From Hyphomicrobiales bacterium (GTDB lineage Bacteria; Pseudomonadota; Alphaproteobacteria; Rhizobiales; Hyphomicrobiaceae): a stretch of DNA of 52,581 nt. A program made the position numbers and the translations under genes. The notes beneath the pieces were generated by a model, which was given only the letters and a program-made list of their open reading frames with translations, did no database searches and was not told where the DNA came from. Below, one piece after another: positions 1-52,581 of this stretch. Where the stretch lies: assembly GCA_031419415.1 (NCBI GenBank), contig JANOKV010000503.1, forward strand, positions 1-52,581, in the 5' to 3' direction. Position 1 is the first letter of the stretch, and the number at the start of each line of letters is the position of its first letter.

Positions 1-1
1 C

Positions 2-625
2 AAGGGCATTCGCTATGTCGCGTCATGGGACGACAAAGAGCCTTCGATCCACGTTGGGCACACCAATCCCAGCCAGTTTCTCTACCAGGACGACAAGGCC
101 TTCCACGAAGGATTTGCCGTGCTGGGTAAACTCGGTCTGACATTCGACGCGTGGCTCTATCACACAGGCCTGCCCACTGTGATCGCGCTCGCGCGCAAAT
201 TTCCGAGCCAACCGATCGTGCTCGACCATTGCGGCGGGCCACTCGGATTAGGCTGGTACGCGGGCAAGCGCGACGAGATCTTCGCCGACTGGAGCAAAAA
301 TATCCGTGAGCTGGCCAAGTGCCAAAACGTCATGATCAAGCTTGGCGGCCTGGGCATGCGCGTGAACGGCTTCGATTTCCACGCGCGGGCCACACCGCCC
401 ACGTCGGAAGTATTGGCGGCTGCGTGGCGGCCCTACATCGAGACGTGCATCGAAGCGTTCGGGCCGAGCCGCGCCATGTTCGAAAGCAACTTCCCCGTAG
501 ACAAGCTTTCGGGCAGCTACGCGGTTTATTGGAACGCCTTCAAGCGGCTGGCGTCAGGCGCGTCCGATGCGGAAAAAGCACAACTCTTCCGCGAGACGGC
601 CCGCACGTTCTACGGCCTGCCATGA
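2..625 (+). CDS. amidohydrolase-2 family metal-dependent hydrolase, 5' end cut by window edge
   Basis: Frame of ORF 119..625 stays open back to nt 2 (KGIRYVASWDDKEPSIHVG...), so the gene starts upstream of the window. 'QPIVLDHCGGP' and 'MFESNFPVDK' blocks are typical of PF04909-type amidohydrolases. Confidence 0.7.
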   Translation, partial: KGIRYVASWDDKEPSIHVGHTNPSQFLYQDDKAFHEGFAVLGKLGLTFDAWLYHTGLPTVIALARKFPSQPIVLDHCGGPLGLGWYAGKRDEIFADWSKNIRELAKCQNVMIKLGGLGMRVNGFDFHARATPPTSEVLAAAWRPYIETCIEAFGPSRAMFESNFPVDKLSGSYAVYWNAFKRLASGASDAEKAQLFRETARTFYGLP

Positions 626-649
626 CAATGTGACGGCTGTGGCGGTGGC

Positions 650-676
650 GGCGCAATACGCTGACGTTATTGCGCC
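650..676. terminator. 9-bp inverted repeat between convergent genes (possible bidirectional terminator)
   Basis: GGCGCAATA (650-658) pairs with TATTGCGCC (668-676), 9-nt loop. Lies between stop codons at 625 (+) and 685 (-). No clear U-tract. Confidence 0.25.
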
Positions 677-684
677 CGGGCTGA

Positions 685-1548
685 TCAAAACGTCGTGCGA
701 ATGCTCGTTTTGGTCAGGTGGTCGATCGCCATCAATTCGCGCATCAGGCCCTCGAACGCTTTCAGCGGCACCATGTTGGGGCCATCCGAGGGAGCATTGT
801 CAGGGTCTTGGTGGGTTTCGATGAAGAGGCCCGCGACGCCGACGGCGACCGCGGCGCGCGCCAACACCGGTACGAATCGGCGATCCCCACCGCTGGATGT
901 TCCCTGGCCTCCCGGCTGCTGCACCGCATGCGTGGCATCGAAAATCACCGGCGCGCCCGTCTCGGCCAGGATGGCCAGCGCCCGCATGTCGACGACGAGG
1001 GTGTTGTAGCCGAACGACACGCCGCGCTCGGTGACGAGCACGTTGGCATTGCCGCTGTCTGTGACCTTGGCCACGACATTGCGCATGTCCCAGGGGGCGA
1101 GGAACTGGCCCTTCTTGATTTTCACGACCTTGCCGGTACGCGCTGCGGCAACGAGCAGGTCCGTCTGGCGGCACAGAAATGCCGGGATCTGCAGGACATC
1201 GACGTGGGGCGCCAGGATACGGCATTGCTCGGGCTCGTGCACGTCGGTCACGACGGGCAGGCCCAGCGTTAGGCGGATCTCGTCGAATACGGCGAGCGCT
1301 CCGTCGAGGCCGATGCCGCGTTTGCCCGAAAGAGATGTGCGGTTGGCTTTATCGAAGCTCGATTTATAGACGAGGCCGAGGCCCAGTCGCGTCGCGATCT
1401 CTTTCAGGCCGGACGCCATTTCGAGCGCGTGCGCGCGGCTCTCCATTTGGCAGGGACCGGCAAAGACCGCCAGCGGGCGATCCCGCGCGAACGTCACTGG
1501 GCCGACGGAGACGACCGGATTGGGCGTGAGTGAGGTTGTTTTCGTCAT
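685..1548 (-). CDS. kdsA: 2-dehydro-3-deoxyphosphooctonate aldolase (KDO-8-phosphate synthase)
   Basis: 287 aa, ATG start. Full-length KdsA-like sequence with 'FAGPCQMES', 'YKSSFDKANRTS', 'LQIPAFLCRQTDLL', 'KIKKGQFLAPWDM', 'VIFDATHAVQQPGG', 'GLFIETHQDPDNAPSDGPNM'. Confidence 0.95.
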   Translation of the reverse strand: MTKTTSLTPNPVVSVGPVTFARDRPLAVFAGPCQMESRAHALEMASGLKEIATRLGLGLVYKSSFDKANRTSLSGKRGIGLDGALAVFDEIRLTLGLPVVTDVHEPEQCRILAPHVDVLQIPAFLCRQTDLLVAAARTGKVVKIKKGQFLAPWDMRNVVAKVTDSGNANVLVTERGVSFGYNTLVVDMRALAILAETGAPVIFDATHAVQQPGGQGTSSGGDRRFVPVLARAAVAVGVAGLFIETHQDPDNAPSDGPNMVPLKAFEGLMRELMAIDHLTKTSIRTTF

Positions 1549-1627
1549 GCCCCATCATAACAGCCCCGACCCGAGTGAACGAGTGCGCTGCAGTCGCGGT
1601 CATCAGCCCCATTTTCCAGCCGTCGTC

Positions 1628-2086
1628 TCACTTCTTCTTCGGCCCCTTGCGCAAGGGCACGGCGCCGTGCGCGGCGAGTTTCTCGAAGCGGGGCAGGTCG
1701 TCGTGGATGTCGAACCAGGACACCTGCTCCCCGATGTGGGCGTGCCCTGTGGGTGGCCACTTCGAGGGATCATCGAGGGTTCCGTGGAAGAGGTGGACTT
1801 CTTTCGGCCAGCGGGCGCCGGCATAGGCCATGGGCGAGCCACACTTAGGGCAGAAATAGCGCTGCACGCCGAGCGAGGACTCATACACGGCCGGGTCACC
1901 CTTGAGATATCGAAATTGATCGATATTGACGCCGACATAAGTTGCAACCGCCGAGGAGACCGCACGTCGGCAGCTTTCGCAATGGCAATGCATGACCCAC
2001 TTGGGCGCACCCTCGAACTCATACTCGAGATAGCGGCATTGACAGTGTCCCTGGGTCACCTGCTTCGACCGGGTCATTGATGTCAT
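1628..2086 (-). CDS. GFA family protein (CENP-V/glutathione-dependent formaldehyde-activating fold, Zn-binding)
   Basis: 152 aa, ATG start. Cys clusters 'CQCRY', 'HCHCESCRR', 'FCPKCGSP' typical of PF04828. Confidence 0.8.
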   Translation of the reverse strand: MTSMTRSKQVTQGHCQCRYLEYEFEGAPKWVMHCHCESCRRAVSSAVATYVGVNIDQFRYLKGDPAVYESSLGVQRYFCPKCGSPMAYAGARWPKEVHLFHGTLDDPSKWPPTGHAHIGEQVSWFDIHDDLPRFEKLAAHGAVPLRKGPKKK

Positions 2087-2282
2087 ACCTCCTGCGCACG
2101 CGAAATGGTAGATCGCTTACGGGCTCGAGCCCTCGAACCACGACTATACGGCCTCGGTGGGAGTGTGTCGCGAATTCCGTATTGTTTCGTGAATCCCTCG
2201 TATGCGCGTTTGACCCGCACTGCCCCACGCCGATACGGTCGCGCCAAGCAATGCCTGATGCCTGACGTACGGAGACGGACCC

Positions 2283-3122
2283 ATGCCGAGCCTCGAGACG
2301 ACCCTGCGGGGGTTAGCTGCAGAGCGCATCGATCTGCGCCCACCCTGGACCCGAGGCAGCCGACCCGTGGTCTTTCATCACGGTATCGGCACGAATCGGG
2401 ACATCTGGGCGGGATGGTTACCGGCCATCGCCGGTAAGCGGCCCTGCGTGCGGTTCGACTTGAAAGGTTACGGTCAATCAATCGTTCCTCCAAAAGACCA
2501 CGTCTGGTCGATGGACGACCTCGTCGCCGACCTTGGCGAAGTCATGGACTTGGCGGGATCGGGGCCCGTGCATCTCGTGGGTGAATCGCTCGGCGGGACG
2601 GTTGTGCTGGCCATGGCCGCCCGCCACCCCGACCGCGTCGCTTCCGCGACGGTGAGCAACACGGCCTATAAGGGGGCCGGCATTCAATACGTCAAAGGGT
2701 GGCGAGAGGAGTTTCGCCGTCGCGGCGTGCGCACCTGGAGCCGGGACATGATGGACAAGCGGTTTGTGCCGGGCACGCTCGACGAGGCGCGGCGCTCCTG
2801 GTTCGAAGCCGAGCAGGAAAAATCGCCCGATCATGTAACCGTCGGCTACGGCGAACTGCTTGCCGGCACGGACCTGACGGCAGAGCTGCCCCGCATCAAG
2901 GCGCCGCTACTGGTCCTGATGCCGGATCGCAGTCCGTTCGTCACAGCGCGCATGGCCGTGGAACTCGCCGAGCACATCCCGCACGCAGAGGTCTGCATGT
3001 TTCCCGGCGCACGCCACGGGTTGCCTTTCTCCCATGCCGCCGAATGTTCCGAGCGGCTGGCGCATTTTCTCGACAGAGCCGAGCGAGGCGAAACGGGGCG
3101 GGCGGCGCTGCCAGCTCGGTGA
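2283..3122 (+). CDS. alpha/beta-fold hydrolase (enol-lactonase-like)
   Basis: 279 aa, ATG start. 'VVFHHGIG' oxyanion region, nucleophile elbow 'GESLGG', C-terminal 'GARHGLPFSH' catalytic His region. Confidence 0.85.
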   Translation: MPSLETTLRGLAAERIDLRPPWTRGSRPVVFHHGIGTNRDIWAGWLPAIAGKRPCVRFDLKGYGQSIVPPKDHVWSMDDLVADLGEVMDLAGSGPVHLVGESLGGTVVLAMAARHPDRVASATVSNTAYKGAGIQYVKGWREEFRRRGVRTWSRDMMDKRFVPGTLDEARRSWFEAEQEKSPDHVTVGYGELLAGTDLTAELPRIKAPLLVLMPDRSPFVTARMAVELAEHIPHAEVCMFPGARHGLPFSHAAECSERLAHFLDRAERGETGRAALPAR

Positions 3123-3135
3123 CAGGTAGAACAGC

Positions 3136-3801
3136 GTGAAACGGTGGGCGGCACGAATCCTGAAATTGGCGGTAGCGGTGATCGCTAGCGTTCTCGCACT
3201 TATGGTCGCCTATAAGTTCGTCGATCCCCCAACGACGCCGACGTGGCTCGTGAGCGCGCTCCTGCAAGAGCCAGTCGAACAGAGATCGGTGCCGCTGCAC
3301 GGCATCTCGCGGCACTTGATCGAAGCCGTGATCGCAGCGGAAGACGGCCGGTTCTGCACGCACGGCGGCGTCGACTTCGCACAACTGGGGAAAGTGCTCG
3401 AGGAGTCCGGCGCGGGGTTTTCTCGGGGCGCCAGCACAATTTCGATGCAGCTCGTCAAGAACGTCTTTCTGTGGCCACAACGCAGTTACGTGCGTAAGGC
3501 GCTCGAAATCCCCCTCGCGCTGGCCTTGGACCTGATCCATACGAAACGGCGTATTCTCGAGATGTATCTCAACATTGCCGAATGGGGACCGGGGATTTAT
3601 GGCGCGGAGGCCGCCGCCCGCTATCATTTCAACAAGCCCGCATCTCAACTGACGGCTGCCGAAGCAGCACGCCTCGCCGTCTCTCTCCCCAACCCGACCC
3701 AGCGTGATGCAGCCGACCCCGAACCCCGGGTTCTGCGCCTGGCCGGGATCATCGCCGCCCGCGTGCGCACCGGCGTCAATACGACGTGCCTCGTCGATTG
3801 A
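3136..3801 (+). CDS. mtgA: monofunctional peptidoglycan glycosyltransferase
   Basis: 221 aa, GTG start, N-terminal TM helix. GT51 motifs 'AAEDGRFCTHGGVDF', 'GASTISMQLVKN', 'KRRILEMYLNIAEWG'. Confidence 0.9.
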   Translation: MKRWAARILKLAVAVIASVLALMVAYKFVDPPTTPTWLVSALLQEPVEQRSVPLHGISRHLIEAVIAAEDGRFCTHGGVDFAQLGKVLEESGAGFSRGASTISMQLVKNVFLWPQRSYVRKALEIPLALALDLIHTKRRILEMYLNIAEWGPGIYGAEAAARYHFNKPASQLTAAEAARLAVSLPNPTQRDAADPEPRVLRLAGIIAARVRTGVNTTCLVD

Positions 3802-3861
3802 CGGATATCCCGGCGCGCGGAGGCGTGTATTCTGCCGATCTGTCATCAATGGGGACCGACC

Positions 3862-4740
3862 ATGCCGACCCGCCCACAGCAACAGATACCTGCCTTCTAC
3901 CACCGCCGGATTGGCGACATCGTCGTCACCTCGCTGAGTGACGGGACACTCGAGCGCACGAACGAAATGATGCTTGGCGTGCCCGCCGACGAGGGACAGC
4001 GCTGGCTCGGGGCGGCGTTCCGCTCCACCTTCGTTCTATCGATCAACGCTTTCCTCATCTACTCGGGCTCGCGGATCGCTCTGGTCGAGACTGGGTCTGG
4101 AGATTACCTCGGGCCCGCCGCCGGCCATTTGCTCGCCAATTTGAAAGCCGCAGGCGTATCGCCCACTGACATCGATACGATCCTGCTGACCCACATGCAC
4201 CCCGACCATTCGGCGGGACTGACCGACCTGGCGACGGGAAAACCGCACTATCCCAAAGCTGAACTCGTCGTGCACGAAACCGAGCCCAAACACTGGTTCG
4301 ATGACGCGGCCATGGCGCGTGGGACCGAACGCGAAAAAAAGCTGATGTTCCAGCAAGCGCGCGAGCAGACGCTGCCGTACCGCGACCGCATGCGCACCTT
4401 TACGAAGGGCGACGTGTTTCCCGGCGTGACCGCCATCGCCGCGCATGGCCACACGCCGGGGCATACGGCCTATCTCATCGAGTCCGGCGGCGAGCGGCTT
4501 TTAATCTGGGGCGACGTTGTGCACATGCCGGAAGTGCAGGTGTCGCGCCCCGAGATCTCCATGGTCGTCGATACCGACCCGAGTGCTGCCGCCGCCACCC
4601 GCCGCCGAATGTTCGATATGGTGGCGAGCGAACGGTTATTGGTCACGGGTATGCACATGCACTATCCGGGTTTCGGGCATGTGGCAAAGGACGGCGCGAC
4701 CTATCGCTTCGTGCCGGAGGCGTGGCGTCAGAACATGTAA
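3862..4740 (+). CDS. MBL-fold metallo-hydrolase
   Basis: 292 aa, ATG preceded by GGGGA. 'LLTHMHPDHSAG' (HxHxDH) and downstream 'AHGHTPGH' metal ligands. Confidence 0.85.
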   Translation: MPTRPQQQIPAFYHRRIGDIVVTSLSDGTLERTNEMMLGVPADEGQRWLGAAFRSTFVLSINAFLIYSGSRIALVETGSGDYLGPAAGHLLANLKAAGVSPTDIDTILLTHMHPDHSAGLTDLATGKPHYPKAELVVHETEPKHWFDDAAMARGTEREKKLMFQQAREQTLPYRDRMRTFTKGDVFPGVTAIAAHGHTPGHTAYLIESGGERLLIWGDVVHMPEVQVSRPEISMVVDTDPSAAAATRRRMFDMVASERLLVTGMHMHYPGFGHVAKDGATYRFVPEAWRQNM

Positions 4741-4780
4741 CCCTGGATCAGCGCTCGACAGCACCGCAGCCTGCGTGGCA

Positions 4781-4808
4781 AGCGTTATAGTCAATGAGTC
4801 ATATCGCT
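4781..4808. promoter_or_regulatory. candidate ModE/Mo-box operator
   Basis: CGTTATAG-N8-TCATATCG imperfect inverted repeat just upstream of the modA ATG. Same half-site form and 8-nt spacer as the E. coli modA operator as I recall it (CGTTATAT-N8-ACATAACG). Confidence 0.35.
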
Positions 4809-4813
4809 TGGTG

Positions 4814-5629
4814 ATGCAGATGTGGTTGCCCCACAGCGCGAAAAAAGCGTTCGTTCGAGCCTTTCTCGCCGCACTATTCGTATGGTGTGCTGGCGCGGCT
4901 TATGCACGGGCCAGCGCGACTCCCGTCATCGCGGTGGCGTCCGATTTGCAGTTCGCCATCGTGGACGTGGCTGAGGCCTTCCGCAAGAAGACCGGCAGCG
5001 CCGTGCGGCTGTCTTTTGGGTCTTCGGGAAATTTTGCGCGGCAGTTGCGTCAAGGCGCGCCGTTCGAGCTGTTCCTATCGGCCGACGAAACCTACATCGA
5101 TGACTTGGCGCGAGACGGCGTGATGCGCGACCCGGGGCGGCTTTACGCCATCGGTCGTCTCGCGCTCTTCGTGCCTAAAGGCTCGCCACTCGTTTCGGAC
5201 AGCACTCTGGACGATCTCGCGGCGGCGCTTTCCGATGGCCGGTTGAAGAAATTCGCAATCGCCAATCCCGAGCATGCCCCCTATGGGCGGCGCGCCGAAG
5301 AGGCGCTGCGCCACCGGGGGGTGTGGGACGCGATATCTGGCCGCCTCGTTTTGGGTGAAAACGTGTCTCAAGCGGCACAATTCGCAACTTCAGGCAACGT
5401 CCAGGCCGCCATCCTCTCCTACGCGCACGTGCTGTCGCCGAAAATCGCCACGCTCGGCAGTTTCGCCCTCATCCCCGAAACGTGGCATCGGCCGATCCGC
5501 CAGCGGATGGCCTTGACGAAAACGGCTGGACTGGTAGCCGAAGCCTTTTACACGTTCGCGCAAACCCCGGCAGCGCGCGCGATTTTCCGCGCACATGGTT
5601 TTGCGTTGCCAGACGAAGCGACGCAATAG
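4814..5629 (+). CDS. modA: molybdate ABC transporter substrate-binding protein
   Basis: The listed ORF 4517..5629 overlaps the MBL gene. An internal ATG at 4814 (or 4820) gives a signal peptide (..FVWCAGAAYA) then ModA-like 'SFGSSGNFARQLRQGAPFELFLSADE', 'ANPEHAPYG'. Confidence 0.88.
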   Translation: MQMWLPHSAKKAFVRAFLAALFVWCAGAAYARASATPVIAVASDLQFAIVDVAEAFRKKTGSAVRLSFGSSGNFARQLRQGAPFELFLSADETYIDDLARDGVMRDPGRLYAIGRLALFVPKGSPLVSDSTLDDLAAALSDGRLKKFAIANPEHAPYGRRAEEALRHRGVWDAISGRLVLGENVSQAAQFATSGNVQAAILSYAHVLSPKIATLGSFALIPETWHRPIRQRMALTKTAGLVAEAFYTFAQTPAARAIFRAHGFALPDEATQ

Positions 5630-5663
5630 CGAGAAACAGCCGCGTGCTGAACCGAGGTGGCAG

Positions 5664-6332
5664 ATGGATTGGGTGGCGCTGACGCTGTCGTTGAAGCTAG
5701 CGCTGATGACGGTGCTCGTGCTGTTGCCGCTCGGTATCGTGGCGGGGCGATGGCTCGCCTATCGACAGTTTCCCGGCAAGGCCTGGGTCGAAGCAGCCGT
5801 CGCGTTGCCGTTGGTGCTGCCACCGACGGTGCTGGGGTATTATCTGCTCGTGGTCTTCGGTGCGGCCTCGCCACTGGGCCAACTCTGGCAGTCGATGGTG
5901 GGGCGGCAATTGGTGTTTTCGTTCGAAGGCCTGCTGATCGCCTCTGTGATCTTCAACATTCCTTTCGCCATTCAACCCGTCCAACGCAGCTTCGAGACCA
6001 TCCCACCCGAAGTGCGCGAAGCCGCCGCTTGTTGCGGAATGACGCCTTGGCAGTCGCTGCGTCGCGTGGAGTTACCGCTGGCATGGCCCGGCGTTCTGAC
6101 GGCGATGGTGTTGAGTTTCGCCCATACGCTGGGTGAGTTCGGCATTGTGCTGATGGTGGGAGGAAGTATCCCCGGCGAAACGCGCACGATTGCAATCTCG
6201 ATTTACGACCGTGTGCAGGCTTTCGACGACGTGTCGGCCGCCCAGATGTCTGCGTTTCTGCTGGCGCTATCGCTCGTGGCGGTGGCCCTAGCGTTCGGAT
6301 TTTCGCGGCGTATCGGCCGGCAGTTCGGGTGA
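5664..6332 (+). CDS. modB: molybdate ABC transporter permease
   Basis: ATG at 5664 (MDWVALTLSLKL...). Multi-TM protein with ModB-type EAA loop 'EAAACCGMTPWQSLRRVELPLAWPG' and 'GEFGIVLMVGGSIPGETRT'. Confidence 0.9.
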   Translation: MDWVALTLSLKLALMTVLVLLPLGIVAGRWLAYRQFPGKAWVEAAVALPLVLPPTVLGYYLLVVFGAASPLGQLWQSMVGRQLVFSFEGLLIASVIFNIPFAIQPVQRSFETIPPEVREAAACCGMTPWQSLRRVELPLAWPGVLTAMVLSFAHTLGEFGIVLMVGGSIPGETRTIAISIYDRVQAFDDVSAAQMSAFLLALSLVAVALAFGFSRRIGRQFG

Positions 6333-6335
6333 AGC

Positions 6336-7451
6336 ATGCGGGGCCTCATCGTCACGTTGCATGACGACACGCCCATCCCGCTGGCGGTCGATTTCACCTG
6401 CGCGCCTGGGCAGATGATAGCGCTCGTCGGTCCCTCGGGGAGTGGCAAGTCGACCATTCTGCGATCGATCGCGGGACTGTATCGACCGGGCCGCGCCCAC
6501 GTGCGTGTCGACGCCGAGGTCTGGCAAGACACCGCATCCGGCACGCACGTCCCGACATGGCAGCGCCGGGTCGGCTTGGTGCCACAGAGCTATGCCCTGT
6601 TCCCCCATTTGACGGCGCGTGCCAATGTCGAGGCTGCCCTCGGGGATCGTGACACCGCCGCTGCCGCCAAACGTGCCGACGAACTTCTGGCGCTGGTCAA
6701 CCTGCACGGTCTCGAGAACCGTCGGCCGGCAGAACTGTCGGGTGGCCAGCAACAGCGCGTCGCCGTTGCGCGCGCGCTCGCTCGGGAGCCCGCCGTGCTG
6801 CTGCTCGATGAACCGTTTTCCGCCGTCGACAAGCTGACGCGCGGCCGCCTCTACCAGGAATTGGCGGGGATGCGCGCGCGTCTTGCCATGCCAATCGTGC
6901 TGGTGACACACGACCTCGACGAAGCGCTCATCTTGGCCGACAGCATGTGCCTGCTGCAGCGGGGACGCATCCTACAGCAAGGCCGTCCGCTCGATCTCGT
7001 CCATCGTCCCTCGACGTTGGAGGCCGCACGCCTCGTGGGCCAGCGCAACATCTTCCCGGCGCGTGTGATTGGCCACGATACAACGCAGAGCATGACGTTA
7101 CTGGAATGGCGCGAACGCCGCCTGACGGCCCACCATCAACCCCAGTGGTTAGCGGGAACCGACGTTTCGTGGCTGGTCCCGCCGTCGCGCGTGCTGCTGC
7201 ATCGGCGCGATCGACCCTCGCGAGGCGAGGCCGAAAATCCGGTGACTGGCACGATCACCAGTCATGTCGCGCTCGGCGACACGACGATATCGACCGTGCA
7301 GCTCGAAGGGGCGGAAGGCCGCGCCCTGACGTTTCACGCCCCGCGCCATGTGGCCGAGCGCAATGCCATCGCCGTCGGCGTGAGCGTCGGGCTGTCGATC
7401 CTGCGCGAAGCCATCCACATCATGCCGGCGGGAACGCCCATGCGGAAATAG
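6336..7451 (+). CDS. modC: molybdate ABC transporter ATP-binding protein with C-terminal TOBE/Mop domain
   Basis: 371 aa. Walker A 'GPSGSGKS', signature '[15 protein letters not shown]', Walker B 'LLLDEPFSAVD'. About 130-aa C-terminal extension as in ModC. Confidence 0.9.
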   Translation: MRGLIVTLHDDTPIPLAVDFTCAPGQMIALVGPSGSGKSTILRSIAGLYRPGRAHVRVDAEVWQDTASGTHVPTWQRRVGLVPQSYALFPHLTARANVEAALGDRDTAAAAKRADELLALVNLHGLENRRPAELSGGQQQRVAVARALAREPAVLLLDEPFSAVDKLTRGRLYQELAGMRARLAMPIVLVTHDLDEALILADSMCLLQRGRILQQGRPLDLVHRPSTLEAARLVGQRNIFPARVIGHDTTQSMTLLEWRERRLTAHHQPQWLAGTDVSWLVPPSRVLLHRRDRPSRGEAENPVTGTITSHVALGDTTISTVQLEGAEGRALTFHAPRHVAERNAIAVGVSVGLSILREAIHIMPAGTPMRK

Positions 7452-7466
7452 CGGTCGGCGTCCAAC

Positions 7467-8237
7467 TCAACTGCGGTTCTTGCGGTCGCGAACCTCGCCG
7501 AAAACCTCCCAGTCGGCGGCATTTTCCATGCCGAGCCGTTTGCGGATGGCCGCACTCTGTGGGCGCAGGAACGGATTGGTGGCGAGTTCCAGATCGATCC
7601 GCGTCGGCAGGGTGGGCTTGCCAGCCGCGACCAGCTTCTCGATCTCCGCAGTCCGCTTTTTCAGCGCCTCGTTCTCCGGCTCGATCGTCATCGCGAAACG
7701 GGCGTTGGAGAGCGTATATTCGTGCCCGCAGTAAACCACGGTCTGGGGTGGCAACGCGGCAAGCTTCACCAACGACTGCCACATCATCTCCATGGTGCCC
7801 TCGATGACACGCCCACACCCGACAGCGAAGAGAGTGTCACCTGCGAATGCCACATCGGACGACGGGATCCAGTAAGTAATGTGGCCTGCCGTATGCCCTG
7901 GCGTGTCGAGGACGCGCACTTCGCAGTCCGCGAACGCGAACGTGTCGCCCTCGCCCACGGTCTTGTCGAGACCTTTGATTTTCGCCGCTTCAGCCCTGGG
8001 TCCGATTACCGTGGCCCCCGTCTCCGCCTTGAGCGGTTCCACGCCTTGGGTGTGATCGGCGTGGTGATGCGTGACGAAAATGTGGGTCAAGTTCCAGCCC
8101 TTGGCGCGTAGAGCTTGGCGCACCGGCTCGGCTTCCGGCACATCGATGGCCGCCGTCAGACCGCTGGCGGCATCGTGAACGAGAACGCCGTAATTGTCCT
8201 TGAGGCACGGAAACTGATGGACGTCCAGCTTTGCCAT
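7467..8237 (-). CDS. gloB: hydroxyacylglutathione hydrolase (glyoxalase II)
   Basis: 256 aa, ATG start. 'FPCLKDNYGVLVHD', 'THHHADH', 'TPGHTAGHITY', 'VYCGHEYT', 'NPFLR'. Confidence 0.92.
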   Translation of the reverse strand: MAKLDVHQFPCLKDNYGVLVHDAASGLTAAIDVPEAEPVRQALRAKGWNLTHIFVTHHHADHTQGVEPLKAETGATVIGPRAEAAKIKGLDKTVGEGDTFAFADCEVRVLDTPGHTAGHITYWIPSSDVAFAGDTLFAVGCGRVIEGTMEMMWQSLVKLAALPPQTVVYCGHEYTLSNARFAMTIEPENEALKKRTAEIEKLVAAGKPTLPTRIDLELATNPFLRPQSAAIRKRLGMENAADWEVFGEVRDRKNRS

Positions 8238-8400
8238 TTCGGCATCTCCTTCGCGCGACCGGATTGACGTGCGCGCAGCGCACTGCCAGCCAGCATCCTA
8301 CCTTAAATATCTGCCCGAGAACACCAATAGGCCCTCGCCGCCGCCGTTTGTCCCGTTCAGTAATGGATTTCTAGGCAGCACGTCCACAGCCTCGATCCGG

Positions 8401-8418
8401 CTGTCATGTGACTGTCAC
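8401..8418 (+). promoter_or_regulatory. Pho box (PhoB binding site) of the pst promoter
   Basis: CTGTCAT-GTGA-CTGTCAC: two 7-bp direct repeats with 4-bp spacer, matching the CTGTCAT-N4-CTGTCAT consensus. TATAGC -10-like hexamer lies 10 nt downstream. About 94 nt upstream of the pstS ATG. Confidence 0.65.
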
Positions 8419-8511
8419 GCAGCCCGGCTATAGCCCCGTCCAGGAGCGGGAAGGTTCGGCCCGAGTCCGCCGCGCACTGCGCGATCCGGACCCCCGAATT
8501 TAGGAGGCATT

Positions 8512-9486
8512 ATGCGCTCTTTCGTATTGGTCGCAGCTCTCGCCACTGCCCTGCCGGCAGCCGCTCTCGCCCAGGCCGTTCAGCTCGACCCCGCACTGGC
8601 GGACTACAAACAAGTCTCGGGCGTATCGGGATCGCTCAAGTCCATCGGGTCGGACTCGCTCAACAACCTGATGACGTTGTGGGCGGAAGGCTTCCGCGCC
8701 AGCTATCCCAACGTCCAGATCGAAATCGAAGGCAAGGGCTCGACGACCGCCCCGCCGGCCCTGGTCGCCGGCACCGCCCAGTTCGGGCCCATGTCGCGCC
8801 CCATGAAAGGCGCCGAGATCGACAGCTTCGAAAAGAAGTTCGGCTACAAACCGACGGCCATTCGCACCGCCGTCGACGCGCTGGCCGTTTACGTCCACAA
8901 AGACAACCCGATCAAGTGCCTGAGTCTCCAGCAGGTCGACGCGATGTTCTCCAAGACGCGTCGCGGTGGCGAAAAGGCCGACATTGCCACGTGGGGTCAA
9001 CTCGGATTGACGGGAGACTGGGCGGCACGCTCCATCTCGCTCTATGGGCGCAACTCAGCTTCGGGCACATATGGCTACTTCAAAGAAGTCGGCCTTTTCA
9101 ACGGCGACTACAAGGATAGCGTCAAGGAGCAGCCGGGCTCGTCGACCGTGGTGCAAGGTGTGGCTTCCGACATCGCCGGCGTCGGATACTCCGGCATCGG
9201 CTATAAAACGGCCGACGTGAAATCCGTACCCATATCGGCCAAGACCGGCGAAACCTGCTACGATGCGACAGCGGAGAACGCCTATGCCGGAGATTTTCCC
9301 ATCGCCCGGTTTCTCTACGTCTACGTCAATCGCAACCCCGCACAGCGGCTCGATCCTGTCCGCGCCGAGTTCATTCGCTACATGCTGTCAAAGCAGGGCC
9401 AGCAAGCCACCCTCAAGGACGGTTACTTTCCGGTGGCTGGAATGACCGCCAAGGCCGATCTCAAAGCCGCCGGCCTCGAAAAGTGA
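8512..9486 (+). CDS. pstS: phosphate ABC transporter substrate-binding protein
   Basis: 324 aa, ATG preceded by AGGAGG, signal peptide. PstS-family blocks 'GSDSLNNLM', 'EGKGSTTAPPAL', 'FGPMSRPM', 'GRNSASGTY', first gene of pstSCAB. Confidence 0.9.
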   Translation: MRSFVLVAALATALPAAALAQAVQLDPALADYKQVSGVSGSLKSIGSDSLNNLMTLWAEGFRASYPNVQIEIEGKGSTTAPPALVAGTAQFGPMSRPMKGAEIDSFEKKFGYKPTAIRTAVDALAVYVHKDNPIKCLSLQQVDAMFSKTRRGGEKADIATWGQLGLTGDWAARSISLYGRNSASGTYGYFKEVGLFNGDYKDSVKEQPGSSTVVQGVASDIAGVGYSGIGYKTADVKSVPISAKTGETCYDATAENAYAGDFPIARFLYVYVNRNPAQRLDPVRAEFIRYMLSKQGQQATLKDGYFPVAGMTAKADLKAAGLEK

Positions 9487-9547
9487 GCTTGCACGTGCAG
9501 CCTGCTGTAAACTGTTCGTTGGCGGTGTCGGACGCCCGGAGATTGTG

Positions 9548-12166
9548 ATGGACGCGCGCACCGACCCCGAACACCGCGAGCCTTCTGCGCGACCGTCGCG
9601 GCGATCGCATCAGACCCGTTGGTCCGTCAAGGCAATGGACAAGGCCGCCGATTGGATCATCAAGATCGGCGGCATCTTCGTCATTCTCGCCGTGTTCGGC
9701 ATCATGGCATTTCTGGTGCGCGTGGTCGTACCGCTCTTCACGGGTGGGCACCTCGAAGCCCGCACCCAACACAACTACGCCAACGTCGGCGAAACCGTGC
9801 TCGCCGAAACTGACGAGTATCATACGGTCCTCGCACTCGTGCAGCGCGACGGGACGGTGCGCATATCGCATCTCCTCACCGGTCAGCCGCTGAAGCCGAC
9901 CGCCTTCGATTTCGAGGGGCGCAAAGCAACTGCCTTTGCCCGCACGCTAACGACAGGCGATTTTGCCTTCGGCTTCGAGGACGGCAGTGTCGCGTTCGGC
10001 AAGCTGACGCTGGCCGCGACGATCCTCACCGCCGCCGACCTACCCAAGGATGCGACGACCCTGGGGGAACGCGATTGGACGGACGGGTCGGCTGTTTTTT
10101 CCCGCATCCCTGGAAACCAGATCCGCCGCGTCGAAGCTTCCATCGAGTTGCAGCCACCGCAAAAAATATCCGATCGCCCGATCGTATCGATCGACTATCA
10201 CATCGCCGGCACAACCGAGCGACCGACGCGGACGTTCGTCACGATCGACGCTGCGAGAAGCGTGCGCCTGTCGCGCGCCGAGAGCCGTATCAACACCATG
10301 ACCGGTGCAGTGCGCACCAACCTGGCGACCACCGACCTTCCTGATCTGCCCGCCGACATCGAATTGAAGAGCGCTTTCACCGTCGATGCGGGCGATCAAG
10401 TTTATCTGCCAGACGTGAGTGGAACGATCTGGCGCTACGACACCCGCGACTTCAAGGCTCCCAGACTTGCCGAAAAAGTGAAACTTCTGCCCGATGGCAT
10501 TCAACTCACCGCGATCAGTTTTCTGATCGGCGAGCAGTCCCTCGTCGTCGGCGGCTCGGACGGCAGGGTGTATGTCTACTTTAGGTTGCTCCGCGCCGAC
10601 GCCCAATCGACGGACGGATTTACGCTCGTACGTGCGCACAGCCTCGAGACGCAACCCGCCGCCGTCATAGGTATCGCGCCCAGTCCCCGGTCGAAAATGT
10701 TCGCCACCGCCGACATCTCGGGCGCCGTTTGGCTACGCCATTCGACCTGTCGGCAAACGCTTTTGATACTCCCCGGCGCGAGCCCCGCGGAACAAACGTC
10801 GACGCTGCTGATGGGCCCCCGCGAAGACAGCATCATCGCCGTATCGCCATCGGGGCGCACGACCACCTGGCAAGTGAATGTGCCCCATCCAGAGACGACC
10901 TGGAGCACGATCTTCGGACGCGTCTGGTACGAAGGCTATGATGCGCCGGGACTTACGTGGCAGTCTTCTTCCGGTACGGATCAATTCGAGCCCAAATTCA
11001 GCCTCGTGCCGCTGATCTTCGGGACGCTGAAAGCCACATTCTACGCGTTGTTGTTCGCCGTGCCGATCTCGCTCGCCGCCGCCATCTATACGAGTGAGTT
11101 CGTGCCGCCCTCCGTGCGTCAGACCGTCAAACCCGCCATGGAGATGATGGCGTCACTTCCTTCGGTCGTCTTGGGCTTCGTTGCCGCGCTGATCCTCGCT
11201 CCATTGGTCGAAACCTGGATCGCGGCCGTGCTCATGCTATTCGTGGCAATTCCGCTATCCCTGCTCGTTGCGGGATATCTGTGGCAATTCATACCGGGCC
11301 ATCTCGCCCGCCGTTGGCAAGGCCTGATGCGCTTCGTCGTGATTATCGCCGTGGTCTGCACCGGCGGCTGGCTCGCGTTTCAGCTCTCAGTCCCGCTCGA
11401 GTCACTGCTGTTTTCCGGCAACCTCAAAGCCTGGGCCAACCGCGATATTGGTTCAGGCATTCCCTTCACGGCGCTGGTCCTAACGCCCGTCACGGCGCTC
11501 GGACTGGCCGTTATCCTGCGCGGCAGTGTGGGCGACGCGGTGGCCCAACGGATGCGGGGTGTTTCACCGAGGATGGCTGCTGCCATCGATCTGGGCCACT
11601 GGGTCGTCCACCTCATGGTCGCCGCTCTCCTGGCACTGATCGTTGCCTGGACCCTTGCCGCACTGGGCTTCGATCCGCGAGGCGGCGTGGTCGCTACCTA
11701 CGTTCAACGCAACACTTTGATTGTCGGCTTCGCCATGGGTTTTGCCGTCATACCGATCATCTACACGATCAGCGAAGACGCGCTCAACGCCGTGCCCGAG
11801 CATTTGCGCGCGGCGGCCCTCGCCTGTGGCGCCACGCCGTGGCAGACCGCGACCCGTGTCATTCTGCCGACCGCCCTGTCAGGTGTATTCGCAGCCGTCA
11901 TGATCGGCATGGGCCGGGCAGTCGGTGAAACCATGATCGTGGTCATGGCGGCAGGAAATACGCCCATTCTCGAATGGAACGTGTTCAACGGCCTGCGCGC
12001 ACTGTCAGCCAACATCGCCGTCGAACTGCCCGAAGCGGTCAAGGACGGCTCGCTCTACCGCATGTTGTTTCTGGCCGCGTTGACGCTGTTCGTCATGACC
12101 TTCATCGTCAACACCATCGCCGAGGTGATCCGCCAGCGCTTCCGCAAGCGCGCCGTCTCCCTCTAG
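9548..12166 (+). CDS. pstC: phosphate ABC transporter permease, long form with ~480-aa N-terminal extracytoplasmic extension
   Basis: ATG at 9548 (GTG 9545 and ATG 9635 are alternatives). One TM helix, then a ~480-aa soluble region, then a PstC-type permease core with 'EDALNAVPEHLRAAALACGATPWQT' EAA loop. Lies between pstS and pstA. Confidence 0.85.
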   Translation: MDARTDPEHREPSARPSRRSHQTRWSVKAMDKAADWIIKIGGIFVILAVFGIMAFLVRVVVPLFTGGHLEARTQHNYANVGETVLAETDEYHTVLALVQRDGTVRISHLLTGQPLKPTAFDFEGRKATAFARTLTTGDFAFGFEDGSVAFGKLTLAATILTAADLPKDATTLGERDWTDGSAVFSRIPGNQIRRVEASIELQPPQKISDRPIVSIDYHIAGTTERPTRTFVTIDAARSVRLSRAESRINTMTGAVRTNLATTDLPDLPADIELKSAFTVDAGDQVYLPDVSGTIWRYDTRDFKAPRLAEKVKLLPDGIQLTAISFLIGEQSLVVGGSDGRVYVYFRLLRADAQSTDGFTLVRAHSLETQPAAVIGIAPSPRSKMFATADISGAVWLRHSTCRQTLLILPGASPAEQTSTLLMGPREDSIIAVSPSGRTTTWQVNVPHPETTWSTIFGRVWYEGYDAPGLTWQSSSGTDQFEPKFSLVPLIFGTLKATFYALLFAVPISLAAAIYTSEFVPPSVRQTVKPAMEMMASLPSVVLGFVAALILAPLVETWIAAVLMLFVAIPLSLLVAGYLWQFIPGHLARRWQGLMRFVVIIAVVCTGGWLAFQLSVPLESLLFSGNLKAWANRDIGSGIPFTALVLTPVTALGLAVILRGSVGDAVAQRMRGVSPRMAAAIDLGHWVVHLMVAALLALIVAWTLAALGFDPRGGVVATYVQRNTLIVGFAMGFAVIPIIYTISEDALNAVPEHLRAAALACGATPWQTATRVILPTALSGVFAAVMIGMGRAVGETMIVVMAAGNTPILEWNVFNGLRALSANIAVELPEAVKDGSLYRMLFLAALTLFVMTFIVNTIAEVIRQRFRKRAVSL

Positions 12167-12191
12167 CACGCAGACCGAGGATATCGCTGTC

Positions 12192-13934
12192 ATGCCCGGC
12201 ACGACTGCCGAAAAACAATTGGCGGATGACGGGGAAGCGCTGCCCGAACGGGGCCGAACCCGCCGCGAGCGCGCGACAGATCTCGCCGCCAATGGCGAGC
12301 CGGCGCAATGGCTACTGGGCGGCGCATTGGCCGTCGGGCTCGCCATGATCGTGGGCCTTCTCGGCCTCATCATCTGGAATGGGATCGTCACTTTTTGGCC
12401 CAAACCGATCGAAGTCGTGACATTGACCACCGGCGCCGTCATCGCCGGCGAGCCGATCCGATCGGAGGCCTACAAAGTCCCCGCCGACACCCTCGCGGCG
12501 CTACCCGTGGAAACGCGCGCCACCATTGAGCGCAACGCGGGCTTCGCCAATCGGACGCTCTACAAGGTCGGAAATTTCGATATCTACAACGACGACTTTC
12601 GCTGGATCTCCGACTTCGAGGCAACCGCACGGACGCAGCCCGCTGGCCAAGTCTATCTAGAGCGAATGGAATGGGGTGTCGCCATCGGCCGCATCACCAA
12701 GATCATCGCTGACGGCCGTGACGTGACGGGTGATCGCGCAGCCATTGCGGTGGCCCACGACGCGGCGCGACGACGCTGGGATACGATCCGCCACATCGAA
12801 CGGCGCCGCATCGGCGATATCAACCACGAAATCGAACGCGAACGGTTGGGCCTGCGCAAGCTGGCACTGCACAGTGGAGGGTCGAGCCCCGCCTACGAAA
12901 TGGCGGAACGCCAATCCACTACGCACATCGCAGAACTGGGTGCACGCTACGCCACACTTGCTGCCGAAGCGGCCGATCTCAAGAAAAGAAACGAAAACTC
13001 GACCCTGACATTCACCGAAATCGGTGGCGTGGAGAAGGCGCACAAGCTCTCCGAAATCGTGCGATTTTACGCGGCCAACGAAATCGGCCTCGTCGCGAAG
13101 CTGCGCATCTATCTGTCGCGGTGGGCGGAGTTCCTCACCGAAGAGCCGCGCGAAGCCAACACCGAAGGCGGGGTGTTGCCGGCCATCTTCGGCACCTTCA
13201 CGATGACGTTGTTGCTGGTCGTCATCGTTGCGCCGTTCGGCGTCATCACGGCCCTCTATCTGCGCGAGTACGCGCGGCAAGGCCCGCTCGTGTCGGCCGT
13301 GCGTATTTCTGTGAACAACCTCGCGGGCGTGCCTGCCATCGTCTACGGCGTCTTTGGTCTGGGCTTTTTCGCCTACATCCTGGGAGGCACGATCGACCAG
13401 ATCTTCTTCCCCGAGCGCTTGCCCAATCCCACGTTCGGTACCGGTGGCCTGCTCTGGGCTGCCTTGACGCTCGCGTTGTTGACGGTTCCTGTCGTCATCG
13501 TCGCGACGGAAGAAGCCTTGGCGTCCGTGCCCCGCTCGACGCGGGAAGGGGCACTCGCCTGTGGCGCGTCCAAATGGCAGATGATCCAGCGCATCGTGCT
13601 GCCGCGCGCCATGCCCGGCATAATGACCGGCCTGATCCTGGCGATGGCGCGTGGGGCGGGTGAAGTCGCGCCCCTCATGCTGGTGGGCGTCGTCAAGCTC
13701 GCGCCCGAGCTGCCGATCGATCACCACTTCCCCTACATTCACCTCGAGCGCAGCTTCATGCACTTGGGCTTCCACATCTACGATGTCGGCTTTCAGTCGA
13801 GGAATTCCGAGGCCGGAAAGCCCATGGTATTCGTGACGACGCTGCTGCTCATCGCGCTGATCTTCGTCATGAACATCACAGCCATCATGGTCCGCAACCG
13901 CCTCAAGCGTCGGTTCCAGGGCGCCACCTTCTGA
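12192..13934 (+). CDS. pstA: phosphate ABC transporter permease, long form (DUF3333-type N-terminal region)
   Basis: 580 aa, ATG after GAGGA. TM1 followed by a ~250-aa insertion, then PstA core with 'EEALASVPRSTREGALACGASKWQMI'. Confidence 0.85.
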   Translation: MPGTTAEKQLADDGEALPERGRTRRERATDLAANGEPAQWLLGGALAVGLAMIVGLLGLIIWNGIVTFWPKPIEVVTLTTGAVIAGEPIRSEAYKVPADTLAALPVETRATIERNAGFANRTLYKVGNFDIYNDDFRWISDFEATARTQPAGQVYLERMEWGVAIGRITKIIADGRDVTGDRAAIAVAHDAARRRWDTIRHIERRRIGDINHEIERERLGLRKLALHSGGSSPAYEMAERQSTTHIAELGARYATLAAEAADLKKRNENSTLTFTEIGGVEKAHKLSEIVRFYAANEIGLVAKLRIYLSRWAEFLTEEPREANTEGGVLPAIFGTFTMTLLLVVIVAPFGVITALYLREYARQGPLVSAVRISVNNLAGVPAIVYGVFGLGFFAYILGGTIDQIFFPERLPNPTFGTGGLLWAALTLALLTVPVVIVATEEALASVPRSTREGALACGASKWQMIQRIVLPRAMPGIMTGLILAMARGAGEVAPLMLVGVVKLAPELPIDHHFPYIHLERSFMHLGFHIYDVGFQSRNSEAGKPMVFVTTLLLIALIFVMNITAIMVRNRLKRRFQGATF

Positions 13935-13951
13935 TCCGAAAGTAGACAGCC

Positions 13952-14764
13952 ATGACCGCGACGACGCTCAGTCCCGACAAGACCGCCTACCACGTACAAG
14001 CCGGACCGGATGGCGAGAGCTTCACGGTGGCCGACTTCAATCTATGGTACGGCGCCAAACAGGCCCTCTTCGACATCGACATGAAACTGCAGCGTGGGCT
14101 CGTCACCTCTATCATCGGTCCGTCCGGTTGCGGGAAATCGACCCTGCTTCGTTGCATGAACCGCATGAATGATCTCGTCGAAGGATTGCGCGTGTCGGGT
14201 AGCATGGCTCTGGACGGGTCCGACATCTATGCGCCTGGCATCGATGTTATCGCGCTGCGCAAACGCATGGGCATGGTGTTCCAGAAGCCCAATCCTTTCC
14301 CCATGTCGATCGCCGAGAACGTCATCTTCCCACTGCGCGTCGACGGCGTGCGTGACAAGACCATCCTCGAGGAAACCACCGAGCGGGCCCTACGGGGCGC
14401 GGCGCTCTGGGACGAGGTCAAGGATCGCTTGAAGGAAAGCGCCCTGGGACTTTCAGGCGGCCAGCAGCAGCGGCTGTGCATCGCGCGCGCTGTCGCTGGC
14501 GATCCCGAAGTTCTGCTGATGGACGAGCCTTGCTCCGCACTCGATCCGATCGCGACCAGCCGCATCGAGGAATTGATCGACGAACTCAAGGGCCGCTACA
14601 CCATCATCATCGTCACCCACAATATGCAGCAGGCGGGGCGCGTTTCCGACAATACGGCCTTCATGTATCTCGGCCGCCTGATCGAGTACGGCGACACCCA
14701 AACCATCTTCACCGGCCCCAAACTGCGCCGCACCCAAGACTACGTCACCGGCCGATTCGGCTGA
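13952..14764 (+). CDS. pstB: phosphate ABC transporter ATP-binding protein
   Basis: 270 aa. 'GPSGCGKST', '[13 protein letters not shown]', '[14 protein letters not shown]', '[12 protein letters not shown]', '[10 protein letters not shown]', 'YVTGRFG' end typical of PstB. Confidence 0.95.
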
Positions 14765-14771
14765 CGAACCG

Positions 14772-14805
14772 ACGGACGAACGGCGCCAATTCTGTCCGTG
14801 ATTTT
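14772..14805 (+). terminator. possible intrinsic terminator after pstB
   Basis: ACGGACGAA / TTC(T)GTCCGT stem (9 bp, one bulge) followed by GATTTT. Starts 8 nt after the pstB stop. Confidence 0.3.
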
Positions 14806-14962
14806 CCGAAGGTCGCGTTTGTGGTGCGGCCAGCCTCCTCCGGGTGTTCATCGCGGGGGGCGTGCGCTATAAGTCGCCTCGTCCGACGCCTTGGACTATC
14901 GCCAGGGAAGACGGAGGTCGTGCTTTGGCCCCACCCCCGTCCATGATTATGGAGAGCTCCGG

Positions 14963-15652
14963 TTGATCGACGCCAGCGCCTTCGATCTGATCCTGAGGGG
15001 GGATCCTGCGCTCTATGCCATCGTCAGACTCTCGCTGATCGTGACGATGGCTGCCACCGCCTTTGCAGCACTTGTCGGCTTTCCCGTGGGCGCCGTCGTC
15101 GCGCTAACGCGGTTTCCAGGGCGCACGGCCCTCGTCGTCGGTCTAAACGCCATGATGGGCCTGCCGCCGGTCGTCGTCGGCCTGACAATCTACTTGCTGT
15201 TGTCGCGTTCGGGGCCCCTCGGCGATCTGGGTTTGCTATTCACACCGTCCGCCATGATCATCGCGCAAGCGATCCTCATTGGTCCGATCATCGCCGCCTT
15301 GACCCGCCAGGTGATCGAGGATTTGTGGGCCGAGTATCGCGATGAATTGACGGCGATGGACTTGGGCGCGTTGGCCAGAATGCGGGCACTGCTGTGGGAT
15401 GCCCGATTTTCACTCGCTACGATCGCACTTGCCGGATTCGGCCGTGCGTCGGCGGAGGTTGGCGCCGTGATGATCGTCGGGGGCAATATCGATGGCTTCA
15501 CGCGCGTCATGACGACCACCATTGCGCTCGAAACCTCGAAGGGAAATCTCTCGCTCGCCATTGGATTGGGGATCGTCCTGATCACCATCATCCTCGCGAT
15601 CAACGCGCTGGCTTGGGCCGTTCGCGATTGGGGCTTGCGCCGTGCGGGATGA
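14963..15652 (+). CDS. tupB: tungstate/oxyanion ABC transporter permease (TupB-like)
   Basis: ORF opens at 14891. TTG at 14963 follows GGAGAG by 6 nt and gives the ~229-aa size usual for this family. Six TM segments, EAA-like 'ALARMRALLWDARFSLATIALAGFGRA'. Confidence 0.75.
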   Translation: MIDASAFDLILRGDPALYAIVRLSLIVTMAATAFAALVGFPVGAVVALTRFPGRTALVVGLNAMMGLPPVVVGLTIYLLLSRSGPLGDLGLLFTPSAMIIAQAILIGPIIAALTRQVIEDLWAEYRDELTAMDLGALARMRALLWDARFSLATIALAGFGRASAEVGAVMIVGGNIDGFTRVMTTTIALETSKGNLSLAIGLGIVLITIILAINALAWAVRDWGLRRAG

Positions 15653-16373
15653 TGTCGGGAGCAGTCCATCGGGCTTGCTGCCGCTTGGTTTCGAAAGCGT
15701 TGGCGTCATCGCCGGGAAAACCTCGATCCTCACCGACCTGACGCTCACACTCGAAGCCGGCGCGCCTACGATTCTCATCGGCCCGAACGGTTCGGGAAAA
15801 ACGACGCTCCTGCGCCTCGCGATGGGCCTCATCATCCCCGACACCGGGCAAATCACGTTTCGTGGCCGCCCCTTTGCCGCTGACGGCCGTCGCGCGATCG
15901 TGTTCCAGCGACCCGTCATGTTGCGCCGAACGGTAGCCGCGAACGTGGCCTTTGCGCTCGACGCCGCTGGTCGCGCGGCCAGCAGCGCAGCAGTGCACGC
16001 CGTCCTCGATCGCACCGGTCTGGCAGAATTGTCGGATCGCCCCGCGCGCCGGCTCTCGGGCGGCGAACAACAACGCCTAGCGCTCGCCCGCGCCCTGGCG
16101 CGCGACCCCGAAGTTCTCTTCCTCGATGAACCGACGGCAAGCCTCGATCCTGCTCAGACCAAGATCATCGAAGATCTCATCGCGGGCGTCGCTGCCACCG
16201 GCGTCAAGATCGTGATGGCAACCCACGATTTGGGCGAAGCCCGCCGGCTCGCAGGTGATGTCGTCTTCCTCGTCCGGGGCCGCCTCGTCGAGCATGCCCC
16301 GGCCACCCATTTCTTCACGTCACCCGCGAGCGAAGCGGCCCGCCGCTTCCTCGCTGGCGACCTCGTCCTTTGA
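15642..16373 (+). CDS. tupC: ABC transporter ATP-binding protein (TupC-like)
   Basis: 243 aa, GTG start overlapping the tupB stop. 'GPNGSGKTT', 'LSGGEQQRLALARAL', 'LFLDEPTASLDP'. Confidence 0.8.
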   Translation: MRDDVGSSPSGLLPLGFESVGVIAGKTSILTDLTLTLEAGAPTILIGPNGSGKTTLLRLAMGLIIPDTGQITFRGRPFAADGRRAIVFQRPVMLRRTVAANVAFALDAAGRAASSAAVHAVLDRTGLAELSDRPARRLSGGEQQRLALARALARDPEVLFLDEPTASLDPAQTKIIEDLIAGVAATGVKIVMATHDLGEARRLAGDVVFLVRGRLVEHAPATHFFTSPASEAARRFLAGDLVL

Positions 16374-16386
16374 AAAGGACACACCG

Positions 16387-17211
16387 ATGCGTCTCCTCGC
16401 GACCCGATTGCTCCCCGTCATCCTGGCTTTGTGCAGCCTCGGCACGGCGACCCAAGCACAGAACAAATCGATCGTCGTCGCCTCGACCACATCGACGCAA
16501 GACTCGGGCCTCTTCGGATACCTCCTGCCGTTGTTCCATTCGAAGACCGGAATCACCGTCAAAGTGATCGCGCAGGGCACGGGCCAAGCCCTCGAGACCG
16601 CACGCCGGGGCGACGCCGACGTCGTCTTCGTGCATGCCAAGGCGCAGGAAGAAAGGTTCGTCGCTGATGGCTTCGGCGTGAAACGATACGACGTGATGTA
16701 CAATGATTTCGTGCTGATCGGACCGAAGTCCGATCCTGCCTCGGTCAACGGCGGCAGGGACGTCGCAGCCGCCCTGAAAGCCATCAATGCCAAGGCCGCG
16801 CCCTTCGTGTCGCGCGGCGACAAATCGGGAACGCACACGGCGGAACTCGCGCTGTGGAAAGCTGCCGATCTCGATCCGGCCGCCGCCAAACCTTCCTGGT
16901 ATCGCGAGATCGGCCAAGGCATGGGAGCGGCCCTCAACACTGCCGGTGCCATGGGCGCTTACGTACTGGCCGACCGCGGCACCTGGCTCAGCTTCAAGGC
17001 CAAAGGCAATCTCACCATCATCGTCGAAGGCGATTCACGTCTCTTCAACCCCTACGGCATCATCCTGGTCAATCCGGCTCGCCAGCCTACGGTGAAAGCC
17101 GATCTCGGTCAAACCTTCATCGACTGGATCCTCTCCACCGAAGGTCAAGCCGCAATCGCTGGTTTCCAGATCGAGGGCAAACAATTGTTCGTCCCCAGTG
17201 CGGGGAGGTAA
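16387..17211 (+). CDS. tupA: tungstate ABC transporter substrate-binding protein (TupA-like)
   Basis: ATG at 16387 gives a signal peptide (MRLLATRLLPVILALCSLGTATQA). 'VASTTSTQDSGL' anion-binding motif, 'GTGQALE..RRGDADVVFVHA', 'RGDKSGTH' typical of the TupA/COG2998 family. Confidence 0.8.
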   Translation: MRLLATRLLPVILALCSLGTATQAQNKSIVVASTTSTQDSGLFGYLLPLFHSKTGITVKVIAQGTGQALETARRGDADVVFVHAKAQEERFVADGFGVKRYDVMYNDFVLIGPKSDPASVNGGRDVAAALKAINAKAAPFVSRGDKSGTHTAELALWKAADLDPAAAKPSWYREIGQGMGAALNTAGAMGAYVLADRGTWLSFKAKGNLTIIVEGDSRLFNPYGIILVNPARQPTVKADLGQTFIDWILSTEGQAAIAGFQIEGKQLFVPSAGR

Positions 17212-17221
17212 TAAGCGTCAC

Positions 17222-19360
17222 CTACCCCACTCGAAACCCGATCACGCCGACGACCGTGTCGCCTTCTTCCGCCTCCAGCTCGCTACGCGCCAGCGCCACC
17301 GCCTGATCGAGCGACTCGACGCCGGAGAGGTCGACGAGGTGGCCGCCGAAATGGATCAGAAGACCCGGCGACGCATGACCCGTGCCTGAACCACCGGCGG
17401 TTTCCTTCCAGACTTCGCAGATCGCCTGCTGAGCCTCGGCCGCCGTCGTCGTGCGCACGAGCGCGCGGCTGCGTTGCATGCGGATGGCGCCTTCCCGGTC
17501 AACGACACGCACAGCGCCAAAGCCGTCGGGGGTACTGCGATAGGTGCGCAGGCCTGCGGTTTCTGCCGCCAAATGCAATGCCTCGGCGCTGAGGCTCATC
17601 GAGCGCGCGGCGATGGCTCGGGCTTCCCGTTCGGGGATCGACCCGCCCGGATCCTTCACGTGCATCTCCGCCGCCCCCATGGCGATGGCGCGCACACGGT
17701 GGGTCAATCGATCGACTTCGACGGTCACTTCGACGCCAGCGGGGTCCGCGCCGAGCCGCACCACCGCCTCGAGCGCCTCGCGTCGGATCGCCTGCAAATC
17801 CTCGGGTTTGGGGTGCGGAATAATGCGCTCGACGACATCGCGCACCAGTGCCAGCGCAACACCAATCGAGGAAATGACCTCCGCGTCCTTGGAAATCTCG
17901 TGCTTCAGGCCTGCGCGCTCCGACATTCGCGGGATCAGCGCTCCGGCGCCGCCGCCTTCACCGATCAGCAGGCATTGGTCGGAATCGAGCTGGTATTCAG
18001 CGATCAGTCCCTGGATGACGGGAATGACCTTGTCGGTGGCGCAATCGAGAACGGCGCGCGCCGCATCCTCGATGGTCGTCCCCAAAAACGCTGCGAGTGC
18101 CGCAAACGCGCGCCGCGCCGCTTCGGGGTTGCCGTGTGCGTGCAGGCCAGGTGCAGTGTAGCCCAGCACATTCGCCGCACAAGTGGTCGTCAGCGCGTAC
18201 CGAGCGCCGCTGGCGACACGCACTGACACGTAGTCCCCGCCATCTCCTGGCTTTGGTTCGAACTGCTCGATTTGGGGATCGACGATATCGGCCGCGTCGG
18301 CGAACGCCGCGTAGGCGAGCCCAGCGATATGTGCACTGCGCGGACCCACATCGATCAGCCGCCCTCGCGCGGCGCGCACCAGGCTCCCACCCGCGATGCC
18401 GATAACGCGAACGTCGAGCGAGCTGACATAGGTCTCATGGCCGCCGACGCGCGCATAGGTGATTGTCGGGCGACCATTGCGCACGACGCCGACGTTTGTG
18501 GAGGTGCCACCCACCTCGCAGTAGATGCCGTCCGACACGCGCAGATGCATCAGCGCACCTGCCACGCTGGCCGCCGGCCCTGACAGCATCGTCATGGCGG
18601 GACGCCGGCGCATCTCGCGAATGTCCATGACGCCGCCGTCGCCGCGCATGATCATCAGCGGGGCGGCAATGCCGGCCTCGCGGACGCTCGCCTCCGTCAA
18701 CGTCGCCGTCTCGTTCATGCGCGGCAGGATCGAGGCATTCAGCACCGCCGTGCGCGTACGCGTGGTGAGGCCGTAGAGGCGCGTGATCTCGTGCCCACAG
18801 GTGGTCAACAGGCCAGCTTCCGCGCCCAGTCGGCGCGCGACTTCTTCGTTGCCCGTGTCATCCACGCCGAACGCCGCCGAGGCGACCAGCACGACGGCGC
18901 CCTCCGCCTTCAAGCCGGCGATGGCCGAGCGCATGTCGTCCTCGCTCATCGCATCGGTCACGAGAAAGCGATTGGCGGCACTGAGCATACGTCCTGGCGA
19001 CAGCTCGATCGGGTCGATGCGCACCTGCGGCTCGGCCAATTTCGCCGCGTTGAGCCCCGCCATACCGAGCACCCCTACCTTGGCCACGTCGCCCTCGAGC
19101 AACGCGTTGGTCGCCTGGGTCGTGCTGTGCGCGATGAACACGACTTCCTCGGGCGCCACGCCGGATTGGGCGAGCACGGTGCGGAATACTTCGACGACGC
19201 CACTGGCGACGCCACGCGCGTGGGCATGCGTTGTCGGCACCGAAAATCGGCCGATCACCGCGCGCGTGGCATTATCGATCAGCACCGCCTTGGTGAAAGT
19301 GCCGCCCACATCGATGCCGATGCGATAAGCGCGCAGCGACCCTTCCCCGTCCCTAGCCAT
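17222..19360 (-). CDS. hydantoinase/oxoprolinase A-type (HyuA-like) ATP-dependent hydrolase family protein
   Basis: 712 aa, ATG start. N-terminal '[18 protein letters not shown]' ASKHA-fold phosphate-1 motif, second '[13 protein letters not shown]' motif. Length fits HyuA/OplA-A subunits. Confidence 0.8.
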
Positions 19361-19610
19361 GGGCCGACCGTCGCTGCGCGCAGCGCCGCTCGACGACGCG
19401 TGTCGTCACCATGCTGTTTCGCCTCACCCGATTCCGCCTGAGGCCGTCAGCATAGGGGCCCAAGGCGGGCGATGCGACGGTGGCGCGTTGCCGCGCTGGA
19501 CGTGCCGATCCTGGCAATTCCCCCTCGGTTGCGGCTTGACGGCTCCCCATCTGGTGGACTTAAACAGGCGAACAATCGCAAGTGGCGGCGTCAGCCGGGA
19601 GAGACTGAGC

Positions 19611-20216
19611 ATGGACAAGTTCACGACGCTGACGGGCGTGGCCGCACCGATCAACATGATCAACGTCGATACGGATATGATCATCCCGAAGAATTACCTC
19701 AAAACCATCAAGCGCACGGGGCTGGGCCAGTTCCTGTTCGCCGAGATGCGCTATGACGAGCAAGCGCGCGAAAAGCCCGACTTCGTGTTGAACAAAGCGC
19801 CTTATCGCACGGCCAAGATCCTGGTCGCCGGTCAGAACTTCGGCTGCGGCTCGAGTCGGGAGCATGCGCCTTGGGCGCTCCTCGACTTCGGCATCAGTTG
19901 CGTGATCGCCCCGTCGTTCGCCGACATCTTCTTCAACAACACCTTCAAGAACGGCATTCTGCCGGTCCGTCTGCCCGAGGCGCGCGTCAATCAACTGCTG
20001 CGCTTCCTGCTCGAATTGCCAGGCGCCGAGATCACCGTCGATCTGCCTGCCCAAACCGTGCGCGGCCCGGACGGCCAAGTGGATCCGTTCGAGGTCGATC
20101 CCTTCCGTAAAAACTGCCTGATCAACGGCCTCGACGATATCGGGTTGACCCTGCAGAAAGAAGCCTCGATTTCGGCCTACGAAGCCAAGACGATGGCCGT
20201 GCGCCCCTGGCTCTGA
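19611..20216 (+). CDS. leuD: 3-isopropylmalate dehydratase small subunit
   Basis: ATG at 19611 (the listed ORF 19359 start is an upstream extension). '[14 protein letters not shown]...[10 protein letters not shown]', '[17 protein letters not shown]', '[17 protein letters not shown]'. 201 aa. Confidence 0.93.
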
Positions 20217-20220
20217 GCCT

Positions 20221-21453
20221 TCACAAGAACATCGCCGTGTCGGGTTCGAGGCCCATCAAAACGCGGCCGATGGTGATGAAGTTCGACGGTCGACCCTGGG
20301 TCTGCTGTGACGCGCAATAGGCGTCTCGCAGGCGGTGCTCGAAGGGGTTGATGGGGAAAATTGCCGTCTGGCCCGCCGCACGATAGGCCTGCGTCGCAAT
20401 ATCGACGCCTTGATTGATCACCCACGTCGTGGCGAGTTTCAGGTCGGCACGCTGGCGCACGGTCATCTCGTGCGTCTGGTCGACTTCAGCCCAGATCTCG
20501 TCGAGCGTCGTATGCAGGTAGGCGCGGCAGGCGCGCAGACGCGCTTCCAGAACCGCCAGTTCCGATTGGAATACGGGACTGTCGAGCAACGACGAGGCGG
20601 CCCCGCGTGGCGATTTGGTCAGCGCCAGCTTGGCCAGGTCCGACACCATGCCCTGGGCAATGCCGAGCATCAGGGCGCTGAATCCTGCCGCATAGGCCTG
20701 CGTCGTCGGAAAGTGGAACAGCGTGCCGGTTTCGACCAACTCGGTGAAATTCTCCCGATCGATTGTCTCCTCTTGCGGCACGAACAGGTCCGTGACCTCG
20801 TAGGTGTAGCTGGCGGTGCCGCGCAACCCCAGCGTGTGCCACATGTCGTGGACGGTCGCCTTCGACTTGGCAAACAACGGTGTCCGGTCGAGCGGCCGAC
20901 CATCGGGGCGACGGCGCTGCGTCTTACCGTCCTTCTCATAGACCCAGGAGTGCGCCCCGAGCAGGGTTGCATTGGCGCAGCCACTGGCGAACGTCCACTT
21001 GCCCGACACGCGATAGCCGCCATCGACCTCTATGGCCTTGCCCTGAACGCCGGCACCCCAGGCGAGCACGGCATCAGCCGGCCCGAACAGGCGCTTGGCC
21101 ACATCCTTGCGCAAGAAAGCCGACGACATAGCGCATCCCGCGCCCTGCCCCATGCACCAGGCGACGCTCGCATCGGCGCTGGCGATCGTCTCCATGACCT
21201 GAGCGTGGACCTTGAGCGGCAACTCGTCTCCGTCCAGCGTGCGAGGTAGCAACAGCCGGAACAACCGCGCTTCGTGGAGTCGCTCGAGAACATCGGACGG
21301 AATGGAGCGCGCGGCCTCGATGCGCGGCGCTTCGGCGCGAAGCAGCGCGGTGACGCCCCGCGCCCGTTCGAGTGCGGCGGCGCCCGAACCCGTCGATACC
21401 TCCGCGATTTCCGCTGTCGCGCCCTTGCTGCCCATGCCCGCCGCTCTCCCCAT
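20221..21453 (-). CDS. acyl-CoA dehydrogenase-fold flavoprotein (flavin-dependent monooxygenase-like)
   Basis: The 542-aa ORF has an Arg/Gly-rich N-terminus overlapping the divergent NUDIX region. ATG at 21453 or 21435 gives ~405-411 aa, starting near 'AAALERARGVTALLRAEAPRIEAARSIP..LFRLLLPR' and continuing to a C-terminal helical domain. Confidence 0.75.
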   Translation of the reverse strand: MGRAAGMGSKGATAEIAEVSTGSGAAALERARGVTALLRAEAPRIEAARSIPSDVLERLHEARLFRLLLPRTLDGDELPLKVHAQVMETIASADASVAWCMGQGAGCAMSSAFLRKDVAKRLFGPADAVLAWGAGVQGKAIEVDGGYRVSGKWTFASGCANATLLGAHSWVYEKDGKTQRRRPDGRPLDRTPLFAKSKATVHDMWHTLGLRGTASYTYEVTDLFVPQEETIDRENFTELVETGTLFHFPTTQAYAAGFSALMLGIAQGMVSDLAKLALTKSPRGAASSLLDSPVFQSELAVLEARLRACRAYLHTTLDEIWAEVDQTHEMTVRQRADLKLATTWVINQGVDIATQAYRAAGQTAIFPINPFEHRLRDAYCASQQTQGRPSNFITIGRVLMGLEPDTAMFL

Positions 21454-21573
21454 TCGCCTGGACGCGAGCTTAGCTCCAAAAGGGGGCGTCTTGCCAATCC
21501 CTTGCCGCACCGTGCCCCAAACTCTGGATGCCTCGATTGCCAAGCGCGCGGTGGCGCGCCATATCATGGCGCC

Positions 21574-22251
21574 ATGGAGACATCCGACGACATGCGCGAT
21601 TCCCTGTTTACGGCCTCCGCCTTTCGAGAACGCGCCTCGCGGGGGCTTGCGACCGAGCCCTCTGATGCCGTTTTCGATCCGCGCACCGGCAAAGCCTGGG
21701 GGCGTGGCGATTGGGATCTCAATCCTGAGCTCCTGGCTGACTTCGAGGCCATGCTGCCGCCCCGCCCAGCAGCCGTCCTGGTGCCGATCATCGAGCGCGA
21801 CGAGGTGACGGTACTCCTGACCCAGCGCCCAGACACGATGCGCAGTCATGCGGGCCAGATCTCCTTTCCCGGCGGCAAGATCGAGCCTGATGACACTGAT
21901 GCGGTAGCCGCCGCCTTACGCGAAGCCCAAGAGGAAATCGGCCTCGACCGCCAGTTCGTCGAACCTCTGGGCTTTTTGGACGGCTATCGCACCGGTACAG
22001 GGTTCAGCGTCATTCCCGTTGTGGCCCTGGTGCGTCCTGATTTCCAGCTCACGCTCGACCCCAACGAAGTTTCGGACGCTTTCGAGGTGCCGCTGCGCTT
22101 CTTGATGGACGAAGCCAACCATCATAAACACGCACGACCCTGGCGCGGCCGGGATCGGCACTACTACGCCATGCCCTATGGCGAGCGCTACATCTGGGGG
22201 GCGACAGCGGGCATGATCAAGAACCTCCATCAGAGGCTCTGGCAACTATGA
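21574..22251 (+). CDS. NUDIX hydrolase, CoA pyrophosphatase type
   Basis: ATG at 21574. Nudix box 'GGKIEPDDTDAVAAALREAQEEIGL' preceded by 'AAVLVPI...LLTQRPDTMRSHAGQISFPGG', typical of NudL/CoA pyrophosphatases. Confidence 0.85.
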   Translation: METSDDMRDSLFTASAFRERASRGLATEPSDAVFDPRTGKAWGRGDWDLNPELLADFEAMLPPRPAAVLVPIIERDEVTVLLTQRPDTMRSHAGQISFPGGKIEPDDTDAVAAALREAQEEIGLDRQFVEPLGFLDGYRTGTGFSVIPVVALVRPDFQLTLDPNEVSDAFEVPLRFLMDEANHHKHARPWRGRDRHYYAMPYGERYIWGATAGMIKNLHQRLWQL

Positions 22252-22508
22252 TCCGCATCGTTATCGAGAACGTCGTCCTCTTCTTTCTACCCGCTGCCCT
22301 CTACGTCGCCTACGTCATGATCGCCCGCGGCGCCTCTCGCCAATCAGCGCTGGATTCGGCGCCAATCCTGTGGCTGCTGATTGCGGGAACAGCCATGGTC
22401 ATCGTGTTCCTCGTCAGTTTCGGCTCGACGACGGGTGGCAAGCCCGGCCAGTCCTACATTCCACCGTCTTATAAGGATGGAAAGATCAGTCCGGGACGGT
22501 TCGAGTAG
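22248..22508 (+). CDS. small two-TM membrane protein, function unknown
   Basis: 86 aa. Its ATG overlaps the NUDIX stop (ATGA). Two hydrophobic helices and coding-like GC3 usage. Confidence 0.6.
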   Translation: MIRIVIENVVLFFLPAALYVAYVMIARGASRQSALDSAPILWLLIAGTAMVIVFLVSFGSTTGGKPGQSYIPPSYKDGKISPGRFE

Positions 22509-22601
22509 TGATGTAACGGGGTATTGGCGCGCACCGGCCCGCGCCGACAGTATCAATTCCGCGACCCCGCCGATGGTCCCGATGCACGAGGCTCGCCTGC
22601 G

Positions 22602-23864
22602 ATGAGCTCCAGTGGTCCTCTGCCGAGCGCCTCCCCCACCGTCGCTGGCGCGCCTTGGCTCGTGCGGAATTCTACCCGCGCCGTGTTCGACGCCCTCGCC
22701 CAGGCTGGATGGCCCGCTCGCGCCGTGGGCGGCGCGGTTCGCAACACGCTGCTCGCCCGGGCCGTAGCCGACGTCGACATCGCAACATCCGCCACGCCCG
22801 ACGAGGTGATTGCTGCCTGCGCCACCGCCGGGCTGAAGTCTTTCGCCACCGGGATCGCGCACGGCACCGTCACTGTCGTCTCTGAAGGCCACTCCTACGA
22901 GGTGACGACATTAAGACGCGATGTGTCGACCGACGGTCGCCGCGCCACGGTCGCGTTCACCGATGACTGGACGCTCGACGCCCAGCGTCGGGATTTCACC
23001 ATGAATGCACTCTATTGCGACGCCGACGGCACGCTCTACGATCCCCTCGGGGGGTACGCCGACCTGATGGCCCGCCGCGTGCGTTTCATCGGAGACGCCG
23101 ACAGGCGCATCGCGGAAGATTATCTGCGGATCTTGCGGTTCTTTCGCTTTCGCGCCGAGCTGGGGATCGGCGATGCCGATCCCGCCGATCTGGCCGCGTG
23201 CATAGGCGGCCGACAGGGCCTGGTACACCTGTCCGCCGAGCGGGTCCGCGCTGAGATGGTGCGCCTTCTCGTGGCCGAACGGGCCGTCGATGCGATCGGC
23301 GCCATGATGGACTGCGGGTTGTTGCCCATCGTGCTCGGTGTGCCGCCGCGCCCGGGCATACTCGCCGCCCTCGTTGCCGCCGAAGCGACTGCCGGTGAGG
23401 CTGCGTCCGCAATGCTGCGCCTCTCCGCGCTGGCCGTGGCCGTCGATGAAGATATCGAACGTATTTCAACCCGCTGGCGCTTGTCGCGAGCCGAGAGCCA
23501 AACGCTCCTCGTGATCGACAACCGGCTCTCCAGGATGTTTATAAATATCGATCCGAAAGCAGCTCGACGGCTTCTTTATCGGCTGGGAGCGATGCGTTGG
23601 CGTCAGTCGTCTTTGGCGCTTTTGGCCATCGCGCGCACGCCCCTGGAGCGCACCATTGCCACCACGCTCATCGACCTCCCGATCCGGTGGGCACCGCCCG
23701 AATTTCCCCTCCGAGGAGCCGACATACTCGCTGCTGGCCTGACGCCCGGACCCCGGGTTGGCAACATCCTGGCACGCATAAAAGACTGGTGGATCGACGC
23801 CGATTTTCCGTCCGACCTCGACGTTCGCGCCAAGCTCGCCGAGATCATGAGGGAACCCGATTGA
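22602..23864 (+). CDS. cca: CCA-adding tRNA nucleotidyltransferase / poly(A) polymerase family protein
   Basis: ATG at 22602 (ORF opens at 22524). 'ARAVGGAVRNTLL...DVDIAT', 'GIAHGTVTV', 'TLRRDVSTDGRRA', 'RRDFTMNALY', 'EDYLRILRFFRF'. Confidence 0.88.
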   Translation: MSSSGPLPSASPTVAGAPWLVRNSTRAVFDALAQAGWPARAVGGAVRNTLLARAVADVDIATSATPDEVIAACATAGLKSFATGIAHGTVTVVSEGHSYEVTTLRRDVSTDGRRATVAFTDDWTLDAQRRDFTMNALYCDADGTLYDPLGGYADLMARRVRFIGDADRRIAEDYLRILRFFRFRAELGIGDADPADLAACIGGRQGLVHLSAERVRAEMVRLLVAERAVDAIGAMMDCGLLPIVLGVPPRPGILAALVAAEATAGEAASAMLRLSALAVAVDEDIERISTRWRLSRAESQTLLVIDNRLSRMFINIDPKAARRLLYRLGAMRWRQSSLALLAIARTPLERTIATTLIDLPIRWAPPEFPLRGADILAAGLTPGPRVGNILARIKDWWIDADFPSDLDVRAKLAEIMREPD

Positions 23865-23979
23865 AGCCTCGTGTCGGCGATCGTCATCGAAGACGGCAAC
23901 GAACTTGCACTTTTAATTCGACCGCGACCCGGTATGATCTCGGCGTCAGGACACGCGATCGCGCGCCGCGCCGGCAAAC

Positions 23980-24074
23980 GGAGGAGAATCGTCCCCGGTG
24001 GGGCGTCCGGACTTCAAATCCGGGGAGGGTTGCAAGACAGCTCTCGGTGGGTTCGACTCCTGCCTCCTCCGCCA
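23980..24074 (+). tRNA. selC: tRNA-Sec (selenocysteine, anticodon UCA)
   Basis: 95 nt. Acceptor GGAGGAG/CTCCTCC, G73 and encoded CCA. 6-bp D stem CGTCCC/GGGGCG with 4-nt loop CGGT. Anticodon stem CCGGA/TCCGG, loop CT-TCA-AA. 8-bp variable-arm stem GAGGGTTG/CAGCTCTC. T arm GGTTCGACTCC. Block-by-block similar to E. coli selC as I recall it. Confidence 0.9.
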
Positions 24075-24444
24075 ATATTAGGCCTCAACCAACTGTTTCA
24101 ACTCGATATTTTACCGATGTCTCCGTCGCCCCCCTAGCCCGAGCCGTGTTCGATGTTTGCCTGGGGGCAACCGGCTCAATGCCGCTTCGCATCGGAGGGT
24201 ATCGGCATCGACTTTAGTCGAGAGCCGGCAGCCGTGCGTACCGGCACGATGACGTGACCCTTCATCGGTGCGTCCGACACCCAAGTCGATTCCTGTGGCA
24301 CGTTCAGGGACGCATAGAAGTCTCGAGCACCCCGCTCACAAAATCCAGTCGCAGGGGCGGATCGATATTGCACGCCGATTGACACACCTGCACGATTGCC
24401 GCACTTCAACATCCGACTTGAGCGGGCCAAGCACAGAAGGGGCG

Positions 24445-25608
24445 ATGATCATGGCAACTCCAATGTCACCGGTTGCGGAATTGATCGCCAATGCCAGTGA
24501 GCCGTTCGAACGGGCGCATGCCATGCCGCCGAGCGTCTACACGAGTCCGACGTTTCTCGAAAAGGAGTTGGAGCACGTCTTCGCCAAGGAATGGGTGGCG
24601 CTCGGCCGGGCCAGCTCTCTGAGGAAACCGGGCGACTATCTGACCTATGACCTCGCCGGCCAGCCGATCTTCGTCATCCGCGACAACGACGGCAGCCTTC
24701 GCGCCATGTCGAACGTCTGCCGCCATCGCATGTCGACGTTGCTCGAGGGATCTGGCAATCGGCGCGCCATCACATGCCCCTATCACGCTTGGACATATAA
24801 CCTCGATGGGACGCTGCGCGGCGCACCGGCCATGGAACTCAACGAGGGGTTTTGCAAAGAGCACTACAAACTGCCCGAGGTACGCTGCGAGGAATGGCTC
24901 GGCTGGATCATGGTGACGCTCGACCCGGATATCGAGCCTGTGGCGACGCGGCTTGCCGAGGTTCGAGGCCTCATAGATGACTTCGGCATGGAGAACTATA
25001 CTGAGACGTTCCGGGAGACCCACATCTGGGACACCAACTGGAAGATACTCGCCGAGAATTTCATGGAGAGCTACCACTTGCCGATATGCCACGCCGGCAC
25101 CATCGGCAAACTCTCCAAGCTCGACGAGATGGTCTGCCCGCCCGGGCTCGCCGCATTCAACTACCACACCATTTTGAAGGACGACACGTTGAAGATCGCA
25201 CTGGCGCACCCCTCGAATACACGCATGACGGGCGATCGACGACGCACCACGTTCCTGCTTGCCGTCTATCCCAGTCTGCTCGTGACGCTGACGCCAGGCT
25301 ATTTCTGGTACCTGTCGCTGCACCCTCAAGGCGTCGGCCGTGTGCACATGATATTCGGAGGCGGTCTGGCACCCGAGTTTGCCAACTCGGACGAAGCGCA
25401 AAGTCACTTCGCCCACCTGAAAACACTGCTCGACAAAGTGAATGTGGAAGACCGCGGCTGCACCGAGAAGGTCTTCCGCGGTGTATCCGCAGCAGCCTCC
25501 CGTCCAGGGCACCTCAGCCATCTAGAGCGTCCGAACTACGATTTCGCCCAGTATCTCGCCGACAAAACAGGTGGCTTTCAGCGTGCGTTCGGCGCGGCCC
25601 ATGATTGA
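24445..25608 (+). CDS. Rieske [2Fe-2S] non-haem-iron oxygenase, alpha-subunit type
   Basis: ATG at 24445 after GAAGGGG (ORF opens at 24268). Rieske motif 'CRHRMSTLL...ITCPYHAWTY'. Mononuclear-iron region 'NWKILAENFMESYHLPICH'. Confidence 0.85.
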   Translation: MIMATPMSPVAELIANASEPFERAHAMPPSVYTSPTFLEKELEHVFAKEWVALGRASSLRKPGDYLTYDLAGQPIFVIRDNDGSLRAMSNVCRHRMSTLLEGSGNRRAITCPYHAWTYNLDGTLRGAPAMELNEGFCKEHYKLPEVRCEEWLGWIMVTLDPDIEPVATRLAEVRGLIDDFGMENYTETFRETHIWDTNWKILAENFMESYHLPICHAGTIGKLSKLDEMVCPPGLAAFNYHTILKDDTLKIALAHPSNTRMTGDRRRTTFLLAVYPSLLVTLTPGYFWYLSLHPQGVGRVHMIFGGGLAPEFANSDEAQSHFAHLKTLLDKVNVEDRGCTEKVFRGVSAAASRPGHLSHLERPNYDFAQYLADKTGGFQRAFGAAHD

Positions 25609-27031
25609 GCCGATCGCACCGCCCTTGGCCCAGCGAGATATCGATGCCCTGCGTGCGATCGTCGGTGCGTCAGGGCTGTTAAGGGGGAGCGATCTCGTCG
25701 GGCTGGACCCGGGTTGGGCGCCGGATAATTTCGGAGCGGGGATCATCGTCTCGCCGGCTTCGACCGAGGAGGTGGCGCGCGTCGTACAGCACTGCGCCGC
25801 ACGCCGTATCGGCATCGTCCCCCATGGCGGGAAAACCGGTCTAGTCGGCGGGGGCATCTCACACCCGGGCGAGATCGTGATCTCGCTCGCACGCCTGACC
25901 ACCATCGACGCCATCGACGGCCGCGAGCGAGTTGCCATCGTCGGCGCCGGCGTCGTTCTGGAGGCCTTGCAGCGCGCGGCTGCCGAGCACGGTCTGGAGC
26001 CCGGGATCGACCTGGCCGCACGGGGCTCGGCCACCGTCGGTGGCATGGTTTCGACGAATGCCGGTGGCGTCATGGCGTTTCGCAACGGCGTCATGCGGCA
26101 CCGCGTGCTCGGCCTCGAAGTCGTGCTACCCGATGGCACGGTTCTGGCCGACCTCACGCGCGTCGTAAAGACAACAGCGGGCTACGATCTGAAGCACCTC
26201 TTCATCGGCGCTGAGGGAACACTCGGCATTGTCACGCGCGTCGCCATCAAGCTCGATCCGATGCCGAAGGTGACAGCAACGGTCATGCTGGCGTTGCCTT
26301 CGGTCACGGTGGCGCTCGACATCATCGATCGAGCTCTGCGTATGGGGGCTGGCCAATTGCGCGCCGCCGAGGTCCTCTGGCAGCGCTATCTGGAGCTCAC
26401 CTCCGCCGCGTCCGGCTGGAAGGATGCGGCAATTGATCGATCTCAACCGCTCTTCCTCCTTCTCGGCGTTGGTGGCGAGCGACAAGATGCGTTGCAAGAG
26501 GAATTGCTCCGAGTTCTGACGACAGCATCTCAGGATATTCCCGGAGTGACAGGCATCCTTGCCGCGTCGGTGAAGCAGGAGCGCGACCTGTGGTTCCTTC
26601 GCGAGGCAACCGAAGAGATATACAAGGCGCATGGACCAGCGCCATCTTTCGACGTCTCGGTGCCGCCGAACCGAATCGAGGACTATTTGTTGGGCGTGCG
26701 GGCAGGCCTCGCCAAACTAGATGCCAACCTCGATCCCTATGTCTTCGGTCATCTCGCCGATGGCAATTTGCACATCGTCCTCGATTGCTCAGGACCGCTA
26801 CCGCCGGAGAAACAAAAGTTCGTCGAAGGCGTGCTCTACACCGGCCTCCACGCCATGGGCGGCTCGTTTGCCGCCGAACATGGCGTTGGCTCCAAACGGA
26901 TCGGGGCTCTGCTTTCAACCGTGGGATCCGCAAAACTCGATCTGATGCGGACGGTGAAAGCGGCACTTGATCCCAACGGTCTCATGAACCCGGGGAAGGT
27001 ACTGCCCACTCCGACCACGCTCGCCCCATGA
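25601..27031 (+). CDS. FAD-binding oxidoreductase (GlcD / D-2-hydroxyacid dehydrogenase family)
   Basis: ATG at 25601 overlaps the Rieske stop (ATGATTGA). 'VPHGGKTGLVGG', 'STNAGG', 'GYDLKHLFIGAEGTLGIVT', C-terminal 'AEHGVG', 'DPNGLMNPGKV'. Confidence 0.85.
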   Translation: MIEPIAPPLAQRDIDALRAIVGASGLLRGSDLVGLDPGWAPDNFGAGIIVSPASTEEVARVVQHCAARRIGIVPHGGKTGLVGGGISHPGEIVISLARLTTIDAIDGRERVAIVGAGVVLEALQRAAAEHGLEPGIDLAARGSATVGGMVSTNAGGVMAFRNGVMRHRVLGLEVVLPDGTVLADLTRVVKTTAGYDLKHLFIGAEGTLGIVTRVAIKLDPMPKVTATVMLALPSVTVALDIIDRALRMGAGQLRAAEVLWQRYLELTSAASGWKDAAIDRSQPLFLLLGVGGERQDALQEELLRVLTTASQDIPGVTGILAASVKQERDLWFLREATEEIYKAHGPAPSFDVSVPPNRIEDYLLGVRAGLAKLDANLDPYVFGHLADGNLHIVLDCSGPLPPEKQKFVEGVLYTGLHAMGGSFAAEHGVGSKRIGALLSTVGSAKLDLMRTVKAALDPNGLMNPGKVLPTPTTLAP

Positions 27032-27072
27032 AGCCGTCATGAGCCGCAGCATCCAGCTCCCGGCGACGCAGT

Positions 27073-28578
27073 TCACCGCCCAACACTTGGTCCCCCCGCG
27101 CGACGCTTCACAATCAATCCTGCCGCAGAAAACAGTAGCAGTCCGATCGAGATAAGTATCAGGCTCGCTGCGATCGGCCGACGGAAGAAAATCATCCAGT
27201 CGCCGCCCGACATCACGAGAGACTGGCGCAAACTCAGTTCTAGCGTCGGAGCAATGACCAGCCCCAGCACCAGGGGTGCGGGATCGAAGTCGAACTTGCG
27301 AAGCAAGTATCCGACCACACCCATGATCAGCATGATCCAGACGTCGACCACGGAATGGCTAACCTCGTAGACCCCAAGAATGCAGAACATCACGATCAGG
27401 GGGTAGAGATAGACATAGGGAATGCGCAACACGGCAACGAAGAGGCCCACGAACGGCAAGTTGAGCACCAGCAGCATCACATTGCCGACGTACATCGAGG
27501 CGATGAAGCCCCAGAAGACCGTCGGGTGGTCGGTGACGAGCGTGGGGCCCGCTGGCACACCGTGGATCAGCAGCGCCGCCATCAGTACCGCGGTTACCGG
27601 CCCCGTCGGTAAGCCCAGCGCCAGCATGGGCACGAATGCGCCCGTCGAAGCAGCATTGTTGGCAGCTTCAGGACCCGCAACGCCAGCGACCGCGCCCTTG
27701 CCGAATTCGTCGGGATTGCGAGACAGCTTTCGCTCGAGCCCATAGGAGAGAAAGCTCGAGATGACATGTGCTGATCCAGGCACGATGCCAACCAGGAACC
27801 CCAACCCCGATCCCCGCAAAATCGGCAACGCAGCCGCCTTCCACTCTTGGCGCGTCGGCATGAGTTCGGATAGGCGGGGGGACGCGACATTCGACGGCGC
27901 GCCCTTGACCACCGTCGACAAAATTTCTCCAAGGCCAAAGAGACCCACCGCCACGGGCACGATCCCAATACCGTCGCCCAGTTCCTTCAAATCAAACGCA
28001 TAGCGAAAATGACCGCTCATGGTGTCGATGCCGATGCAGCCGAGCAGTAGGCCGATGGCGGCCATCAACAGGGTGCGCACCAGAGATGTCGTCGACATAT
28101 AGGCGAGAAAGACGAGCCCCATCACCAAGAGCGCCGTGTACTCAGGTGGACCGAAGCGCAAGGCCAGCCGGGCTAATGGCGGCGCCACGAACGTCAAGGC
28201 TATGACGCTCAGCGTGCCGGCAATGAACGAGGCCACGGCCGCAATTGCCAGAGCTGCACCGGCGCGGCCCCGTTGCGCCATTGCGTGGCCATCTATGCAC
28301 GTCATCACCGAGGAGGCTTCACCGGGAATCCGCAGAAGAATGGACGTCGTCGAGCCGCCATACTGCGACCCGTAATAAATTCCCGCCAGCAGAACGACCG
28401 CCTTGGTCGCATCGAGCCCGAAGGTCGCTGGCAGCAAAATCGAGATGCCGGCAAGCGGACCTATTCCCGGCAGCATCCCAACCAGTGTGCCGACCAGACA
28501 CCCGAGAAAGGCGTAAAATAGAACATCCGGACGAAAGGCGACAGAGAACCCCAGGGCGAGACTGTCGAATGTTTCCAC
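27073..28578 (-). CDS. tctA: tripartite tricarboxylate transporter large permease
   Basis: 501 aa, GTG start, ~12 TM. 'GMLPGIGP', 'YYGSQYGGSTTSILL.IPGE', 'GPEAANNAA' characteristic of TctA. Confidence 0.9.
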   Translation of the reverse strand: METFDSLALGFSVAFRPDVLFYAFLGCLVGTLVGMLPGIGPLAGISILLPATFGLDATKAVVLLAGIYYGSQYGGSTTSILLRIPGEASSVMTCIDGHAMAQRGRAGAALAIAAVASFIAGTLSVIALTFVAPPLARLALRFGPPEYTALLVMGLVFLAYMSTTSLVRTLLMAAIGLLLGCIGIDTMSGHFRYAFDLKELGDGIGIVPVAVGLFGLGEILSTVVKGAPSNVASPRLSELMPTRQEWKAAALPILRGSGLGFLVGIVPGSAHVISSFLSYGLERKLSRNPDEFGKGAVAGVAGPEAANNAASTGAFVPMLALGLPTGPVTAVLMAALLIHGVPAGPTLVTDHPTVFWGFIASMYVGNVMLLVLNLPFVGLFVAVLRIPYVYLYPLIVMFCILGVYEVSHSVVDVWIMLIMGVVGYLLRKFDFDPAPLVLGLVIAPTLELSLRQSLVMSGGDWMIFFRRPIAASLILISIGLLLFSAAGLIVKRRAGGPSVGR

Positions 28579-28584
28579 GTTCCC

Positions 28585-29031
28585 TCAAAGTCCGAAAATG
28601 CCAATGGGCAGCGCCGATCGCATCAATTTGGCGAGGAGCAGATAGGCCGCGGCCGGAACGCCAATCGAGATGGCCAGAGCCGCTCCCATCGGTCGGCGCT
28701 CGACGATGAGGATCAGAACCAAAAGCAGGGTCGCTGTGGTGATGAGAAATCCAAGCCGCTCGTAGGCAAAGATACAGGCTGCAGTGATGGCTGCGACACG
28801 GGTTGCATGTGGCAGGTCGGACCAGGTGATCTCAGCCAACGGCGGACTGTGCGCTGCCTGCAGCATGAGCACCACGCCGAACAGCAGGATGAGGCCCGTC
28901 GTCAAAATCGGCAGCATTCCTGCGCCCGGTGAAGCCAGCGTCCCGAACGGCAGGTCACCGCTCATGGCGAGCACGGCGAGGGCCAGCGCCGCCATAACGC
29001 CGCCTGCTACGTGGTCACGGCGCCATATCAT
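28585..29031 (-). CDS. tctB: tripartite tricarboxylate transporter small membrane subunit
   Basis: ATG at 29031 after GGGAGAG gives a 149-aa four-TM protein between tctC and tctA. The longer listed ORF (to 29181) overlaps tctC. Confidence 0.7.
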   Translation of the reverse strand: MIWRRDHVAGGVMAALALAVLAMSGDLPFGTLASPGAGMLPILTTGLILLFGVVLMLQAAHSPPLAEITWSDLPHATRVAAITAACIFAYERLGFLITTATLLLVLILIVERRPMGAALAISIGVPAAAYLLLAKLMRSALPIGIFGL

Positions 29032-29080
29032 GGAGAGCTCTCCCGCCCCGAGGTTCGCAGGCCTAATACCGGCCCCACCG

Positions 29081-30070
29081 TCACACTTTACCGATGAGGC
29101 GCACAGCCTCCTCGACGCGCTTGGCATCGGCATCCCAGAACGCTTTGAATTCGGGCTGATCGAGAAAAGCGATCTCTTCACCGAGATTTGTCATCGCCTG
29201 GGTGAAGGTATCTACGGCAATCGCTTTTTTGGTCTCCGCGCGCCAGCGATCGACGATCGGCTGTGGCGTCCCGTTCGGAGCAAAAAGACCCATCCAAAGG
29301 TAAAACTCGACATCGTACCCCGCCTCTTTCATCGTCGGGACGTCTGGATGGGACGTGAGACGCTTGCCGGAGAAACTGGCGAGGATACGCGCTTTTCCCG
29401 CCTTGACCTGCGTCGCTGCCGACGCCAACGAAGAAACAGCCACCTGCGAGTTATTTCCGATCAGAGCCGTGATCGACGGCCCACCGCCGTTCGTCGGCAG
29501 ATGCTTCATCTCGATCCCGGCGGCTTTCAGAAACAGAGCTGTAGGCAGATGAAGGGCGCCATGCAGACCCGACGACGAAAATATCAGATCGTTTGGGCGC
29601 TTTTTTGCATCGTCGACGAGGTCCTTTATCGTCTTGTGCGGTTGCTGATCATTAACGAGCAGCACCATCGGTCCGGCCGTAATCCGCACGATGGGCACGA
29701 AATCGTCACGGGTGAATTTCACTTGGCGGCCATAGACCTTGTCCACTTCCGAGAACCCAGCCAGCGACACGAGGTGAATGAGAAGCGTGTAGCCGTCAGG
29801 CTTCGCGGCGGCGGCGAATTGCGCGCCGACCTGCCCGGCTGCACCCGCCTTCGTTTCGATCACGACCGGTTGCTTGAGCATCGGTTCGAGGACGGCTGCC
29901 AGGGGGCGCCCCACGACATCGGCCGTGCCGCCGGGCGGGAAGGGATTGATCAGCGTGACTGGACGAGCCGGATAGACGTCCTGCGCGGCGACCGATGAAC
30001 CGACCATGCCGGTGGCTACGGCAGCCGAGCCCCCGATGAAATGACGCCTGTCGATTGATTTCCCCGGCAT
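29081..30070 (-). CDS. tctC: tripartite tricarboxylate transporter substrate-binding protein (Bug/TctC family)
   Basis: 329 aa, ATG after GGGAGG, Tat-like leader 'DRRHFIGGSAAV'. 'YPARPVTLINPFPPGGTADVVGR', 'GAAGQVG', 'KPDGYTLL' typical of the Bug family. Confidence 0.9.
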   Translation of the reverse strand: MPGKSIDRRHFIGGSAAVATGMVGSSVAAQDVYPARPVTLINPFPPGGTADVVGRPLAAVLEPMLKQPVVIETKAGAAGQVGAQFAAAAKPDGYTLLIHLVSLAGFSEVDKVYGRQVKFTRDDFVPIVRITAGPMVLLVNDQQPHKTIKDLVDDAKKRPNDLIFSSSGLHGALHLPTALFLKAAGIEMKHLPTNGGGPSITALIGNNSQVAVSSLASAATQVKAGKARILASFSGKRLTSHPDVPTMKEAGYDVEFYLWMGLFAPNGTPQPIVDRWRAETKKAIAVDTFTQAMTNLGEEIAFLDQPEFKAFWDADAKRVEEAVRLIGKV

Positions 30071-30283
30071 ACGAACCTCCCGCCCTCTAGCATCCGCGCG
30101 ACGCTACTATCCAACGGGGGCAGTCTAGGAGGATAGCCCGCTACTTGTCGACCGGCTCTCGAGCGGGCCGAAGGATCGCCGACCTGATGGCTCTTCCCCC
30201 ACACGGCCGCGCCGACCCTCTAACCTCCCCACATCTGGCGTGCTAGCGTGGGTTGCGATGCCGATCATTGCGATGGGGCCCGG

Positions 30284-32584
30284 ATGCCGTTCGAAAAACA
30301 GCTTATGGACCTGGCCTTCGAGCCCATGCTTGCGTGGCACATCGGCGGCCAGATCACGTTCTGGAATGCGGGCTGCGAACATCTGTATGGCTACACGGCC
30401 CAGGAGGCCATCGGGACGCCGCGCGACGTGGTGCTGGGAGGCCACCCGCTGACGGACGCGGTTATGGCACTCTTGTCATCTCAGGGCCACTGGTCAGGAG
30501 AGCGTGCGCATCTTTCCAAATACGGACAGCGACACTTGGTGGACTGTCGATTGCAACTCCTGTCGCCCGACCAAACTATTCTCGAGGTCCATCGCGACAT
30601 TACGACAAAACGACAAGCGGCCGAAGTCTTGGACCGAGCCGAATCCCGGTTCGGATCATTCAGCGCCTTGTCTTCAAACTGGTATTGGGAGTTGGACGAG
30701 TCCTTACATCTGACATCGACTACGGACAATGCCGTCCAACTCATCGGATCCAAAGATGCTTTTCGCATTGGCAAAACACTTTGGGATCGCCCGAGCATCG
30801 ATGCCAATGACGCTGCCTGGATAGACCACCGTGCACACCTTGCGCGGCATGACCCTTTTCGCAATTTCGAATACCCGATCTTTGACGATCATCGCGAGGT
30901 TGCCTGGATACAGATCAGTGCTGACCCGGTGTTCGACACCAACGGCCGTTTCACCGGATACCGTGGCGCAGGTCGCAATATCACCCAACGCAAGCGCAAC
31001 GAGGACCTGCTCTCGAAAAGCAACGAGCGCCTCGAAGTGGAGGTGCTGCAGCGCACGCGCCAACTCGAGGCCATGTACGACGCCGCCATCAACGCGATTC
31101 TCACCATCGACCCGCGTGGCATCATCCAGTCGATCAACACCGCAACGACAAGACTGCTCGGCTACGCCCGCGAAGACCTGATTGGCAGCAACGTCCGCAT
31201 GATCATGCCGGAGCCCTATGCCGGCCACCACGATGGATATCTCGAGGCCTATCTGACGACTGGAAAAAAGAAAATCATCGGCATCGGCCGCGAGGTGCTC
31301 GCACGCCGCAAAGATGGCACGACATTCCCGATTCACCTCTCGGTCAGTGAGTTCGAAGTCAACGACAGGCACTATTTTACAGGCATTATCACCGACCTCA
31401 CCGAACGCAGAGAAGCCGAACTGGCACTGCGCAATACCGAACACCAATTGGCCCAAGCTCAGAAGATGGAAGCCGTCGGCCAACTTACCGGTGGCCTGGC
31501 GCACGACTTCAACAATCTCCTGACCGTCATTTCCGGCAATCTCGAGCTTCTCGACATGCGCATCGAGGGTGAGCCGGAGCGCGATCTCATCCGCCGTGCC
31601 GATGCCGCAGCGCGCATGGGTGCGCGGCTCACCGGGCGCCTGCTCACCTTCAGCAGCCGACGCGCGCTCCAGCCGACCATCGTCAATCTCAATGATACGA
31701 CCGTCGGCATGACCGAGCTGCTCCGACGCACCCTCGGTGAATCGATCAGCGTCACGTCGGAACTCGCGCCCGATTTATGGAACACGAGCGTCGATGCGAG
31801 TGAAATCGAGAACGCCATTCTCAACCTCGCCATCAATGCACGCGACGCGATGCCAAATGGCGGACGCATCCTTATTGAAACCGCCAACATCTCCTTAGAA
31901 GAGGACGACCCGGGACAATCACCGGCTTCACCCCCTGGCGACTACGTCAAGCTGTCGGTCTCCGACAATGGCACCGGCATGCCACCCGAGGTTGTCGCCC
32001 GCGCATTCGAGCCCTTCTATACGACCAAAGACCCAGGCCGAGGCACCGGCCTCGGCTTGAGCACGATTTACGGCTTCATTCGCCAATCCGATGGACGCGC
32101 CGCGATCTACAGCGAAGTCGGTCGCGGAACGACGGTCAGCCTCTACCTGCTGCGCGACGCCAGCAGCGGCGTCCTGCGCAATCCGGTGAAAGAACCGGAC
32201 GCCACCCCCACGCGAACCGGGGAAACGATCCTCGTCGTCGAAGACAACGAGCAGGTCCGCCATCTCACCGTGCAGCGCCTCGACGCCCTGGGATACGACA
32301 TTCTGATCGCCGAAGACGGGCCGTCGGCTCTGCGCTTTCTCGAGCAGGAAACAAATATCAATCTCGTTTTTTCCGATGTGGTCATGCCCGGCGGCTTATC
32401 GGGTTTCGATGTTCTTCGCTGGACGAAACAGAACCGGCCCGAGGTCAAAGTCCTTCTCACGTCCGGCTTCGCGCCAGAAATGGCCAACAACGGCGAGGCC
32501 ATCGATCCAGACACCAAGTTGCTACACAAACCCTACACGATCGCCGAACTGGCGCGCGCCATCCGTGAGGCCTTCCGCAGTTGA
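30284..32584 (+). CDS. PAS-domain hybrid sensor histidine kinase / response regulator
   Basis: ATG at 30284 (GTG 30248 alternative). Three PAS-like segments, H box 'LAHDFNNLLTVISG', N box 'NLAINARDAM', G boxes 'DNGTGM','GTGLGLS'. C-terminal receiver 'ILVVEDNEQVR...DVVMPGG...LHKPY'. Confidence 0.88.
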   Translation: MPFEKQLMDLAFEPMLAWHIGGQITFWNAGCEHLYGYTAQEAIGTPRDVVLGGHPLTDAVMALLSSQGHWSGERAHLSKYGQRHLVDCRLQLLSPDQTILEVHRDITTKRQAAEVLDRAESRFGSFSALSSNWYWELDESLHLTSTTDNAVQLIGSKDAFRIGKTLWDRPSIDANDAAWIDHRAHLARHDPFRNFEYPIFDDHREVAWIQISADPVFDTNGRFTGYRGAGRNITQRKRNEDLLSKSNERLEVEVLQRTRQLEAMYDAAINAILTIDPRGIIQSINTATTRLLGYAREDLIGSNVRMIMPEPYAGHHDGYLEAYLTTGKKKIIGIGREVLARRKDGTTFPIHLSVSEFEVNDRHYFTGIITDLTERREAELALRNTEHQLAQAQKMEAVGQLTGGLAHDFNNLLTVISGNLELLDMRIEGEPERDLIRRADAAARMGARLTGRLLTFSSRRALQPTIVNLNDTTVGMTELLRRTLGESISVTSELAPDLWNTSVDASEIENAILNLAINARDAMPNGGRILIETANISLEEDDPGQSPASPPGDYVKLSVSDNGTGMPPEVVARAFEPFYTTKDPGRGTGLGLSTIYGFIRQSDGRAAIYSEVGRGTTVSLYLLRDASSGVLRNPVKEPDATPTRTGETILVVEDNEQVRHLTVQRLDALGYDILIAEDGPSALRFLEQETNINLVFSDVVMPGGLSGFDVLRWTKQNRPEVKVLLTSGFAPEMANNGEAIDPDTKLLHKPYTIAELARAIREAFRS

Positions 32585-32619
32585 GCGTCATGTGGCTCGA
32601 GCCCGCACGATGCCGATGG

Positions 32620-33360
32620 TCAACCCCGTTTCACTTCGCTCGCGAACACATAGCCGATTCCGCGCACGGTTTTAATGAGGCGTGGATTGTCGCTGTCAGG
32701 CTCGATCTTCTTGCGCAAGCGCGCCACGAGTGAATCGATTGACCGATCGAGGGGCGACCAATCATGCCCTTTGAGCAGGTCCATGATGTTATCGCGCGAC
32801 AGCACCCGGCTCGGCCGCTCGACGAACATCTCAAGCATATTGAATTCGGCGGTTGTCAACTCCAAGACGCGCCCGTCTCCGTCCATCAATTCGCGCCTGG
32901 AGGGGCGGAGCCGGAACCGATCGAAGGCGAAGTAATGATGATCGACGGAAGCGGCCGAGGCAGCGGATTTGTGCTGAGTCGACATATCGTAGCGCCGCAG
33001 CACCGCGCGGACGCGGGCCAGGACCTCGCGCAGGTGAAACGGCTTGGTGATGTAATCGTCGGCGCCCAGTTCGAGGCCGACAACGCGGTCGATCGGGTCG
33101 TCTTTTCCCGTGATCATCACGATTGGGACATTGTCGGTACTGCGAATTTCGCGCGCCAGGGCCAGGCCATCCTCTCCCCCGAGTTTCAGGTCGAGCGTGA
33201 TCAAGGTTGTGGTCTGCGATTGCAACCGCGCGCGCAACTCCGCGCCGTCTTTGGCTTCGGCTACGACGTAGCCCTCGAGCTCAAAGCAGCGGCGCAATAT
33301 CATGCGCACCTCAGATTCATCGTCGACCACGAGAATGGTGATTGGCGTGGCTGATGTCAT
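32620..33360 (-). CDS. OmpR/PhoB-family response regulator transcription factor
   Basis: 246 aa, ATG start. Receiver 'ILVVDDESEVR...LDLKLGGEDG...KPF' and winged-helix 'LTTAEFNML..F', 'IKTVRGIGYVF'. Confidence 0.9.
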   Translation of the reverse strand: MTSATPITILVVDDESEVRMILRRCFELEGYVVAEAKDGAELRARLQSQTTTLITLDLKLGGEDGLALAREIRSTDNVPIVMITGKDDPIDRVVGLELGADDYITKPFHLREVLARVRAVLRRYDMSTQHKSAASAASVDHHYFAFDRFRLRPSRRELMDGDGRVLELTTAEFNMLEMFVERPSRVLSRDNIMDLLKGHDWSPLDRSIDSLVARLRKKIEPDSDNPRLIKTVRGIGYVFASEVKRG

Positions 33361-33475
33361 GACGTCATCCCATCACCGACGGTCCAATGCGCCTACTGCA
33401 TCGCCGTTTATCTGAAACCGCATACTCGTCGATCACCTTGAAACGGCAAGCGCAATCGCACGCCACACGTCGAAT

Positions 33476-33489
33476 TTGATTTCGATCAT
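33476..33489. promoter_or_regulatory. candidate FNR/FixK box
   Basis: TTGAT-TTCG-ATCAT matches 9/10 positions of TTGAT-N4-ATCAA. Lies in the 263-nt gap between the divergent response regulator (ATG 33360) and ORF 33624. An FNR/FixK-type regulator with an E--SR helix is encoded at 36945-37682. Confidence 0.3.
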
Positions 33490-33623
33490 GGCGATTGAGA
33501 CCTGTTTCCCATACGAAATAAGTCACGCCGTCGATCACGGCAGCCCAGCCAAGGACCAGTGTCACGACCGTCGCCAATTTTTCAGATACGGCATTTGGTG
33601 GTCGAGGAAGGCATGACCGCCAA

Positions 33624-34157
33624 ATGAGCACACCTCCGGCCGATAAGTCGAAGACCCTGGGCGATACTGGCACGGAGGACGCATTCTTGGCGGACTCGAG
33701 CAATTATATGCAGCGCTTGGCCGCCGCGACGTTTCTGGCAACAGAGCCGCTCGCTCAGGCCGTGCAGGAATTGATCGCCGAGGCGATAAAACCAGACCAA
33801 TTCTGCCTCGTCGGGACGGCTTCACGGATCGCCGAGACCAAGGCGGCTATAGCTGCTCCAGATCAACTCCTGTCCGACGCCGGATGCGAGGCCCTGCATG
33901 ACCACCACGCGCTGCCTGATGCCACACGGCTCGTTGCGGAGCCAGCAAACTTCGACCAGGTTGATTTCAGCGTGGAGCTGCAACCGCAAGGTCTTTTGCA
34001 TGGCTTGGAGACCACCTTGGCACATGGAGCAATCGCATTGATCGTCAAAACCCGGTCAGTAACGGAGTTCGCCACCGCAACCCGCGTCCTCTTGCGTTAC
34101 AGCACGCAGCGTGTGCGCACCCGAGAAGTCCTCCAACCCCACCCGACACCGGACTGA
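33624..34157 (+). CDS. hypothetical protein (no recognisable motifs)
   Basis: 177 aa, ATG start, GC3-biased codon usage like neighbouring genes. No family recognised by eye and no TM or signal peptide. Confidence 0.45.
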   Translation: MSTPPADKSKTLGDTGTEDAFLADSSNYMQRLAAATFLATEPLAQAVQELIAEAIKPDQFCLVGTASRIAETKAAIAAPDQLLSDAGCEALHDHHALPDATRLVAEPANFDQVDFSVELQPQGLLHGLETTLAHGAIALIVKTRSVTEFATATRVLLRYSTQRVRTREVLQPHPTPD

Positions 34158-34237
34158 GCTGAGATCGGCCCAGCGGTCCTGTTCATTGAGGCCAGGTCGT
34201 AAGCGCCGAAAACTTCGCCAATCAGCGGTCCTTTCGT

Positions 34238-34705
34238 TCATTCCCGTTGACGACGGACTTGCAATTCGCGTTCGACATGCTCGAGGTCGTCATCGATCAG
34301 CGGTGCATATCTTTCACGCATGTGGGCGAATTCCTGCTGGACTGCTTCGAGTTCTTCGTCGGACATGTGATCGAGTTGGACCAGCCCTGTCCTCGCACCC
34401 TCGACTGCGCGAAGCAACTCATCGAGTTTCAGGGCAGCGATCGTCGCATCTCGGTTCTGGGTGTTCTGGATGAGAAACACCATCAGAAACGTGACGATCG
34501 TGGTGCCCGTATTGATGAAAAGCTGCCACGTGTCGGAGTACCTGAAATAAGACCCCGTCATACCCCAGATCACAATCGTAAGCACGGCGATCGAAAATGC
34601 CCAAGAAGATCCGACCGCGTGCGACGTACGCTCGGCGAGTTTGCGAAAGAGTGCTCTGACTTCATTTTCCCTATGCATTTTTGCGTCCCATCCGAAGCGG
34701 TCCAT
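34238..34705 (-). CDS. low-affinity iron permease (PF04120-like) family membrane protein
   Basis: ORF opens with GTG at 34720, abutting the upstream stop. ATG at 34705 or 34678 is more plausible. 'SSWAFSIAVLTIVIWGMTG', 'DTWQLFINTGTTIVTFLMVFLIQNTQNRD', then a C-terminal coiled region. Confidence 0.7.
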   Translation of the reverse strand: MDRFGWDAKMHRENEVRALFRKLAERTSHAVGSSWAFSIAVLTIVIWGMTGSYFRYSDTWQLFINTGTTIVTFLMVFLIQNTQNRDATIAALKLDELLRAVEGARTGLVQLDHMSDEELEAVQQEFAHMRERYAPLIDDDLEHVERELQVRRQRE

Positions 34706-34720
34706 GACGGAGATCACCAC

Positions 34721-35941
34721 TCACATCCCCACTTGTGAGGCGACCAGGAGCGCCAGACACAGAACACACCCCACGATCGGCACGGCGATCGGCGTCGTGT
34801 AGGCGCCAGCAGTCGGCGGCGCGCTGCGCCATTTCAGAAGGACGAGGGCCGCATTGACCGACGCAAACACAATCAACGTTAACTGAGACGTGATCTCCGC
34901 CAACCGTTCGAGCGGCAATGCCAGAGCTAGCACCAAAACGAGGAGCACAACCAACACCGTCGATCTGAGCGGCGTCTGGGTCACCAAGTTGACCCGCGCC
35001 AGCCACTGCGGCAGCAGGTTGCGCTCCGCCATTCCGTAGGCCACTCGAGAGGCCATCACCATCTGCACGACCACACCGTTGACTGTTGCAATGACGGCAA
35101 TGGCGCTGATCACGATCGGTGGAGCGCCAGTAACGCGCTCGAACACCAAACTCAGTGGCGCACCGGCCACCGCCAGCTCACTGCGAGGCACGGCGATCAA
35201 CGCAATCCAAACGACGATCATGTAGAAAAGGGTGGAAATCGCCAGGGTCGAAAGAATGGCCTTGGGCAGGTTCCTCTGTGGTTCCTGGACTTCTTCGGCG
35301 ATATTCGCGAGGCCCTGGAAACCTATGAAGGCGAAGAAAGCAAGCAGCGATGCCGAGAGGACGCCCGTCGTCGCTGCAACATCGCCCAATCCCGTCCAGA
35401 TTTCCGGCAGTCGCGCCACGAGATCGGGTGAGTTCGTCACCCCGACGACAATGATCGCAAGCAGGCCGCCTATCTCGATCACCGTCATGATAGCAACAAT
35501 CGTCACCGATTCCAGGATGCCCCAGGCCGCAACCATCCCCATGATGACTATGACACCGACGAGAATGACGTATGCCGGCAAGGCGATGAGTTCGCGAATA
35601 TAGCCTACGCTGCCTTTGGCGATAGCCGCCGCCGAGACGACCCCAACGGCGAGAACGATTAACCCGACGGCGCGCGCCAAGAGGTCGGAACTGAAACCAG
35701 CTTTGATGTAGGCCGCTTCACCCGCACTGACCGGAATACGGGAAGCCAACTCGGCGTAGGCCATCGCTGTCGGCGCCATCACCAAGCCTGCGAGCAAAAA
35801 CGCCAGCGGGGCATGCATGCCAGCACGCCCCGCTGTAGCTCCAATCAACACGTAAATGCCCGCACCAATCGTCACGCCCAAACCGAAGAGAATGGTCAAC
35901 GGTAGACTGAGCGCACGCGCCAACGTGGGCTTGGATGTCAT
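34721..35941 (-). CDS. APC-superfamily amino acid/polyamine permease
   Basis: 406 aa, ATG start, ~11-12 TM. N-terminal 'FGLGVTIGAGIYVLIG' and 'AYAELASRIPVSAGEAAY' typical of the APC family. Confidence 0.85.
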   Translation of the reverse strand: MTSKPTLARALSLPLTILFGLGVTIGAGIYVLIGATAGRAGMHAPLAFLLAGLVMAPTAMAYAELASRIPVSAGEAAYIKAGFSSDLLARAVGLIVLAVGVVSAAAIAKGSVGYIRELIALPAYVILVGVIVIMGMVAAWGILESVTIVAIMTVIEIGGLLAIIVVGVTNSPDLVARLPEIWTGLGDVAATTGVLSASLLAFFAFIGFQGLANIAEEVQEPQRNLPKAILSTLAISTLFYMIVVWIALIAVPRSELAVAGAPLSLVFERVTGAPPIVISAIAVIATVNGVVVQMVMASRVAYGMAERNLLPQWLARVNLVTQTPLRSTVLVVLLVLVLALALPLERLAEITSQLTLIVFASVNAALVLLKWRSAPPTAGAYTTPIAVPIVGCVLCLALLVASQVGM

Positions 35942-36020
35942 GGCGCACGATCTTCCATGATTTCACTCATACACCGTTGCGGACCGCGCCCCGCGCATAG
36001 CCATCGAGCCGAAGAATGCC

Positions 36021-36857
36021 TCAATGGGACATCAGAACAGGAACCGTCATGTGTTCGAGGATGTGTCGGGTCGCCCCGCCGAACACGAATTCGGCCAGCC
36101 GCGAGTGGCCGTAGGCTCCCATGACCAGCAGATCGGAGCCATCGTCGGTAAGGCCGGATATCAGGACATCCCCGACCCGCATATCACTGGCCGTCGTCGA
36201 TGTGGCTTCGCACCGGACACCGTGTCGCGCGAGCGCGGTCGCGATTTCGGCGGTCGGTAAATCGCCAGCCTCCGCCGATCCCTTCTTGGGATTGACCCAA
36301 ATGATGCGGACGCCATCGGCTGCCTTCAGCAACGGCAGCGCATCGAAAACGGCCCTTGCCGCTTCCCGCTTCCCGTTCCAAGCGACAGTGATGCGCTTGC
36401 CGAAGTCGACAAAATTTCCGGAGTTGGGAATGATGAGGACCGGCCTGCCGCTCTCGATGGCCAGACGTTCCGGCACGTCCAGAAGGCTCGTGAAATCGAA
36501 GTCTTGATCCCGTTGACCGGCGACGATCAGGTCAGCGGCGTGTCCGTGCTGCATGACGGTTTCGGCAACGCCCTGATCTTTGGGCTCAACGAGACGCCAT
36601 TCGGCAACGAATGGACGACCCTTGCATGCCGCGTCGAACGCGCCCTGCACGCGCCCGGCTTCCTCCCGGAACTTCGCCAGCCCGCTCTTGATCATGGCGG
36701 TCCCGCGCGACGTTGCGCCGTACGTTGGAACCGGCGGCATGACATAGAGCCCGATCAGATGGGCTTCATGCCGCGTCGCAATGTGGGTGGCTGCGTCCAC
36801 CAGTCCAGCAACGCGGCGCTCATCATTGGTATGAAGGAGAATGGTCTTGTAGGTCAT
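36021..36857 (-). CDS. tandem-domain universal stress protein
   Basis: 278 aa, ATG start. Two Usp domains, the C-terminal one with ATP-binding motif 'LLVMGAYGHSRLAEFVFGGATRHIL'. Confidence 0.85.
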   Translation of the reverse strand: MTYKTILLHTNDERRVAGLVDAATHIATRHEAHLIGLYVMPPVPTYGATSRGTAMIKSGLAKFREEAGRVQGAFDAACKGRPFVAEWRLVEPKDQGVAETVMQHGHAADLIVAGQRDQDFDFTSLLDVPERLAIESGRPVLIIPNSGNFVDFGKRITVAWNGKREAARAVFDALPLLKAADGVRIIWVNPKKGSAEAGDLPTAEIATALARHGVRCEATSTTASDMRVGDVLISGLTDDGSDLLVMGAYGHSRLAEFVFGGATRHILEHMTVPVLMSH

Positions 36858-36944
36858 GGAAAGCCTCTGTCATGGAGTGGACGTTTGGGGTCGGCATCAG
36901 CCGTCGGCGATGGATGGGGGGCCTTACCATCCGCAGCACCGAAT

Positions 36945-37682
36945 TCACTTGTTGGGGGCGTTTTCGCCAGCCGCCACTGCCGCCAGGCCCTCGACATCGA
37001 TAAGCGTCACCAGGATGCAGTGCTCTATGGCGATCAGCCGATCTGCCCGAAACCGCGAGAATGTTCGGCTGACGGTCTCGATGGTCAGACCCAGAAAATC
37101 GGCGATGTCACTGCGCGTCATGGGCAGAACGAGCTCGAAGGGGTTCTCCCCGCGGCGGTCATTGCGTCGCGACAGCGCCATCAGAAATGTCGCCACCCGC
37201 TCGGACGCCGTGCATTGGCTCACGGTGAAGAGGTGTTCACGGGCCGCCAATAGCTCCTGTGAGAGCGCCTCGTAGAGCTTACGGCCTAGCTTGGCATCGC
37301 TTGCAGCGACGTTGTGCAACGTCGCGATGGGAATGGACCGCACCCAGGTCTTAATCGTGGCCTGCGCGCTGGTTGCATGCGTGCCGAGCGCACCGAGCCC
37401 GATCACGTCGCCCGGGTAGGCAAAATCGACGACCTGACGCCGGCCATCCGGCATCATGCGGTAAATGCAGGCGTGGCCGGCTTCGACGAGATAAACGTGG
37501 GCCGCACGGTCCCCCTCGCAAAAGAGGTGTTCGCGCGTATCGATGATGCGGGTCGGACCGGTGAGCATCTCGTCTGCGAAGCTATGGTCACTACGCGTCG
37601 CCTGCTTGCGGAAACCCGGCGATACGGCAATCGAGGCTCCCGCCAATTCTTGGGTGGGTGTGACGAAGGCGGTGGACAGCAT
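36945..37682 (-). CDS. Crp/Fnr-family (FixK-like) transcriptional regulator
   Basis: ATG at 37682 after GGGGA (the longer ORF reaches 37751). cNMP-type beta-barrel 'LFCEGDRAAHVYLVEAGHACIYRMMPDGRRQV' and HTH 'RSDIADFLGLTIETVSRTFSRF' carrying the E--SR recognition motif. Confidence 0.8.
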   Translation of the reverse strand: MLSTAFVTPTQELAGASIAVSPGFRKQATRSDHSFADEMLTGPTRIIDTREHLFCEGDRAAHVYLVEAGHACIYRMMPDGRRQVVDFAYPGDVIGLGALGTHATSAQATIKTWVRSIPIATLHNVAASDAKLGRKLYEALSQELLAAREHLFTVSQCTASERVATFLMALSRRNDRRGENPFELVLPMTRSDIADFLGLTIETVSRTFSRFRADRLIAIEHCILVTLIDVEGLAAVAAGENAPNK

Positions 37683-37857
37683 GGGGGTTCCCCTGTGATC
37701 TGCATCGACGTCTACTGTTCGATGCAGCCAAGAAACCAAGCTCGGGTCCATGCCGTGTGGCAGGTCTGTGATGAATTGTAAGAATTTGTGCCAGACCGCT
37801 TGGGCAGCCGGAATTGCCCCTCCGCCCCCCGTGGTTACAGTGGTGGTGGCCGTATGT

Positions 37858-39168
37858 TTACTCTCGGAATGCCCGGTTCATTTGATCGGCGAACGGCTTG
37901 ACGAGATAGGAGAGAGCGGTGCGATCTCCCGTCGACATGAACACTTCGACCGGCATGCCCGGCACGAGCTTCAGGTCACCAACGAGGCGGCGTGACTTGT
38001 CGTCCATTTCGAGTTGAACGATGTAGTAGTTCTGTCCCGTCTTGGCCTCGATCGTCACGTCGGCAGACACTTGAATGACACGGGCGTTGAGTTCAGGTGT
38101 CTTCTGCTGCGTGAAAGCCGACAGACGAAGGACGGCGGGCCGTCCCACGATGACCTGATCGACGCTGGCTGGCGCGATGCGCGCCTGCACCATCAAGCTG
38201 TCTTCTTCGGGCACGATCAACATCACCTGCTCGGCCGCCGTGATGACACCACCCAGTGTATGCACGGCCAATTCATGGACGACACCGCCACGCGGCGCTC
38301 TGAGGTCGATACGGTGAAGTTTGTCTTTGGCAGCCGTCTCACGCTCCAGTAGCTCGGAGATTTTCGCATCTATACTGCGCAACTCACGCTGCGACTGCGC
38401 TCTCACGTTCTCGTCGAGACCAAGAATTTGCACGGCTATTTCACTGATCTGGCCGTGCGCCCGCGCGATCTGCGCCACGAGGCCACCGTGCTCCCCTCCC
38501 AGGCGCATGCTTTCACGCTCCATCGTATAGACGCGCGAAACAGTCGTGAGCTGTTTGGTGTAGAGCCGGCGCACTTCATCCAACTCATTCTGGATGATCT
38601 TGAGTTCGCCGTTCTTCGCATCGCGCTGCGATGTCAGACCCTTGATTTCTTCCCTAAACTGGTCGGCCCGGAGCCTCAACTGGTCCTTCTGGCTGTCCTT
38701 TGCGCGTCGGTTTTCCTCGAACAACCTAATTTCACCGTCTGCAGCCGCCTTCGCTTCAGCATTTTGTTCGGCGAACCCCTTCGGCCATACGACTGCCGCT
38801 AGGCCATCGCGTTCGGCCGCGAGCCGGGCGCTGCGGGCCTGCAATTCCACGAGCTGCGACGTGACGACGCCAAGCTCGGAGCGAATTTGAGTGGCGTCGA
38901 GACGAATGAGAATGTCACCGGCTTTGACGCGATCGCCGTTCTTGACGTTGATTTCAGCGACGATTCCGCCGTAGCTGTGCTGCACTTTTTTTACACTGTG
39001 CTCAACGACGAAGGTGCCGGGTGCAATTACGGCCCCCGCCAGATTGGCCAACGCGGCCCAGCCGCCCAGTCCGAAAACCAGGGCGCCCATGACGGCCGCC
39101 GAGAAAACCACAGGCCTGACGACGGAGAAGCGCCCGTTGTCTTTTGCATTCGGAATCGGACTGGTCAC
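37858..39168 (-). CDS. HlyD-family type I secretion periplasmic adaptor (MFP)
   Basis: The listed ORF starts with TTG at 39225, overlapping the upstream gene. GTG at 39168 follows GGAGAG by 6 nt. One TM, long coiled-coil region, C-terminal 'LVPGMPVEVFMSTGDRTALSYLVKPF' typical of HlyD/PrtE adaptors. Confidence 0.85.
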   Translation of the reverse strand: MTSPIPNAKDNGRFSVVRPVVFSAAVMGALVFGLGGWAALANLAGAVIAPGTFVVEHSVKKVQHSYGGIVAEINVKNGDRVKAGDILIRLDATQIRSELGVVTSQLVELQARSARLAAERDGLAAVVWPKGFAEQNAEAKAAADGEIRLFEENRRAKDSQKDQLRLRADQFREEIKGLTSQRDAKNGELKIIQNELDEVRRLYTKQLTTVSRVYTMERESMRLGGEHGGLVAQIARAHGQISEIAVQILGLDENVRAQSQRELRSIDAKISELLERETAAKDKLHRIDLRAPRGGVVHELAVHTLGGVITAAEQVMLIVPEEDSLMVQARIAPASVDQVIVGRPAVLRLSAFTQQKTPELNARVIQVSADVTIEAKTGQNYYIVQLEMDDKSRRLVGDLKLVPGMPVEVFMSTGDRTALSYLVKPFADQMNRAFRE

Positions 39169-39206
39169 TTTATGCTCTCCAAAACATGCAACGCGCCGGG
39201 TCTTGC

Positions 39207-41204
39207 TCAGACGTTTGACTGCCAACTGAGCGGTCTAATAAAATCATCGTCTTGCAGCTCGTGGCGACCGAACATTTCCAATTCGTATTCCGCTGCTTGG
39301 TCGTAATCCAAATTCCCCTGCAAGATCGTGGTTGTTTCACCGTTGAATTCTTCGTAGCGAAACTTCATTTGACCCGGCTTCGTGAATTCCGACTGCTCGT
39401 TGATCAACACGAACTTGCGAATAGTCTGATCCCCGAACGTGTCATCGATGGCACTCGCAAATTCTTTGCCAAGTTCCTCCAGATCTAGCCGGTCTCCCGT
39501 CTCGAAATCGAGAATTATATCTCTATTGTCCTTGCCTCTGCCCGTAGCAGACGACGACCGGAAGACAAAAACGTCTTCACCCGCCCCCCCTGACATTACG
39601 TTGACGGCGTCGTTGGCGATGAGAATATCGTTACCGCTCCCGCCGACGGCATTCTCGATATCCTCGAACTCGTCTTCCCCTAAATCATCGCTGCGCGCTC
39701 GGCCCTCCAGAAGATCGATCACGGCGTCTGCCATCGACGCCGAGGCATCGTAAGTATCAGTTCCGCCACCACCGTCGTACACGTCGTTGGCCTGGTCGGT
39801 ATCCGCGACAATTTCATCGTCCCCATCGCCGCCGGCAACCGTATCTGCATCCGCACCACCGCGCAGAGTGTCGTTGCCTCCACCACCATCGATGGCATCC
39901 CGGCCACCACCACCGTCGATGGCATCATTTCCATTCTCGCCGACTAGGACGTCATCCCCCTCTTCGCCAAACAACGTGTCATTACCTTCGCCACCGAAGA
40001 CAGAGTCGTTACCCGCTCCCGCGAAAACCAAGTCGTCGCCCTTCCCACCGAAGACAATGTCGTCGCCATCGCCAGCCACGATCCGGTCATCGCCGTCACC
40101 TGCATAAATCGTGTCGCCACTCTCGCGGCCGATAATCGTGTCATCGCCACCGCGCGCGACGATGATATCCATCTGGGGGGTGCCAACAATTCGGTCGTTG
40201 CCATCCGTGCCGTATAACGTCGCGTCGGCGGGCAGAACGAGGTCGAGAAAGGCCGTCTGCGCAGTCGACCCAGAACCATCGTCGACGGCGTAAGTGAATG
40301 TCACGTCCGTGGTGTCGTTGTCGGCCGGCGCAAACATCCAACCGTCCGCATGCGCTGTAAGCATACCGGAAGTTGCCTGCAGATTGACAATGCTCAGGGC
40401 ATCTCCGTCTGGATCGAGCGCATGCCTCAGCAGGTCCGCAACAGTTATCAGGATCGCTTTATTGACGACCAGATTGCCGAGCAATACCGGCGCTGCGACG
40501 ACTGGCAAACGGTTCGAGATGAACGGCGGGTAGCCACCCGTGTCGCCATCCTCATCATCGTCTTCATCGTAAGGAGAACCAGGCCCGACAGGATCAGTGT
40601 CACCGTCCGATTCAGGATCGGACGGACCACCATCGCCACTCGATCCGCCGCCACCGCCATTTTGACCGGCGCCACGCCCGCCCCCACTGCCCCCACCGCC
40701 TGCAGAACGCCCCGATCCGCCACCATTGGCCGAAGCATCATCCATGGCCCTTTCACGTGGTACGTGCTGTGGACCATCGTTGTCGTTACCGGCCAGAGCT
40801 CCAGCCGAAAATCCCGCCAGTTGCGCCTGTCCACCCATATCGTAAACCGGCTCTCCATTTTTGAGCGGGCGGCGGACAGAAGTGGGCGCTTCGTCCATTG
40901 GGCCGCTTTTTTCGCCTCCCGACGGCGTTTGATCGGGCTGCTCGGCGGAAGGATCGTCCGCCAAAGCGTACTTATGCTCGACATCAACCAGGTCGCTACC
41001 TGCCGGGACACCTTGTGGTTGCTGTCCCGCGTATGTCTTTTCACCGCCCGTCAGAACATTCTTGACGAGCAGAAATGCGGCCGCGATGACCATTCCAAAA
41101 CTCGACCGAAGCACGATCTGGCTATCGGAATCCTGACCGGGCTCATACTTCCGGCGGACCGTCCCGTCATCGTTGAATTCAACATTTTTGTTCGTCGATA
41201 GCAT
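39207..41204 (-). CDS. RTX calcium-binding protein with N-terminal hydrophobic segment, Gly/acidic linker and cadherin-like domain
   Basis: ATG at 41204 after GAAGG (TTG 41225 alternative). 'FGMVIAAAFLLVKNVL' hydrophobic helix, poly-Gly/Asp linker, 'DPDGDALSIVNLQATSG...TFTYAVDDGSG', ~14 GGxGxD nonapeptides. C-terminal 'EDVFVFRS...DIILDFETGDRLDL' module. Confidence 0.85.
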   Translation of the reverse strand: MLSTNKNVEFNDDGTVRRKYEPGQDSDSQIVLRSSFGMVIAAAFLLVKNVLTGGEKTYAGQQPQGVPAGSDLVDVEHKYALADDPSAEQPDQTPSGGEKSGPMDEAPTSVRRPLKNGEPVYDMGGQAQLAGFSAGALAGNDNDGPQHVPRERAMDDASANGGGSGRSAGGGGSGGGRGAGQNGGGGGSSGDGGPSDPESDGDTDPVGPGSPYDEDDDEDGDTGGYPPFISNRLPVVAAPVLLGNLVVNKAILITVADLLRHALDPDGDALSIVNLQATSGMLTAHADGWMFAPADNDTTDVTFTYAVDDGSGSTAQTAFLDLVLPADATLYGTDGNDRIVGTPQMDIIVARGGDDTIIGRESGDTIYAGDGDDRIVAGDGDDIVFGGKGDDLVFAGAGNDSVFGGEGNDTLFGEEGDDVLVGENGNDAIDGGGGRDAIDGGGGNDTLRGGADADTVAGGDGDDEIVADTDQANDVYDGGGGTDTYDASASMADAVIDLLEGRARSDDLGEDEFEDIENAVGGSGNDILIANDAVNVMSGGAGEDVFVFRSSSATGRGKDNRDIILDFETGDRLDLEELGKEFASAIDDTFGDQTIRKFVLINEQSEFTKPGQMKFRYEEFNGETTTILQGNLDYDQAAEYELEMFGRHELQDDDFIRPLSWQSNV

Positions 41205-41221
41205 GGCCGCCTTCGCAATTC

Positions 41222-42988
41222 TCAAGCCGCCGGACGCGGGATTTGTTGCACGAGACCCGTTTGAGATTTCAATACCTGAGAGAGAATTTCATCTTTGGGA
41301 CCGAACGCTGACAGTTTGCCGTTTTCAACCACGCCCACCATGTCGACGGCCGCCAAAGCACTGGGACGGTGAGCGATGACCACGGCTATGCCACCGCGCT
41401 TGCGCACACCGACAATGGCTTGGGTCAGCGCAGCCTCTCCTTCTGCGTCCAAATTCGAGTTGGGCTCGTCGAGCACAACGAGGAAGGGATCGCCGTAGAG
41501 CGCACGGGCCAAGCCAATCCGTTGACGCTGGCCTGCGGACAAGGCTGTACCATTGGGCCCGAGTTCAGTTTCGTAACCATCCGGCATGCGGACAATCATC
41601 TCGTGCACGCCGGCGGCTTTTGCTGCGGCGAGAATTTTGGCGCCGTCGGGTGAGGGATCGAGACGGCAGATGTTCTGCGCGATCGTCGCGTCCAGCAGCG
41701 AGATCTCCTGTGGCAGATAACCGATGTAGCTGCCGAGAACGTCCACGGGCCACTGCGTGATATCCGCGTCATCCAGACGAACGTTGCCTCGCACGAGCGG
41801 CCACACTCCGGTCAATCCCCGCACGAATGACGATTTGCCGCCACCGCTTGGCCCAACAATGCCCGCAGCCTGTCCAGCTTGAAGCGAAAGCGTCACGTCA
41901 CTGAGCACGACCGTCCCATTGCTCGGCGCAGCAACCGTTACCCGCTCGACTTTCAGATTTCGGGTCGGGCGCGGCAATTCTACGTTGGGTGCGGCGTCAT
42001 CGATCGCCGTCAGGGTTTCTGTCAATCGGGCATAGGATTTCCGCGCGGCGACGACGCCTTTCCATTGACTGATGGCCAAGTCCACCGGGGCAAGCGCCCG
42101 CGCCGATGCGACAGAGGCAGCAATGATCGCGCCGGCCGTCAGGTCTCCACCGATCGTCAAATAGGCGCCCACGCCCAAGACGGCCGATTGCAAGATCATA
42201 CGAAGAACCTTGGAAATACCACTGAAGGTTCCTGCCACATCATTCGTCTTTGTCTGCAGCGCCAAGTGTTCGCCGTTGATCTTGTCGAAGCGGGCGATAG
42301 CGCGTCCCGAAAAGCCCATCGCGCGAATGACGTCGGAGTTGCGCGCATGCGAGTCAGCCATAACGGCGCGCGCCACGGCGGCCTGCTGGGTGGACGCGCT
42401 GTGTTTTTGGGTGAGAATTTCGGTTAGCAGCGTCAGCGTCGTGAGGATCAGTGCACCGGCGATCGTCAGCATGCCGAGCCAAGGATGCAGGCAGTAGACG
42501 AAAATTAGATAGAGGGGCATCCACGGCAGATCGAAAAGGGCCATCGGCCCCTGCCCACCCATGAAATGGCGCAACGTATCGACGTCACGGCCCCGCTCCA
42601 TCGACTCCGCCGTCGAAAACCCGTAACGGGGCATATCGATGGTGACCTTATGGGCCAGAGGCGCCAGGTAATGGTCGAGTTTGGCGCCGACGCGCACCAG
42701 AATGTGCGAGCGGCTCACATCGAGCAATCCCTGGAAGCAGTAGAGCCCAATCGCCAAGCCGGAGAGCGCAATCAACGTCGGGATGCTTTGACTGGTTAGC
42801 GCCCGGTCATAGACCTGGAGCATGTAAACCGAGCCCGTGAGGGCCAGTATGTTCACAATGCCGGACACCAGAAATAGGTAAGCGATAACCCTGCGCAATC
42901 CGCCGACTTCGGAAATGGGCGTCTTTATTTTCGAATACCGTTTACGAAATGATTTTTTACGCATGCGCCACATCCCCAAACTCGTCAT
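41222..42988 (-). CDS. type I secretion system permease/ATPase (PrtD-type, no C39/CLD domain)
   Basis: ORF opens with TTG at 43045. ATGs at 42988/42973/42964 give ~580-588 aa. Six TM, Walker A 'GPSGGGKSS', signature 'LSAGQRQRIGLARAL', Walker B 'VVLDEPNSNLD'. Confidence 0.9.
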   Translation of the reverse strand: MTSLGMWRMRKKSFRKRYSKIKTPISEVGGLRRVIAYLFLVSGIVNILALTGSVYMLQVYDRALTSQSIPTLIALSGLAIGLYCFQGLLDVSRSHILVRVGAKLDHYLAPLAHKVTIDMPRYGFSTAESMERGRDVDTLRHFMGGQGPMALFDLPWMPLYLIFVYCLHPWLGMLTIAGALILTTLTLLTEILTQKHSASTQQAAVARAVMADSHARNSDVIRAMGFSGRAIARFDKINGEHLALQTKTNDVAGTFSGISKVLRMILQSAVLGVGAYLTIGGDLTAGAIIAASVASARALAPVDLAISQWKGVVAARKSYARLTETLTAIDDAAPNVELPRPTRNLKVERVTVAAPSNGTVVLSDVTLSLQAGQAAGIVGPSGGGKSSFVRGLTGVWPLVRGNVRLDDADITQWPVDVLGSYIGYLPQEISLLDATIAQNICRLDPSPDGAKILAAAKAAGVHEMIVRMPDGYETELGPNGTALSAGQRQRIGLARALYGDPFLVVLDEPNSNLDAEGEAALTQAIVGVRKRGGIAVVIAHRPSALAAVDMVGVVENGKLSAFGPKDEILSQVLKSQTGLVQQIPRPAA

Positions 42989-43062
42989 TGGTTCCCTGGT
43001 TGGAACCGGGGAGGCACGGGGGTGCCTTCCCGGTTCTTTCTGCAATTTCCGTGCCGTTAACT

Positions 43063-46000
43063 TTAGACGAAGTTGGCCTTGTCGAGGTCAGTAACGCCGA
43101 CGACTCTGATCTGGAAGTCCGCTTCGGTATCGTTGTCGGTGTTGCCCTGGATGAGCGTGTCACCACCAACGATTTCCAACCGAAGACTACCCGCCATCGT
43201 GAAGTCGGCGCTCATGGCTGTATCGAAATCGAACGTCAGTCCCGAATAGAGCGGTCCCAGGTCGATCCTGTCGCCAGAAGAAAACCCTTCGATGCTGTCG
43301 CCATTTGCCGCCTGGGCCGACCGGAAGACGAACACGTCGTGACCTGCACCACCGTTCAACACGTTGGCTGCATTGCTCGCGTAGATCGAATCGTTGCCGG
43401 AGCCACCGACGACGTTTTCGATCGAGCTCAACGTATCAGCGCCCGATTCCATGCTGGAGGCCGAGCCGATACCCACCGTTCCAAGATCGACGATCAGGTT
43501 GGACGTGACCGCTTCGAAGTCGAGGGTGTCGATGCCGGCATCACCGTGGTAAACGTCGTTACCGTCACCGACAGCAGCAAAGATGGTGTCGTTGCCGGCC
43601 CCAGCATGGACCACATCGCGCCCGGCTTCGCCGAAGATCAGGTCATTACCGGCATCCGCGAACACCGTATCATCCCCGGACCCCGCCAGAACCGTATCGT
43701 CACCGGCGCCAGAAAGAATGAAGTCGTTCCCGCCATTACCGAAGACGAGGTCGTCACCATTTCCTCCGACCAGATGATCGGCGCCCGCGCCGCCCACCAG
43801 GGTATCGTTGCCATCGAGGCCCAGAAGGGTGTCGTCACCGTCTTCGCCCGTCAGGATGTCATGCCCTGCACTGCCGACCTTCGTGTCGTTTGCGCTGCTG
43901 CCGAACGACGTGATCGGACCAGCCGGCACACTCGGAGAGGGAACAACCACCGGATCGACCGGCGGCGGCGTGGGGTCGATCACGGTGTCGGCTTGGCCGA
44001 ACTCCACAATGTGGGGCGCCTGGGACGGCGTGGGCGGGGTCGCGTAGGTGAACGAACCCGTCGTCGTATAGAGGGTCGACGTCCCGTCTCCGTTGTCGGC
44101 TTCGATGCAATCGGCCAGGTTATCGCCCGGCGCAAGCTCGATCACGTCCTGCGGCCGCATGGTTCCGATGATGGTGTCGTTGCCACCTTTGCCGTTGAAA
44201 ACAATGCGATGCGCCGACGTAAGTCCGGAAATGTCGATCACGTCATTTCCACTCGAGCCGTTGATCGTGATCGTATTGAGCGCGAGCGATGTGGTTGCGA
44301 AGTCTCCGATGATTTGGATGGTATCGCCACCCACGGCGCCGCCAGCAGCCACGACGGGGTCTGCGTTGATCACCAATTCCTCGATGTTGTCGAGTTCGGC
44401 GATGACCGCTTCGCCCGTCAGACCGTCATCCCGCGTCACAACGATCTCGGTTCCGGCAGCCAATGGCCCGAATTGAATCACCTGTACAGCCGTCAAACTT
44501 GCCACGGTGTAGATTCGGAAGGTATCGCCACCGTCGCTGCCACGAACATCGAACGTGTCGCCGATTGCGGTGTTGCCGCCGCCATCGATCACGTCTCGGC
44601 CATCGCCGACCCGCCAGCCGATGATGTCATCGCCATCTACGCCGTCCGGCAGGCCCGCCGCCGGGTCGACACCATCACCGAAGATAATGTCGTTCCCCAC
44701 ACCACCGTCGATCGTGTCGTCGCCGCCCAGACCGATGATGGTATCGCCGAAATCCGTCCCCACGAGGGCATCGGCGTTCGCCGTACCGACGATTAGGTCG
44801 CCATCGAGAATGTCGGCCACCGAGAACAGGGTCACGCCAGCCGGCGTCGGGTCACCCGCGCGCAGGCTGTCGATCAAAGCCTGAACGTCGGCATCGGCCA
44901 TCGGGACATCGATGATTAGGATCGTCTCGATCCCGATCACGGCATCTTCCTGCACGGCCGCAATATCGACGACTTCCAGAATTCCGTCAGGCGTGACGAC
45001 GAATGCGAAGTTGTCCAGCGGACCGAAGAAGACCGCAACATCACCCAGTCCGGGGATCGTATTGGCGCCACCTTCCAGAATGTCATTGCCAGGACCGCCG
45101 ATGAGGATGTCGTCACCGGCCAGCGCGAGGATCTGGTCGTCACCGGCCAGGGCGTTGATGAGGTCGGCGCCGTTCGTGCCGACGAGAATGTCGGCGCCTG
45201 CCGTCGGCGCGCCCGTTGCGGCAAGAGCTACTGGCGCTGTCGGCACAGACTGAACGATCTCTGGCATACCCTCCGCGTCGCGGAAGCTTCCCACGACACG
45301 CAGGCTCAGCCCATCCAAACCGAGGTCGGCCGTGATCACCAGCGTTCGACCGATCATCTGATCGCCGGCCGCATTGGCCACGGGCGCCCAATCGCCGGCG
45401 CCAGGTGTCTGTTCGAATTCCCAAGCGAAGGTCATCGTTGTGATGTCGACCAAACCGCCTGGGTTATCGGCGTCAATCACCGTCCCGATGTCGACTGTCA
45501 GTGTGTCACCGATATTGATGCCGGGAGCACCCTGGTCGGGCTGAACGATCGAGATGTCCAGCATCCCCTGGGCCATCGCATTGCTCAGCGCTGGATCGAG
45601 GAACACGCGTTCATCGGCGAACTGGAGGACTTCGACGTTGCGGACCAGATCGGTGCCGTCGGCCAACCGTAGCCCACCGCCTCCGCCGCCACCACCCGGA
45701 GGCGTGTGGGTGATCGAGATGAAGCCGTCGCCGTCGATATCGACACCATTGGCGCCTGCATTGGCACCCTCGATCGCGTAGTTCGCCCAGATATCCCCGA
45801 ACACGGCGACGTCGATGTCGCCAGCATTGTTGGAGCTACCATCGCTGTTGAGGATTTCACGCACGGCCTGCAGTTGGCCAGGGTTGATCGTGCCAGCGCG
45901 CATGAGTTCGTCGAGGCCTTTACCGAGCCAGGCCGAAGGCGTCGCATCGCCAGCCGTGATCTTGCTGGTCAATGAGTCGACGGTCGCCAGCTCGGGACCC

Positions 46001-49000
46001 GATCCATCCTTGTTCGCGTGGATTGAGATCCGCACGTTCAACCAGGCGTCGCCATCGATGTAGTCGTTGCCAAGGTTGCCGCGAATGGTGTCACTGCCGA
46101 CACCACCCAGAATGATCTCGCCGCCACCGTTGGCGTCCGATTCGAAGACAACATCGGTACCTACACCGGAGTCGGCGATATTCAGCAGCTCGCGCAGACC
46201 CGTGATGCGATTGACGCCATCCTGCGTCAGCGCGTCCGTGAACCCTTCACCAGCGAGCAGCTTGGCCGCGCCCACCAGATGGTCGTTGTTGTTCCAACCG
46301 GAAAGGCCTTCGACCGAGTCGAAGCGATCGCGCAGGATCAGCGCCATGCGGGTGTCGAAGGGCCGGATCCCCAAATCGCTGTCGGCCGCGTTAGGATCTC
46401 CTTTGTGGATCGCCCAATCGAAGCCATCCATCCCGTTGTTGCGCTGAATGCCGGCGCTCTGCACCATGATGTCGTCGCCGTTTTCGGCGTCGTAGTCGGT
46501 GTCGTTGCCCTGACCGTTCATGATATCATGGCCGATGATGGACGAGTTGAAGAACAACTCGGAGTTCTCGCCGGCAATGATATCGAAGCCTTCGTCGCCT
46601 TCGATCCAATCGTTACCTTCATTGCCCAGAAGGAAGTCGTTCGACGTGCCGCCCAGAACCCAGTCGTCGCCGGGTCCTGCAAAGACCTCGGTGGTGTCGG
46701 TGACGCCCATGAGGAAGTCGTTGCCTTCGCCGCCGAACAGGAAGTCGAGGCCGTGACCGTTGACGATCACGTCGTTGCCTGCTTCGCCGCGCAGGAAATC
46801 GTCACCGAAGGGATCTTCGATGATGTCATCGCCTTCACCGCCAAACACCTGGTCGGCTTCCATTCCGGCGTTGAGATAATCGTCGCCGGCATCGCCCCAG
46901 AGCGTATCGATGCCCTTGTCGCCGTATAGCTTGTCGTTGCCTTCGGTGCCGCCGAGAACGGCGTGCTCGCCGCCGAAGAACTTGAGAATACCGCCGTCCC
47001 TAATTGCATGGCCGTCAGCATCAAGGACAACATTCCCGTCCGCATCGACGCGCTCAATGCCGTCCTGACGAAAAACCTTCGCCCCAACCAACGCCTCGTG
47101 CATCGGATCACCCCAGGTCGGATCATTCCCGGGAGCATCGCCGTTGTAATCCTCCTGCGCCACGAGGCTGTCGAGCTCGAGGATCAAGTCGGGAACCGAC
47201 ATGGAAAGCGCCGGCAAGTGGGTCGCATGCAGATCACCAAAATCGGTGTTGCGCATGATGATATCGGAGAACGTGTTGGCCTCGAGAATGTTGAGCAGGT
47301 TCATGCCCTGCGTACGGCTCAGGTAATAGAACCGGTCGCCATTCTGCAGGTGCTCCATCTGGTATTCGAAGACGAAGTTGAAGGTCGAGCCGAGCTGGCC
47401 GCCGAACTCCATCAACTTCTCGGCAAGACCACCGATCCACATATCGACAGCGTTGAGACCGCCGAGGCTGTCGTTGTTGGACCCAGCGCCGTCCGCAGCG
47501 TAAGTACCCGTAGCATTGAGAAAGTCGACACGGTCGTCCGGCGCACCGATGCCACCGAAGACCAGTTTCATCGCCGCATCGCGCTTGCCGTCGAGCGTCG
47601 TCGCCGCGACGATGCTGGCATGCGTGCCATACGCCGCAATGAAGTTGATGATGGAGATCGGATTCTTGAGGTTCTGCGCGAAATCGAGCCAACTCGTGTA
47701 AGGCTTGAGCTGCGGGTCGCCGCTCATGGCATAGATCTGATCGCGTGCATCATTCAGCGTCGGCGAGCCCGTTTCACGACCGCGCGCGATATTAATTGCG
47801 GCGAGGTCAAGCGGAAGGCCAACGAGATTGTTGCGCAACGCTTCGACCACGAACTCGTCGATCTCATTGCCGACCTGACGTGACATGCCGCGGATAATGG
47901 CGCCGGTTGCTGCTTCAATGTCTGCGCCGCTTTCCATGAACATCTGAGGGTTGAGGAACGCGGCGATCAACCCGATCTGCTGTGCCCCCGCAACCGACGC
48001 ATCGGCGTCACCCACCACCTGGAGATTGGCGTCGAGACGATCGACGGTATCGGTCAGCATGGAGTGTCCGAAGCGGTATACGACGTGCGCGAACTCGGCC
48101 AGGATCGAAGGGTCGAGGTCGGCGGAGTTGGTGAAGACGAACGGATCGACGTTGATCTGGATGCGGCGTGCGAATTCCTCGAACACCATGTGCTGATACT
48201 GCATCTCGGTGACGAACCGAGCCGCCTGGAACAGGCGCTCGCCATCCCACACGAGATTGGCGATTTCCGTCGCATCGGTCGGGACCGCTGCGACATCGAC
48301 GATCAGCCATTCATTCAGGAATGCCAGATCGCCGCCGGCCAGGATCGTCGCTTTATTGACTTCCACGAGCCGGTTGTGCTCGGCGTGGAAGATGTAATGC
48401 ACGGTGGTGAGACCGATGTTTTCATTGCCGCGCCCATCACCCGTGATGAAGTGCGCCCCCAGCATTTCGTCGTCGTAGGTGCTGGCCAGGCCGTCATCGC
48501 CGACGCCCGGATCGCTATCCGCGATCTGGACAATTCGGCCCTGTGGTCCAGATGGACCGTCCGGGTCATATGTGCCTGGCGCTGCGTGATGCGCGATATC
48601 GTTGAGGAAGGCGTGACCCGTCCGGATCACCGTGGTCGTGGCGAGATCGACCGGATTTTCCGGCGTTCCCGAAATCCACGCTGTGGCCAAACCGTTTGCG
48701 TCTACGGCGGTGACGACCTGCGCATACCCCGTGACGAGATCAGGAATGAATTTGCCGTACGGGTCGGTCAGCAGCAGCGGCACGTTATGCACATCGAAGT
48801 CGCTGAACGCGATGCCGAGGAACTGCAGCGCATGCGCTTTGACGTGGGTCCAGTCGGCGATGCTGCCATCCGGGTTGTCGAGCAGATGACCTGTGGCGAC
48901 GGTTTTCCCATCGACGGTGGTGTATTCACGCAGGAATACCTGATGCGAGGCCGACGACGTGTAGGTCTGGTTCTGGTCGACAAACGGGGTCGTGGTGTTC

Positions 49001-52000
49001 TCCGTGTTGCCCTGCGCATCGAACAACGTCGTGCGAGTCACGGCCATGAAGCGCAGACCAGCGGGGAGATCATCGGCATTCCCGAAGATGTGGTCGGCTC
49101 CTGCAATCAACGGGTCGTCAGCCTGCAAGGGAATGTAGACCGTGCCGTTGCCACCCTTAGTGACGAGGTCGAGGCCGTGATCGAAAAACTGACCGAAGAG
49201 CGTCATCCAGCCGCTGTTGGCGGGCGACAATCCGATGTCGGGCGACCGGTGCTCGATGGCGATGGAGCCATCGGCGGAGACGTGCAGACCGCCTTCGGTG
49301 ATGAGGTCAGTCAACGCGGATAGTGACGCGGCGGCGGCCACATCGGCATTGTCGCTGACACTCGTTGCAGCAGCAAGATCGATCTCTTCTTGTCCCACGG
49401 CTGCGCTCGCGCCATCCAGGATGCCCTGAGCGGTGGCAATTGCGGCCACCAAAGCCTCTAGCGGCGCCTCGGCAGCGGCGAGCGCTGCGGCGGCGTCGAC
49501 TTGCGCTGTCACGGCATTATCGCGGCTCGTCGTCGCGGCGACCTCTGCGTCCTCGGCGGCGAGACGCGCAGCCGTCGCATTCCCGAGATCCAACTCAGCT
49601 TGAACGAAATTACTGTTGGCCGTTTCAAAATTTCCAGCCGCTACTTCGGCCGCGATTGTTGCGGCGCCCAGAGCTGACTGAGCACTTACGTTTGCGATCT
49701 GAGCTGTAGCCTGTGCCGTCTCCGCCGCATCGAATTCTCCTTGCGCAGTTACCGCAGCCGCGTTGGCTGCAACTGCGGCATCCGCCGCAGCATTAGCCTC
49801 GGCGGTTTCCTGGGCCACGAGGCCGTTGGCGGCATCGAGCGTCCCGGCGGCCAAACCGGCTGCCGTCGCGGCATCCGACAGCGCGGCCTGGGCTACGTCA
49901 TCGGCCGCTATGGCGGCCGCTTGTACTGCAACCGCAGCCGCCAATTCTGCCTGCGCCAAAGCGGTCGCAGCATTGGCCCCAACACTGGCAGCCGTCGCGT
50001 CGGCAAGTGCAGTCGTTGCTAGCATGACAGCGGCGTCGGCGGCTGCCAGATCGGAAGCCGCGAAATTTGCCGCTAGCGTGGCATTCTCCAAGTCGGATTG
50101 GGCGTTGGTGGCGACTAACTGCGCCGCGTCTCTCACTGAAACAGCAGCTGCCAATTCACTTTGCGCCAAAGCGGTTGCAGCATTGGCTGCAACACTTGCC
50201 ACCGTGGCAGCAGCGAGTTCGCTGGTTTCCTGTGCCAAAACAATGTCGGCAGCGGCGAGGACTGCGGCTGTCGTGGCGGCAGCAACCGTGGCAGCATCTA
50301 GCGCGAATTGGGCATCGGCATGTACCGTCGCCGCTCCAATCTGCGCCACTTGCGCCGCGTCAAATTCGATCTGAGCCGCAGTAGCTGCCGTAGTGGCCGC
50401 ATCACTCACAAGCGTCGCAGCGGACAGGGCGCTCGCCGCCAGCATCGCGGCGGCGTCAGCGGCGTCGAGAGCGATGGTTGCCGTTTCGGCAGCGAGTGTG
50501 GCAGCTGTCAGTGCAGATTGCGCAGTCGTATTGGCGGTCAGCGCAGCAGACTCCGCCAATACGGCAGCGTCGTAGTCTTGCCGTGCCAAAGCAGTTGCAG
50601 CGTTCGCGGCACTGCTCGCGGTCGTCGCGGCTGCTAGCTGCCCCGTTTCGAGCGCCAAGGCAGCGTCGGCAACATCGAGCGTTGCGGCTGCCGAGCTGGC
50701 AGCGGTTTGTGCAGTCGCCAGAGTCTCTTGGGCTGTGGTGTGGGTAGCCTCTGCCGAAATCTGCACCAATGCAGCCGCATCGAATTCGGCCTGCGCTGTA
50801 ACAAGAGCGGCATTCGCGGCACTGCTCGCCGCCATTGCGGCGTTGAGGTTGATCGTTGCCAGCGCCACTGCGGCATTGGCAGCCGCGAGGTTGGAAGCCG
50901 CCGCGTCGGCGGCGGTCATGGCATCCGCCAGAGCAGTCTGAGCAGCGGTGTTCGCCGCCTCGGCCGCCAACTTCGCAACTACAGCCGCATCGTATTCGCC
51001 TTGCGCCTGAGCGGCCGCCAAAGTGGCAGCTGCGCTCGCCGCCGTCGCAGTATCGAGTGCGGTCGTTGCCTGGATCACAGCGGCGTTTGCAGCGCTGAGG
51101 TTTGCATCCGCAATCCCCGCAGCCGAAGTGGCGGCCGTCAACGCGGCTTGTGCCGTACCGTTCGCAGCAAACGAAGTCGCCTGGTTTGTTACGGCGGTAT
51201 CGTATTCGGACTGCGCGAGGGCCTCTGCTGCGACTGCCGCGACACGATCCTGCGTCGCAGCAGTGAGTGCCAATTCTGTCTGCGCCAAGACGTCCAGAGC
51301 TGAAACGACATTCGCATCGGCAACCGCATCGGCCGACTGGGCGGTGCTGACCGAAGCATTCAATAGGGGAACGTTATTCAGCGCTGTTGTTTCATTCTCC
51401 GTCGCCAAATTGAAGGCGTCGAAAGCCGCTTCAATCTCGGCTTGCTCGACGGTGCCGTTGCTATTGAGCGACGTTTGCAAAACCGTCAAATTGGTCAGCA
51501 ATGTCGCCGCGTTCGATGCAACGAGTTGCACCGCAGCAAGATCACCGGCCGTCACGTTCGGCCCCAGAACGAGTGCATCGACGACCGCATGTGCAGACGC
51601 CAAGGCTGTCGCAGCGGCGCTCACGGCAGTGTTTATGTTGCTCAGGTCTTGTGCGCTGACAGCGCTGTTGACCGGAAGCAACGAAAACAGATCGGCCGTG
51701 GCGTTTTGCAGCGCTACCGCATCTGCGCTTGCACTCGGGGCGAGTGCGGCGGCAGCCGTATAGGCGTCCAATGTCGCTTGAGCGGCTGTCGCGCTTGCTT
51801 GCGCAGTTGTCGCGTTGGCGCTGGCGGTGGCGTGGCTCTGAATGGCGGCCGTTTCTGCATCTTGCGCCGCAACGCGTACAGCCGTCGCTGTGGCAAGCTC
51901 GGTCGCCTCCAGCGTCAATGCGGCATCTGCCGTGGCGAGGGTGGCAACCGCCATATCGGCAGCAGTTGTGGCTGTCGCCAGCGCGGACACGGCCGCGCCG

Positions 52001-52581
52001 TTAGCCGACACGGCGGCGGACTGTGTCAAAACGGCAGCGTCTAATACGCCCTGCGCTGCATTCACAGCAGCAATGGCTTCAGCGGCGGCAGTCGTTGCGG
52101 CGGCAAATTGCGCCGTTTCCTGCAGCAACACACCGTTTGCAGTGGCAAGGACGCCCTCTGCCGAGTTAGCGGCGGTGGTTGCAGCCGTCATAGCAGACAG
52201 GGCACTGCCATTGGCTGCTTCGGCGGCAGACTGCGCCAATTCCGCAACTGCCAACACGCTCTGCGCCGATGTTACTTCCGCGACGGCGGCAGCGCTCGTA
52301 GTCGTTGCGGCAGCAAGCTGTCCCGCTTCCAGCGCGAGGGCGGCGTTGGCGATCCCAAGGGCAGCAGCCGCTTCGCCGGCAGCGATCGTAGCAGTCCCCA
52401 GAGCAGACTGAGCATTCGTGTTTGCAGTCGCAGCCGCAGACTGCGCCAAAACTGCGGCGCCATATTCTCCCTGCGCCAAGCTCAATGCAGCACTGGCTGC
52501 ATCACTCGTCCCCGTCGCGGTGGCGAGAGCGGCCGCTTTTTGCACAACATCAGTGTTGGCATCTGCGAGAGCTGTAGATGC
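43063..52581 (-). CDS. giant secreted haem-peroxidase / RTX repeat protein, 5' end beyond window (>3,172 aa)
   Basis: Single uninterrupted frame. The listed GTG at 52545 is not the start: the 12 upstream codons to the window edge are open and continue the same Ala-rich pattern (ASTALADANTDV). Contains 70-aa repeats, an animal-haem-peroxidase domain, several GGxGxD blocks and an acidic/hydrophobic C-terminus. Confidence 0.9.
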   Translation of the reverse strand, partial: ASTALADANTDVVQKAAALATATGTSDAASAALSLAQGEYGAAVLAQSAAATANTNAQSALGTATIAAGEAAAALGIANAALALEAGQLAAATTTSAAAVAEVTSAQSVLAVAELAQSAAEAANGSALSAMTAATTAANSAEGVLATANGVLLQETAQFAAATTAAAEAIAAVNAAQGVLDAAVLTQSAAVSANGAAVSALATATTAADMAVATLATADAALTLEATELATATAVRVAAQDAETAAIQSHATASANATTAQASATAAQATLDAYTAAAALAPSASADAVALQNATADLFSLLPVNSAVSAQDLSNINTAVSAAATALASAHAVVDALVLGPNVTAGDLAAVQLVASNAATLLTNLTVLQTSLNSNGTVEQAEIEAAFDAFNLATENETTALNNVPLLNASVSTAQSADAVADANVVSALDVLAQTELALTAATQDRVAAVAAEALAQSEYDTAVTNQATSFAANGTAQAALTAATSAAGIADANLSAANAAVIQATTALDTATAASAAATLAAAQAQGEYDAAVVAKLAAEAANTAAQTALADAMTAADAAASNLAAANAAVALATINLNAAMAASSAANAALVTAQAEFDAAALVQISAEATHTTAQETLATAQTAASSAAATLDVADAALALETGQLAAATTASSAANAATALARQDYDAAVLAESAALTANTTAQSALTAATLAAETATIALDAADAAAMLAASALSAATLVSDAATTAATAAQIEFDAAQVAQIGAATVHADAQFALDAATVAAATTAAVLAAADIVLAQETSELAAATVASVAANAATALAQSELAAAVSVRDAAQLVATNAQSDLENATLAANFAASDLAAADAAVMLATTALADATAASVGANAATALAQAELAAAVAVQAAAIAADDVAQAALSDAATAAGLAAGTLDAANGLVAQETAEANAAADAAVAANAAAVTAQGEFDAAETAQATAQIANVSAQSALGAATIAAEVAAGNFETANSNFVQAELDLGNATAARLAAEDAEVAATTSRDNAVTAQVDAAAALAAAEAPLEALVAAIATAQGILDGASAAVGQEEIDLAAATSVSDNADVAAAASLSALTDLITEGGLHVSADGSIAIEHRSPDIGLSPANSGWMTLFGQFFDHGLDLVTKGGNGTVYIPLQADDPLIAGADHIFGNADDLPAGLRFMAVTRTTLFDAQGNTENTTTPFVDQNQTYTSSASHQVFLREYTTVDGKTVATGHLLDNPDGSIADWTHVKAHALQFLGIAFSDFDVHNVPLLLTDPYGKFIPDLVTGYAQVVTAVDANGLATAWISGTPENPVDLATTTVIRTGHAFLNDIAHHAAPGTYDPDGPSGPQGRIVQIADSDPGVGDDGLASTYDDEMLGAHFITGDGRGNENIGLTTVHYIFHAEHNRLVEVNKATILAGGDLAFLNEWLIVDVAAVPTDATEIANLVWDGERLFQAARFVTEMQYQHMVFEEFARRIQINVDPFVFTNSADLDPSILAEFAHVVYRFGHSMLTDTVDRLDANLQVVGDADASVAGAQQIGLIAAFLNPQMFMESGADIEAATGAIIRGMSRQVGNEIDEFVVEALRNNLVGLPLDLAAINIARGRETGSPTLNDARDQIYAMSGDPQLKPYTSWLDFAQNLKNPISIINFIAAYGTHASIVAATTLDGKRDAAMKLVFGGIGAPDDRVDFLNATGTYAADGAGSNNDSLGGLNAVDMWIGGLAEKLMEFGGQLGSTFNFVFEYQMEHLQNGDRFYYLSRTQGMNLLNILEANTFSDIIMRNTDFGDLHATHLPALSMSVPDLILELDSLVAQEDYNGDAPGNDPTWGDPMHEALVGAKVFRQDGIERVDADGNVVLDADGHAIRDGGILKFFGGEHAVLGGTEGNDKLYGDKGIDTLWGDAGDDYLNAGMEADQVFGGEGDDIIEDPFGDDFLRGEAGNDVIVNGHGLDFLFGGEGNDFLMGVTDTTEVFAGPGDDWVLGGTSNDFLLGNEGNDWIEGDEGFDIIAGENSELFFNSSIIGHDIMNGQGNDTDYDAENGDDIMVQSAGIQRNNGMDGFDWAIHKGDPNAADSDLGIRPFDTRMALILRDRFDSVEGLSGWNNNDHLVGAAKLLAGEGFTDALTQDGVNRITGLRELLNIADSGVGTDVVFESDANGGGEIILGGVGSDTIRGNLGNDYIDGDAWLNVRISIHANKDGSGPELATVDSLTSKITAGDATPSAWLGKGLDELMRAGTINPGQLQAVREILNSDGSSNNAGDIDVAVFGDIWANYAIEGANAGANGVDIDGDGFISITHTPPGGGGGGGGLRLADGTDLVRNVEVLQFADERVFLDPALSNAMAQGMLDISIVQPDQGAPGINIGDTLTVDIGTVIDADNPGGLVDITTMTFAWEFEQTPGAGDWAPVANAAGDQMIGRTLVITADLGLDGLSLRVVGSFRDAEGMPEIVQSVPTAPVALAATGAPTAGADILVGTNGADLINALAGDDQILALAGDDILIGGPGNDILEGGANTIPGLGDVAVFFGPLDNFAFVVTPDGILEVVDIAAVQEDAVIGIETILIIDVPMADADVQALIDSLRAGDPTPAGVTLFSVADILDGDLIVGTANADALVGTDFGDTIIGLGGDDTIDGGVGNDIIFGDGVDPAAGLPDGVDGDDIIGWRVGDGRDVIDGGGNTAIGDTFDVRGSDGGDTFRIYTVASLTAVQVIQFGPLAAGTEIVVTRDDGLTGEAVIAELDNIEELVINADPVVAAGGAVGGDTIQIIGDFATTSLALNTITINGSSGNDVIDISGLTSAHRIVFNGKGGNDTIIGTMRPQDVIELAPGDNLADCIEADNGDGTSTLYTTTGSFTYATPPTPSQAPHIVEFGQADTVIDPTPPPVDPVVVPSPSVPAGPITSFGSSANDTKVGSAGHDILTGEDGDDTLLGLDGNDTLVGGAGADHLVGGNGDDLVFGNGGNDFILSGAGDDTVLAGSGDDTVFADAGNDLIFGEAGRDVVHAGAGNDTIFAAVGDGNDVYHGDAGIDTLDFEAVTSNLIVDLGTVGIGSASSMESGADTLSSIENVVGGSGNDSIYASNAANVLNGGAGHDVFVFRSAQAANGDSIEGFSSGDRIDLGPLYSGLTFDFDTAMSADFTMAGSLRLEIVGGDTLIQGNTDNDTEADFQIRVVGVTDLDKANFV
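43510..43905 (-). repeat. C-terminal RTX nonapeptide block of the giant protein
   Basis: 'GSAGHDILTGEDGDDTLLGLDGNDTLVGGAGADHLVGGNGDDLVFGNGGNDFILSGAGDDTVLAGSGDDTVFADAGNDLIFGEAGRDVVHAGAGNDTIF', followed by 'HDVFVFRS...GDRIDLGPL' and the C-terminal signal region. Confidence 0.85.
46450..46980 (-). repeat. RTX nonapeptide (GGxGxDxUx) block 1 of the giant protein
   Basis: 'GGTEGNDKLYGDKGIDTLWGDAGDDYLNAG...GGEGDDII...GEAGNDVI...GGEGNDFL...GNEGNDWIEGDEGFD'. Confidence 0.8.
47235..49290 (-). other. animal haem peroxidase (peroxidase-cyclooxygenase superfamily) domain within the giant protein
   Basis: 'TLFGQFFDHGLD' distal Gln/Asp/His, 'FVDQNQTYTS' Ca-site-like block, 'GRGNENIGLTTVHYIFHAEHNRL' distal Arg/Glu, 'VVYRFGHSML' proximal His, 'GDRFYYL' near the domain end. 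Confidence 0.85.
49324..52581 (-). repeat. in-frame 210-nt (70-codon) tandem repeat array, at least 15 units, continues past window
   Basis: Units start with Q(G/S/A)E(Y/F)DAA.. and end with ..A(T/A)ALA. Residues 25-1074 of the listed ORF divide exactly into 15 x 70 aa, including three degenerate units (235-444). Confidence 0.85.

Follow-up and report, generated by a model that had tools for sequence, protein, structure and literature searches.

The window, as we call the whole 52,581-nucleotide stretch of a Hyphomicrobiales bacterium (Hyphomicrobiaceae) analysed here, carries four co-directional genes on the minus strand, which encode a peroxidase-RTX giant, a PrtD-type ABC exporter of a type I secretion system (T1SS), a 665-aa RTX protein and a HlyD-family adaptor (Table 1). 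This placement is the one given by the original prediction, and the tight spacing or overlap described there also holds, with exact figures that vary with the start codon chosen. The ABC ORF (41222-43045, 607 aa) has its likely ATG at 42988 and the HlyD ORF (37858-39225) its likely GTG at 39168. With the resulting ATG, ATG and GTG starts, which follow Shine-Dalgarno-like sequences, the intergenic gaps measure 74, 17 and 38 nt, and with the first possible TTG starts instead, the first junction has a gap of 17 nt and the next two genes overlap their predecessors by 4 and 19 nt. A GC-rich hairpin lies within a 96-nt stretch (42975-43070) that folds as RNA with -34 kcal/mol (z -2.1), and may possibly act as a transcript-stabilising or attenuating element. 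Directly downstream of the operon follow a universal-stress-protein gene and a gene for a Crp/FNR-type regulator, neither of which is present at any related locus. A megablast search of plasmids with positions 30000-43100 returned only response-regulator matches of ~100 nt.

Table 1. Position and basis of the features described in the text.
Feature	Coordinates	Strand	Basis or remarks
Giant cargo gene, 5′ incomplete	43063..52581	-	MopA/PehA-type haem peroxidase-RTX; 3,172 codons seen
Alanine-rich coiled-coil region, aa 1 to ~1085	49327..52581	-	exact 70-residue repeats
Heptad-register break, aa 281-420	51322..51741	-	register and proline positions; 4/5 of the region's prolines
Peroxidase domain after the insertion, aa ~1105-1870	46972..49269	-	PDB sequence search, alignment A1, AlphaFold2/Foldseek
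Post-peroxidase region, aa 1871-2835	44077..46971	-	RTX nonapeptide positions; tblastn
Proline-rich linker, aa 2836-2890	43912..44076	-	read directly from the sequence
C-terminal RTX block and secretion module	43066..43911	-	ends ...GNTDNDTEADFQIRVVGVTDLDKANFV
GC-rich hairpin, 14-bp stem	43003..43036	-	between cargo stop codon and ABC start; U-run absent after the stem
PrtD-type T1SS ABC permease/ATPase, 588 aa from ATG	41222..42988	-	TIGR01842, ABC_membrane, ABC_tran
Second RTX protein, 665 aa from ATG	39207..41204	-	pI 4.05, no Cys; Cadherin_5, Big_9, RTX
N-terminal hydrophobic helix of the second RTX protein, aa 36-53, FGMVIAAAFLLVKNVLTG	41046..41099	-	mean Kyte-Doolittle 2.07 over 17 residues
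HlyD-family T1SS periplasmic adaptor, 436 aa from GTG	37858..39168	-	TIGR01843, HlyD_3, Biotin_lipoyl_2

As predicted (>3,170 aa, stop at 43063), the frame of the giant is open from 52581 to 43066 and closes with the stop codon at 43063-43065; since no in-frame stop lies upstream, the gene runs off the window end. The visible part of the protein amounts to about 318 kDa, with a pI of 4.05 and a single Cys, and its N-terminus, including any retention module there, falls outside the window. The expected families An_peroxidase (PF03098; 175.5 bits, cut-off 25, E 2e-51) and HemolysinCabind (PF00353; 187 bits, 10 stretches) are both found, PF08548, which had been listed with them, went undetected at E<=0.01, and 20 nonapeptide-like motifs can be counted. 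A second peroxidase domain was searched for and is absent from the visible part. A protein so repetitive, whose gene is moreover cut at the window end, could be suspected of being an assembly artefact, or else the product of a decaying pseudogene, with repeats that were collapsed or expanded, an explanation that we regard as extremely improbable: 9.5 kb remain free of stops in DNA of 59-63% G+C across the gene, the heptad register described below runs without indels for hundreds of residues, and the catalytic residues are all intact. The 70-residue repeats share just 40-56% identity, and at the DNA level Tandem Repeats Finder detects no array in the alanine-rich region, which makes mis-assembly through repeat collapse unlikely; the lack of such an array also marks the repeats as old and diverged, which rules out a recent expansion.

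The giant holds the whole set of distal and proximal motifs described for the family (PMC4420034), namely the distal Q-x-x-D-H, the X-R-X-X-E and the proximal His with its Asn partner. They are read in GQFFDHG (1130-1136), GDGRGNEN (1381-1388), YRFGHSM (1502-1508) and AINIARGR (1595-1602), which supply the distal residues Q1131, D1134, H1135, R1384 and E1387, the proximal H1506, and N1597 and R1600, while a Ca-site-like TTPFVDQN starts at 1197. Across the 36 sequences of alignment A1 the key residues are invariant, and Q1131, D1134 and H1135 are at least 90% conserved. The PDB sequence matches of the domain are 8s6c (a cyanobacterial peroxidase), 6erc (DdPoxA), LPO, MPO and EPO, and the haem and catalytic motifs align residue by residue to the first two; 8s6c lacks a ~125-aa beta/alpha sub-domain found in the giant. 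AlphaFold2 models the catalytic domain with moderate confidence (pLDDT 66, below 50 in the proximal-His helix), and the top Foldseek matches of this model (8s6c, DdPoxA, MPO and LPO) are peroxidase-cyclooxygenase folds only. The peroxidase domain holds no strict match to the PERCAL insertion motif known from such domains (G-x-D-G-x-x-[GN]-[TN]-x-D-D; PMC3396595), and a single degenerate copy, GADHIFGNADD, lies at aa 1161. As PERCAL is frequent but variable in number in the family, its absence leaves membership possible. Judged by these motifs and by the haemolysin-type calcium-binding repeats joined to the peroxidase domain in one very long ORF (the family ranges over 1,600-3,300+ aa), the giant is a member of the long bacterial peroxicins (MopA/PehA type) of the peroxidase-cyclooxygenase superfamily.

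The alanine-rich region contains 11 clear 70-residue units (aa 36-245 and 456-1015), and its autocorrelation peaks at lags of 70, 140, 210, 280 and 350. When the repeats are aligned (A4), Ala is invariant or nearly invariant at positions 1, 8, 15, 22, 29, 36, 43, 57 and 64, and one heptad core position is Ala almost throughout the region. The heptad register is continuous over aa 1-275 and 421-1075, and the break between both runs is, by register and prolines, a candidate for the tip of an antiparallel hairpin. AlphaFold2 predicts two long helices here (pLDDT 82), whose nearest folds are antiparallel coiled-coil hairpins, among them the long hairpins of chemoreceptors and SMC and those of the Alacoil type, none of them significant (none at E<=0.001). 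A profile of the 70-residue repeat found one marginal match among 1.84 billion proteins, a lipoprotein with an unrelated 14-residue repeat, and when the repeat and “tip” segments were compared by BLASTP with the N-terminal regions of 80 relatives, no match appeared; the equivalence to the alanine-rich stretches of the relatives is therefore one of position and composition, not of demonstrated homology. Before the distal-His helix, only the last ~40-60 residues are conserved in relatives.

Complete relatives (loci L027 and L054) begin their N-termini with peroxidase-domain sequence, and carry their alanine-rich stretch between the first ~150 residues of this domain and the distal-histidine helix. 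Because of this position, the alanine-rich region of the giant reads as an insertion in the catalytic domain: the coiled coil looks like part of the peroxidase domain and not like an N-terminal stalk, so that the proposal of an enzyme presented on a long stalk needs revision and the true N-terminus has to lie outside the window. The insertion probably takes the shape of an antiparallel hairpin of about 100 nm. A long coiled coil of 70-residue repeats inserted in a peroxidase domain is a new feature, and, with Ala heptads and such a length if it is a hairpin, a structural oddity.

A rival explanation follows the original suggestion: an undescribed enzyme, serving as an oxidative weapon or to cross-link a matrix, would oxidise halides or pseudohalides like lactoperoxidase or myeloperoxidase at the end of a long N-terminal stalk. 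The distal His/Arg pair and the ester-forming Asp and Glu of the halide-oxidising mammalian peroxidases are conserved in the giant, and LPO, MPO and EPO are among its closest solved structures. We nevertheless hold this explanation to be quite unlikely, as the alanine-rich region is an insertion by its position in complete relatives, not a stalk, and the residue after the Glu is Asn (GDGRGNEN), at the place where MPO has its specific Met next to the ester-forming Glu. Moreover, the peroxidase-RTX family has already been described, and its characterised members show Mn(II) oxidation, superoxide production or generic peroxidase activity, not halogenation (PMC6247904, PMC9518985).

The region beyond the peroxidase domain alternates between blocks of RTX nonapeptides and other modules without a Pfam family, and tblastn shows its first ~600 aa to be conserved at 77 of 80 related loci. 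With NCBIfam, the C-terminal block of the cargo matches the C-terminal portion of the serralysin model. The post-RTX module that the original prediction saw in both RTX proteins is indeed shared, as their last 200 aa are 37% identical over 187 aa (E 3e-30) in an alignment that includes DVFVFRS...GDR(I/L)DL, and both cargos have a pI of 4.05 and at most one Cys (one in the giant, none in the second RTX protein). Among related loci, the peroxidase changes the type of its C-terminal module in step with the subtype of the ABC exporter next to it, and the second RTX protein carries a module of the matching subtype. This switching of module and exporter provides comparative evidence for the adjacent T1SS as the export route, and, together with the subtype-specific module of the second protein, backs the idea that both RTX proteins are substrates of this exporter. 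In the searchable literature the route of MopA/PehA export is inferred, with no genetic dependence on a T1SS demonstrated.

The ABC protein matches type_I_sec_PrtD (TIGR01842) over residues 50-590 of the 607-aa ORF with 670.9 bits (cut-off 510.15) and has no N-terminal C39 or C39-like domain, and the HlyD adaptor matches TIGR01843 with 356.2 bits (cut-off 208.65), in both cases as anticipated. The nearest exporter genes are those of Hyphomicrobiaceae MAGs, with 76-78% identity in the ABC. The window was also said to lack a TolC-type gene, and a Pfam scan of its ORFs of at least 400 aa, save one of 404 aa (28784-29998, plus strand, on the strand opposite TctB/TctC genes), found no OEP/TolC family. 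No TolC-family gene is annotated beside the Agrobacterium locus, and in T1SS of the PrtD class the TolC gene is often unlinked. LapG- or LapD-type families, the partners of LapA-type RTX adhesins, which a two-step T1SS retains at the surface through an N-terminal module with a LapG cleavage site, were found in none of the neighbouring ORFs scanned.

Relatives of the giant, 51-63% identical in the domain, are encoded by at least 591 species genomes. In 46 of 80 loci, a relative of the window's ABC gene is no more than 10 kb away from the peroxidase domain, and the order peroxidase / ABC / cadherin-RTX / HlyD is found by tblastn in 12 loci, Aurantimonas coralicida included; the same four-gene order is annotated on the Agrobacterium tumefaciens plasmid pAtCFBP5877a. 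In A. coralicida (L054), a two-domain peroxidase gene is accompanied by an ABC gene (66% identity) and a cadherin-RTX gene with an N-terminal helix. The two-domain protein fits the published MopA type, and the gene order of the MopA genus is read here from this locus, not from the characterised strain A. manganoxydans SI85-9A1.

The second RTX protein starts with 35 hydrophilic residues, a hydrophobic helix and a Gly/Asp/Pro-rich linker of ~180 aa, followed by a cadherin-like domain at 238-325 (Cadherin_5, PF17892; 60.9 bits, cut-off 26.5), RTX repeats at ~335-550 (110.6 bits) and the shared C-terminal module; a Big_9 match is also found. No exact copy of the 665-aa protein is on record in public assemblies, and a homology search with a chimera lacking the linker yielded just three short fragments of cadherin domains. 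The layout of the protein recurs in 17 related loci. This partner gene between ABC and HlyD, which encodes a helix plus a predicted disordered linker and occurs only with this ABC subtype, is a new feature, and its product is a conserved partner of the exporter subtype and probably a co-substrate.

A tentative alternative, to which we give a clearly smaller weight, is that the 665-aa protein is not simply a second cargo but a component of the exporter, anchored in the inner membrane by its N-terminal helix, with the long disordered linker spanning the envelope by way of either the secretion channel or the periplasm, so that the peroxidase would be tethered, docked or displayed. The hydrophobic helix (aa 30-47) and the disorder-prone stretch that follows are the constant features of the 18 partner proteins examined, being present in all 18, and the partner gene accompanies each of the 15 loci whose ABC is at least 58% identical to that of the window and none of the 25 whose ABC is at most 52% identical (Fisher p 2.5e-11, not corrected for phylogeny). 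Furthermore, there are short orthologues with few or no RTX repeats: those at L082 and L040, the latter with 3 nonapeptide-like motifs, have no or almost no RTX repeats and secretion module, from which it can be argued that being a cargo is not the conserved role. Nevertheless, most full-length orthologues do have RTX repeats, and most of the C-termini displayed carry the subtype-specific module of their cognate peroxidase, the signature of a secreted substrate. Hydrophobic helices also transit the T1SS in the case of RTX toxins.

At its core, the system is ordinary: an operon for a known MopA/PehA-family peroxidase and its own type I exporter. We consider it probable that this operon makes and exports a giant, acidic and calcium-dependent extracellular haem peroxidase of that family. 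The adjacent PrtD-type ABC and HlyD adaptor would recognise the cargo by its uncleaved C-terminal RTX/signal module and recruit a TolC-type outer-membrane channel encoded elsewhere, through which the unfolded protein would be threaded, C-terminus first, and extracellular Ca2+ would then fold the RTX beta-rolls. Haem would be bound by the peroxidase domain via H1506, with the distal H1135/R1384 pair and the ester-forming D1134/E1387 intact, and a surface loop of the catalytic domain would accommodate the alanine-rich region, folded as a coiled coil of two very long helices. On the cell surface or beyond it, the most likely activity of the enzyme would be one-electron oxidations like those shown for its relatives, namely Mn(II) to Mn(III), directly or via superoxide, and H2O2 consumption. 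The 665-aa cadherin-like RTX protein would go with this exporter subtype as its conserved partner, probably being exported as well.

The expectation of an undescribed system does not survive, as the same peroxidase-RTX “long peroxicins” have been published as MopA proteins, and PehA together with its pehBCD genes. Nor is the claim supported that chemistry, targets and secretion route are unstudied, since activities of MopA (PMC6247904) and surface and fitness data of PehA (PMC9518985) are available. MopA proteins, borne by Aurantimonas, Erythrobacter, Roseobacter and Pseudomonas putida GB-1, are known, from purification or expression, as Mn(II) oxidases or superoxide producers (PMC6247904), and with 1,227 of the 2,197 homologues in one survey they are the most common putative bacterial Mn oxidases (bioRxiv 10.1101/2022.11.10.515945). 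The sequence cannot assign Mn oxidation to the giant, and the chemistry of its relatives is itself disputed, being described as H2O2-stimulated, NAD+-dependent or superoxide-mediated (PMC6247904).

The enzyme might instead play a role like that of PehA, attached to the surface and dedicated mainly to H2O2 removal or exudate modification, not to Mn mineralisation, and so shield the cell from oxidative stress where it lives in association with a host or with particles. In P. putida KT2440, PehA has two peroxidase-active domains and rhizosphere fitness phenotypes, antibodies detected it on the cell surface in an over-expressing strain, additional copies of pehA led to better survival and root colonisation, and H2O2 induced the expression of pehBCD (PMC9518985). 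The universal-stress-protein and Crp/FNR-type regulator genes downstream of the operon would also fit such a role, but they are conserved at no related locus. Besides, loci of the Pseudomonas type have the other exporter subtype without partner gene, and it is in Aurantimonas, the MopA genus, where the same four-gene order is found. This role, which would not exclude Mn oxidation, seems to us possible but doubtful next to the general reading of an exported MopA/PehA-family peroxidase.

More speculative, and in our opinion unlikely, is the view that alphaproteobacterial MopA is an undescribed surface machine of three parts. The peroxidase may project an Alacoil-like hairpin from a loop of its catalytic domain, with ~655 residues per arm, about 100 nm long and built of an orphan 70-residue repeat; the partner may keep its N-terminal helix in the inner membrane and thread its long disordered linker across the envelope; and the cadherin-like/RTX head may provide docking or a tether for the peroxidase, or nucleate the mineral that the enzyme forms. 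If true, this would be a new mode of retention of a T1SS product at the cell surface. Returning to the exported MopA/PehA-family peroxidase, the locus represents no new kind of system, and it offers two handles, the co-switching of signal module and exporter and the conserved partner gene. MopA-type peroxidases are tied to the formation of Mn-oxide minerals, extracellular superoxide and rhizosphere fitness, and their mechanism is disputed. The partner gene, with its predicted membrane anchor, marks the alphaproteobacterial subtype and could explain the surface retention of the enzyme or the site of oxide formation.

The closest known systems include the MopA proteins of A. manganoxydans SI85-9A1, Erythrobacter sp. 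SD-21 and P. putida GB-1 and the extracellular animal haem peroxidases of Roseobacter sp. AzwK-3b, with which the giant shares the peroxidase-RTX fusion. MopA-type proteins join a peroxidase-cyclooxygenase domain to haemolysin-type Ca-binding repeats over 2,000-3,800 aa (PMC6247904), as is the case here, and the A. coralicida locus has the same four-gene order and a domain 53% identical to that of the giant. Like the Erythrobacter MopA, the giant has a single peroxidase domain, whereas the Aurantimonas-type protein contains a second, divergent one and an alanine-rich insertion of about 120 aa, compared with at least 1,085 aa here. The canonical PERCAL motif is a further difference, being absent from the giant.

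PehA (PP_2561, formerly PepA) and PehBCD (PP_2558-2560) of P. putida KT2440 also combine a giant RTX haem peroxidase with a dedicated T1SS encoded beside it, and PehA, found on the cell surface, has been proposed to be exported by this adjoining system (PMC9518985). The Pseudomonas loci are ~55% identical to the giant in the domain. However, PehA has two peroxidase domains and an outer-membrane gene within its cluster, neither of which is seen here, and in the Pseudomonas loci the ABC and HlyD genes are on the opposite strand with no gene between them, the ABC is ~40-44% identical to that of the window, and the cargo ends in a module of the other type.

The exporter itself resembles T1SS of the PrtD/AprD/PrsD class, such as those of serralysin-type proteases and the rhizobial PrsDE, in having an ABC without N-terminal peptidase-like domain and a HlyD-type adaptor, and both cargos resemble the substrates of this class in being acidic, poor in Cys and provided with RTX repeats and an uncleaved C-terminal signal. 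Here as in that class, the signal ends in an acidic residue followed by hydrophobic residues, a rule ascribed to Ghigo and Wandersman in 1994. The proteases are 6-7 times smaller than the cargo described here, and an extra conserved gene lies here between ABC and adaptor. The product of this gene resembles, by domain, the calcium-binding, cadherin-like Rap/CHDL lectins of Rhizobium leguminosarum, PrsDE substrates that likewise unite a cadherin-like domain with an exporter of the PrsD/PrtD class. It differs from Rap proteins in its N-terminal hydrophobic helix, long disordered linker, RTX block and place inside a T1SS operon, none of which, to our knowledge, has been described for them. Rap proteins have at least one cadherin-like domain in common and are reported to act in the biofilm matrix (PMC9298526).

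Finally, Alacoil-type antiparallel coiled coils, exemplified by the receptor-binding hairpin of colicins E3 and E9, have Ala at one core heptad position, as does the alanine-rich region of the giant. The Alacoil concept is said to come from Gernert and colleagues in 1995. There is no sequence homology to these hairpins or to the long ones of chemoreceptors and SMC, and the coiled coil of the giant is far longer than they are and inserted in an enzyme domain.

The core of this system is already described and common: its giant haem peroxidase-RTX protein sits in a known, studied family, and we are highly confident of both this membership and its linkage to a type I secretion system (T1SS). As originally predicted, four ORFs running in the same direction occupy 37858-52581 of the minus strand. 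hmmscan matched the giant to An_peroxidase (PF03098, 175.5 bits against a cut-off of 25) and to RTX repeats (PF00353, 187 bits over 10 stretches), the next ORF to PrtD-type exporters (TIGR01842 type_I_sec_PrtD, 670.9 bits, cut-off 510), the third to Cadherin_5, Big_9 and RTX repeats, and the fourth to TIGR01843 type_I_hlyD (356 bits, cut-off 209). The sole particular of the observation that was not confirmed is the match to PF08548, which was not detected. The frame of the giant lacks an upstream stop, so its gene extends past the window end, from which its residues are numbered. The likely starts of the other three genes (ATG 42988, ATG 41204 and GTG 39168) have Shine-Dalgarno-like sequences and leave intergenic gaps of 74, 17 and 38 nt, with the second start giving the predicted 665 aa for the second RTX protein. 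Both RTX proteins are very acidic (pI 4.05 each), with one cysteine in the giant and none in the other, and their last 200 residues are 37% identical (E 3e-30) through DVFVFRS...GDR(I/L)DL, which bears out their common post-RTX module. Pfam searches of the larger window ORFs found no TolC/OEP family, in agreement with the prediction; left out was a 404-aa ORF opposite the TctB/TctC genes, which is probably a non-gene. Inside the gap between the cargo stop and the ABC start there is a GC-rich 14-bp hairpin with no U-run behind it; the 96-nt stretch holding it folds at -34 kcal/mol (z -2.1), and it may modulate read-through into the exporter genes (attenuation) or stabilise the cargo transcript.

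Coordinates of the operon, its neighbouring genes and the protein features discussed in the text
Feature	Position	Strand	Remarks
Giant cargo ORF	52581 to TAA 43063-43065	-	3,172 codons; upstream stop absent
Alanine-rich region	giant aa 1 to ~1085
Motif GQFFDHG	giant aa 1130-1136		distal Gln/Asp/His; PDB sequence alignment
Beta/alpha sub-domain	~48570-48944 (giant aa ~1213-1337)
Motif GDGRGNEN	giant		distal Arg1384 and Glu1387; PDB sequence alignment
Motif YRFGHSM	giant		proximal His1506; PDB sequence alignment
Motif AINIARGR	giant		Asn1597; PDB sequence alignment
GC-rich hairpin	43003-43036
PrtD-type ABC exporter gene	41222-42988	-
Second RTX protein gene	39207-41204	-	hydrophilic 35 residues; hydrophobic helix aa 36-53; ~180-residue Gly/Asp/Pro-rich linker; cadherin-like domain 238-325; RTX repeats; C-terminal module in common with giant
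HlyD adaptor gene	37858-39168	-
Crp/FNR-family regulator gene	36945-37751	-	106 nt downstream of HlyD, same strand
Universal-stress-protein gene	36021-36857	-	after Crp/FNR gene
Amino-acid permease gene	34721-35941	-	after universal-stress-protein gene
TctCBA tripartite tricarboxylate transporter genes	within 27073-33360		adjoin hybrid histidine kinase and response regulator genes
OmpR-type response regulator gene	32620-33360	-
PAS-containing hybrid histidine kinase gene	30248-32584	+
404-aa ORF	28784-29998	+

Beyond the operon, the Crp and Usp genes have homologues in none of the 82 related loci, and are therefore probably outside the conserved cassette. The surroundings at 27073-33360 are an ordinary alphaproteobacterial metabolic context; genes for Rieske oxygenase, FAD-linked oxidase, hydantoinase and ABC importer lie further upstream.

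In a PDB sequence search, the peroxidase domain aligned to a cyanobacterial peroxidase (8s6c), Dictyostelium peroxidase A, lactoperoxidase, myeloperoxidase and eosinophil peroxidase. The motif residues are invariant among the giant and 35 database relatives, except for the distal Gln/Asp/His, which are at least 90% conserved. The AlphaFold2 model from this same alignment reached only a moderate pLDDT of 66, but its top Foldseek matches were peroxidase-cyclooxygenase folds only. Inserted between the Ca-site-like and distal-Arg motifs there is a beta/alpha sub-domain (pLDDT 86-96) kept across the bacterial family, where ~158 residues of the giant stand against ~31 in 8s6c. The visible part of the giant carries one peroxidase domain, followed over ~1,300 residues by RTX blocks, conserved non-RTX modules, a proline-rich linker and the C-terminal module. 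In many alphaproteobacterial relatives (loci L054, L005, L031, L062, L078 and others) the same ORF encodes, ~4-5 kb downstream, a second peroxidase-like domain that is far more divergent (28-35% identity); none occurs in the 3,172 visible residues of the giant.

The alanine-rich region, 23-47% alanine in 100-residue blocks, had been read as a long stalk. Its autocorrelation peaks at 70 residues and multiples, and 11 repeat units align with zero indels at 40-56% identity. Within the unit, alanine is (near-)invariant at positions 1, 8, 15, 22, 29, 36, 43, 57 and 64, that is, at every seventh residue; in a heptad reading, alanine fills one core position almost throughout and the other repeats the pattern L-V-L-S-x-Y/F-Q-N-L-A. 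This register is continuous over aa 1-275 and 421-1075 and lost in aa 281-420, the site of four of the five prolines. Complete relatives (Devosia MAG L027, a Thiobacillus MAG, a Nitrospira MAG and Aurantimonas coralicida) open with a conserved ~150-residue segment (...LRTVDG...DPRIISNLIVDQT...) corresponding to positions 2-36 of the Pfam peroxidase model, followed by an alanine-rich stretch of ~120 to several hundred residues and then by a segment (...SADGSITIEHRSADIGLSPPNSGWMTLFGQFFDHG) nearly identical to window aa 1100-1136. Since this stretch sits within their peroxidase domain, the region of the giant would be, by position, an insertion in a peroxidase-domain loop rather than an N-terminal stalk. 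AlphaFold2 modelled two long helices (pLDDT 82), and the nearest solved folds, none significant, were antiparallel coiled-coil hairpins (chemoreceptors, SMC arms and the colicin E3/E9 receptor-binding hairpin). Both the Ala-heptad pattern and the need for the insertion ends to meet suggest an antiparallel hairpin. With aa 281-420 as its tip, the descending arm would span ~655 residues (~100 nm at 1.5 Å/residue), and ~380 ascending-arm residues plus the ~150-residue N-terminal segment would lie beyond the window. The repeat found zero BLASTP matches in the N-termini of relatives, and its profile gave one match, marginal and unrelated, among 1.84 billion proteins; by sequence we regard it as an orphan. 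That one protein, P0124, is a 407-aa putative lipoprotein of 14-residue repeats (LMTAQGELDTANSN), whose short motif is also found inside the window repeat (AQGE.D.A...ANSN), probably by convergence. This oversized insertion is one part of the system worth follow-up.

A scan with a single genome for each species found at least 591 loci that encode relatives of the giant, and returned no close relative of the window. The best 80 of these, mostly from Alpha-, Beta- and Gammaproteobacteria, are 51-63% identical in the peroxidase domain, and in 46 of the 80 tblastn with the window proteins placed an ABC gene close to the peroxidase gene. The loci form two classes. Those whose ABC is 58% or more identical to that of the window have a gene of 365-1,001 codons between ABC and HlyD (all 15 that have enough sequence, and L026 in addition); in those with an ABC at most 52% identical, HlyD follows within 45-269 nt (25 of 25; Fisher p = 2.5e-11, uncorrected for phylogeny). 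The same four genes are annotated on Agrobacterium tumefaciens plasmid pAtCFBP5877a ('peroxidase family protein', 'type I secretion system permease/ATPase', 'cadherin-like domain-containing protein' and 'HlyD family...'). The peroxidases also differ by ABC class in their C-terminal module, which ends in ...GN.D....DF.I.V.G...L..DF in the first class and mostly in ...TLVTI.G..GG.I.L.GV...T..DF.L in the second; the second RTX protein of the window has the module of the first. This switch and the matching module are the best available evidence for the predicted route, in which both RTX proteins would be able to use the adjacent exporter. The closest exporter genes (ABC 78% identity) are those of L022, a Hyphomicrobiaceae MAG, where the peroxidase ORF (962-7318) begins just ahead of the distal-His helix, without the conserved N-terminal ~150 residues; this could reflect truncation or splitting of the gene, or an error in the MAG.

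The intervening gene is the other part worth follow-up, as a conserved helix-bearing partner. A hydrophobic helix at aa 30-47 is kept in 17 of 17 orthologues examined, usually followed by a basic residue that belongs to a motif resembling Y-[LIV]-[KR]-S-[FL]; the next 120 residues are 62-87% disorder-prone, and in the longer orthologues the first RTX repeat comes at ~aa 314-386. A complete short version of 357 aa, on a Fuscovulum plasmid, keeps helix and linker and has neither RTX repeats nor secretion module. Helix and linker are thus the constant part of the family, as would suit an anchored accessory or tether, and so would the short version; most members, however, also look like T1SS substrates, and we consider a co-substrate somewhat more likely. 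The plasmid (Fuscovulum ytuae NZ_CP124537.1, locus L082) also has genes for a multicopper-oxidase-domain protein and an SCO-family copper chaperone (2901-6295), located ~5-8 kb upstream of the cluster of peroxidase, T1SS ABC and short helix-bearing genes, which places two putative Mn oxidase classes next to each other on one plasmid.

In the mechanism we consider most likely, the ABC exporter, the HlyD adaptor and an unlinked TolC would pass the unfolded cargo out of the cell C-terminus first, and the RTX blocks would then fold outside through Ca2+. The haem domain would carry out one-electron oxidations like its relatives (Mn(II) oxidation and/or superoxide and H2O2 turnover), with the giant possibly retained at the cell surface like PehA. 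Manganese as the specific substrate is a tentative guess from relatives, and the halide oxidation or antagonism also proposed for the giant has found no specific support.

The statement that the chemistry and targets of such proteins are unstudied was mistaken, since work on MopA and PehA is published (PMC6247904, PMC9518985). Peroxidase-RTX 'long peroxicins' are known as MopA, haem peroxidases that oxidise Mn(II) and were identified in Aurantimonas manganoxydans, Erythrobacter sp. SD-21, Roseobacter sp. AzwK-3b and Pseudomonas putida GB-1; the Roseobacter enzyme oxidises Mn(II) through superoxide, and it is disputed whether MopA requires H2O2, NAD+ or superoxide (PMC6247904; PMC4420034). With 1,227 homologues, MopA was the most frequent putative Mn oxidase in one survey (bioRxiv 10.1101/2022.11.10.515945). 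PehA (PP_2561) of P. putida KT2440 improves rhizosphere fitness and was immunodetected on the cell surface; its gene is flanked by pehBCD (T1SS outer-membrane protein, adaptor and ATPase), by which, according to the authors, it is 'likely exported' (PMC9518985). Genetic proof of the MopA/PehA export route is the only item apparently missing from the searchable literature. For the second RTX protein, the nearest described cadherin-like-domain proteins, likened by domain, are the Rap/CHDL lectins of rhizobia, which are PrsDE substrates (PMC9298526). Among the peroxidases, that of A. coralicida, whose locus belongs to the ABC class of the window, has two domains like the published MopA of its congener. 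PehA (3,619 aa) likewise has two domains, both with peroxidase activity (PMC9518985), whereas the giant has one in its visible part.
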